From Geodermatophilus sp. (lineage in GTDB: Bacteria > Actinomycetota > Actinomycetes > Mycobacteriales > Geodermatophilaceae), in contig DASQXT010000457.1 of the NCBI GenBank assembly GCA_035639575.1, forward strand, positions 1 through 44,574: 44,574 bases of DNA, in the 5' to 3' direction. The position numbers and the translations under genes are program-made. Below, in pieces: positions 1 to 44,574 of the stretch. The notes under the pieces are model-generated. The model did not search any database. It had not been told where the DNA came from and saw nothing but the letters and a program-made list of their open reading frames with translations. Numbering within the stretch: the first letter of the stretch is position 1; the number at the start of each line of letters is the position of its first letter.

Positions 1-446
1 GTGTCGGGGGTGGCCAGCTTCTCTCCGAAGCGGTCGCTGCGGTGCAGCCAGCCGACGGGGGTGGCGTCGCCGTGCTCGGCGATCTGCCGGTGCGCCCACA
101 CGCTGATCGGGGCCAGCGGGTGCTCGTTGAGCTCGCTGCCGATGAGCACCGGCGTCCACTCGTCGAGCAGGCCGACCAGCGTGCGGATCAGACGGGTCTT
201 GCCCTGCCCGCGCTCGCCGAGCAGGACCAGGTCGTGGCCGGCGATGAGGGCGCGCTCCACCTCGGGGACGACGGTGTCCTCGAAGCCGACGATGCCCGGC
301 AGGGAGGGCTCGCCGGCCGCCAGACGGGCGAGCAGGTTGGCGCGGATCTCGGCCTTGACCGGCCGGAAGGTGGCCCCGCTGTCGCGGAGCTCGCCCAGGG
401 TCGTGGGGGCGGGGGGAGCGGAGGCGGGGGAGCCAGGGTCCGTCAC
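1..446 (-). CDS. AAA+ ATPase, magnesium chelatase/MoxR-like (Rv0958-like); 5' part only, runs off the window edge
   Basis: Hand translation from GTG at 446: VTDPGSPASAPPAPTTLGELRDSG...GIVGFEDTVVPEVERALIAGHDLVLLGERGQGKTRL...EKLATPD, containing Walker A GERGQGKT. Not in the ORF track because there is no stop inside the window. Confidence 0.8.
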   Translation of the reverse strand, partial: MTDPGSPASAPPAPTTLGELRDSGATFRPVKAEIRANLLARLAAGEPSLPGIVGFEDTVVPEVERALIAGHDLVLLGERGQGKTRLIRTLVGLLDEWTPVLIGSELNEHPLAPISVWAHRQIAEHGDATPVGWLHRSDRFGEKLATPD

Positions 447-530
447 CCCCGCCACGGTACGACGCAGGCGCCTCGCTGGTCACCCGTTCGGCCGCTGCCA
501 CCTGGGCGCCGTCCCTGCGAGGATCACGGC

Positions 531-1766
531 ATGACGGCTGCGGAGGCGGGGAGGACCGGACTGCTGATCGGCGGTGCGGACGTCGACGCCGCGGCGGCCC
601 TGCTGGAGGGGGTCGTCCGGCACACCCCGCTGGAGCACTCCCGCGCGCTGGCCGAGCGGGTCGGCGGCCCGGTGTGGCTCAAGTGCGAGAACCTCCAGCG
701 CACCGGCTCGTTCAAGATCCGCGGCGCCTACACCCGGCTGGCCCGGCTCACGCCGGAGGAGCGGGCCCGCGGCGTCGTCGCGGCCAGCGCGGGCAACCAC
801 GCGCAGGGGGTCGCCCTGGCCGCGCAGCTGCTCGGCATCCGGGCCACGGTGTTCATGCCCGAGAGCGCGCCGCTGCCCAAGGTGGCGGCCACCCGAGGCT
901 ACGGCGCCGAGGCCCGCCTGGGCGGCGCCTCGCTGACCGAGGCCCTCGCCGCGGCCGCCGAGCACGCGCAGCGCACCGGCGCGGTGTTCATCCACCCGTT
1001 CGACCACCCCGACGTGATCGCCGGGCAGGGGACGGTCGGGCTGGAGGTCCTCGACCAGTGCCCCGACGTCGCCACCGTCGTCGTGTGCACCGGGGGCGGG
1101 GGTCTGGTCTCGGGCATCGCGGCCGCCGTGCGGTCCCGCCGTCCCGGCGTCCGGGTGGTCGCCGTCCAGGCCGCCGCGGCCGCCGCCTTCCCCGGGTCGC
1201 TGGCCGCCGGCCGGCCGGTGGCGCTGTCGGGGATGACGACGATGGCCGACGGCATCGCCGTCGGCGCGCCGGGGGAGCTGACCTTCGCGCACGTCCGCGA
1301 GCTGGTCGACGAGGTGCGCACGGTCAGCGAGGAGGACCTCTCGCAGGCGCTGCTGTTCTGCCTGGAGCGGGCCAAGCTCGTCGTCGAGCCGGCCGGCGTG
1401 GCCGCGGTGGCCGCCGTGCTCGCCGACCCGGCCGCCTTCCCGCCGCCCGTGGTCGCGGTCGTCTCCGGCGGCAACATCGACCCGGTGCTGCTGCTCAAGG
1501 TCGTGCAGCACGGCATGGCCGCGGCCGGCCGCTACCTGTCGCTGCGGCTGCGGGTACCCGACCGGCCGGGGTCCCTCGCCGCGGTGCTCGGCGAGCTGGC
1601 GCAGGTCGGCGCCAACGTGCTGGAGGTCGAGCACGAGCGGACGGCGACCCGGCTGGGGCTGGGCGAGGTGGAGGTGTTCGTCGTCCTGGAGACCCGCGGA
1701 CCCGAGCACGCCGAGGAGGTGCTGGCCCGGCTGCACCGGGCCGGCTACACCGTCACCACCGGCTGA
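531..1766 (+). CDS. ilvA: Threonine ammonia-lyase (PLP-dependent) with C-terminal ACT domain
   Basis: KCENLQRTGSFKIRGA PLP-lysine motif, ASAGNHAQG, GGGGL, SGGNID, and an ACT domain (PDRPGSL). Start placed at ATG 531 within ORF 42..1766. Confidence 0.92.
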   Translation: MTAAEAGRTGLLIGGADVDAAAALLEGVVRHTPLEHSRALAERVGGPVWLKCENLQRTGSFKIRGAYTRLARLTPEERARGVVAASAGNHAQGVALAAQLLGIRATVFMPESAPLPKVAATRGYGAEARLGGASLTEALAAAAEHAQRTGAVFIHPFDHPDVIAGQGTVGLEVLDQCPDVATVVVCTGGGGLVSGIAAAVRSRRPGVRVVAVQAAAAAAFPGSLAAGRPVALSGMTTMADGIAVGAPGELTFAHVRELVDEVRTVSEEDLSQALLFCLERAKLVVEPAGVAAVAAVLADPAAFPPPVVAVVSGGNIDPVLLLKVVQHGMAAAGRYLSLRLRVPDRPGSLAAVLGELAQVGANVLEVEHERTATRLGLGEVEVFVVLETRGPEHAEEVLARLHRAGYTVTTG

Positions 1767-1850
1767 CAGAGGGCCGCCGCGGCCGGGGCCGGCGGGGACG
1801 ACCCGAAAACCGGTCGGGAAGTGTCGGGCCCGTCACCTAGTTTCCCGGTC

Positions 1851-2852
1851 ATGAGCGACGCGATCGTCGTCGAGGGCCTGGTGAAGCGCTTCGGCGCCAC
1901 CACCGCCCTCGACGGGGTGCACCTGACCGTGGCCGAGGGCTCCGTCCTGGGGCTGCTGGGTCCCAACGGCGCGGGCAAGACGACGGTGGTGCGGATCCTC
2001 ACGACCCTGCTGCGCGCCGACGCGGGGCGGGTGCGCGTGGCCGGCCTCGACGTGGTGGACGACGCCGACGCGGTGCGTGCCTCGATCGGGCTGACCGGCC
2101 AGTACGCCGCCGTCGACGAGTACCTCACCGGCCTGGAGAACCTGGAGATGGTGGGGCGGCTCTACCGGCTCGGGAAGCGCGAGGCGCGGGCGCGGGCGGG
2201 CGAGCTGCTCGAGCGCTTCGACCTCACGGGAGCGGCCGACCGGCCGGCCAAGACCTACTCCGGCGGCATGCGCCGGCGGCTGGACATCGCCGCCTCGCTG
2301 ATCGCCCGGCCACGCATCCTCTTCCTCGACGAGCCGACGACGGGCCTGGACCCGCGCAGCCGGCTGGGCATGTGGGAGTTCATCGCCGACCTCGCCGACG
2401 GCGGGACGACGATCCTGCTGACCACGCAGTACCTGGAGGAGGCCGACCGGCTGGCCGACCGGATGGTCGTCATCGACCGGGGGCGGGTCATCGCCCGCGG
2501 CACCGCCGACGACCTCAAGGACCAGGTGGGCGGCCAGCGCCTGGAGCTCACCGTCCGGGACGCGGCCGACCTCGGCGAGGTGGCCCGCCGGCTGCGGCCG
2601 CTCGGGGTCGACGAGCCCCGGCTGGACGAGTCGACGCGGCGGCTCTCGCTGCCGGTCAGCGGCGGCACCGACGCCCTCGCCGAGGCGCTGCGGGTGCTCG
2701 CCGCCATCGACGTCGAGGTGCTCGACGTGGGGCTGCGCCGTCCCGACCTCGACGACGTCTTCCTGACCCTCACCGGCCACGCCGCCGAGGACGGGGACCG
2801 CACCCAGGCCGGCGACCGGACGCCGGTGGCCGCAGGGGAGGGGGCAGCGTGA
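1851..2852 (+). CDS. ABC transporter ATP-binding protein, DrrA family
   Basis: Walker A GPNGAGKTT, signature YSGGMRRR, Walker B LFLDEPTTGLDP, C-terminal PDLDDVFLTLTG. Confidence 0.92.
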   Translation: MSDAIVVEGLVKRFGATTALDGVHLTVAEGSVLGLLGPNGAGKTTVVRILTTLLRADAGRVRVAGLDVVDDADAVRASIGLTGQYAAVDEYLTGLENLEMVGRLYRLGKREARARAGELLERFDLTGAADRPAKTYSGGMRRRLDIAASLIARPRILFLDEPTTGLDPRSRLGMWEFIADLADGGTTILLTTQYLEEADRLADRMVVIDRGRVIARGTADDLKDQVGGQRLELTVRDAADLGEVARRLRPLGVDEPRLDESTRRLSLPVSGGTDALAEALRVLAAIDVEVLDVGLRRPDLDDVFLTLTGHAAEDGDRTQAGDRTPVAAGEGAA

Positions 2853-3658
2853 CCGCGTTCGGGGCGGCGGTGGCCGACGGGCTGACGATCACCCGCCGCA
2901 ACCTCATCAAGATCAAGCGGGTGCCCGACCTGATCGTCTTCGCGACGCTGTCGCCGATCATGTTCGTGCTGCTGTTCCGCTACGTCTTCGGCGGCGCGAT
3001 CGGCGGCCTGCCGCCGGGCATCTCCTACGCGGAGTTCCTGCTGCCGGGGATCTTCGCGCAGACGGTGGTCTTCGGGTCGACGACCACCGGGGCCAGCATC
3101 GCCGAGGACCTGCAGAAGGGGCTCATCGACCGGTTCCGCTCGCTGCCGATGGCCCGCTCCGCCGTCCTGGTGGGGCGCACCGTCGCCGACCTCGGGCTCA
3201 ACGCCATCTCGATCGCCGTGATGGCGCTGACCGGGCTGGTGGTCGGGTGGCGGGTCAGCTCCTCGCTCGGGGAGGCGATCGGCGGCTTCCTCGTGCTGCT
3301 GGTGTTCGCCTACGCGATCTCCTGGCTCATGGCGGTGGTCGGGCTGCTCGTCCGGACGCCGGAGGTGGTGAACAACGCCAGCTTCATCGTGATCTTCCCG
3401 CTCACGTTCGTGGCCAGCACCTTCGTCCCGCTGGAGACCTTCCCGTCGGTGCTGCGCACCTTCGCCGAGTGGAACCCGGTGTCGGCGGTGACCCAGGCGG
3501 CACGGGAGCTGTTCGGCAACGTCCCCGCCGGTGCCCCGGTGCCCGACGTGTGGTCGCTGCAGCACCCGGTGCTCTACACGCTGCTCTGGACGGCGCTCAT
3601 CCTCGCCGTCTTCGTGCCCCTGTCGGTCCGGCTCTACCAGCGCACCGCGACGAGGTGA
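2849..3658 (+). CDS. ABC-2 type permease, DrrB family
   Basis: Multi-pass hydrophobic protein with GLIDRFRSLPMAR and WNPVS motifs. Its GTG overlaps the ATPase stop (GTGA). Confidence 0.9.
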   Translation: MTAFGAAVADGLTITRRNLIKIKRVPDLIVFATLSPIMFVLLFRYVFGGAIGGLPPGISYAEFLLPGIFAQTVVFGSTTTGASIAEDLQKGLIDRFRSLPMARSAVLVGRTVADLGLNAISIAVMALTGLVVGWRVSSSLGEAIGGFLVLLVFAYAISWLMAVVGLLVRTPEVVNNASFIVIFPLTFVASTFVPLETFPSVLRTFAEWNPVSAVTQAARELFGNVPAGAPVPDVWSLQHPVLYTLLWTALILAVFVPLSVRLYQRTATR

Positions 3659-3676
3659 GGGAAGGGGCGGTGGAGG

Positions 3677-5746
3677 ATGGACCTCGTGCCCGCCTCCGCC
3701 GCCCCGTCCGCCGACAACCCGCTGCTCGAGCCGTCGCGACTGCCGCTGCAGCTGCCACCCTTCGCGGAGATCACCCTCGAGCACTGCCGCGAGGCGGTGC
3801 TGGCCGGGATGGCCGAGCAGCGTGCCGAGGTCGCCGTCCTCGTCGGGTCACCCGAGCCGCCGACGTTCGAGAACACCGTCGTCGCGCTGGAGCGGTCCGG
3901 GCGGCTGTATCGCCGCGCCGGCGCGGTGTTCCACAACCTCGCCTCGTCGGTCGCGACCGACCGGCTGCGGGAGATCGAGCGGGAGCTGGCTCCGCTGGAG
4001 TCCGCGCACGCCGACGCCCTGCGGCTGGACCCCGTCCTGTTCGCCCGAATCGACGCCGTCCACGCGCAGCGGCACGACGCGGGCCTGGACGACGAGGCCG
4101 TCCGGCTGGTCGAGCGCTACCACCTGGACTTCGTGCTCGCGGGCGCACGGCTCGACGAGGCCGGCCGGGCCCGGCTGACCGAGCTGAACCGCGAGCTCTC
4201 CGAGCTGTCCACGACGTTCGGGCAGAACCTGCAGCTGGCCACCCAGGCCGCCGCGGTCGTCGTCAGCGACGCCGCCGAGCTCGACGGGCTGGGCCCGGAG
4301 GAGGTCGCCGCGGCAGCCCGCGCCGCCGCCGACCGCGGAGTGGCCGGCTTCCTCATCCCGCTGCTGCTGCCCACCGGCCAGCCGGTGCTGACCAAGCTGC
4401 GCGACCGGGAGCTGCGCCGCCGGGTGTTCGAGGCCTCGGTGGGCCGGGCGTCGGACGGCGAGCACGACAACGGGCCGGTCGCCGTCCGGATCGCCCGGGT
4501 GCGCGCCGAGCGCGCCCGGCTGCTCGGCTTCGACACCCACGCCGACCTGGTGCTCGCCGACCAGACCGCGCGCAGCACCGCGGCGGTCGACGCGATGCTC
4601 GGCCGGATGGTGGGCCCGTCGCTGGCCAACGCGCAGGCGGAGGCGGCCGCGCTCGGCGAGGTCGCCGCGCGGGACGGCGTGACCGACCTGGCGCCCTGGG
4701 ACTGGGCCTTCTACAGCGAGCGGGTGCGCGCCGAGCGGTACTCGGTCGACACCGGGGCGCTGCGACCGTGGTTCGAGCTGGACCGGGTGCTCGTCGACGG
4801 CGTCTTCGCCGCCGCGGAGCGGCTCTACGGCTACCGGTTCACGCCGCGGCCCGACCTCGCCGGCTACCACCCCGACGTCCGGGTCTGGGAGGTCACCGAC
4901 GCGGGCGGGCAGACGATCGGCCTCTACCTCGGCGACTTCTACGCCCGCGAGGGCAAGCGCGGCGGGGCCTGGATGAGCTCGTTCGTCACCCAGTCGCGGC
5001 TGCTGGGCACCCAGCCGGTCGTCGTGAACAACCTCAACGTCACCCGTGGCGCCGACGGGACGCCCACCCTGCTGACCCTCGACGAGGTCAACACGCTGTT
5101 CCACGAGTTCGGCCACACGTTGCACGGCCTGAGCTCCGCCGTCACCTACCCGCGCTTCTCCGGCACCAGCGTGCCGCGCGACTTCGTCGAGTTCCCGAGC
5201 CAGGTCAACGAGATGTGGGCGCTGTGGCCGGAGGTCCTGGCCGGGTACGCCCGGCACGTCGAGACCGGTGAGCCGCTGCCGGCCAGCGTCGTCGAGGCGA
5301 TCGAGGCCGCCCAGCTGTGGGGTGAGGGCTTCGCGACGCTGGAGTACCTGGCGGCCACCCTGCTCGACCAGGCCTGGCACCGGATCACGCCGGAGACCGA
5401 GGTCGGCGACCCGCAGGAGTTCGAGCGGGCCGCGCTCGAGGCAGCCGGTGTCGCCTACGACCTGGTGCCACCCCGCTACCGGACGACGTACTTCCAGCAC
5501 GTCTTCGCCGGGGGCTACGCGGCCGGCTACTACTCCTACATCTGGTCGGAGGTGCTCGACGCCGACACGGTGGAGTGGTTCAAGGAGAACGGCGGGCTGC
5601 GCCGGGAGAACGGCGAGGTCTTCCGGTCGCGGCTGCTGTCCGTCGGCGGAGCGGTGGACCCGCTGGAGGCCTTCCGCGCCGTCCGCGGCCGGGACGCCGA
5701 CCCCACGCCGCTGCTGAAGCGGAGGGGGTTGCTGCCGGCCGACTGA
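3677..5746 (+). CDS. dcp: M3 family metallopeptidase (peptidyl-dipeptidase Dcp-like)
   Basis: HEFGH zinc motif, KRGGAWM, RDFVEFPSQ and YAAGYYSYIWSE motifs. Confidence 0.9.
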   Translation: MDLVPASAAPSADNPLLEPSRLPLQLPPFAEITLEHCREAVLAGMAEQRAEVAVLVGSPEPPTFENTVVALERSGRLYRRAGAVFHNLASSVATDRLREIERELAPLESAHADALRLDPVLFARIDAVHAQRHDAGLDDEAVRLVERYHLDFVLAGARLDEAGRARLTELNRELSELSTTFGQNLQLATQAAAVVVSDAAELDGLGPEEVAAAARAAADRGVAGFLIPLLLPTGQPVLTKLRDRELRRRVFEASVGRASDGEHDNGPVAVRIARVRAERARLLGFDTHADLVLADQTARSTAAVDAMLGRMVGPSLANAQAEAAALGEVAARDGVTDLAPWDWAFYSERVRAERYSVDTGALRPWFELDRVLVDGVFAAAERLYGYRFTPRPDLAGYHPDVRVWEVTDAGGQTIGLYLGDFYAREGKRGGAWMSSFVTQSRLLGTQPVVVNNLNVTRGADGTPTLLTLDEVNTLFHEFGHTLHGLSSAVTYPRFSGTSVPRDFVEFPSQVNEMWALWPEVLAGYARHVETGEPLPASVVEAIEAAQLWGEGFATLEYLAATLLDQAWHRITPETEVGDPQEFERAALEAAGVAYDLVPPRYRTTYFQHVFAGGYAAGYYSYIWSEVLDADTVEWFKENGGLRRENGEVFRSRLLSVGGAVDPLEAFRAVRGRDADPTPLLKRRGLLPAD

Positions 5747-5750
5747 GCTG

Positions 5751-5856
5751 ACTGCGGTCCTCCGGACCGCACCGCGGCCAGGTGCCGTCCCCCAACTGCG
5801 TTGAGCCGCTGCGTCGTTCCTCGCGGAGACCCTCCGGGCCTCCACTCGTCACGACC
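5751..5856 (-). repeat. Dispersed ~105-nt structured repeat, copy 1, between convergent dcp and RNHCP genes
   Basis: Its reverse complement aligns with 13675-13779, including a 35-nt identical block. Two stems are capped by GGA loops. Confidence 0.85.
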
Positions 5857-5864
5857 TGATCGCA

Positions 5865-6191
5865 CTACAACCAGGGCAGGGACAGGACGACGTCGAGGTC
5901 GTCGGGCCCGTCGCCCTCGCGGACCAGCCGGTTGGGCTGGCGGTGGCCGCACGCCGTGCAGCGGTGGACCACCTGCCAGCCCTTGCCGGACTTCTCCACC
6001 AGGCCGATCGGCTCCATCGGCGCCTGGCAGGTGCTCGCCCGGTCGCCGGGGAGGTCGTCGACGTGCAGCGACCACAGGCACACCGGGCAGTGGTTGCGGT
6101 AGTGCCCGTCGGTGTTGGCCGGCACCGCCGAGCCGCAGTGCACGCAGGCGAACCCGGTGTTCTCCACCCGCCGGGAGCGGACGGGGCTCAC
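5865..6191 (-). CDS. RNHCP domain protein (putative zinc-binding)
   Basis: FACVHCG...HYRNHCPVCLWSLHVD...PGDRAS...HRCTACG. Confidence 0.88.
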   Translation of the reverse strand: MSPVRSRRVENTGFACVHCGSAVPANTDGHYRNHCPVCLWSLHVDDLPGDRASTCQAPMEPIGLVEKSGKGWQVVHRCTACGHRQPNRLVREGDGPDDLDVVLSLPWL

Positions 6192-6204
6192 GGACGGGCC
6201 CCGG

Positions 6205-6708
6205 TCAGGGGACGAAGGGCTCGACGGCGACGACGTCGACGGTGATGTCGCGGCCGTTGGGCGCCTGGTAGGTCACCGTCGTCCCGGGCTTCGCGCCGAG
6301 GATGGCCGAGCCGAGCGCCGACTCGGGGGAGTAGACCTGCAGCCCCGTCGTCCCGGCGATCTCGCGCGAGCCGAGGAGGAACTTCTCGGTCTCGTCGTCA
6401 CCCTGGAAGCGGATGGTGATCACGGTGCCGGTGGTGGCGTGCGTCGCCGTCGTGGGCGCGTTGCCGACGCGGGCCTTGCGCAGCAGGTCCTCCAGCTGGC
6501 GGATGCGGAACTCCTGCTTGCCCTGCTCGTCCTTGGCGGCGTGGTAACCGCCGTTCTCGCGCAGGTCGCCCTCCTCGCGGCGGGCGTTGATCTCGGCGGC
6601 CATGGCCGGACGGTTCGCCACCAGCTGGTCGAGCTCGGCCCTCAGCCGGTCGTGGGCCTCCTGGGTCAGCCAGACGCCCTGGTCCTGCTCGTCAGTGGGG
6701 GTGGACAC
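6205..6708 (-). CDS. greA: Transcription elongation factor GreA
   Basis: WLTQEAHDRL, AREEGDLRENGGYHAAK and YSPESALGSAI motifs. AGGAG SD precedes GTG 6708. Confidence 0.95.
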   Translation of the reverse strand: MSTPTDEQDQGVWLTQEAHDRLRAELDQLVANRPAMAAEINARREEGDLRENGGYHAAKDEQGKQEFRIRQLEDLLRKARVGNAPTTATHATTGTVITIRFQGDDETEKFLLGSREIAGTTGLQVYSPESALGSAILGAKPGTTVTYQAPNGRDITVDVVAVEPFVP

Positions 6709-6926
6709 GGCAGTGCTCCTGAAATGTCGGTGGCCGCTCCCCGCCCGGGGAACGGCCGCGTTCAGAACGGCCAACGTAACACCGTCGGCCCGGGTCGGTG
6801 TTCCACCGGCGCCCAGGCCTCCGGGATGCGGAACGGTAGCGGACCGGAGCGTGACGAGCGCCACGAACACCCGATCGAGGGCCCCGGCGGCGGCGGCACC
6901 CCTCGTGGCCGGTGGATGATGGTCCG

Positions 6927-7814
6927 GTGACCGAAGCAGACCCGTTGCGCCTGCTCGCCGTGCACGCCCACCCCGACGACGAGTCGAGCAAGGGCGCCGC
7001 GACCATGGCCAAGTACGTCGCGGAGGGTGTCCGCGTCATGGTGGCGACCTGCACCGGGGGTGAGCGCGGTTCGGTGCTCAACCCGGCGCTGGACCGGCCC
7101 GACGTCTGGGAGCGCCTGCCGGAGATCCGCCGCGAGGAGATGGCCCGGGCGCGGGAGGTCCTCGGCGTCGAGCAGGAGTTCCTCGGGTTCGTGGACTCCG
7201 GTCTGCCCGAGGGCGACCCGCTGCCCCCCCTGCCCGAGGGCTGTTTCGCGCTGGTGCCGACCGAGGAGGCGGCCGCGCCCCTGGTCGAGCTGATCCGCCG
7301 GTTCAAGCCGCACGTCATCACCACGTACGACGAGCGCGGCGGCTACCCGCACCCGGACCACATCAAGACCCACGAGGTCTCGGTGCACGCCTTCGACGCC
7401 GCCGGCGACCCCGACCGCTACCCCGGGCTCGGGGAGCCGTGGCAGCCGCTCAAGCTCTACTACCACATGGGCTTCACGCTGCCCCGGACGCGGGCGCTGC
7501 ACGAGGCGATCCTCGCCTCGGGCCAGGAGTCGCCCTACGCCGAGTGGCTGGAGAACTGGGACCCCGAGCGGGACATGTCGCACCGGGTCACCACCAAGGT
7601 GCCGTGCGCGGAGTACTTCGCCGTCCGGGACGCCGCGCTGATCGCGCACGCCACCCAGATCGACCCGAACGGCCGCTGGTTCGCCTGCCCGCTGGAGGTC
7701 CAGCAGCGGGTCTGGCCGACCGAGGACTACGAACTGGCCCGGTCGGTCGTCGACTCGCCGGCGCCCGAGGACGACCTGTTCGCCGGCGTCCGCAGCGAGG
7801 TGGTCGTCCGATGA
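6927..7814 (+). CDS. mca: Mycothiol conjugate amidase
   Basis: [35 protein letters not shown] and AHATQIDP motifs. Divergent from greA as in other actinobacteria. Confidence 0.92.
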
Positions 7815-8137
7815 CCGGGTTCGTGGTCCTCGCCGCCGAGCAGCAGCTGCCCGAGGACGTCGGCAAGGCCGGCCCCATCGGTGCGCTGCTGACCGTGCTG
7901 CTCTTCATCGCGGTCCTCCTGCTGGTGAGGTCGATGACCACCCACCTCAAGCGGGTGCCGCGGAGCTTCGACGTCGGGGACGACGGCCCGCGGGTCGTCG
8001 TCCCCGACACCCCCGCCGAGCTGGTGGACCCGGCACCTGCGCCGGGGCAGGACCTGCTCGACACGCTGCGGCGGGCACCCCGGGCGATCGAGGGCCCCCG
8101 CCGGGACGACGGCCGGCCGGACGCCACGGAGGGCTGA
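7811..8137 (+). CDS. Small membrane protein downstream of mca (conserved actinobacterial hypothetical)
   Basis: ATGA overlap with the mca stop. GKAGPIG followed by one TM helix and [15 protein letters not shown]. Confidence 0.7.
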
Positions 8138-8161
8138 CCGGCCGGCCGCCGCCGGTCCGGG

Positions 8162-8725
8162 CTACCAGCGGTGCGCCACGTCGATGACCAGCCGTGGGGT
8201 GTCGTCGGAGTCCGGCGTCCCGGCGACGCTGAAGACGCGGAACGGCAGCCGGGCGCGAACGCCGAGGGCCAGCGTGGTCGCGCCCTCGAAGGAGCCGGCC
8301 CAGGCCACCTGCCGGAAGGTGGTGTAGCCGCTGACGTCCACGACCTCCTGCGGGTCGGCCGGCTGGAACGTCGGCCGTCCCTGGTCGTCGTACGCCGGTG
8401 CGCGCACGACGACCTCGAGGTCCGCGGCGCCGCGGACGGGCACCGGCTCGCCGGAGGCGTCCTGCAGCACGACCGGCACGTACCGGACCGAGTACGAGCC
8501 GAAGGTGGTGTCCTCCCCGCCGACGTCGATGACGAGCCGGTCGAAGCAGGCGTGCCGCCCCGCGCGGACGTCGTACAGCCGCTCCCGGTCGCCGGCGTCC
8601 GCCGTCTTCGCCTGCGAGCCCCAGGTGATCCCGCAGGAGGAACTCGCGCTCGCCTGGGCGGGCGCGACCACCCCCAGCGTGGCGAGGGCGGAGACGGCGA
8701 GGACGAGGAACCGGGACCGGTTCAT
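8162..8725 (-). CDS. Secreted AMIN-like domain protein
   Basis: Signal peptide MNRSRFLVLAVSALATLGVVAPAQA, plus VRAGRHACFDRLVID, GSFEG and RLVIDVAH motifs. GAGGAGG SD. Confidence 0.72.
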   Translation of the reverse strand: MNRSRFLVLAVSALATLGVVAPAQASASSSCGITWGSQAKTADAGDRERLYDVRAGRHACFDRLVIDVGGEDTTFGSYSVRYVPVVLQDASGEPVPVRGAADLEVVVRAPAYDDQGRPTFQPADPQEVVDVSGYTTFRQVAWAGSFEGATTLALGVRARLPFRVFSVAGTPDSDDTPRLVIDVAHRW

Positions 8726-9006
8726 GGCGGGCCTCCTCGAGGAGATCGGTGCCGACGGCAGGATCTGCCCGACGCGACCGTCGGCGCCATGAGCGTCGAC
8801 ATGTCGACTCGACGAACCTCTCGCCGTTTCGACGGCAGGAGGTGACGAACAGGACGGGCGGGCCTCCCCGCAGGTCCCGGCAGCTCGTGCTACAGCACTG
8901 TCCGGGTCAGGTGGCATCCACGGACGGTCACCACCTGCCTCGCCGGGACGAGGGCGAGCGCGCCGCGGCGGGGCGTGCCACGGGAGTCCGCGGGTAGCCA
9001 GGAGTC

Positions 9007-11004
<1,998 letters not shown>

Positions 11005-11060
11005 CCCGGCCACGACGACTTACCTTGTAAGTGTGTAATCACCTCACTCGGGAGGCCGTC

Positions 11061-11681
11061 GTGCACGGACCGCACCACCGTTTCGCTGACAACCCCAACG
11101 CCTTCATGCGCGGCGCGTTCCGCGGCCCGCGCGGCCGCGGCCCCGGCGGTCGCGGCCGGGGTCCGGACGCCCCGCCCCCGGTCGAGCGCGCCGAGGTCGC
11201 CGGCTGGTTCGCCGGCCGGCTGCCCGACGACTGGTTCACCGGGCCGGTCGAGATCACCGTCGACCGCGACGAGATCACCGTCGTCGGCACCCTGGCCGAG
11301 CCTGAGGCCGGCGAGGGCGACGCCGCCGCGGCGCGGGCCGGGCGGATCGCCCGCTTCCGCGAGGAGACCCGCGAGCAGCGCATGGCCGTCGCCGACGCCG
11401 CGCAGGCCCGCTACGGCCGCTCGGTCGCGTGGGGCGCGGCCTGCGGCGACGTCCGGGAGGTGTTCACCAACCTCTCGGTGCCGGTCATGACCCGGCTGCG
11501 GCAGCCCGAGCGGCTGGTCCTCGACACGCTCGTGGACGCCGGGGTCGCCCGGTCCCGCTCCGAGGCGCTGGCCTGGGCGGTGCGGCTCGTCGCCCAGCAC
11601 ACCGACGAGTGGCTCGGCGAGCTGCGCGCCGCGATGGCCTCGGTCGAGGAGGTCCGCGCCCGCGGGCCGCAGGTCGACTGA
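11061..11681 (+). CDS. Conserved actinobacterial hypothetical protein with a possible C-terminal ribbon-helix-helix-like segment
   Basis: GGAGG SD before GTG 11061. C-terminal PVMTRLRQPERLVLDTLVDAGVARSRSEALAWAVR. Confidence 0.65.
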   Translation: MHGPHHRFADNPNAFMRGAFRGPRGRGPGGRGRGPDAPPPVERAEVAGWFAGRLPDDWFTGPVEITVDRDEITVVGTLAEPEAGEGDAAAARAGRIARFREETREQRMAVADAAQARYGRSVAWGAACGDVREVFTNLSVPVMTRLRQPERLVLDTLVDAGVARSRSEALAWAVRLVAQHTDEWLGELRAAMASVEEVRARGPQVD

Positions 11682-11701
11682 CCGTCTGCCAGGCTGCCCG
11701 G

Positions 11702-12364
11702 GTGCCGTCGTCCACGGAGCTGCTCCGGGCCACCTACCGCGCCCTGTCCACGCTGGTCGCGGACCTGCGGCCGGAGGAGGCCTGGCAGCCGACCGGGTGC
11801 GCCGGCTGGGCGGTCCCGGACCTGACGCTGCACCTGGTCGACGACGCCCGCCGGGGCCTGGTCGCGCTGGCCACCCCGGCGGCGCCGCCGGCCACGAGCG
11901 ACGCCGTCGCCTACTGGCGGGCCTGGCAGCCGACCGCGGCGCAGGACGAGGACGTCGCCTGGCGCACCCGCGTCCGCGCCAGCGTGGCCGGCGGCCCGGC
12001 GGAGCTGTCCGCGGTGTACGCCGAGCTCGTGGCCGCGGTCGGTGTGGCCGCGGGCCGGTCCCGGCCCGACGACCTGGTCGGCACCCAGGGGCACGTGCTG
12101 CGCGCTGACGACCTGCTGTCCACGCTGGCCGTGGAGGCCGCGGTGCACCACCTGGACCTGGTGGCCTGCCTCGACCGTCCCGGCCCGGCACCGGAGGCGC
12201 TCGCCGAGGTCCGCCGGGTGCTCGAGGGCCTGCTCGGCGGCCCGCTGCCCGCCGGGTGGGACGACGCGACGGCGGCTCGGCGCGGCACCGGCCGGGAGCC
12301 GCTGGACGACGCCGACCGCGCCGTCCTGGGGCCGTCGGCGGAGCGCTTCCCGCTGTTCGGCTGA
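11702..12364 (+). CDS. Mycothiol-dependent maleylpyruvate isomerase N-terminal (MDMPI/DinB-like) family protein
   Basis: PTGCAGWAVPDLTLHL and EAAVHHLDL metal-binding motifs. Confidence 0.8.
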   Translation: MPSSTELLRATYRALSTLVADLRPEEAWQPTGCAGWAVPDLTLHLVDDARRGLVALATPAAPPATSDAVAYWRAWQPTAAQDEDVAWRTRVRASVAGGPAELSAVYAELVAAVGVAAGRSRPDDLVGTQGHVLRADDLLSTLAVEAAVHHLDLVACLDRPGPAPEALAEVRRVLEGLLGGPLPAGWDDATAARRGTGREPLDDADRAVLGPSAERFPLFG

Positions 12365-12406
12365 GGGGTCGCGGCCGCGTTCCGCGCAGCCAGGGACACT
12401 GGGGTC

Positions 12407-13660
12407 GTGCCAGCCAGCGCCGCCGTCCCCCTCGACACCGACGTCCTCGTGGTGGGTGCCGGCCCGGCGGGTGCGGCGGCCGCCGCCTGGGCCGCGCGGG
12501 CCGGGCGCGACGTCGTCCTCGCCGACGCGGCCGTCTTCCCCCGCGACAAGACCTGCGGCGACGGGCTGACCCCGCGGGCGATCGCCGAGCTCGACCTCCT
12601 GGGCCTGGGGGACTGGGCGCGCTCGCGGGCGCGCAACCGCGGCCTGCGGGCCGCCGGCTTCGGCCGGACCTGGGAGCTGCCCTGGCCCGGCGGCGAGTTC
12701 CCCGACCACGGCAGCGCGGTGCCACGCACGGAGCTCGACGCCCGCATCCGCCAGGTGGCCCTCACCGACGGCGCCGTCCCGCTGGACGGGGCGCGCGCCG
12801 TCGACGTGGAGCGGGACGGCGACCGGGTGACCGGGGTGGTGTTCGAGCTCGCCGACGACGAGACGGTCACGGTCGGCTGCCGGCGGCTGATCGTGGCCGA
12901 CGGCGTCCGCTCGCCGCTGGGCCGGGTGCTCGGCCGCGAGTGGCACCGCGACACCGCCTACGGCGTGGCCGCCCGCGGCTACGTGCGCTCCGGCCGTGCG
13001 GACGACGAGTGGATCTCCTCGCACCTGGAGCTGCGCGGCGCCGAGGGGGAGCTGCTGTCCGGCTACGGCTGGGTGTTCCCCCTGGGCGCGGCGGCCGGGC
13101 AGGTGAACATCGGCGTCGGCACGCTGGCCACCGCCCGCCGTCCCGCCGGGGTGCAGCTCAAGGCGCTGATGGAGGTCTACGCCGACGCCCGCCGGGAGGA
13201 CTGGCGGCTCGACGGGCCGGTGGAGGCGCCGGCGTCGGCACTGTTGCCGATGGGCGGCGCGGTCTCCGGGGTGGCCGGGCGCAACTGGGCGCTGGTCGGC
13301 GACGCGGCCGGGTGCGTCAACCCGCTCAACGGGGAGGGCATCGACTACGGCCTGGAGACCGGGCGCGACGTGGTCGGCCTCCTCGACGAGGAGGACTGGA
13401 CCGCCGCCTGGCCGGCGGAGCTGCGGCGGCACTACGGCGAGGCGTTCTCCATCGCCCGGCGCCTGGCCGGCCTGCTCACCGTCCCGCGCCTGCTGCCGGC
13501 CGCCGGCCCGGTCGGCATGCGCTCGCGGGCGCTGATGACGGTCGCGCTGCGGGTCATGGGCAACCTGGTCACCGACGCCGACCGCGACCTCGTCGCCCGC
13601 GCCTGGCGCACCGCCGGCCGGCTGTCCCACCGGGTGGACGAGCGCAAGCCCTTCAGCTGA
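12407..13660 (+). CDS. Geranylgeranyl reductase family FAD oxidoreductase (MenJ-like)
   Basis: VVGAGPAG, FPRDKTCGDGLTPRA, GYGWVFP and GDAAGCVNPLNGEGIDY motifs. Confidence 0.88.
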   Translation: MPASAAVPLDTDVLVVGAGPAGAAAAAWAARAGRDVVLADAAVFPRDKTCGDGLTPRAIAELDLLGLGDWARSRARNRGLRAAGFGRTWELPWPGGEFPDHGSAVPRTELDARIRQVALTDGAVPLDGARAVDVERDGDRVTGVVFELADDETVTVGCRRLIVADGVRSPLGRVLGREWHRDTAYGVAARGYVRSGRADDEWISSHLELRGAEGELLSGYGWVFPLGAAAGQVNIGVGTLATARRPAGVQLKALMEVYADARREDWRLDGPVEAPASALLPMGGAVSGVAGRNWALVGDAAGCVNPLNGEGIDYGLETGRDVVGLLDEEDWTAAWPAELRRHYGEAFSIARRLAGLLTVPRLLPAAGPVGMRSRALMTVALRVMGNLVTDADRDLVARAWRTAGRLSHRVDERKPFS

Positions 13661-13674
13661 GCCGACCGACGAGG

Positions 13675-13779
13675 GGTCACGCCGAGTGGGGCCCGGAGGG
13701 CTCCGCGCAGGTGGGACGCAGCGGCTCAACGACGGCCGGGGACGGCACCTGGCCGCGGTGCGGTCCGGAGGATCGCAGT
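13675..13779 (+). repeat. Dispersed ~105-nt structured repeat, copy 2, between convergent reductase and hemolysin III genes
   Basis: Homologous to the reverse complement of 5751-5856. Confidence 0.85.
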
Positions 13780-13786
13780 GTCATCG

Positions 13787-14599
13787 TCAGACGAAGGGGG
13801 AGTTGTACATCGCGAAGTAGACGGCGATGTAGTGGGAGATGGCGGCCACGACGGTCATCGCGTGGAAGACCTCGTGGTAGCCGAAGACGCCGGGCCAGGG
13901 GTTGGGCTTCTTGATCGCGTAGGCCACCCCGCCAAGGGTGTAGAGCACGCCACCGACGGCCAGCAGCACCAGCGACGTCACGCCGGCGATGTGCAGGATG
14001 TCGGTGAGGATGAAGACGGCGACCCAGCCCAGGCCGATGTAGAGGGGCACGCCCACCCAGCGCGGCGCGGTCGGCCAGGTGAGCTTGAGGCAGACGCCGG
14101 CCAGCGCGCCGGCCCAGACGCCGGCGAGCACCCAGTAGCCGGTGGGTTGGTCGACCGCCAGCAGCGAGAACGGCGTGTACGTGCCCGCGATGAACAGGAA
14201 GATCATCGAGTGGTCGAGCCGTTTCATGATCTTCCATCCGCGCGGTGACCAGCGGCGACGGTGGTAGAGCGCGCTGATGCCGAACAGACCGCAGATGGTC
14301 ACGCAGTAGACCGACACCGAGACGCCGGCGCGGGCACCGAGCACGAAGCCCAGCGGGACGAGCACCGCCCCGGCGACGATCGCGCCGAAGAAGGAGAACA
14401 GGTGCAGCCAGCCGCGCATCCGCGGCCGGGTGTCGGGGTGGTCCCAGTCGCTGTCGCCGAAGTCCTCGGCGGTCCAGGCCCGTTCGACCTGTTCGCCCTC
14501 CCGGAGGACGGTGGCCACCGCCGGGCCGGGAGGCGCCTCGATCTGGGCGCCGTCGGCCTCGATGCGGACGGTCTCGCCCTCGCTGTTGGGCACGCTCAT
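13787..14599 (-). CDS. Hemolysin III / PAQR family membrane protein
   Basis: PRMRGWLH, SALYHR, KRLDHSMIFLFIAGTYTP and FGYHEVFH motifs, with multiple TM segments. Confidence 0.92.
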   Translation of the reverse strand: MSVPNSEGETVRIEADGAQIEAPPGPAVATVLREGEQVERAWTAEDFGDSDWDHPDTRPRMRGWLHLFSFFGAIVAGAVLVPLGFVLGARAGVSVSVYCVTICGLFGISALYHRRRWSPRGWKIMKRLDHSMIFLFIAGTYTPFSLLAVDQPTGYWVLAGVWAGALAGVCLKLTWPTAPRWVGVPLYIGLGWVAVFILTDILHIAGVTSLVLLAVGGVLYTLGGVAYAIKKPNPWPGVFGYHEVFHAMTVVAAISHYIAVYFAMYNSPFV

Positions 14600-14733
14600 G
14601 GCCCGAGGTTACGGCCGCGTAGGGAGGGCGGCGACGGGACCGGGGTGTGAGGTCCCCGGCAGTTCCCGCGGCCTTCGTGCAGGTCGGGAACGGGTGCGCG
14701 CCACCTCGCGGAGTGGGCCTAGTGTGACCCACC

Positions 14734-15513
14734 GTGGGGGTGCGGCAGTGGGCACGCGACGTCCTCACCCAGGTGTACGAACGCCGGCTGGCCCGGGCGC
14801 TCGAGGGCGCGGCGATCCCGCGACACGTCGGGGTGATCGTCGACGGCAACCGGCGGTGGGCGCGGGCCATCGGCCTGGAGGACCCCAACGCCGGCCACCG
14901 CCGCGGCGCGGACAAGATCGCCGACTTCCTCGGCTGGTGCGACGAGGCCGGCGTCGAGGTGGTCACCCTCTTCCTGCTCTCCACCGACAACCTGTCCCGC
15001 CCCGAGCCCGAGCTGGTGCCGCTGCTGCGGATCATCGAGGGCGTCGCCGAGGACCTCGCCACCCCGGACCGGCGCTGGCAGCTGCGCCCGGTGGGTGCCC
15101 TGGAGCTGCTGCCCGCCGAGACCGTCGCCGTCCTCAAGCAGGCCGCCGAGGACACCCGCGACCGGCCGGGCGCGACGGTCAACCTCGCCGTCGGCTACGG
15201 GGGACGGCGGGAGATCGCCGACGCCGTCCGCTCGCTGCTGGCCGAGCACGCCGAGCGGGGGACGACGCTGGACGAGCTGGTGAGCGTGCTGGACGTCGAG
15301 CACATCGCCGAGCACCTCTACACCCGCGGCCAGCCCGACCCCGACCTGGTCATCCGCACCAGCGGGGAGCAGCGCCTCTCGGGTTTCCTGCTCTGGCAGA
15401 CCGCGCACTCGGAGTTCCACTTCACCGACGTCTACTGGCCCGACTTCCGCCGGGTCGACTTCCTGCGGGCGCTGCGCGCCTACGCCGCCCGGCACCGGCG
15501 CTTCGGCGGCTGA
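14734..15513 (+). CDS. cis-isoprenyl diphosphate synthase (UppS family, Rv1086-like)
   Basis: PRHVGVIVDGNRRWA, STDNLSRP, YGGRREI and DLVIRTSGEQRLSGFLLWQ motifs. Confidence 0.92.
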   Translation: MGVRQWARDVLTQVYERRLARALEGAAIPRHVGVIVDGNRRWARAIGLEDPNAGHRRGADKIADFLGWCDEAGVEVVTLFLLSTDNLSRPEPELVPLLRIIEGVAEDLATPDRRWQLRPVGALELLPAETVAVLKQAAEDTRDRPGATVNLAVGYGGRREIADAVRSLLAEHAERGTTLDELVSVLDVEHIAEHLYTRGQPDPDLVIRTSGEQRLSGFLLWQTAHSEFHFTDVYWPDFRRVDFLRALRAYAARHRRFGG

Positions 15514-15526
15514 GAAACTGCTGGTC

Positions 15527-16741
15527 ATGGCCTCCGTCCTCGACATCCCCCTGGAGTACGTGCGGCTCGGGCTGCGCTTCGACCGGCTCGAGCGCGGCTT
15601 CGTCGACGCGTACACCGGCGACAAGCGGGTCCGCGCCGCGGTGGAGGACGAGCCGGCACCCACCCCGCAGGGGCTGCGTGACCAGGCCCGCGGGCTGCTG
15701 ACCGAGCTGACGTCGGCCGACCTGCCGGCCGACCGCGCCGGGTTCCTCCGCGGGCAGCTCACCGCCCTGGAGTGCAGCGCCCGCACGATGGCGGGTGAGC
15801 CGGTGCCCTTCCTCGACGAGGTGCGCAGCTACTTCCAGGTCGACCTCACCCTCGGCGACCCGGCCGCCTACGCCGCCGCGCACGCCGAACTCGACGCGCT
15901 GCTGCCCGGCAGTGGCCCGCTCGCCGAGCGTTACGCCGCGCACCGGCGCCGCGAGGAGTGCCCGCCGGAGCGGCTGGCGGAGGCGGTGCACGCCCTGTCC
16001 AGCGCGCTGCGCGACCGAGTGCGCGCCGACTACGGGCTGCCCGAGGTGGAGACGGTGCGCTACGAGGTGGTCACCGACCAGCCGTGGTCGGGCTTCAACT
16101 ACTACGAGGGCGACTACCGCTCCCGCGTGGCGATCAACGCCGACCTGCCGCACCGGCTGGGCCAGCTGCCGCACCTCGTGGCGCACGAGGCCTATCCGGG
16201 GCACCACACCGAGCACTGCCGCAAGGAGCTGGGCCTGGTCGAGCGCGGCTCGCGGCTGGAGCACACCGTCTTCCTGGTCAACACCCCGGAGTGCCTCATG
16301 GCCGAGGGGCTGGCCGACCTCGGCGTGCAGGCCGCGATCGGCGACGGCTGGGGCCCCTGGGCGGCCGAGGTGCTCGGCGACCTCGGGCTGCACTTCGACG
16401 GGCACCTCGCCGAGCGGGTCGCCGCGGCGGCCGCGCCGCTGAACCGGGTGCGCCAGGACGCCGCCGTCCTGCTGCACGACCGCGGCGCCCCGACCGACGA
16501 GGTGGCCGCCTTCATCCAGCGCTGGTCGCTGGTCAACGGGGACCGGGCCCGCCAGCAGCTGCGCTTCCTCACCCACCCGCTGTGGCGGGCCTACACGACC
16601 ACCTACGTCGAGGGCTTCGACCTGCTCTCGCGGTGGCTGGACGCCCGCCCGGCCGACCAGCCGGTGGCCGACCGCTTCGTCCGCCTGCTCGACGAGCCCC
16701 TCACCCCGGCCGCCGTCGCCGGCGAGCTGCGGGCGGGCTGA
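15527..16741 (+). CDS. DUF885-like putative metalloprotein
   Basis: AHEAYPGHH motif with downstream EGLAD. GC3-rich reading frame. Confidence 0.75.
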
Positions 16742-16756
16742 GCAGGCGGGCGGGAC

Positions 16757-16948
16757 GTGGCGGGGGGTGACGTGGCGCGGCACAGCCCGGAGGAGGCCCG
16801 GGACCTGGGCCTGTGGACGGCGGGCTGGCTGGCCGTGCTGCTGGTCGGCGGGCTGTGGTGGCTGGGCGACCTGCGCGTCCAGTGGCCGGTCCTGCTGGTG
16901 CCGCTGGCGTGGGTGCTGGTCGCCCTGCGGCCGCGCCGTCCTCGCTGA
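16757..16948 (+). CDS. Small two-TM membrane protein (hypothetical; start uncertain)
   Basis: Trp/Leu-rich hydrophobic ORF with a basic C-terminus, filling the gap before the phoH2 promoter. Confidence 0.5.
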
Positions 16949-17180
16949 GGCGGCCGGGACCGGTGGTGCCCCGAAGGGGGGACACGCCGCCTGTTCGACA
17001 TGTTCCTGTCACCTCCCGGGCCTAACGTCCGCAGTGGAGGGCGAGCTCACCTCGCCGTCCACGGGAGGCCCGGTTGGTGCTGACGAACTCGTCGACCAGG
17101 GGGGCCGGCACCCGGCCCCCCGGCCGGGGCCCGGCCACCTTCGAGCCGGGGCGCGTGCCGCGCCCCCACGGGAGTCGACC

Positions 17181-18479
17181 GTGACCACTCACCGCCGCAC
17201 GTTCGTCCTGGACACCTCCGTCCTGCTCTCCGACCCCGGTGCGCTGCTGCGCATGGGCGCCCACGACGTGGTCCTCCCGCTCGTCGTCATCGGGGAGCTG
17301 GAGGACAAGCGCAACCACCCGGAGCTGGGCTGGTTCGCCCGGCAGGCGCTGCGGCTGCTCGACGACCTGCGGGTGCGGCACGGCCGGCTCGACGCCCCGG
17401 TGCCGGTCGGCGAGGACGGCGGCACGCTGCACGTCGAGCTCAACCACAGCGACCCGTCGGTGCTGCCGGCCGGCTTCCGCAACGACAGCAACGACAGCCG
17501 GATCATGGTCGTGGCGCTGAACCTGCGCGCCGAGGGCCAGGACGTCTGTCTCATCACCAAGGACGTGCCGCTGCGGGTCAAGGCGGCGGCGGTGGGGCTG
17601 GACACCGACGACTACCGGGCGCTGGACGCCGTCGACGCCGGCTGGACCGGGATGGCCGAGCTCTCCCTCGACGACGCCGAGCTCACCGCTCTGTACGACG
17701 CGGGCGAGGCGTACGTGCCGGCCGCCGCCGAGCTGCCCGCGCACACCGGGCTGGTGCTGCTGTCCTCCCGCGGGTCGGCGCTGGGGAGGGTGACGCCGGA
17801 CAAGCACGTGCGGCTGGTGCGTGGCGACCGCGAGGCCTTCGGGCTGCACGGCCGCTCCGCGGAGCAGCGGATCGCGCTGGACCTGCTGCTCGACCCGGAG
17901 ATCGGCATCGTCTCCCTCGGCGGCCGGGCCGGCACCGGCAAGTCGGCGCTGGCGCTGTGCGCGGGCCTGGAGTCGGTGATGGAGCGGCGCGCGCACGCGA
18001 AGGTCGTCGTCTTCCGGCCGCTCTACGCCGTCGGCGGCCAGGAGCTCGGGTACCTGCTGGGCAGCGAGGGCGACAAGATGTCGCCCTGGGCGCAGGCGGT
18101 CTACGACACCCTCGGCGCGCTGGTCTCCAAGGACGTGCTCGACGAGATCGCCTCGCGCGACCTCATCGAGGTGCTGCCGCTGACCCACATCCGCGGGCGG
18201 TCGCTGCACGACTCCTTCGTCATCGTGGACGAGGCGCAGTCCCTTGAGCGCGGGGTGCTGCTCACCGTGCTGTCGCGGCTGGGTTCGGGGTCGCGGGTGG
18301 TGCTCACCCACGACGTCGCCCAGCGCGACAACCTGCGGGTCGGCCGGCACGACGGCGTCGCCGCGGTGGTCGAGCAGCTCAAGGGCCACCCGCTGTTCGC
18401 GCACGTGACGCTGACCCGCTCCGAGCGCTCGCCGATCGCCGCGCTGGTCACCGAGATGCTGGAGGACCTCCCGCGCTGA
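17181..18479 (+). CDS. phoH2: PhoH2: PIN domain fused to a PhoH ATPase/helicase
   Basis: [15 protein letters not shown] motif, Walker [16 protein letters not shown] and IVDEAQ motifs. Confidence 0.92.
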
Positions 18480-18486
18480 CCCGCGG

Positions 18487-18560
18487 CCGCTCTTGCGGTG
18501 TTCGCCCTGCTCCTGCACTGCTGCACCGCCGCAGGAGAGTGCGGAACACCGCAAGAGCGG
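18487..18560. repeat. Long palindrome between convergent phoH2 and the AbiEi-like gene (REP-like, possible bidirectional terminator)
   Basis: Perfect 17-bp arms CCGCTCTTGCGGTGTTC (18487-18503) / GAACACCGCAAGAGCGG (18544-18560), with an inner CTCCTGC/GCAGGAG stem. Confidence 0.85.
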
Positions 18561-18561
18561 G

Positions 18562-19485
18562 TCAGCGCGAGCGTCGTCCGCGGGCGAGGGCCCGCCGGAG
18601 GCGGTCGGCGACCACGGCGGGCGTGGACAGGTCTGCCCACGTCCAGCGAGCCATCTGCCAGCCGAGGTCGCGCATCTCGTCCTCGCGCACCTTCTCGACG
18701 AAGACCACGTCTGCTGGGCTGCGGCCGGACGGCGCATTCGCTCCGTACTTCACCCGGCCGTCGAACTCGCCGAGCGTGCCGAGGTCCTCCCAGCCGAAGT
18801 CGCAGCGACCGATCAGGCTGCCGTCAGGCCGCCGCACGCGGTACTGCAGCGCCGGCGCAGGGAGGCCGAGCCGGTGGAGGAGGACCCGGCTCCGGCTCTC
18901 GCCGACGCTTTCGCTGTCTCCATCGGCGAAGGCCAGTACGCGGGCTGCTCGCCGGGAACCGGGGACCGGTCCCATCGTCTCCAGACAGCCGGTCAGGGAC
19001 CCGGGCGACGTCAGCCCCCAAGCGAGTGCGGCGTCGGCCGCGACGACGGCGGACTCGAAGGGCAGCGTGCGCGCCAGGTCGACGACCGTGCGCGTCGCAT
19101 CGGTCGTCAGGACGCCGTCGACGGTGGTCAACTGCTCGTCGGGCAGGCGGGCGACGTGCAGGTGCACGCGTGAGCTGCCGCTGCCCGCGGCGGGCGGGTT
19201 CCTGGTGAGGTGCACGCGTTGGGACGAAGCCGCCCAGAGCGGGAGGCCGTGGAGGACTGCGGCTGACACGTGGCTCACCACGCCCGGACGTCGCAGCTCG
19301 GCGACGGTGGCCAGCACGACGGCCCGGTGCCCGGTGAGGCTCGAGCCGGGCGCCAGATAGGAGCCGCGCTGCAGTCGGCGCAGCTCACCGCGGCGCACCA
19401 TCCGCGCCAGCTCGCCGTCCGACAAGCCCTGGGCGAGGGCGTCGACGCGGCGCAGGGGACCGGTGACTCCGGAGATCTCGCTCAC
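18562..19485 (-). CDS. AbiEi-like wHTH protein with a C-terminal DUF559/Vsr-like nuclease fold (Rv1482c/Rv3517-like family)
   Basis: GELRRLQRGSY, VVSHVSAAVLHGLP, TRTVVDLAR, SESVGESRSR, RCDFGW...EFDGRVKY and EKVREDEMRDLGW..RWTW motifs. Confidence 0.78.
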   Translation of the reverse strand: MSEISGVTGPLRRVDALAQGLSDGELARMVRRGELRRLQRGSYLAPGSSLTGHRAVVLATVAELRRPGVVSHVSAAVLHGLPLWAASSQRVHLTRNPPAAGSGSSRVHLHVARLPDEQLTTVDGVLTTDATRTVVDLARTLPFESAVVAADAALAWGLTSPGSLTGCLETMGPVPGSRRAARVLAFADGDSESVGESRSRVLLHRLGLPAPALQYRVRRPDGSLIGRCDFGWEDLGTLGEFDGRVKYGANAPSGRSPADVVFVEKVREDEMRDLGWQMARWTWADLSTPAVVADRLRRALARGRRSR

Positions 19486-19572
19486 TCACGGGAGCCTGGA
19501 TGCGCGGGCGGCAGTCCGGGGCGACTGGCACGGATCTGTGGACAGCCCGCGGCAGTCTTGCGGGGCTTCCCA

Positions 19573-19624
19573 CGCCCTTGCGGCGTTGCACGGGCGCAGA
19601 GTCGCGCACAACGCCGCAAGAGCG
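19573..19624. repeat. Palindrome related to 18487-18560, upstream of the AbiEi-like gene
   Basis: CTTGCGGCGTTG (19577-19588) / CAACGCCGCAAG (19609-19620). Shares the CCGCAAGAGCG end with the left palindrome. Confidence 0.8.
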
Positions 19625-19630
19625 ACCGGG

Positions 19631-19852
19631 TCAGGACGCCGCGGTGTCGGCGTCCTCGTCGGCGGAGGGAGCCGACGGGCGGGGGGTGGCGGCCCAGCGC
19701 AGCAGCGCCACCACACCCCAGCCCGCGGCCAGGCACCACGGCAGCCGGGTGACGACGTCGTGCACGCCCAGGTCGCCGCGCAGACCGAGGGCGAGCAGCG
19801 GCAGGGCCAGGAGGAAGGACACCGCCAGCACGTCCCAGCGCAGCGGGCTCAT
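19631..19852 (-). CDS. Small two-TM protein, last gene of the flagellar operon
   Basis: ATGA overlap with the flhF-like stop. MSPLRWDVLAVSFLLALPLLAL...LPWCLAAGWGVVALLRW. Confidence 0.65.
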   Translation of the reverse strand: MSPLRWDVLAVSFLLALPLLALGLRGDLGVHDVVTRLPWCLAAGWGVVALLRWAATPRPSAPSADEDADTAAS

Positions 19853-22044
19853 GCCCCCGAGCTCTCCAGCCGCTCGCAGAGCAGCGAGGCCCAGCGGTGG
19901 GCGGTGGCCCGCGCACCGTCGAGGAGGGCCACGGGGGTGGAGGTGCGGCTGAGCACCGCGGCGGGGTCGGCGGTCAGGTCGGTGTCCTGGACCATGAGCG
20001 CGTCCACGCGGGGCAGCGCGTCCAGCCACGGGCCGACGTCCTCGGGCTTGCGGGTGGCCTCGACGACCGCCCACACCCCGGCCGGCGCGAAGACCGCGAC
20101 CATCTGCTCCAGCCAGGCACCGCCACCGGCGCGCAGCGGGACGTCGACGGCGACGATCGTGAGCGCGCTCGACCGGTCGGCCTCCTGCTTGCGCTCGAGG
20201 GCCGTGTCGATGCTGGTGATCCGGTTGCTGCGCGGGGCCAGCGCGGCCAGATCACCGCGGGAGGCCCACTGCAGCTGCTCGCCGTCCAGCCGCATCGAGG
20301 CGGCCAGGGAGCGGGCGGCGGCGAGGGTCTCCACGCCCGGGCCGACCACCAGCAGCACCTCGCCGGCTCCGGAGGGCAGCGCGGGAGCGGCCGGCAGGCC
20401 GGCGGCCAGCGCGCGGGTCAGCGCGGCGTAGGCGCCGAGCCGGGCGACCTCCACGGCGAAGTCCTCGCCGAGCAGCCGCTCGGGCACGCCGAGCTCCAGC
20501 AGCTGCAGGATCAGGGCGTCCTCGGCGGCACCTGCCACGGGTCCGCCGCTGGTGCCGCCGGACGTCGACCGGCCGCGGACCGAGGGCACCACCATCGGCG
20601 CGGACCGGCGCCAGGCGGCGGCGCGCTTGTCCACCGGCAGCCGGGTCACGGTGGCCAGGCGGGAATCCGCGGACGGCGCCGACACCCGGGCGACCGACTG
20701 CCCCGGGGCGCGGCCGATCGCCGGCGGCACGGGCGGGCGGCCCAGCAGCGGCGGGACGGCGAGCGCGGTGCCGGGCGCCGGCGGCGGCAGCAGCGACAGC
20801 GGCGGCAGGATCGTGGTGGCGTCGGCGGGCAGCGGCAGCGGAGCCGGGTCGCTGGCGGTCGCGGCGAGGACCTCGGCCTCCACCTCCCACTCGTCGGCCT
20901 CGGCGGTCGCGTCGACCCACACCGGGATCTCGGCGGTGTGCGCGCAGGGGTCGGCCTCGGCCCACGCGTCGTCGTCCGCGGCGGCGTCGTGCTCGGCCGG
21001 GGAGCCGGCGAGCACCCCGCGCAGCAGCTGGGTCAGCGCCGCGTCGGACGTGTCGTGCGCCAGGGCGGCCCGCAGCACCTCGGCGATCGCCTCCTCGCGG
21101 GAGGTGATCGGCCCGGTGCTGAAGTCCGGCTCGTGCACCCACTCGGGCACGGGGACCGACTCGGCCTGCGGCGCCGGGACCCGGACCGGCACGGGCACCG
21201 GCGGGAGGACGGCGGCGACCGGCTCCGGTGCAGGCGCAGGCACGGGGGCCGGGGGGACGGCGGCAGCCGGCCGCGGAGCGGGGGTGGGCGCGGGAGCCGA
21301 GCCCCAGAGGATGTCGAGCCCCGCGTCGTCGTCCTCGTCGTCGAGGTCGACGGCCGCAGCGGGGGCGGCGACGGGTGCCGGATCCGGGGCGGCCACCGGT
21401 GCGGCAGCCGCGGGAGCGGGAGCAGCCACCGGAGCAGCAGGCGGAGCCATCGGGGCAGCGGCGCGCGCCGGAGCGGGCGCGGCGGCGGCGATCGCCTCGT
21501 CCACGGCCTCGCGCACCTCGAGGTCCCGGGCCACCATCTGCGCCAGCGCGGCGGTGAACGGCGACGGCGGCAGCGGCGCGTCGTCCACCACGGGCGCAGC
21601 CGGTGCCGGGGCCGGTGCGGCTGCCGGCGCCGGCGGGGCAGCGGGAGCCGCGGCCGGGGTCGTGCGGGAGCCGCGGGGAGCGGCCGGACGGGCGGTGCGC
21701 GGTGCGGAGGTCCGCGAGTACAGCCCCACCGAGGGCTGGCCGTCGCCGCCACCGCCGAGCAGGTCGGCGACCTCGTCGACCGGGTCGGGCAGCACCGGGT
21801 CGCGGCGCAGCGCGGCCTCGATGCGGGCCATCGACTCGGCCTTGGACGCCGGCCGGCGCTCGACGACGGGCGGCGGGGCGATCTCCTCCACCTCGGCGAC
21901 GAAGCGCTCGGTGGTGAAGAAGCCCATCACCCCACCGGTGCGGATGCGGCGGATGCCGACGATCCGGACGGACGAGCCGTACTTCTCCCGCGCTGCGGCG
22001 ATGGCGCCCTCGCGGGAGGCGGCCTCAACGGACGGCAACGGCAC
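19849..22044 (-). CDS. FlhF-like protein with a long Pro/Ala linker and a degenerate GTPase domain
   Basis: Position after flhA. N-terminal AIAAAREKYGSSVRIVGIRRIRTGGVMGFF resembles the FlhF B domain. The C-terminal alpha/beta domain lacks GKT. Confidence 0.65.
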   Translation of the reverse strand: MPLPSVEAASREGAIAAAREKYGSSVRIVGIRRIRTGGVMGFFTTERFVAEVEEIAPPPVVERRPASKAESMARIEAALRRDPVLPDPVDEVADLLGGGGDGQPSVGLYSRTSAPRTARPAAPRGSRTTPAAAPAAPPAPAAAPAPAPAAPVVDDAPLPPSPFTAALAQMVARDLEVREAVDEAIAAAAPAPARAAAPMAPPAAPVAAPAPAAAAPVAAPDPAPVAAPAAAVDLDDEDDDAGLDILWGSAPAPTPAPRPAAAVPPAPVPAPAPEPVAAVLPPVPVPVRVPAPQAESVPVPEWVHEPDFSTGPITSREEAIAEVLRAALAHDTSDAALTQLLRGVLAGSPAEHDAAADDDAWAEADPCAHTAEIPVWVDATAEADEWEVEAEVLAATASDPAPLPLPADATTILPPLSLLPPPAPGTALAVPPLLGRPPVPPAIGRAPGQSVARVSAPSADSRLATVTRLPVDKRAAAWRRSAPMVVPSVRGRSTSGGTSGGPVAGAAEDALILQLLELGVPERLLGEDFAVEVARLGAYAALTRALAAGLPAAPALPSGAGEVLLVVGPGVETLAAARSLAASMRLDGEQLQWASRGDLAALAPRSNRITSIDTALERKQEADRSSALTIVAVDVPLRAGGGAWLEQMVAVFAPAGVWAVVEATRKPEDVGPWLDALPRVDALMVQDTDLTADPAAVLSRTSTPVALLDGARATAHRWASLLCERLESSGA

Positions 22045-24067
22045 CGTTCACCACTCCCAGTGACTCGATCTGGGCCGTGCGGGAGACCTCCGTGTAGGAG
22101 ATCACCGGCAGGCGGGGGAGGACCTGACGCATCAGGCGGGACAACGCGGCCCGGACCTGGGGCGAGCACACGAGCACGGGGGACAGGCCCAGTCGCTCGG
22201 CGTCGCCCAGCAGGCCGCTGCACCCGTTGACCAGCGCGTCGACCGTGCCGGCGTCCAGGGCGAGGACCTGACCGGCCTCGCTCTGCCGCACGGCCTCGAG
22301 CAGGCGCTGCTCGAACGCCGGGTCGAGGGTCATGACGTGCAGCCGCTCGTCGGGCGTGACGTAGGGGTGGCTGATCGCCGACCCGAGCGCCGAGCGGGCG
22401 GCCTCGACCAGGCCGTCGACGTCGGTGGAGACCTTCGCCCGGACCGAGAGCGCCTCGAAGATGCGCACCAGGTCGCGGATGGAGACGTTCTCCTCGAGCA
22501 GCCCGTGCAGCACCCGCTGGATCTCGCCCAGCGTGAGCAGCGTCGGGGTGAGCTCCTCGACGACGATCGGGTGGGTCCGCTTGACCATCTCGACCAGCAG
22601 CCGCACGTCCTCCCGGCCGAGCAGGTCGGCGGCGTTCTGCCGGACGACCTCGGCCAGGTGCGTGGTGATGACCGAGGAGCGGTCGACGACGGTGGCGCCG
22701 GCCATCTCTGCCTGCCGCTGCAGCTCGACCGGCACCCACTTCGCGGGCAGCCCGAACACCGGCTCGCGGGTGGCCCGGCCGGGCAGCCCGTCGAGCATGT
22801 CGCCGATCGCCAGGACCGTGCCGGCGGGCGAGGTGCCCTTGGCCGCGGGGACGCCGTTGAGCCAGATGACGTACTGCGAGGCGGGCAGGTCGAGGTTGTC
22901 GCGGGTGCGCACCAGCGGGATCACCAGGCCGGTCTCCATGGCGACCTTCCGGCGCAACGCCTTGACGCGGTCGAGCAGGTCGCCGCCGCGGGAGGCGTCC
23001 ACCAGGTCGACCAGGTCGAAGGCCACCTCGAGCTCCAGCGGGTCCACCCGCATCTTCTCGGCGATCGCCTCGGGGGAGTCCGGGCGGGGCTCGTCGTCCA
23101 CGGTGGCCTGCGGGTCGGCGTCCTCGTCGACCTCCGGGGTCTCCTGCATCCGCGAGGCCATGAGCAGGAAGAGCCCACCGATGACGAGGAACGGCAGCTT
23201 GGGCAGGCCGGGGATCAGGCACAGCGCCAGGGCGGCGCCGCCGGCGATCCGCACCGGCTGCTTGAAGCGGCCGAGCTGGGCGATCAGGTCCGAGCCCATG
23301 TCCCCGTCGGAGGCCGAGCGGGTGACGATGATGCCGGTCGCGGTGGACAGCAGCAGCGCGGGGATCTGGGAGACCAGGCCGTCGCCGACGGTCAGCAGCG
23401 AGTAGGTGGAGACGGCGTCGCCGGGGGCCATGCCCATCTGCATCACGCCGATGGCCATCCCGCCGATCAGGTTGATCAGCGTGATGATGATGGCCGCGAT
23501 GGCGTCGCCCTTGACGAACTTCGAGGCACCGTCCATCGAGCCGTAGAAGTCGGCCTCGGCGGTGACCTCGGTGCGCCGCCTGCGTGCCTGCTTCTCGTTG
23601 ATCAGCCCGGCGTTGAGGTCGGCGTCGATCGCCATCTGCTTGCCGGGCATGGCGTCGAGGGTGAAGCGGGCGCCGACCTCGGCGACGCGGCCGGCACCGT
23701 TCGTGATCACGACGAACTGGATGATCGTGAGGATCACGAAGATCACCAGACCGACGATCAGCGAGCCGCCGATCACGAAGTGCCCGAAGGCCTCGATGAC
23801 CTTGCCGGCGTAGCCGTCGGTCAGCACCAGCCGCGTCGAGGAGACGTTGAGCGCCAGCCGGAACAGCGTCGCGATGAGGATCAGCGACGGGAAGACGGCG
23901 AAGTCCAGCGGCCGCCTGATCTGCATGGCGACCAGCAGGATCAGCAGCGACGCGGTGACGTTCAGTCCCAGCAGCAGGTCCAGCACCGCTGCGGGCAGCG
24001 GCACGACCAGCATGAGGACGATGGCCACCACGCCGATGGGGACGGCGGCCTTCGTCAGCTTCTGCAC
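22025..24067 (-). CDS. flhA: Flagellar export gate protein FlhA
   Basis: FRLALNVSSTR, RVAEVGARFTLDAMPGKQMAIDADL and FYGSMDGASKFVKGDA motifs. Start taken as GTG 24067. Confidence 0.95.
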   Translation of the reverse strand: MQKLTKAAVPIGVVAIVLMLVVPLPAAVLDLLLGLNVTASLLILLVAMQIRRPLDFAVFPSLILIATLFRLALNVSSTRLVLTDGYAGKVIEAFGHFVIGGSLIVGLVIFVILTIIQFVVITNGAGRVAEVGARFTLDAMPGKQMAIDADLNAGLINEKQARRRRTEVTAEADFYGSMDGASKFVKGDAIAAIIITLINLIGGMAIGVMQMGMAPGDAVSTYSLLTVGDGLVSQIPALLLSTATGIIVTRSASDGDMGSDLIAQLGRFKQPVRIAGGAALALCLIPGLPKLPFLVIGGLFLLMASRMQETPEVDEDADPQATVDDEPRPDSPEAIAEKMRVDPLELEVAFDLVDLVDASRGGDLLDRVKALRRKVAMETGLVIPLVRTRDNLDLPASQYVIWLNGVPAAKGTSPAGTVLAIGDMLDGLPGRATREPVFGLPAKWVPVELQRQAEMAGATVVDRSSVITTHLAEVVRQNAADLLGREDVRLLVEMVKRTHPIVVEELTPTLLTLGEIQRVLHGLLEENVSIRDLVRIFEALSVRAKVSTDVDGLVEAARSALGSAISHPYVTPDERLHVMTLDPAFEQRLLEAVRQSEAGQVLALDAGTVDALVNGCSGLLGDAERLGLSPVLVCSPQVRAALSRLMRQVLPRLPVISYTEVSRTAQIESLGVVNGAVAVR

Positions 24068-24074
24068 GGACCCC

Positions 24075-24082
24075 TCATCGGC
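24075..24082 (-). promoter_or_regulatory. Possible sigma-28 -10 element 7 nt upstream of the flhA GTG
   Basis: GCCGATGA followed by 7 nt then GTG, the same geometry as at fliM. No recognisable -35 element. Confidence 0.4.
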
Positions 24083-24171
24083 ACAGCGCCCACCCCGGGG
24101 CACCGCCGTCCGCCCCAGCCGTCACGCCCGCCCCAGGTGCCCCCTCAGCGGTGGCAGTGCGACCCGCCGCC

Positions 24172-24226
24172 GACCCTCCTGCAGGGCCCCGCCGCGAGCC
24201 TGCGAGTGGTGGAGGGCAGGAGGGCC
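24172..24226 (+). repeat. REP-like ~55-nt palindrome, copy A (just after the flhB stop)
   Basis: CCCTCCTGC-AGGGC-CCCGCCGC-GAGCCTGCGA-GTGGTGGA-GG-GCAGGAGGG, matching the copies at 32355, 33671 and 43342. Confidence 0.88.
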
Positions 24227-24231
24227 CTCTT

Positions 24232-25365
24232 TCAGCGGCGGCGCCCGGCCCGGGGGAGCCCCTCGACGTCGGGCGCGGCGAACCCGGGCCGGTGGAAGCC
24301 GCCGCGCACGCCGCGCGCCGACAGCTGCATGACGAACGCCAGCACCCGCGCGACCGCGGTGAACAGCTGCGCGGGCACCTCCTGGCCGAGCTCGCAGGAG
24401 GCGTGCAGCGCGCGGGCCAGCGGGACGTCCTGCACCAGCGGCACCCGCGCCTCCGCGGCCCGCTCGCGCAGCTTCGCGGCGACCTCGTCGGCGCCCTTGG
24501 CCACCACCCGTGGGGCGCCGCGGTCGGCCTCGTACTTCAGTGCGACGGCGACGTGGGTCGGGTTGACCAGCAGGACGTCGGCGGTCGCGACCTCGGCCAT
24601 CATCCGGTTGCGCGACATCGCCATCTGGGCGGCCCGCCGCTGCGCCTTCACGTGCGGGTCGCCCTCGGAGTTCTTGTGCTCCTGCTGGATCTCGTACTTG
24701 GTCATCTTCAGCTGCTTCATCGTCTGCCGGCGGACGACGACGTAGTCGGCGACCGCGATCACCAGGCCGGTGACCGCCACCACCCGGATCATCAGGACGG
24801 CGGAGTCGGTGAAGGTGGCGGTGACCGCCGACAGGGGCAGCGCGCCGGACGCCGACACCAGTGTCTGGGCCTTGTCGCTGGTGACCACGACGACGGTGCC
24901 CAGCGCCGCGGTCTTGATGACCGCCTTGGTCGCCTCCCACAGGCCGTGCCCGCCGAACATCCGCTTGATCCCCGGCAGGGGGTTGAGCTTCTTCAGCGTC
25001 GGCTTCACCGGCTTGCTGCTCACGGTGACCCCGCCCTGGGCGGCCGACGCGGCGACGCCGACCACCATCAGGGCCACCGCCATCGGCAGCGCCACGGTGA
25101 CGAAGGTCTCCAGGGCCTGGCCGAGCAGGGCCGTGACCTTCTCGACCTCCGGGTCGTCGACCACCACGCCGACCTGCACGAACATCCGGCCGACCTCGTC
25201 GAAGGCGTTGCCCACCAGGATCGGCAGCAGGAAGCTGGCCGCCGCGGCGCCGGCCCACGTCCCCAGCTCCTGGGTCCGCGGGATCTGACCGTCCTTGCGC
25301 GCCTTCTTGAGGCGCTGCGGAGTGGGGTCCTCTGTCCGTTCCCCACCCGGTCCGTCCTTGGCCAC
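24232..25365 (-). CDS. flhB: Flagellar export protein FlhB
   Basis: ERTEDPTPQRLKKARKDGQ, EGDPHVK and the NPTH autocleavage motif. Confidence 0.95.
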   Translation of the reverse strand: MAKDGPGGERTEDPTPQRLKKARKDGQIPRTQELGTWAGAAAASFLLPILVGNAFDEVGRMFVQVGVVVDDPEVEKVTALLGQALETFVTVALPMAVALMVVGVAASAAQGGVTVSSKPVKPTLKKLNPLPGIKRMFGGHGLWEATKAVIKTAALGTVVVVTSDKAQTLVSASGALPLSAVTATFTDSAVLMIRVVAVTGLVIAVADYVVVRRQTMKQLKMTKYEIQQEHKNSEGDPHVKAQRRAAQMAMSRNRMMAEVATADVLLVNPTHVAVALKYEADRGAPRVVAKGADEVAAKLRERAAEARVPLVQDVPLARALHASCELGQEVPAQLFTAVARVLAFVMQLSARGVRGGFHRPGFAAPDVEGLPRAGRRR

Positions 25366-25442
25366 GACTCACCTCCTCCCGGGACCGGCGGGACCGGCGC
25401 TGTCACGCGCCGGGGACGGCGCCGTCCGCTGACCGCGCCGCA

Positions 25443-26207
25443 TCACCCGCTCCGGAGGGCGACCATCGCCCGGGCCGCGTGCTCGAGCAGCGCGTCCAGG
25501 GCCGGGGGCAGCAGCGGGAAGGTCAGCCCCAGCAGGGCCATCGTCAGCAGGATCTTCACCGGGAAGCCGAAGGAGAAGATGTTGAGCGCGGGCGCGGCGC
25601 GCGACAGCAGCGCGAGCGCCACGTCGGCGAGCAGCAGCACCGCCACCATCGGCCCGGCGATCTGCAGCGCGGCCAGGAACATCATCGACAGCGCGGTGAT
25701 GAGCACCTGGGCCAGCTGCTCGGTGGGCACCGACCCGCCGACCGGCATCCCCTCGTAGGAGGTGGCGAAGCCACGCACGATCAGCAGGTGGCCGCCGCTG
25801 GTGAACAGCAGCGTCGTCGCCAGCAGGTAGTGCAGCCGGCCGACCGAGGAACTGGTCGTCATCGACAGCGGGTCGTAGGCCGGCTGCAGCGAGAAGCCGC
25901 CGGTGAGGTCGATGAGGTCGCCGGCGTACTGGACGGCGGCGAACAGCACCTGGACGACGAAGCCCAGCGCCGCGCCGATGACGACCTCGGTGACCGCGCC
26001 GACCACGAGGAAGCCGGTGGTCGGCTCGGGCAGCCCCGGCGCGATGCGGGTCATCAGCGCGACCGACAGGGCCAGCGCCAGCGCCCCCTTCACCGGGGCC
26101 GGGATGCTCTTGGAGTTGAACGGCGGGGCCAGCAGCACGAAGCCGGTGGCACGCGCGGTGCCGAGCAGCAGCGCGGCCAGGGTGCCCGCCGGGACCTCGA
26201 GGTCCAC
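25443..26207 (-). CDS. fliR: Flagellar export protein FliR
   Basis: Multi-TM protein with AGDLID and LSRAAPALNIFSFGFPVK motifs. Position between fliQ and flhB. Confidence 0.93.
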   Translation of the reverse strand: MDLEVPAGTLAALLLGTARATGFVLLAPPFNSKSIPAPVKGALALALSVALMTRIAPGLPEPTTGFLVVGAVTEVVIGAALGFVVQVLFAAVQYAGDLIDLTGGFSLQPAYDPLSMTTSSSVGRLHYLLATTLLFTSGGHLLIVRGFATSYEGMPVGGSVPTEQLAQVLITALSMMFLAALQIAGPMVAVLLLADVALALLSRAAPALNIFSFGFPVKILLTMALLGLTFPLLPPALDALLEHAARAMVALRSG

Positions 26208-26212
26208 GGCCG

Positions 26213-26488
26213 CTACGTCCGGTCGAGCAGGCGGGGCAGCGAGTCGAACAGGGACTGGGTGAAGCTGACCAGCTCGGAGAGCACCCAGTTGCCCGTGACC
26301 AGCAGCGCGATCGCGACCGCGATGACCTTCGGCACGAAGGACAGGGTCGGCTCCTGGATCTGCGTCGCCGCCTGGAACAGCGAGATGAGGAAGCCCACCA
26401 GCAGGGCGGTCAGCAGCACGGGAGCGGCGACCTTGGCGGCGACCAGCATCGTCTGGACGGCGATCTCGGTGACGTCGGCGTCGCTCAC
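26213..26488 (-). CDS. fliQ: Flagellar export protein FliQ
   Basis: SLFQAATQIQEPTLSFVPK motif. Confidence 0.95.
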   Translation of the reverse strand: MSDADVTEIAVQTMLVAAKVAAPVLLTALLVGFLISLFQAATQIQEPTLSFVPKVIAVAIALLVTGNWVLSELVSFTQSLFDSLPRLLDRT

Positions 26489-26565
26489 GACAACTCCTCG
26501 CTGGCGCTCGTCGTGGCCGTTCGCGGCGCTGCTGTGCTCATCGATGAGCTCGCGAGCTCGCTCAT
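26485..26565 (-). repeat. MIRU-like intercistronic module 1 (fliP/fliQ); mini-ORF MSELASSSMSTAAPRTATTSASEELS
   Basis: 81 nt. Its ATG overlaps the fliP TGA and its TGA overlaps the fliQ GTG. Ends are shared with four other copies. Confidence 0.9.
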
Positions 26566-27398
26566 CCGTAGCTCCCCACCAGCGCCGTCGTGATCAGCGC
26601 CCAGCCGTCGACCACCACGAACAGCAGCAGCTTGAACGGCAGGGAGACGATCACCGGCGGCACCATCATCATGCCCATCGACATGAGCGCGGCGCTGACC
26701 AGCATGTCCAGCACCAGGAACGGGATGAAGACGACCAGGCCGATGATGAACGCGCTCTTGAGCTCGGAGAGCACGAACGCCGGCACCAGCGTCGTCATGC
26801 TGACGTCCGCGGCGTCGGTCGGGGCCTCCTCGCCGGAGAGCCCGACCATCAGCGACAGCTCGTCCTCGCGGGTGTTGTCCAGCAGGAACTCGCGCAGCGG
26901 GACGACGCCGGTGTCGTAGGCCTGCGACACCGTCATGGTGCCGTTGAGGTAGGGCTGGACGGCGGTCTCGTTGATGTCGGAGAACACCGGGCCCATGACG
27001 AACAGCGTGAGGAACAGCGCGATGCCGGTGAGCACGGTGTTCGGCGGCGACGACTGCATGCCCAGCGCGTTCCGGGTCAGCGACAGCACCACGATGATCT
27101 TGGTGAACGACGTGGCCAGCAGCAGCACCGCCGGCGCCACCGAGAGCACGGTGATCGCGAGGATCAGCGTGATCGAGGTGCTGGGGCTGCCGCCGCCGAT
27201 CGAGATGTCCACGCCGCCGTCGACGGCGGGGACCACGGGGGCGGTCGGGGCCGTCGGCGCGACCGGTGGGGTGGGGGCGGCGGACGCCGGGCCGGCCAGC
27301 AGCGCGAGCACGACGCCGAGCAGCGCCGCGAGCAGCAGGACCAGCCCCACGCGCCGGGCGACCGGGACGCCCCGGACGGGAGCGGGGGAGGCGGTCAT
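26562..27398 (-). CDS. fliP: Flagellar export protein FliP
   Basis: TSFTKIIVVLSLTRNALG, PAFVLSELKSAF and LPFKLLLFVVVDGW motifs. TGATG overlap with fliO. Confidence 0.95.
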   Translation of the reverse strand: MTASPAPVRGVPVARRVGLVLLLAALLGVVLALLAGPASAAPTPPVAPTAPTAPVVPAVDGGVDISIGGGSPSTSITLILAITVLSVAPAVLLLATSFTKIIVVLSLTRNALGMQSSPPNTVLTGIALFLTLFVMGPVFSDINETAVQPYLNGTMTVSQAYDTGVVPLREFLLDNTREDELSLMVGLSGEEAPTDAADVSMTTLVPAFVLSELKSAFIIGLVVFIPFLVLDMLVSAALMSMGMMMVPPVIVSLPFKLLLFVVVDGWALITTALVGSYG

Positions 27399-27787
27399 CA
27401 GCGGCGGACCGTCCGCTCCCGCAGCTGGGAGACGAACGACGTCCACCCGTTGCGGTCGAACACCGAGCCGGCGAGAGCGCCGGGGCTGCCGGTCACGGCC
27501 GGCTGCGCGGTGGCCAGCCGGCGCTCGGCGATGGCCTCCTCGACGACGTCGCCGTCCACCTCGGCGAGCAGGGTGACCTGCTCCTCGGTGGAGCCGACGA
27601 CCAGCACGCGGTCGGCGATGCGGACGACGCTGACGCTGCTGGCCCGCCCCATGCGCTGCCGGGCGACGACCTCGATGAGGCCGTTGCCCTGGCCCAGGCC
27701 GCGCTTCTGCGCGAACCGCGCGGCGAACCAGAGGACGGCGCCGATGAAGACCAGCGAGAGCACCAGCCGGACGACCATCCAGGTCAT
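27398..27787 (-). CDS. fliO: Flagellar protein FliO
   Basis: N-terminal TM helix followed by IEVVARQRMG..SVSVVRIADRVLVVG. Position between fliN and fliP. Confidence 0.85.
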   Translation of the reverse strand: MTWMVVRLVLSLVFIGAVLWFAARFAQKRGLGQGNGLIEVVARQRMGRASSVSVVRIADRVLVVGSTEEQVTLLAEVDGDVVEEAIAERRLATAQPAVTGSPGALAGSVFDRNGWTSFVSQLRERTVRR

Positions 27788-28533
27788 GCCTGCTGACCCC
27801 CGATCTCGGTGGCGGCGGCGTCGGTGATGATCTCGCTGATCCGCAGGCCGAAGTCCTCGTCGACGACGACGACCTCGCCGCGGGCGATCAGCGTGCCGTT
27901 GACCAGCAGGTCCGCCGGGGCGCTGGCGGCGCGGTCGAGCTCGACCACCTCGCCGGGGTGCAGGGAGAGCAGCTCGCCGACGGTCATCCGGGTGCGGCCG
28001 ATCTCGACGGTGACCTCCATGGCCACGTGCCGCAGCAGGTCCAGGCTGCCGCGCTGGGTGCGCGCCTGGGGCAGCGTCACCTGCAGCGCGAACACCGCCT
28101 CGACCGTGCCGCCGGCACCCATCAGCGGGACGGCGACGAACATGCCCTTGTCCCGCAGCCCGTCCATCGCGGTGTCCGGGTCCTCGGTGCGCTCGGCGTC
28201 GACGCGCACCCGGCCCAGCGTGGCCGCGGCGGCCTCGAGGGCCGGGCGCAGCGCGGTGGCGACGTCCATCGGGCCGACGGGGGAGTTGGCGAGGGCGTCG
28301 ACGACCTCGGCGGAGAGGACGAGGACGACGTCCCCGCTCACCTCGCCGGCGAGCCGCGCCGCGACCGCGGCGGCGGCCGTGGCCGGCGCCAGGACGGCGT
28401 CCGGGTCGCTGACCGGCGCGCCGGGGACGAGCTCGGCCGTCGCCGGCACCAGCCCGGCCGCGGCCCGGGCGGCGGAGGCCACGACGGCGATCACGGTCTC
28501 GGATGCCTGCGAGTGGTCCACGGTGGCGGTCAT
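27784..28533 (-). CDS. fliN: Flagellar motor switch protein FliN with an N-terminal extension
   Basis: C-terminal SpoA domain: VTVEIGRT...IARGEVVVVDEDFGLRISEI. Confidence 0.9.
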   Translation of the reverse strand: MTATVDHSQASETVIAVVASAARAAAGLVPATAELVPGAPVSDPDAVLAPATAAAAVAARLAGEVSGDVVLVLSAEVVDALANSPVGPMDVATALRPALEAAAATLGRVRVDAERTEDPDTAMDGLRDKGMFVAVPLMGAGGTVEAVFALQVTLPQARTQRGSLDLLRHVAMEVTVEIGRTRMTVGELLSLHPGEVVELDRAASAPADLLVNGTLIARGEVVVVDEDFGLRISEIITDAAATEIGGQQA

Positions 28534-29483
28534 GCGGTGTCCTTCTGGGCTGGGTTCTGGGAGGTGGCCGGGGTGGGGACGATGGCGGCGGCCAGCCGGC
28601 GGCGGTGGTTGCTGGCGATCGCGTAGGCGAAGGTCACGTCGTTGGTGGTGACCTCGAGCGGCGCGTCCTGCGGGTGGCGCAGCAGCAGCACGTCACCGAC
28701 CGCGAGGGACAGCAGGTCCTCGGAGGAGACCTCGAGCGGGGTGAACCGCACGCCGACGTCCACCGGCACGTGGGTGAGCCGCTCGTTGAGGGCCTCGAAG
28801 GCGCGCCGCCGCTTGGCCTGGGCCGACTCCGACAGCTGCGGGGAGGCGGCGTTGTTCAGCGGCACCTGGAAGGAGGAGAACGGCAGCACCAGCGTGGCCT
28901 CGCCGGTGCGCCCGCCGATCCCGATGGTGAACGAGGCCACCATGACGGTGTCCGAGCCGGACGCGGCCTGGGCCAGCTGCGGGTTGTACTCGACCTCGCT
29001 GAGCTCGGGCTGCAGCTCGACGATGTGCGTGAAGGCGCCGGCGAACTCCTGCAGCAGCCGGGTGAGCAGGTGGTTGGTGATCGCCGTCTCCATGACCGTC
29101 ATCGGTCGGTCCGGCTGGTCCGCGGCACCCGAGCCGCCGAGCATGTGGTCGACGGCGGCCATCGCGATGTCGAGCGGGTAGGCGAGCACGCCCTTGCCGG
29201 CCAGCGGCTCGATCGTGAAGGTCGCGATGAAGCACGGGTCGGGCAGCGAGGCGACGTAGTCGTCGTAGGAGTGCTGCTCGATGCCGAGCAGTTCCAGTCG
29301 CGCGCCGGCCCGCAGCATCGTGGTGAGGACCGTCGTCGTCTGCCGGGCGAACGCCTCCTGGGCGATCTGCAGCACCCGTACGTGCTCGCGGGAGAGCTTG
29401 GTGGGGCGGCGGAAGTCGTAGGTGCGGGGTTCGCCGCGGCGGCTGCGCCCGGTGGGGGCGGTTCCGTTCTCGGGGCGGGTCAC
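28530..29483 (-). CDS. fliM: Flagellar motor switch protein FliM
   Basis: YDFRRPTKLSREHVR, VDHMLGG and LAVGDVL motifs. Confidence 0.93.
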   Translation of the reverse strand: MTRPENGTAPTGRSRRGEPRTYDFRRPTKLSREHVRVLQIAQEAFARQTTTVLTTMLRAGARLELLGIEQHSYDDYVASLPDPCFIATFTIEPLAGKGVLAYPLDIAMAAVDHMLGGSGAADQPDRPMTVMETAITNHLLTRLLQEFAGAFTHIVELQPELSEVEYNPQLAQAASGSDTVMVASFTIGIGGRTGEATLVLPFSSFQVPLNNAASPQLSESAQAKRRRAFEALNERLTHVPVDVGVRFTPLEVSSEDLLSLAVGDVLLLRHPQDAPLEVTTNDVTFAYAIASNHRRRLAAAIVPTPATSQNPAQKDTA

Positions 29484-29490
29484 GCCAGGT

Positions 29491-29518
29491 TCATCGGCGG
29501 GGAACGACTCCGCCCTGA
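29491..29518 (-). promoter_or_regulatory. Sigma-28 (FliA/WhiG)-type promoter for fliM, probably leaderless
   Basis: TCAG-N16-GCCGATGA, then 7 nt to the GTG start. Confidence 0.7.
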
Positions 29519-29601
29519 CCGGCGGCGCGGGGCGCTGCCGGTCAGGGCGGACGGGTGTGGCGGGTGGTGCCGGAGGGGCTCCCCGAGGGGCGCCCCGGGG
29601 G

Positions 29602-30081
29602 TCACTGGGTGACGTACTGGGTGAGGTAGACGTGCATGACCATCGGGACGCCGTCCTCGGTGTAGGCCTCGACGATCTTCTGCTCGAGGGCCTCCTTGAG
29701 CGCCTCGCGGGCGCCCACGACGTCGGCCGGCTGGGCCTGCGAGTAGGTCGAGATCAGCAGGTCGAGGGCCTTGGACCCGTCGACGCCGCCGCTGCCGTGC
29801 CCGCCGCCGGCGGCGGCCGCCGTGTACTCCAGCGTGATGCCGATCTTCAGGTAGCCGCCGCCGGCGAGGTTCACCGCGACCGGCTCCAGCGCGGTGTACC
29901 CGCCGTGCTCGGGCTCCGCGGCCGCCTCGGCCTCACCACTGCCGGCGAACAGGAAGAAGTACGCCGCACCGGCGATCGCGAGCACCGCGACCAGGCCGAC
30001 GACCAGCAGCTTCTTCCTGCCGCCACCCGTGGCCTCGTCGTCCTCGGGGGTCTCGTCCTTCTTGCTCTTCTTGTCAGCCAT
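29602..30081 (-). CDS. fliL: Flagellar basal body-associated protein FliL
   Basis: KKLL plus one TM helix, VNLAGGGYLKIG and C-terminal YLTQYVTQ. Confidence 0.88.
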   Translation of the reverse strand: MADKKSKKDETPEDDEATGGGRKKLLVVGLVAVLAIAGAAYFFLFAGSGEAEAAAEPEHGGYTALEPVAVNLAGGGYLKIGITLEYTAAAAGGGHGSGGVDGSKALDLLISTYSQAQPADVVGAREALKEALEQKIVEAYTEDGVPMVMHVYLTQYVTQ

Positions 30082-31000
30082 GGGTGTCCTCCTGGGGGGT
30101 GCCGGCGTCGGTGGTCCCGGCGGCGATGCCGGGGAGCAGTTCCTTGGCCTCGGCGGAGGCGTCGGACAGGACCACCACGTCGACGCGGCGGTTGACGGTG
30201 ATGGAGCTCGGGTCGCTCGCCGGGACCAGCGGCCGGGTGTCGGAGTAGCCGTTGGCGACCATCCGGGTCCCCGGGACGCCGTCGCCGGTCAGGTAGCGGA
30301 CGACCGTGGTCGCGCGGTAGGCCGACAGCTCCCAGTTCGAGGGCCACGGGCCGCCGGGGGTGACCGGCAGGTGGTTGGCGTGGCCCTCGATGCCGAGGTC
30401 GTTGGGCACGTCGAGCAGCGTGGGGGCGATCGCGTCGAGGATCTGCCGGCCCTCGGGCCGCAGCACCGCCTGCTCGGCGTCGAACAGGACCTGGTCGGCC
30501 ACGATGTGCACGACCAGCCCGCGCTCGTCGATCTCGAAGCGCGCCGCACCGGCGTGGCCGGCGGCGGCCAGCGCGGCCTCGATCCGCTCCTGCACGTCGG
30601 AGAGCTCCTGGTACTCGGCCTGCGCCTCGGCCGCGACCTGCTGGGCCTCGGCGAGCGCGGCCTGGGCCGCGGCGGCGTCGACCTCCGCCTCCTGGACCGT
30701 CTGGTCGGGGGCGATCGCCGAGGCGATGTCGATCGCGCCCGGCAGGCCGTCGAGCACCGAGCCCTCCGGCGTCGGCCCGGGCTGCACGGTGATCGGGCCG
30801 CCGAGGCTCTCGGACAGGCCCTGCGCGAGGGCGGCGAACTTCTCCTTGTCGACCTGGCTCATCGCGAAGAGCACCACGAACAGCACGAAGAGCAGCGTCA
30901 GCATGTCCGCGTAGGACACCATCCACCGCTCGTGGTTCTCGTGCTCCTCCTCCTCGTGCTTCTTCGCCCGGCGGCGGCCGCCGTGGCCGCCGGAGCTCAT
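30074..31000 (-). CDS. motB: Flagellar stator protein MotB
   Basis: ERWMVSYADMLTLL with the conserved Asp, and an OmpA-like domain (SNWELSAYRA, NRRVDV). Confidence 0.95.
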   Translation of the reverse strand: MSSGGHGGRRRAKKHEEEEHENHERWMVSYADMLTLLFVLFVVLFAMSQVDKEKFAALAQGLSESLGGPITVQPGPTPEGSVLDGLPGAIDIASAIAPDQTVQEAEVDAAAAQAALAEAQQVAAEAQAEYQELSDVQERIEAALAAAGHAGAARFEIDERGLVVHIVADQVLFDAEQAVLRPEGRQILDAIAPTLLDVPNDLGIEGHANHLPVTPGGPWPSNWELSAYRATTVVRYLTGDGVPGTRMVANGYSDTRPLVPASDPSSITVNRRVDVVVLSDASAEAKELLPGIAAGTTDAGTPQEDTHG

Positions 31001-31077
31001 CGGTCCTCCTCGCCGGCGCTCGTCGGACCGCTTCGCAGGCTCGCCCTACTCACGGGTGAGCTCGCACGCTCGCTCAC
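30997..31077 (-). repeat. MIRU-like intercistronic module 2 (motA/motB); mini-ORF MSERASSPVSRASLRSGPTSAGEEDR
   Basis: 81 nt. GTGA overlaps the motA stop and its TGA overlaps the motB ATG. Confidence 0.9.
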
Positions 31078-31844
31078 GCGGCCTCCTTGGCCAGCTCACT
31101 GGGCGGGATGAGGGAGGTCAGCTTGAGCCGGACGGCGCGCGGGCTGGTGCCGGCCTGGATCTCGGTGATGCCCTCGACCAGCAGCTCCATCTGCGCGGCC
31201 TGCAGCTCGCTGACCCGCAGGATCTTGGCGCCCATCGGCAGGAACCAGAAGTTGGCGGCCATGACGCCCCAGAGCGTGGCGACGAACGCCGCGGCGATCA
31301 TCGGGCCGAGGGACGACGGCTCGTTGAGATTGGCCATCACGTTCATCAGGCCGACGATGCAGCCGACGATGCCGATGGTCGGCGCGTAGCCGCCCATCGC
31401 GTTCATGAACTTGGCGGCGACCTTGTCCTCGGCCTTCTTGGCGGCGATCTCGCTCTCGAGGACGGCGCGCAGCTCCTCCGGGTCGGTGCCGTCGATGCCC
31501 ATCTGCAGGCCGCGCTTGAGGAACGGGTCCTCGATCGCCTTGACCTGCGCCTCGAGCGCGAGCAGGCCCTCCTTGCGGGCCTTCTCCGCCAGGCTGACCA
31601 GGGTCTGGATCTGGTCGGTGGCCGGCGGGACCTTGGCCGGCATCACGGCCATCTTGAACCAGCCGGGCAGCTTCTTGAGGTCGTTCATCGTCTGGCTGGC
31701 CATCGCCGCGCCGAAGGTGGCGACGATGACCAGCACGATGGCCGGCAGGGCCAGCAGCGACATCGGGTCGGAGCCCTCCAGGACCATGAAGACCAGGAGG
31801 GCGACCAGCGAGACGACGAACCCGATCAGGGTGGCGGGATCCAC
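31074..31844 (-). CDS. motA: Flagellar stator protein MotA
   Basis: ARKEGLLALE, GYAPTIGIVG and AFVATLWG motifs. Confidence 0.95.
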   Translation of the reverse strand: MDPATLIGFVVSLVALLVFMVLEGSDPMSLLALPAIVLVIVATFGAAMASQTMNDLKKLPGWFKMAVMPAKVPPATDQIQTLVSLAEKARKEGLLALEAQVKAIEDPFLKRGLQMGIDGTDPEELRAVLESEIAAKKAEDKVAAKFMNAMGGYAPTIGIVGCIVGLMNVMANLNEPSSLGPMIAAAFVATLWGVMAANFWFLPMGAKILRVSELQAAQMELLVEGITEIQAGTSPRAVRLKLTSLIPPSELAKEAA

Positions 31845-31848
31845 GGGC

Positions 31849-32133
31849 TCAGCGCTCCTCGCGGGCCGGGAAGGGGACGACGGCGGCGCTCGCCTCGGCC
31901 TGCTCCGGACGGGACGGCGAGCGGTAGGTGCCGCGGTCCATCTCGTAGGCGGTGGCCAGGATGCTGGCGCGGTACTCGCGGATCTCCACGAGGACCTCCT
32001 CCACGCTCTCCGAGACGACGTACTTGGTGCCGTCGACCAGGAACACGACGGTGTCGGGGTGGCCCTCGACCCGTTCGACGAGGTCGGGGTTGAGCGCGAA
32101 CCGCTCTCCGTTCAGGCGCGTCACACGGATCAC
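31849..32133 (-). CDS. flbD: Flagellar FlbD family protein
   Basis: IRVTRLNGERFALNPDLVERVEGHPDT motif. GAGGA SD before GTG 32133. Confidence 0.9.
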   Translation of the reverse strand: MIRVTRLNGERFALNPDLVERVEGHPDTVVFLVDGTKYVVSESVEEVLVEIREYRASILATAYEMDRGTYRSPSRPEQAEASAAVVPFPAREER

Positions 32134-32203
32134 GGCAGGTCCTCTTGCTCGATCGGGGAGGGGATGTCGGCGACCGCTCGGGCGGGCTGCCGGTCTGCAG
32201 TTG

Positions 32204-32231
32204 TCTTCGGCCCGGCGCGGGCGCGCCTTGA
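32204..32231 (-). promoter_or_regulatory. Sigma-28-type promoter for flbD-motAB-fliL
   Basis: TCAA-N16-GCCGAAGA. Confidence 0.7.
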
Positions 32232-32301
32232 GCCGAACAGGGCGCCTCACCCGCGCGGGTGAGCCATGTGACCTGCGAGGACGCCGGGGCTCCGGACGCC
32301 G

Positions 32302-32336
32302 ACGGCCCGGCCCCCGCGAACGAGAGGCCGGGCCGT
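32302..32336 (-). terminator. GC-rich hairpin downstream of flgE, possible terminator
   Basis: ACGGCCCGGCC / GGCCGGGCCGT arms, with no clear U-tract. Confidence 0.45.
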
Positions 32337-32354
32337 ACGGCGCCCGTGGAGGGC

Positions 32355-32410
32355 GGCCCTCCTGCAGGGACCCGCCGCGAGCCTGCGAGCGGTGGGGGGC
32401 AGGAGGGTCC
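32355..32410 (+). repeat. REP-like palindrome, copy B (after the flgE stop)
   Basis: GGCCCTCCTGC-AGGGA-CCCGCCGC-GAGCCTGCGA-GCGGTGGG-GG-GCAGGAGGGTCC. Confidence 0.88.
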
Positions 32411-32411
32411 T

Positions 32412-33638
32412 TTACCGCTTCAGGTTCACCAGGTCCTGCAGCACCTCGTCGGAGCTGGTGATGACGCGGCTGTTCGCCTGGAACCCGCGCTGGGCGACGA
32501 TGAGCCCGGTGAACTCCTCGGCCAGGTCGACGTTGGACATCTCCAGCGCGCCGGCGATGAGGGAGCCGCGGCCGCCACCGGAGGGCTCGCCGATGGCCGG
32601 CTGCCCGGAGTTGTCACCGACCCGGAAGGAGCTGTTGCCGGCCTTCGCCAGGCCGGCGGGGTTGGCGAAGGTGGCCAGGGCCAGCTTGCCGATCGGCTCG
32701 CGCAGGTTGTTCGAGTAGACGCCCATGACCGTGCCGTCGCCGCTGAGCGAGATCGACTGCAGGCTGCCCATCGCGTTGCCGTCCACGCGCGCCGGCGTCA
32801 GGCCGGACGGGCCGCCGAACTGGCGCAGGTCGGCCAGGTCGATGGTGATCTGGCCGGGCCAGCTGCCGGCCATGGAGGCGTTCGGCGTGATCTGGAAGGT
32901 CCGCGAGGCGGGCGGCAGGGTGCCCGCGACCGGGTCGAACGCCAGCGGGCCGGCGGTGCTGGCGAGGACGTTCTCCTTCTCGTCCCGGGCGACGACGTTC
33001 CAGGTGTTGTCGGCGGTCTTGGTGAACGACAGGCTGATCTGGTGCGCCGTCCCCAGGGCGTCGTACATGGTCATCTGGGTCTGCACGCCGGTGCCGGTGG
33101 CCGTCGTGCTGGACAGGTTGCCCACGACGGCGCCGTTGTCGGTCTCGGTGGGCTGCATGACGTCGCCGAACGGGACGGTCAGCTGCCGGATCGGGCCGTT
33201 GGTGTCGACGACGCCGTCGGTCGCCATCCAGCCCTGCAGCTGGGCGCCGTCCGGGGTGACGAGGTTGCCGGAGGCGTCGTAGCTGAACGAGCCGGCGCGG
33301 GTGTAGAGCTGCTCGTTGCCGGCCTGGGTGATGAAGAAGCCGTCGCCGCTGATCATGAAGTCGGTCGAGCGGCCGGTGTTCTGGGCCGAGCCCTGCTCGA
33401 AGTTCGTGGTGATGCCGGCGACCTTCACGCCGAGGCCGACCTGGGCCGGGTTGGTGCCACCGGCCTGCGCCGTCGGCGCCGAGCCGTTGCGCATGACCTG
33501 GGACAGCGTGTCCTCGAAGACCGTCGTGCTGCTCTTGTAGCCGACGGTGTTGACGTTGGCGATGTTGTTGCCGGTGACGTCGAGCTTGGTCTGGTGGGCG
33601 CGCAGACCGGCGATCGCGGAGTTCATGGAACGCAGCAC
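32412..33638 (-). CDS. flgE: Flagellar hook protein FlgE
   Basis: NNIANVNTVGYK, LYTRAG and LEMSNVDLAEEFTGLIVAQRGFQAN motifs. Confidence 0.95.
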   Translation of the reverse strand: MLRSMNSAIAGLRAHQTKLDVTGNNIANVNTVGYKSSTTVFEDTLSQVMRNGSAPTAQAGGTNPAQVGLGVKVAGITTNFEQGSAQNTGRSTDFMISGDGFFITQAGNEQLYTRAGSFSYDASGNLVTPDGAQLQGWMATDGVVDTNGPIRQLTVPFGDVMQPTETDNGAVVGNLSSTTATGTGVQTQMTMYDALGTAHQISLSFTKTADNTWNVVARDEKENVLASTAGPLAFDPVAGTLPPASRTFQITPNASMAGSWPGQITIDLADLRQFGGPSGLTPARVDGNAMGSLQSISLSGDGTVMGVYSNNLREPIGKLALATFANPAGLAKAGNSSFRVGDNSGQPAIGEPSGGGRGSLIAGALEMSNVDLAEEFTGLIVAQRGFQANSRVITSSDEVLQDLVNLKR

Positions 33639-33670
33639 GGGGTGCTCCTCTCAACAGGGTGATCAGGGGT

Positions 33671-33726
33671 GGCCCCCTTGCAGGGCCCCGCCGTGAGCGT
33701 GCGAACGGTGGGGGGCAAGGGGGTCC
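33671..33726 (+). repeat. REP-like palindrome, copy C (after the flgD stop)
   Basis: GGCCCCCTTGC-AGGGC-CCCGCCGT-GAGCGTGCGA-ACGGTGGG-GG-GCAAGGGGGTCC. Confidence 0.88.
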
Positions 33727-33730
33727 GTAC

Positions 33731-34153
33731 TCAGCTCGTGGCGGGCAGCGAGACCTCGGTGAGCCGGCCGAGCGGGACGTCGACGCCGTCGACGACCGCA
33801 CTGGGCTCGTCGCCGGTGATCTTCACCGAGCCGACGGTGCCGGTCTTGGTGCTGCCGTCCTCGCCGGTGTAGCTCACCGTGTGGCCGACGAGGGCGCCGG
33901 CGGACAGCGAGCGCTGCATCGCCACCAGGGAGGCGTTCTGCGCGGCGATCTCCTCGAGCTTCTCCACCTGGGTGAACGTCGCGGTCTGCGACATGAACTC
34001 GGTGGTGCTCGCCGGGCTGTTCGGGTCCTGGTAGCGCATCTGGGCGACCAGCAGCTGCAGGAACACGTCCTTGCCCATCTGGTCGGTGCGGGTCACCGTG
34101 CTGGTGGCGGGTGTGCTCGCGGCGCCGCCCACCCCGGACAGGGGACTGGTCAT
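33731..34153 (-). CDS. flgD: Flagellar hook capping protein FlgD
   Basis: MGKDVFLQLLVAQMRYQDP...EFMSQTATF motif. Confidence 0.93.
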   Translation of the reverse strand: MTSPLSGVGGAASTPATSTVTRTDQMGKDVFLQLLVAQMRYQDPNSPASTTEFMSQTATFTQVEKLEEIAAQNASLVAMQRSLSAGALVGHTVSYTGEDGSTKTGTVGSVKITGDEPSAVVDGVDVPLGRLTEVSLPATS

Positions 34154-34169
34154 CGGTCGGTCGCTCCTC

Positions 34170-35510
34170 TCAGACCCGGACGTCCAGGCCGGACGACGGG
34201 ATGGCGGTGGTCCCGGGGGCGGGGCGGCCCGGGTCGGCCTCGGTGCCGCGCAGCCACGACCGGCCGCGGCCGTCGGGCTGCCCCTGCCGGCCGGCCCGGT
34301 CACCGGCGGCGTGCTGCTGGGCCGAGGCCCACGACGCGCCGGCGTCCCGGTCGACCGAGGCGTTGGTGCAGGTCAGCCCGGCGCTGGCCAGGTCGCGGCG
34401 CAGGTCGGGCAGGGCGTCGAGCAGCGCGGCGCGGCCGGCCTCGGTGGCGCTCTTGAGCGCGAGGTCGACCGAGCCCTGGTTCAGGGTCACCTGGACCTCG
34501 ACCGGCCCGAGGGTCTCGGGGGTCAGCACCAGGGTCATGGTGTGCGTGCCGTCCGGAGCGGAGCGCAGGACGGCGACGTGCTGCGCGACCTGACCGGCGA
34601 CCGGCGGTGCCGCCGGGGCGGCCGGCTCCGCGGCCGCGACCGGGGTCGCCGCCGGGACGGCGGGAGCGGGCACCGCGGCGGTCGGCGCGGCGGTGGGGGC
34701 CGAGGCGGGCGCCGGGGCGTCCTGGTCGGGGGTCGCGCCGGCGTCGGCGTCGGCGTCGGCGCCAGCGCCCTCGGCCGGAGCCGGGGTGGCGGCCGGCTGG
34801 GGGAGCGGGACGACGGTCTCGGGGGCCACGAGCTCCGGCGCCGTCGGCGCCGTCGGCGCCGTGGGCGCGTCCGCGGCGGCCAGCACGACGGGGACCCCCG
34901 GGAGCGGGTCGGCCGGAGCGGTCGCCGGGGTCGGCCCGGGAGCGACGGGCAGGACGGCGACGGCCGTCGGCGCGTCCGGGACGGGGACCGCACTCGCCGG
35001 GAGGTCGGTCGGGACGGGCGCGGGGACGTCGGTGTGCGGTACCGCCGCCGGGACGCCGTCCGGGACGCTGCCAGCGACGAGGGGTGGCGGGACCGCGGTG
35101 CCGGCCGCGACGGCGTCGGCCACCGGGACGACCGCGGAGCCGGCGACCGCCTGCTCGGCGGCGTTCGCCAGTCCGGCGGCGGCCGGGCCGATGCCGGTGA
35201 GGAGCGCCCACAGCGCCGGCGGCATGCCCGCGGGCGAGACGGCGGGCTCGGCGGTGGGCTGCTCGGGGGCGGGCTGCCCACCGTCCGGGGCCTCGGGGGC
35301 CGGCTGGGCGGCGCCGTCGGTCTCCGTGGCGCGCTCGCGGCCGCGCGGACCGTCCTGCCCGCGCGACACCGCGTCGTCCCGGGCGTCGTCCAGGGCGCTG
35401 GCGAAGCGCTCGGCCCTGCCGGGGCCGTCGGTCGCGGCCGAGGAGTGGGTGGGGGAGGACGGAGCGGCCGGCGCGGGCGCCGGTGCGGTCATCACCAGGG
35501 GCGTCGTCAT
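34170..35510 (-). CDS. fliK: Flagellar hook-length control protein FliK
   Basis: Pro/Ala-rich low-complexity N-terminus and a C-terminal domain LVLTPETLGPVEV...LPDLRRDLASAG. Confidence 0.88.
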   Translation of the reverse strand: MTTPLVMTAPAPAPAAPSSPTHSSAATDGPGRAERFASALDDARDDAVSRGQDGPRGRERATETDGAAQPAPEAPDGGQPAPEQPTAEPAVSPAGMPPALWALLTGIGPAAAGLANAAEQAVAGSAVVPVADAVAAGTAVPPPLVAGSVPDGVPAAVPHTDVPAPVPTDLPASAVPVPDAPTAVAVLPVAPGPTPATAPADPLPGVPVVLAAADAPTAPTAPTAPELVAPETVVPLPQPAATPAPAEGAGADADADAGATPDQDAPAPASAPTAAPTAAVPAPAVPAATPVAAAEPAAPAAPPVAGQVAQHVAVLRSAPDGTHTMTLVLTPETLGPVEVQVTLNQGSVDLALKSATEAGRAALLDALPDLRRDLASAGLTCTNASVDRDAGASWASAQQHAAGDRAGRQGQPDGRGRSWLRGTEADPGRPAPGTTAIPSSGLDVRV

Positions 35511-36472
35511 CGGAGGGTCTCTGCCTTGCTCATCACGCTGCGCACGTAGTCCTGGGTCTCGGAGTAGGGCGGGATGCCGCCGTAGCGGCGGACGGTGCCG
35601 GGCCCGGCGTTGTAGGCGGCCAGGCCCAGCTCGGTCGAGCCGAACTGCCGGGTCAGGTCGGCGAGGTAGCGGGCCGCTCCATCGACGGCCGAGGCCGGGT
35701 CGAACGGGTCGACGCCGAGACCCCGGGCGGTCGCGGGCATGAACTGCATGAGGCCCTGCGCGCCGGCGGGGGAGACCGCCGAGGCGTCGAAGCCGGACTC
35801 CTGCTGCGCCACCGCGGCGAGCAGCGCCGGGTCGACGCCGTGCCGGCTGCCGGCCCGGGTGAACAGGTCGGCGTACGGCACGCCGGACAGCGACGCGCCG
35901 CCCACCGTCCCGGGCACCGCGGACGCCGACCCGGCCGGCAGCACGCGGCGGATGACCGAGGGGGTGCCGACGTCCTGGACCTTGACGACCTCGCCCTCCT
36001 GCGGGGCGGCGATCATCTTGCCGTCGCCGACGTAGATGCCGACGTGGTCGATCCCGGGGCGGCCCGGGGAGTGGTCGAAGAACACCAGGTCGCCGGGGCG
36101 GGCGTCGGCCAGCGAGGCGACCGCGGTGCCGGCGGTGGCCTGCTGCGAGGCGGTGCGCGGCAGGTCGACGCCGAGGTTGCCGTAGACGAGCTTGGTGAAG
36201 CCGGAGCAGTCCAGGCCCTTGGCCGGGTCGGTGCCGCCCCACAGGTAGGGGACGCCGAGGTACTTGCGAGCCTCGGCGACGGCCCTGTCCTCGAGGGCAC
36301 TGCCCGACGAGGCGCCGCCGGTGGCGGTCGCCGCGGCGGTCGCGCCGGTGCCGGTGAGCCCGGCGGCGGCGGCGGCCGCGGTCCAGTCGGCGGAGGCCGC
36401 CGGGCGGGGCGCGACGAGGAAGCGGGCCTGGATCTCGCTGATCCGGGACTGCACCGCGGTCAGTCCGTCCAC
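35507..36472 (-). CDS. NlpC/P60 peptidase fused to an SLT lytic transglycosylase (flagellar peptidoglycan hydrolase)
   Basis: LGVPYLWGG..GLDCSG..HVGIY (NlpC/P60) and QQESGF..GAQGLMQFMP..AAYNAG..ETQDYV (SLT). Confidence 0.9.
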   Translation of the reverse strand: MDGLTAVQSRISEIQARFLVAPRPAASADWTAAAAAAGLTGTGATAAATATGGASSGSALEDRAVAEARKYLGVPYLWGGTDPAKGLDCSGFTKLVYGNLGVDLPRTASQQATAGTAVASLADARPGDLVFFDHSPGRPGIDHVGIYVGDGKMIAAPQEGEVVKVQDVGTPSVIRRVLPAGSASAVPGTVGGASLSGVPYADLFTRAGSRHGVDPALLAAVAQQESGFDASAVSPAGAQGLMQFMPATARGLGVDPFDPASAVDGAARYLADLTRQFGSTELGLAAYNAGPGTVRRYGGIPPYSETQDYVRSVMSKAETLR

Positions 36473-36915
36473 GCCGCCTCCCCGTCGGTGCGGGTGCGGC
36501 GGCCGGAGCGGCCGGTGACGAGGTCGTCCACGGTCCTCTCCTCGGCAGCCTGCTCGGCCAGTCGCACCGCCTGCAGGTGTCGTTCTCGCAGTCGTTCGAG
36601 GCCCTTGGTGCGCTGCGCGGCCGACGTCCAGGCCGCGCGGACCAGCTCGGCCTGCTCGGCGGACGCGGTCGCGAGCGCCCGGGCCGCGGCGGCGTCCTCG
36701 GCGGCCAGCCGGCCGAGCACCATGGCGGCGGCGAAGGCCCCGGGGGAGACCGGGCCCGTGGGGAGCACCGCGGCGACCGCGGCCTCGGCCTCGGTGGCGC
36801 GGCGGTCGGCGTCGGCGGCGGCACGCGCGGCCTCGGCCGCGGCCAGCGCGGCCGTGCGCTCCTGGGTGCGGCGCAGCTCCAGGACCGGCTGCAGCCGGAA
36901 GGCGGCCCGCTTCAC
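36460..36915 (-). CDS. fliJ: Flagellar export protein FliJ
   Basis: FRLQPVLELR N-terminus, coiled coil, E...DD C-terminus. Follows fliI. Confidence 0.85.
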   Translation of the reverse strand: MKRAAFRLQPVLELRRTQERTAALAAAEAARAAADADRRATEAEAAVAAVLPTGPVSPGAFAAAMVLGRLAAEDAAAARALATASAEQAELVRAAWTSAAQRTKGLERLRERHLQAVRLAEQAAEERTVDDLVTGRSGRRTRTDGEAAWTD

Positions 36916-38216
36916 GAGCGGACGATGCGGTTCAGCCAGGCCCAGGAGTCACCGGCGGGCGTGAGCTCGCCGGTGGGCTGCTGCAGGAACGCCTCGATGG
37001 CCGGCGCCAGCTGCCGGGCGCGGTCGACCAGCGGGTCGGTGCCGGCCTGGTAGGCGCCGATCTCGATGAGCTCCTTGACGTCGCGCAGCGCGCCCATGAG
37101 CCGGCGCACCTCGCGCGCGTCGGCCATCTGCGCCGGCGGGACGACGGCGGTGGCCACGCGGGAGATCGACTCGAGCACGTCGATCGCCGGGAAGTGGCCG
37201 GCGGTCGCGAGCTTGCGGGTGAGCACCACGTGGCCGTCGAGGATGGAGCGGGCGGTGTCGGCGATCGGCTCGTTGTGGTCGTCGCCGTCCACCAGCACGG
37301 TGTAGAGGCCGGTGATCGAGCCGACCGACGCCGTCCCGGCCTTCTCCAGCAGCTTGGGCATCATCGCGAAGACGCTCGGCGGGTAGCCGCGGGTCGCCGG
37401 GGGCTCGCCCGCCGACAGGCCGACCTCGCGCTGGGCCATCGCGGTGCGGGTGATCGAGTCCATCATCAGCAGCACGTCGCGGCCCTGGTCGCGGAAGCCC
37501 TCGGCGATGCGGGTGGCGACGAACGCCGCCTTCAGCCGCACCAGCGGCGGCTCGTCGGAGGTCGCGACGACGACGACGGTGCGCGCCATGCCGTCGGCGC
37601 CGAGGTTCTCCTCGAGGAACTCGCGCACCTCGCGACCACGCTCGCCGATCAGGCCGATGACCCGGACGTCGGCGTCGGTGCCGCGGGTGATCTGGGCCAG
37701 CAGCGTCGACTTGCCCACGCCGGAGCCGGCGAAGATGCCCAGCCGCTGGCCCTTGCCCAGGGGCACCATCGTGTCCAGCACCCGGACGCCGGAGGTCAGC
37801 GGCTCCTCGACGCGGGTGCGCGCCAGCGCGTGCGGGGTCTCGCTGGCCAGGTCGACCCACTCCAGGGACCGGTCCAGCGGCGGGCCGCCGTCGACCGGCC
37901 GGCCGAGGCCGTCGAGCACCCGGCCCAGCAGCGCCTCGCCGACCGGCACCTGCAGCGGCATGCCCGTGGCGCGGACCCGCGCGCCGGCGTGCACGCCGGA
38001 GAGCTCACCGAGCGGCATGCAGGTCAGCCGCTCCCGGGAGACGGCGACCACCTCGGCGAGCAGGCCGCCGCGCGGCGACGGGTTGATCTCCACCAGGTCG
38101 CCGACGGCGGCGACGACGCCCTCGACGGAGAGGGTCAGGCCCATCGCGCCGACGACCGAGCCGGTCACCTGCGGGCGGGCCGCCGCACGGGCGCGGTCGA
38201 GCAGGCCGAGGGTCAC
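36912..38216 (-). CDS. fliI: Flagellar export ATPase FliI
   Basis: AGSGVGKS, LIGERGREV, DSITR and GEPPATRGYPPS motifs. Confidence 0.96.
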   Translation of the reverse strand: MTLGLLDRARAAARPQVTGSVVGAMGLTLSVEGVVAAVGDLVEINPSPRGGLLAEVVAVSRERLTCMPLGELSGVHAGARVRATGMPLQVPVGEALLGRVLDGLGRPVDGGPPLDRSLEWVDLASETPHALARTRVEEPLTSGVRVLDTMVPLGKGQRLGIFAGSGVGKSTLLAQITRGTDADVRVIGLIGERGREVREFLEENLGADGMARTVVVVATSDEPPLVRLKAAFVATRIAEGFRDQGRDVLLMMDSITRTAMAQREVGLSAGEPPATRGYPPSVFAMMPKLLEKAGTASVGSITGLYTVLVDGDDHNEPIADTARSILDGHVVLTRKLATAGHFPAIDVLESISRVATAVVPPAQMADAREVRRLMGALRDVKELIEIGAYQAGTDPLVDRARQLAPAIEAFLQQPTGELTPAGDSWAWLNRIVRS

Positions 38217-38293
38217 GCGTCCTCCTCGCTGGCGCTCGTCGGCCGCACGACCCAGGGTGCTGTGCCTCCGCGTGAGCTCGCGAGCTCGCTCAC
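38213..38293 (-). repeat. MIRU-like intercistronic module 3 (fliH/fliI); mini-ORF MSELASSRGGTAPWVVRPTSASEEDA
   Basis: 81 nt. GTGA overlaps at both the fliH stop and the fliI start. Confidence 0.9.
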
Positions 38294-39132
38294 GGTGCCA
38301 GCACCGCCCGCACCCGCTCCAGCGCGGCGCCCAGCTGGGCGTCGACGCGGGTGGGACCGGTCTCGGCGACGGCGCCCGCCCGCTCGACGGAGAGGTCGCC
38401 GACCACCCGCACCGTGTCCGGCAGCTCGGCCAGGGCCTCGGCGGGCAGCTCGGCGAGGTCGTCGGGGTGCAGCCGGACGACGGTGGGCGCGTCGGCCGGG
38501 CACAGCGTCAGCGCCCGGCGGACGGCGTCCACCACGGGGGAGTCGGCCAGCGCGAGCTCGCGGCACAGCACGTCCTCGACGAGAGTCAGCACGATGGTGA
38601 TCACCGAGTCGCGCACGTCCTCGGCGACCGGCAGCGCAGCCTGCTCGAGCTGGGTGACCGCCGCGCCGAGCGCTGCGGTGGCCGAGACCATCCGCCGCTC
38701 CCAGCGGGCCTGGACCTCGGCCAGCCGAGCCTCGGCGGCCCGCTCGGCCTCGGCCACCACGGTCGCCGCGGCCGTGCAGCCCTCGGCGTGGCCGGCGGCG
38801 TACCCCTCCTGGCGGGCGTGCTCGCGCAGCCGGGCCAGCTCCTCGGCGTAGACGTCGCCGAGCCGGAACGACGTCCGGTTGGGCACCGGCGCGTCGGCCG
38901 CCCGGCGCACCGTCGTCCGCCGCTCGCCGGTCGGCTGCGGCGGGACCGGCACCGCGCGGGTGTACGGCGCACGCGGCGCGGCCTGCGCGGCGGTGCCGCC
39001 GCGCAGCAGCGCCGACTCCCGCGTGGACCGCTCAGGCGATGTCCGACGGCCTGACTGCGCGCCCCGGTCCGCTCCTCGCTCGCTGGCGCTCGCTGCGATG
39101 CTCCCGCGGCTGACGTCAGGCGACGAACTCAT
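38290..39132 (-). CDS. fliH: Flagellar assembly protein FliH
   Basis: AxxxG(xxxG) repeat ARQEGYAAGHAEG and VRLHPDD motif. Position between fliG and fliI. Start taken as ATG 39132. Confidence 0.88.
   Translation of the reverse strand: MSSSPDVSRGSIAASASERGADRGAQSGRRTSPERSTRESALLRGGTAAQAAPRAPYTRAVPVPPQPTGERRTTVRRAADAPVPNRTSFRLGDVYAEELARLREHARQEGYAAGHAEGCTAAATVVAEAERAAEARLAEVQARWERRMVSATAALGAAVTQLEQAALPVAEDVRDSVITIVLTLVEDVLCRELALADSPVVDAVRRALTLCPADAPTVVRLHPDDLAELPAEALAELPDTVRVVGDLSVERAGAVAETGPTRVDAQLGAALERVRAVLAP
39032..39123 (-). repeat. Putative 84-nt in-frame insert in the fliH 5' region, related to the intercistronic modules
   Basis: TCGCCTGA direct repeats at 39116-39123 and 39032-39039, enclosing GCGAGCGCCAGCGAGCGAGGAG. 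Confidence 0.6.
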
Positions 39133-40201
39133 CGTCACCGCCGCGCGAGATGGTCAGCACGCCCTGCTCCTCGAGGGTGCGGATGACGCCGACGACCTTG
39201 GCCTGCGCCTCCTCGACCGTGCGGGTGCGGACCGGGCCGAGCAGCTCGATCTCCTCCGCGAGGTTCTCGGCGGCACGCTCGGAGAGGTTCCGGACCACCT
39301 TGTCGCGGACATCGGGGCGCACGCCCTTGAGCGCGGTGGCCAGGTCGTTGGCCTCCACCTCGCGCAGCACCAGCTGCAGGGAGCGGTCGTCGATCGTGAC
39401 GATGTCCTCGAAGACGAACATCTGCGCGCGGACCTGCTCGGCCAGCTCCGGGTCGGTGCTGTCGAGCCACTCGAGGATCGAGCGCTCGGTCGGCCGCGGC
39501 GAGCGGTTGATGATCTCGACGAGGGTCTCGACGCCGCCGACGGTGCTCATGTCCTGGTGGGCGAGCAGCGACCCCATCCGGCGGCCGAGCTCCTCCTCGA
39601 CCAGGCGCACCATCTCCGGGGAGGTGCGGTCCATGGTCGCGATGCGGTGTGCGACGGCGGCCTGCTGCTCCGGCGCGAACCCGGAGAGGACCTCGGCCGA
39701 CTGGGCGGCGGTCAGGTGGGCGAGCACCAGCGCGATGACCTGCGGGTGCTCGTCCTTGAGGAAGGTGACCAGCTGGCGGACGTCGGCGTTGCGCAGCGAG
39801 GCGAAGGGCACCTCGGTGTAGACGACGTTGAGCCGGGACAGGATGCCGTCGGCCTTGTCCTCGCCGAGGCCGGCCGCGAGGATCTCGCGTGCGAACTCGA
39901 CGCCGCCGCGCCCCACGAACCGCTGGGCGGTCATGAGGTCGTGGAACTCCTCCAGGACGCCGTCGACGTCGTCGGGCTCGACCGAGCCGAGCTTCATCAG
40001 CTCGCGGGTCACCATCTCGACCTCGCGCGGGCGCATCTTGGCCAGCAGCGCGCCGGCCTCCTCCTTGGACAGCTGCGCGATGAACACCGCGGCCTTGCGC
40101 AGGCCCGGCAGCTCCCTGCGCTCCCGCACCGCGGGGAGGACGGCGGTCTGCGCGGCCGCGGGGGCCATGCCGACCATCTGCTCGACGGACGCCAGGGTCA
40201 C
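39116..40201 (-). CDS. fliG: Flagellar motor switch protein FliG
   Basis: KAAVF, EHPQVIALVLAHL, MFVFED and ALKG motifs. Confidence 0.95.
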   Translation of the reverse strand: MTLASVEQMVGMAPAAAQTAVLPAVRERRELPGLRKAAVFIAQLSKEEAGALLAKMRPREVEMVTRELMKLGSVEPDDVDGVLEEFHDLMTAQRFVGRGGVEFAREILAAGLGEDKADGILSRLNVVYTEVPFASLRNADVRQLVTFLKDEHPQVIALVLAHLTAAQSAEVLSGFAPEQQAAVAHRIATMDRTSPEMVRLVEEELGRRMGSLLAHQDMSTVGGVETLVEIINRSPRPTERSILEWLDSTDPELAEQVRAQMFVFEDIVTIDDRSLQLVLREVEANDLATALKGVRPDVRDKVVRNLSERAAENLAEEIELLGPVRTRTVEEAQAKVVGVIRTLEEQGVLTISRGGDDEFVA

Positions 40202-41793
40202 GACTTCACACCGCTCTCGCTCAGCCAGCCGCGCAGCATGGCGGCCACCTCATCCGGCTTCTCACTGACCATCGTGGAGATCTCGCCGCGGACCCGGGCC
40301 CGCTCGGCGGCCTCCAGCTCGCGGGTGGCGTCGTCGACGGCCGGCATGGCCCGCGTGCTCTCGATGCGGATCCGGTCGAGCTCGGCCATCACGTCGTCGG
40401 CGAGCTCCAGCGCCTCGTAGTCCTCCTCCTCGTCGTCCTGCTTGCGCCGCGAGCGCAGCCAGACGACGAGGACGAGCAGGGCGATGCCCAGGGCGATGCC
40501 GCCGGTGCGGATCAGCGACCACATCTGGGCCTGCTTCTCGGCCTCCTGGGCGGCCTGGAGCTCGGCGGCGGCGGCGTCGGCGGCGGTCGTGTCGAAGGCC
40601 ATGGAGGCGACGGTGATGTCGTCCCCGCGGGCGACGTCCAGGCCCACGGCGTTGCCGACGAGCTGCTGGATCTGCGCCTGGTTCAGGTTGCCGGCGACGG
40701 TGTCGTCCATGACGACGGAGACGGTGAGCCGGTTGATCCGCCCGGGCGCGCCCTCGACGGTCTCCGTCGTCGTGCCGACGGCGTTGTTCGCGGTCGTGGA
40801 CTCCTTGTTGTACGTGGAGTCCCCGGTGCCGGCCCCGGCGTCGGCCTGGTTCTCCGGGCCGAGGATGCCGCCGACCGCGGCGCCGTTGCCGGTGTACTGC
40901 TCGGTCGTCGTGCTCTCCGAGATGGGCGGGGTGCCCTGCTCGTAGGTGTGCGTCTCCGAGGTGGTGCTCCGCTGGTCGAGGTCCACGTCGGCCCGGACCG
41001 ACACCTTGGCGCGGCCGGGGCCGAGGATGGGGTCGAGGACGGCCTGCGCGTTGGCGGCCAGCCGGTCCTCGTAGTCCTGCTCCAGCTGCGAGCGGGCGTC
41101 GCCGGCCGCGGTGGTCACGCCCTGGCCGGGCGCCGACAGCACCGTGCCGGTGGCGTCGGCGACGGTGACCTGGTCGGGGTCCATGCCCTCGATGCTCGAC
41201 GAGACCAGGTTGGTCACCGCCTGCACCTGGCCGCTGTCCAGGGTGGTGCCCGGCGCCAGGTCGAGCAGCACCGAGGCGGTGGGCTCGGCCTCGTCGGAGG
41301 CGAACACCTCCTCCTCGGGCAGGGCCACGTGGACGACGGCGGTGCGCACCCCCTCCAGCGCCTCCAGGGTGGCCGACAGCTCGTCCTGCAGGGCCCGCTG
41401 GTAGGTGACCTGCTGCTGGAACTCGCTGGTGGTGATGCCCTGCTCGTCGAGCAGCGCGTACCCGGTGTCGTTGCCCGCGGGCAGGCCCTTGCCGCTCATC
41501 GACAGCCGCAGGTCGTAGACCTGCTCGTTCGGGACCATGATCGTCCCGCCGCCGTCGGCGAGCTCGTAGGAGACGCCGGCCGCGTTGAGCTCGTCGACGA
41601 TCGCCGACGCGTCGGTCGACGCCAGGTTCGAGAACAGCGGGGCGTAGGTGGGGGCCGTGATCCACCGGTAGAAGAAGAACCCGCCGAGGACCAGCCCGAG
41701 ACCGAGCAGGCCGATGACGACCTTCTGGCCGAGGCTGATCGTGGAGAGCGCGGAGCGGATCCGCTCCAGCGGCCCGGCGAGGGCAGCAGGCAT
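40198..41793 (-). CDS. fliF: Flagellar MS-ring protein FliF
   Basis: Two TM helices, YAPLFSNL, TTSEFQQQVTYQRALQDEL and TASVLL motifs. Confidence 0.95.
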   Translation of the reverse strand: MPAALAGPLERIRSALSTISLGQKVVIGLLGLGLVLGGFFFYRWITAPTYAPLFSNLASTDASAIVDELNAAGVSYELADGGGTIMVPNEQVYDLRLSMSGKGLPAGNDTGYALLDEQGITTSEFQQQVTYQRALQDELSATLEALEGVRTAVVHVALPEEEVFASDEAEPTASVLLDLAPGTTLDSGQVQAVTNLVSSSIEGMDPDQVTVADATGTVLSAPGQGVTTAAGDARSQLEQDYEDRLAANAQAVLDPILGPGRAKVSVRADVDLDQRSTTSETHTYEQGTPPISESTTTEQYTGNGAAVGGILGPENQADAGAGTGDSTYNKESTTANNAVGTTTETVEGAPGRINRLTVSVVMDDTVAGNLNQAQIQQLVGNAVGLDVARGDDITVASMAFDTTAADAAAAELQAAQEAEKQAQMWSLIRTGGIALGIALLVLVVWLRSRRKQDDEEEDYEALELADDVMAELDRIRIESTRAMPAVDDATRELEAAERARVRGEISTMVSEKPDEVAAMLRGWLSESGVKS

Positions 41794-42122
41794 CAGACCG
41801 GCATCCTCATGATCTCGGTGAAGGCCTCGACGGCCTTGTTCTTGATGGTCACGACCATGTCGGTGGCGAGCTTGGCCTCGTTGGCCGCGATCATGTAGTC
41901 GTGCACGTCACGCAGGTCGCCGGTGGCGGCCTGGACGGCGAGGCCGTCGGAGGTCGACTGCTTGGCCTGCAGCTCCTCCAGCGAGGACACCAGGGCCGAG
42001 GCGAAGCCGTCGCCGCCGGCCGCGGTGGTCTGCGGAACGTCCGGAGTGGCCGCCGCGCCGGTGACCCCGGACAGGCCGGTGATCGCCGTGGGGAACGAGA
42101 TGCCGCCGATCGGCGAGGTCAT
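41793..42122 (-). CDS. fliE: Flagellar hook-basal body protein FliE
   Basis: DVHDYMIAANEA...KNKAVEAFTEIMRMPV. Start at ATG 42122. Confidence 0.93.
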   Translation of the reverse strand: MTSPIGGISFPTAITGLSGVTGAAATPDVPQTTAAGGDGFASALVSSLEELQAKQSTSDGLAVQAATGDLRDVHDYMIAANEAKLATDMVVTIKNKAVEAFTEIMRMPV

Positions 42123-42199
42123 GCCCCCTCCTCGCTGGCGCTCGTCGGGCGCATGCCCTGAGGTGCTCTGTTCATCCGTGTCCTCGCAAGCTCGGCCAC
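42119..42199 (-). repeat. MIRU-like intercistronic module 4 (flgC/fliE); mini-ORF MAELARTRMNRAPQGMRPTSASEEGA
   Basis: 81 nt. GTG lies 3 nt after the flgC stop and its TGA overlaps the fliE ATG. Confidence 0.88.
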
Positions 42200-42202
42200 C
42201 GA

Positions 42203-42607
42203 TCAGCCCTTCCCGAGCTGGAGTGCGGCCTGGTAGGCGGTGGTGGCCCGCTCGACGACGGCGAGGTTCGCCTGGTAGCCGCGCTGCGCCATGATCAGCT
42301 GGGTCATCTGGTCGCCCAGGTCGATGTCCGGGTACTTCACGTAGCCGTTGGCGTCGGCGAGCGGGTGGTCCGGCTCGTAGACCATCCGGCCCTCCGCGCT
42401 GCCGTACTCGGCCCGGGCCACGCGGACGCCGCCCTCGCCGGAGCCGTAGTCGACGGCCTGCGCCACGATCAGCCGCTCCTGGAACGCGTCCTGGTCGGTC
42501 GAGGTGACGTTGTTGATGTTGGCGATGTTGTCCGAGACGGCGTCCAGCCACTTGCGGTGGACGAGCAGCCCGGAGCCGGAGATGCCGAGCGAGTCGAAGG
42601 TGCTCAT
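42203..42607 (-). CDS. flgC: Flagellar rod protein FlgC
   Basis: DNIANIN, YEPDHPLADANGYVKYP and AQRGYQAN motifs. Confidence 0.95.
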   Translation of the reverse strand: MSTFDSLGISGSGLLVHRKWLDAVSDNIANINNVTSTDQDAFQERLIVAQAVDYGSGEGGVRVARAEYGSAEGRMVYEPDHPLADANGYVKYPDIDLGDQMTQLIMAQRGYQANLAVVERATTAYQAALQLGKG

Positions 42608-42684
42608 GCCCCCTCCTCGCTGGCGCCCGTCAGTGGCATGCGCACGGTGGCTCCGTTCATCGGTTCGCTCGCGAGCTCGCTCAC
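42604..42684 (-). repeat. MIRU-like intercistronic module 5 (flgB/flgC); mini-ORF MSELASEPMNGATVRMPLTGASEEGA
   Basis: 81 nt. GTG lies 2 nt after the flgB stop and its TGA overlaps the flgC ATG. Confidence 0.9.
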
Positions 42685-42686
42685 GG

Positions 42687-43034
42687 TCAGGCCGTCCGCA
42701 GGGCGGTGCGCAGGACGTCGTACTTGCCGCCGAGGGCGTTGAGCGCCAGCTGGTAGCGCAGCCCCGTCTCGGTGGCGATGACGGTCTCGGCGTCGAGGTT
42801 CACGTTGTTCCCGTCCATCCGGGTCGGCTCCAGGGAGCGGCGGACCGTGCCGGTCGTGGCGGTCGGCGTCTGACCGCCCGCGAGAGCGCCACGCAGGCCG
42901 GTCTCGAAGTCGACGCGGCCGGCGAGGAAGCCGGGGGTCTGCAGGTTCGCGATGTTGTCGGCGGTGACCCGCTGGCGCTGGGCGAGCCCGGTCAGGGCGG
43001 AGTGCAGGGCCGACGAGGTGACGTCGCCGATCAC
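42687..43034 (-). CDS. flgB: Flagellar rod protein FlgB
   Basis: RQRVTADNIANLQTPGF and RMDGNNVNLDAE motifs. GAGGA SD before GTG 43034. Confidence 0.93.
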   Translation of the reverse strand: MIGDVTSSALHSALTGLAQRQRVTADNIANLQTPGFLAGRVDFETGLRGALAGGQTPTATTGTVRRSLEPTRMDGNNVNLDAETVIATETGLRYQLALNALGGKYDVLRTALRTA

Positions 43035-43155
43035 CGGGGGGTTCCTCGGGCAGGGCAGCAGGACACGATCGGCCTCCGGGTACGCAGGAGACACTCGCGA
43101 GCGAGTGAGTGGTTCGCCGATCCGTGGCGAGAGGTGCGCTTTCCGTGCTCTGCAC

Positions 43156-43183
43156 TCATCGGCACGGCCCGGCGGGCCCCTGA
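43156..43183 (-). promoter_or_regulatory. Sigma-28-type promoter for the flgB operon
   Basis: TCAG-N16-GCCGATGA about 120 nt upstream of flgB. Confidence 0.7.
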
Positions 43184-43292
43184 CCGACCGGGTCCCACGG
43201 GAGTGGTGCGAGTACGCCGGTGGTGTGGCCGTGCCGACTGTGACTCGCGGTGCGTTCCGGACCTCGCGAGGCACGTCCGACCCCAGGGACGA

Positions 43293-43335
43293 CGAAGCCC
43301 CCCGCGGCGCCGGTGTCGGCGCCCGGGGGGCTTCG
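43293..43335 (-). terminator. Intrinsic terminator-like hairpin after the fliS operon
   Basis: CGAAGCCCCCCG / CGGGGGGCTTCG arms, with a pyrimidine-rich tail on the minus strand. Confidence 0.65.
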
Positions 43336-43341
43336 GTAGGA

Positions 43342-43395
43342 GGACCCCGTCCTCCCCACCCCTCGCGAGCTCGGGGCGGGACCCTGGACGGGGCC
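43342..43395 (-). repeat. REP-like palindrome, copy D (opposite orientation to copies A-C)
   Basis: Minus strand reads GGCCCCGTCC-AGGGT-CCCGCCCC-GAGCTCGCGA-GGGGTGGG-GA-GGACGGGGTCC. Confidence 0.82.
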
Positions 43396-43399
43396 GGGG

Positions 43400-43759
43400 C
43401 TAGAGGGCCCGGTCGATGTAGGAGGGGACGGGGCGGGGCGGGCCGTAGGACATCCGGGCGGCGACGTCGCGCTGCCGCCGGGACTGGATGATCCGCTCGA
43501 CCAGCTCCTCGGCGACGGCCAGCTGGTGCTGCAGCAGCCGGGCGGCGCGCTCGCGGAGGTCCTCGGGCACCGGGCCCAGGGACGGCGAGGGCGGGACCCA
43601 GTCCGCGGCCCGGCGTCCCCAGGCGGCGATCAAGTCCTCGCGGTCGGACCGGAGGGTGGACTCGGCGGCCAGCACCTCGCCCTCGAGCTCGTCGAGGACG
43701 GTGGCCCAGTCGCGGGACGTGTCCCCGCCCCCGGCCGCCGCGGGGCGACCGGGAGTCAT
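43400..43759 (-). CDS. Conserved actinobacterial flagellar hypothetical protein in the fliT position
   Basis: ATGA overlap with fliS. WATVLDELE, WVPP..LGPVP..LRERA and PSYIDRAL segments. Confidence 0.7.
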   Translation of the reverse strand: MTPGRPAAAGGGDTSRDWATVLDELEGEVLAAESTLRSDREDLIAAWGRRAADWVPPSPSLGPVPEDLRERAARLLQHQLAVAEELVERIIQSRRQRDVAARMSYGPPRPVPSYIDRAL

Positions 43760-44142
43760 GTGCCGGAGGTGGCGAGGGTGGCGGCGGCCTGCCGCCACGC
43801 GTCGCGCAGCGGCTCGGCGATCTGCCGGCAGGCGGCGACGCGGTTGCGGTCGCGCTTGACGCCGGCCTGCACCAGCTCGGTGATCATCCAGCTGTAGAGC
43901 GCGGCCAGCCGCGGTCCGCCCTCCCAGGCGTCCACCCGCAGGCTCTCGCGGAGCTCGAAGACGATGTCCTGCGCGTGCTGGATCTGCGCGGCGGCCTCGG
44001 TGCGGTCCCCGGTGTCGAGGGCCATCTCGGCGCGCTCGAGGTCGAGCACGAGCCGGTCGTAGAGCATCACGAGGATCCGCTGGGGGGACGCCGTCGCGAC
44101 CGAGTCGCCGAGGTAGCGGGAACGGAGGGAGGCGGTGCTCAT
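43756..44142 (-). CDS. fliS: Flagellin chaperone FliS
   Basis: YLGDSVATASPQRILVMLYD, AQDIVFEL and LRDAW motifs. Confidence 0.93.
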   Translation of the reverse strand: MSTASLRSRYLGDSVATASPQRILVMLYDRLVLDLERAEMALDTGDRTEAAAQIQHAQDIVFELRESLRVDAWEGGPRLAALYSWMITELVQAGVKRDRNRVAACRQIAEPLRDAWRQAAATLATSGT

Positions 44143-44179
44143 CAGGCGTTCTCCTGGGGGAAGCGGGGGAGTACTAGGA

Positions 44180-44206
44180 GGATCGGCCGCGCGGGCCTCG
44201 TCTTCA
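44180..44206 (-). promoter_or_regulatory. Possible sigma-28-type promoter for fliS
   Basis: TGAA-N15-GCCGATCC, overlapping the fliD stop. Confidence 0.45.
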
Positions 44207-44449
44207 GCCGGACAGCGAACCGAGCTGTCCGGCCAGCCAGCTGGACTGGTTCTTCAGCGAGCTCAGCGCCGTCTCCATGGCGGTGAACTGGCGGGTCAGC
44301 GTCTCCTTGCGGGTGGCCAGGCGCAGGTCCCAGTCCGCGATCCGCGACTTGAAGTCGTTGACCAGGGTCTCCCGGCCCTGCGCGAGCAGGGTCAGCGTGC
44401 CCGTGGTCGCGTTGGTCGTCCGCTTGGTGAGCGCCTCCAGGCGCTGACC
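44204..44449 (-). CDS. fliD: Flagellar cap protein FliD, 3' fragment only
   Basis: Hand translation: GQRLEALTKRTTNATTGTLTLLAQGRETLVNDFKSRIADWDLRLATRKETLTRQFTAMETALSSLKNQSSWLAGQLGSLSG*. Directly upstream of fliS. Confidence 0.85.
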   Translation of the reverse strand, partial: GQRLEALTKRTTNATTGTLTLLAQGRETLVNDFKSRIADWDLRLATRKETLTRQFTAMETALSSLKNQSSWLAGQLGSLSG

Positions 44450-44574
44450 ACGCAGACGACGAACTCGACCACGGGCACGCTGACCCTGCTCGCGCAGGGC
44501 AGGGACGACCTGGTCAAGGACTTCGAGTCCCGGATCGCGGACTGGGACCTGCGCCTGGCCGCCCGCAAGGAGAC
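44441..44574 (+). other. Second, diverged fliD 3' fragment in inverted orientation
   Basis: ALTTQTTNSTTGTLTLLAQGRDDLVKDFESRIADWDLRLAARKE. It is an inverted copy of 44301-44434 with 13 mismatches in 134 nt (hand count). Confidence 0.8.

What the first reader, a model, noticed from the sequence alone, without database searches (positions are those of the whole stretch)
26485..42684. Five fixed-length 26-codon bridging mini-ORFs between flagellar genes (MIRU-like translational relay)
Seen: the fliP/fliQ (26485-26565), motA/motB (30997-31077), fliH/fliI (38213-38293), flgC/fliE (42119-42199) and flgB/flgC (42604-42684) junctions each hold exactly 81 nt on the mRNA strand with consensus RTGAGCGAGCTCGCGAGC-variable core-GACGAGCGCCAGCGAGGAG-N5-RTGA. 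All five are open for 26 codons: MSELASSSMSTAAPRTATTSASEELS, MSERASSPVSRASLRSGPTSAGEEDR, MSELASSRGGTAPWVVRPTSASEEDA, MAELARTRMNRAPQGMRPTSASEEGA and MSELASEPMNGATVRMPLTGASEEGA. Each stop overlaps the next gene's start (RTGA). Each start overlaps the upstream stop (3 copies) or follows it by 2-3 nt (2 copies). The conserved 3' end supplies the GAGGAG Shine-Dalgarno. The core differs strongly between copies but has no indel or stop. Established: mycobacterial MIRUs (for example the 77-bp units in senX3-regX3) have this stop/start-overlapping mini-ORF architecture, and the start-to-start period here is also 77 nt. Inference: this is a small element that inserts at RTGA-coupled junctions and preserves coupling, possibly co-opted to tune flagellar subunit stoichiometry or to make a micropeptide family. 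I know of no description of this in a flagellar cluster but cannot verify novelty.
Basis: partly seen in the sequence, partly recalled or inferred. Interest (0 to 1): 0.88.

Follow-up and report, generated by a model that had tools for sequence, protein, structure and literature searches.

The report
MIRU-like jumping repeat at start codons
The five mini-genes are copies of a 77-base hairpin repeat that sits on start codons all over this soil actinobacterium's genome, is missing from the same flagellar junctions in most close relatives, and likely survives because its tiny reading frame passes ribosomes on to the next gene, as proposed for the MIRU repeats of mycobacteria.

Summary
The five units belong to a genome-wide family of 60 full-length copies, found in front of ordinary housekeeping genes; 57 of 60 end on the start codon of a gene or of a tandem unit. 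In 33 congeners each junction is usually empty, and the sister genome lacks all five. Filled sites typically add 77 bp with RTGA at both ends, and tandem arrays occur. The family spans Geodermatophilaceae and several other families of the order. The peptide is unconstrained. What is constrained is three covarying hairpins and the reading frame: frame-breaking length variants sit behind an overlapping coding stop at 0 of 6 sites, against 20 of 28 for other variants (p=0.002). This supports a relay as the element's survival trick; translation itself is untested. It works like a MIRU, but the model does not detect the mycobacterial 77-bp units I examined, so I do not file it as one. No mobilising enzyme was found. 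The scan has reported the same layout before in other genomes.

The parts
26485..26565 (-). Repeat unit and 26-codon mini-ORF at fliP/fliQ; its ATG overlaps the fliP stop and its TGA overlaps the fliQ GTG
   Evidence: filled in 6 of 25 congeners with both genes in the fetched region
30997..31077 (-). Repeat unit and mini-ORF at motA/motB
   Evidence: full unit in 0 of 25 congeners; exact empty sites such as G048 and G018, and shorter 32-35 bp inserts in others
38213..38293 (-). Repeat unit and mini-ORF at fliH/fliI
   Evidence: 2 of 33 congeners carry shortened copies; contigs of two runs of one study skip exactly these 77 nt
42119..42199 (-). Repeat unit and mini-ORF at flgC/fliE; starts 3 nt after the flgC stop
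   Evidence: filled in 1 of 33 congeners
42604..42684 (-). Repeat unit and mini-ORF at flgB/flgC; starts 2 nt after the flgB stop
   Evidence: filled in 5 of 33 congeners
26544..26565 (-). Stem-loop 1 (unit nt 1-6 paired with 17-22), shown for the fliP/fliQ copy; it includes the 5' RTGA
   Evidence: covariation, (97% of cells paired; pair 5:18 is CG in 12 and GC in 12 of 25)
26486..26521 (-). Stem-loop 3 (unit nt 45-53 paired with 72-80, around a GA-rich inner hairpin), shown for the fliP/fliQ copy; its 3' arm holds the spacer and the downstream start codon
   Evidence: predicted pairing is only moderate in context
26494..26499 (-). GAGGAG Shine-Dalgarno-like hexamer 5 nt before the downstream start (unit nt 67-72), shown for the fliP/fliQ copy
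   Evidence: sequence; invariant in 25 of 25 aligned copies; ribosome binding is inferred

Best explanation
The five units are copies of a 77-bp hairpin repeat, dispersed genome-wide and present or absent at orthologous start codons with RTGA at both ends; it is likely a non-autonomous mobile element whose 26-codon frame likely relays ribosomes from the upstream stop to the downstream start, so that insertion is tolerated. Shown: copy number, placement on start codons, filled and empty sites, tandem arrays, three covarying stems, no amino-acid constraint, and absence of frame-breaking variants behind overlapping stops. Inferred: a ribosome terminating on the upstream TGA restarts on the unit's RTG, reads 26 throw-away codons, opens stem-loop 3, stops on the TGA that overlaps the next start, and restarts there with the unit's GAGGAG. 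Inferred and open: the hairpins are the recognition structure for an unidentified enzyme acting in trans. The flagellar operon is simply a junction-rich landing place.
For: Copy number and placement: 60 full-length copies; 57 of 60 end on the start of a coding ORF or of a tandem unit, and 54 of 60 have a co-oriented upstream gene; the upstream stop overlaps the 5' RTGA in 36 of 60, plus 4 tandem units. Neighbours: 38 of 40 downstream proteins scanned (40 of 49 non-window copies with a coding neighbour) have Pfam matches, for example alanine racemase, ParB, EPSP synthase and a tRNA synthetase; none is a transposase or a flagellar protein. Mobility: filled versus empty sites differ by 77 bp at fliP/fliQ, motA/motB and fliH/fliI; presence is scattered on the tree and the sister genome G048 is empty at all five; other junctions (fliF/fliG 7 of 33, fliN/fliO 2 of 25) are filled in relatives only. 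Frame: in this genome the period is 2 mod 3 in 50, 0 mod 3 (in frame with the next gene) in 10, and 1 mod 3 in 0 of 60. Across 158 family genomes, collapsed to 34 sites, frame-breaking variants lie behind an overlapping coding stop in 0 of 6, others in 20 of 28, Fisher p=0.002. Structure: 89.6% of cells paired against 79.5% shuffled, 0 of 500 shuffles as high, slid controls 21-43%. Peptide: synonymous/nonsynonymous 151/451 observed against 149/444 expected in 43 ungapped copies. Precedent: PMC12548453 and PMC3184786 (passages).
Against: There are no ribosome or protein data; the RNA runs were contigs and cannot show transcription or translation. The frame test was framed after seeing the data, rests on 6 frame-breaking sites, uses strict end patterns and a coding model trained on this genome, and one of its 34 sites comes from unpublished genome G482. 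Stop depletion is ambiguous: 2 observed against 10.4 expected under uniform mutation, but 2 copies against 3.8 under column resampling (P=0.27). 20 of 56 non-tandem copies have no overlapping coding stop, so not all are relays. The end tetramers differ at the purine in 10 of 50 RTGA/RTGA copies and none is ATGA/ATGA, so an exact target duplication is not shown. Single copies do not fold better than shuffles (z -1.64 to +1.25); stem 3 has mean pairing probability 0.39 and exceeds 0.5 in 19 of 46 copies. No enzyme was found. The window is enriched for copies: 5 against 1.0-1.7 expected (P 0.003-0.024, uncorrected for the window being picked for this).
Confidence: 0.75

Rival explanations
1. The open frame is incidental. 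The element is a mobile hairpin repeat that only needs to supply a ribosome-binding site and a start codon, and the next gene initiates afresh. The -4 geometry is inherited from the founder's length.
For: GAGGAG and the RTG are nearly invariant. 20 of 56 non-tandem copies are not behind an overlapping stop. Stop depletion is not significant under column resampling. Frame-breaking copies do exist (9 of 62 matches).
Against: Frame-breaking copies were found only where no coding stop overlaps the 5' end (0 of 6 against 20 of 28). Three-base length changes make up 36 of 62 variant matches. Diverged relatives in other families keep lengths that are multiples of three (69, 72, 75, 81, 84).
Confidence: 0.15
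2. The units were domesticated to tune flagellar subunit stoichiometry.
For: Five copies in one operon, more than the 1.0-1.7 expected. Some insertions are shared by several species (flgB/flgC, fliP/fliQ), and stem 3 covers the downstream start, so output could change.
Against: Each of the five junctions is empty in most congeners, and the sister genome (FliI 98.6% identical) is empty at all five. 55 of 60 copies lie on other contigs, before unrelated genes. Relatives carry it at different flagellar junctions.
Confidence: 0.05
3. The units encode a family of functional micropeptides.
For: A constant 26 codons with similar ends (MSELAS...TSASEE).
Against: The substitution spectrum is neutral, and third codon positions are no more variable than first or second (0.84 against 0.79 and 0.81). 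Orthologous copies differ at 15 synonymous and 72 nonsynonymous codons over 12 non-independent comparisons. The conserved ends coincide with hairpins. Compensated frameshifts change the peptide wholesale in C516 and C461.
Confidence: 0.03

Closest known systems
MIRU, mycobacterial interspersed repetitive units (Supply et al. 1997; not seen itself, known here through passages of PMC12548453, PMC3184786, PMC4128351 and PMC4213456)
   Same: 40-100 bp units in about 40-50 copies, with tetranucleotide direct repeats at filled sites, internal inverted repeats, and ORFs overlapping the adjacent genes (PMC3184786). Insertion at start codons with -4 coupling (PMC12548453). 77-bp units in tandem (PMC4213456). 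Units in a PPE-SVP-bearing genus of the same order have the same 81-nt RTGA-to-RTGA, 26-codon layout (L232, L239, L252).
   Different: Neither the covariance model nor the HMM detects those mycobacterial units (best E 2.8 and 4.2 on L232); only short GA-GC-loop-GC-GA and GAGGAG motifs are shared by eye. That these units are class I MIRUs is my recall and comes from no call. This family occurs in Geodermatophilaceae and other families, and in only 1 of 8 sampled genomes of that genus. A second repeat family in this genome shares a 25-nt module with the mycobacterial units (85 of 121 genomes) and is the better candidate for a true MIRU relative.
Bacterial MITEs and REP-type palindromic repeats (PMC3184786 passages; PMC3733652 searched for terms only)
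   Same: Short, non-coding for any enzyme, multicopy, hairpin-rich and intergenic, with patchy presence among relatives.
   Different: No clear terminal inverted repeats; strictly oriented and placed on start codons. No Y1/RAYT-type transposase was found in this 85%-complete genome. PMC3733652 has no occurrence of Geodermatophil-, Actinobacter-, MIRU or Mycobacter- in its main text.
Ribosome-delivering uORFs and bicistronic designs (PMC12548453 passage)
   Same: [quoted passage not shown]
   Different: Here the ORF is carried by a dispersed repeat that comes and goes between species, not by a gene-specific leader.

Membership tests
MIRU | Short (40-100 bp) intergenic unit in tens of dispersed copies | tested here: met
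   77-bp period, 60 full-length copies
MIRU | Filled and empty orthologous sites with a 4-nt direct repeat | tested here: met
   +77 bp with RTGA at both ends; the purine differs between ends in 10 of 50 copies
MIRU | Internal ORF overlapping the downstream start at -4, and often the upstream stop | tested here: met
   48 of 60 stop at -4; the upstream stop overlaps in 36 of 60
MIRU | Oriented with the flanking genes; tandem arrays | tested here: met
   (57 of 60 downstream, 54 of 60 upstream); arrays in C8, C268, C421, C99 and in relatives
MIRU | Sequence homology to the mycobacterial 77-bp units | tested here: not met
   CM and HMM give no significant match on 30 loci holding a mycobacterial repeat module, 3 of them full 81-nt units. 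The comparison set was not a curated MIRU set; the two original papers tried were not held
MIRU | Restricted to mycobacteria | tested here: not met
   10 of 11 other Geodermatophilaceae and 21 of 139 genomes of other families match
MIRU | Transcribed within the polycistronic mRNA and translated | not testable with these tools
   only metatranscriptome contigs were available
MITE / REP with cognate transposase | Terminal inverted repeats, or a cognate transposase gene flanked by the element | tested here: inconclusive
   No Y1_Tnp match. IS110-type (3), DUF559 (4), DUF222 (7) and reverse transcriptase (1) matches exist; by coordinates none adjoins a copy listed. The genome is 85% complete
Rfam structured RNA families | Match at gathering score | tested here: not met
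   0 matches in the window among 4227 families

The most novel reading that the evidence does not exclude
An order-wide, undescribed class of mobile element that finds start codons by base-pairing: both terminal RTGA copies are built into its stems (1:22 and 47:78 covary with the A/G of the start codon). It moves through a structured single-stranded intermediate using an unknown enzyme. By burying the ribosome-binding site and start codon in stem 3, it turns any gene it lands on into one that depends on upstream translation: a portable translational-coupling switch that rewires operons, including the flagellar one.
Probability: 0.15. Interest if true: 0.72.

Novelty: new variant of a known kind. 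Interest (0 to 1): 0.36.

Why it matters
The MIRU idea, that a repeat hides at start codons by carrying its own coupling ORF, is stated only as 'likely' in a 2025 review (PMC12548453, passage). This family supplies a comparative test of it (frame-breaking copies are missing behind overlapping stops) and natural filled/empty pairs in harmless soil actinobacteria, where coupling and mobility could be measured. It also warns annotators that these 26-codon ORFs and N-terminal extensions are repeat-derived. It does not reveal new flagellar biology.

Tried and rejected
Rfam at gathering score: 0 matches. Distant blastn of one copy against plasmids (28 records) and phages (13 records): none covers 80% of the query, best E 0.01, treated as chance. 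Folding single copies gave no common minimum-energy structure; the stems come from covariation only. G.T against A.C mismatches in the stems (35 against 13 in 46 copies) hint at the mRNA-sense strand, but transcription-linked C-to-T bias could give the same, so I did not use it as evidence. Search for a mobilising enzyme next to a copy: none. Splicing as the cause of the 77-nt skip in RNA-run contigs X15 and X16: rejected, because contig X15 carries 11 other letters in 271 and congeners have the same empty allele in DNA. Read depth from contigs was not used. Local spread within the operon: rejected, because the window copies are 67-78% alike while their best matches on other contigs are 75-85%. 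Control genomes offered no Mycobacterium among the 12 named. Model hits judged spurious or partial for lacking RTGA ends: L184 and L195; L204, L205, L206 (unpublished G246) and L208. Left out before counts: one copy cut by a contig end (C298) from the 60; copies with indels plus C516, C461 and C347 from the 43 ungapped; 2 of 35 congeners without a flgC match; 8 congeners whose fetched region lacked motA/motB, fliN/fliO and fliP/fliQ. Literature: ten searches (listings seen) showed no description of this family, or of MIRU-type units in Geodermatophilaceae or flagellar clusters; most subscription papers are not held. PMC2267715 and PMC10117815, passages only, did not help. The supplements of PMC4128351 gave only a head row.
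Full report
Observation. They form the top repeat family of the window, and the flanking genes are the named flagellar genes. The window is contig C457 of an 85%-complete, 74.7% GC genome. The closest named FliI relatives are Geodermatophilaceae at 79-88%, so I take the host to belong to that family (inference).

A genome-wide family. An HMM from the five copies, rebuilt once, gives 68 hits at E<1e-3 and none in the reversed genome; 60 are full length. With a simple gene caller built here, 57 of 60 end on the start of a coding ORF or a tandem unit, and 54 of 60 have a co-oriented upstream gene. The upstream stop overlaps the 5' RTGA in 36, and 4 more are inner tandem units. Of 40 downstream proteins scanned, out of 49 outside the window, 38 match Pfam families of general metabolism, replication and regulation. 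The window holds 5 copies against 1.0-1.7 expected from its junctions. That is a real but modest excess in a window chosen for it.

It comes and goes. I fetched the flagellar cluster of the 33 of 35 congeners with a flgC match. The unit is present at flgB/flgC in 5 of 33, flgC/fliE 1 of 33, fliH/fliI 2 of 33, motA/motB 0 of 25 and fliP/fliQ 6 of 25. It is also at fliF/fliG in 7 of 33 and fliN/fliO in 2 of 25, which are empty in the window. Empty sites are plain RTGA overlaps or short gaps, and filled ones typically add 77 bp with RTGA on both sides. On a tree of four flagellar genes presence is scattered, and the sister genome G048 is empty at all five junctions. Contigs of two runs from one study skip exactly 77 nt at fliH/fliI, which I read as another strain's empty allele. 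The purine of the two RTGA ends differs in 10 of 50 copies, so exact target duplication is not established.

Range. The exact 3' motif is in 23 of 24 congeners (one is unpublished G003) and in 0 of 16 genomes of other families. The covariance model R1 reaches further. It finds 10 of 11 other Geodermatophilaceae and 21 of 139 genomes of other families, and 14 of 151 in the family that holds a PPE-SVP-bearing genus (one weak hit is unpublished G246). Only 30 candidates per genome were scored. By eye, 14 of 19 and 20 of 28 inspected distant loci have RTGA at both model ends and a length that is a multiple of three.

What is conserved. Not the peptide: changes split 151 synonymous and 451 nonsynonymous against 149 and 444 expected (43 copies), and orthologous copies show 15 against 72 codons. 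Structure is: the top covarying column pairs define stems 1-6:17-22, 37-38:42-43 and 45-53:72-80. On 25 copies, 89.6% of cells pair, 11 pairs show two-sided changes, and 0 of 500 shuffles reach this; the structure was derived from overlapping data and the copies are related. Stem 3 covers the spacer and the start codon, and the GAGGAG lies in its 3' arm, but predicted pairing in context is moderate and single copies fold no better than shuffles.

The frame. In this genome the period is 2 mod 3 in 50 copies (48 of them stop at -4), 0 mod 3 in 10 (in frame with the next gene) and never 1 mod 3. Family-wide searches for length variants found 62 matches: 36 of plus or minus 3, 17 that would fuse and 9 that break frame. 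So frame-breaking copies exist, which counts against a strict rule. Collapsed by array and downstream protein to 34 sites, none of 6 frame-breaking sites lies behind an overlapping coding stop, against 20 of 28 others (p=0.002; post hoc, small, one site from unpublished G482). This is what selection would leave if ribosomes from the upstream gene enter the mini-ORF. Stop depletion alone is inconclusive.

Mechanism. Most likely a non-autonomous element inserts at RTG-A start codons and restores what it displaces, a ribosome-binding site and a start; where it lands on a stop/start overlap, its open frame relays ribosomes. Insertion pattern, structure and frame bias are shown; translation, the effect on output and the enzyme are inferred or unknown (searches found no candidate beside a copy).

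Comparison. A review states that MIRUs insert at start codons and couple at -4, likely minimising harm (PMC12548453, passage). Another gives 40-100 bp, 40-50 copies, 4-nt direct repeats and ORFs overlapping neighbours (PMC3184786, passage). A 77-nt MIRU forms a whole 5' UTR in M. bovis (PMC4128351, passage). All architectural features are met here. Sequence homology is not: mycobacterial 81-nt units with the same layout score E 2.8 at best. A second family in this genome shares a 25-nt module with them. Calling those units class I MIRUs is recall. Ten literature searches showed no description of this family (listed under Tried and rejected). Earlier notes of this scan describe the same layout in at least 23 other genomes; I did not test them.

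Verdict. A real, apparently undescribed, order-wide repeat family that works like a MIRU; it is not a flagellar mechanism and not a micropeptide family. Interest 0.36.

Noticed in passing
window 39032-39115 (-), fliG/fliH junction: An 84-nt insert of a second repeat family sits between two TCGCCTGA direct repeats right after the fliG stop. The same junction holds different inserts, or none, in congeners, so it is a hotspot.
   Followed up: partly
G000 contigs C289, C439, C547, C369, C303, C430, C477 and others; fliP/fliQ in L117, L120, L122: A second, modular repeat family (30 motif-pair hits) also forms RTGA-to-RTGA bridging ORFs, with periods 83, 107 and 161 at fliP/fliQ, all 2 mod 3. One of its modules is in 85 of 121 genomes of the PPE-SVP-bearing genus; it is likely the closer MIRU relative.
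   Followed up: partly
window 24171-24228, 32354-32411, 33670-33727: A REP-like palindrome family (179 hits genome-wide at E<1e-3) shares the GAGC-NN-GCGA loop with stem-loop 1 of the element; the families may share a mobilising enzyme (untested).
   Followed up: partly
motA/motB in L112, L114, L115, L120, L122, L132; fliH/fliI in L121: Short inserts of 20, 32 and 35 bp, some looking like remnants of the unit, also keep the 2 mod 3 period.
   Followed up: no
G000, for example C99:2902, C117:9, C268:1991, C15:1963: Ten copies with period 0 mod 3 are in frame with the next ORF and could add about 25 repeat-derived residues to its N-terminus.
   Followed up: no
window 44301-44574: A 136-nt fold-back (90% complementary arms, 2 nt apart) ends the contig upstream of fliS; likely an assembly artefact.
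   Followed up: no
window 18562-19485 (-): A gene with an AbiEi_4 N-terminal domain and a weak coding score lies downstream of the flagellar cluster.
   Followed up: no
G000 genome-wide: 94 junctions have a mini-ORF running from an upstream RTGA stop to a -4 overlap with the next gene; only 23 were assigned to this family, so bridging ORFs are common beyond it, some by chance.
   Followed up: no
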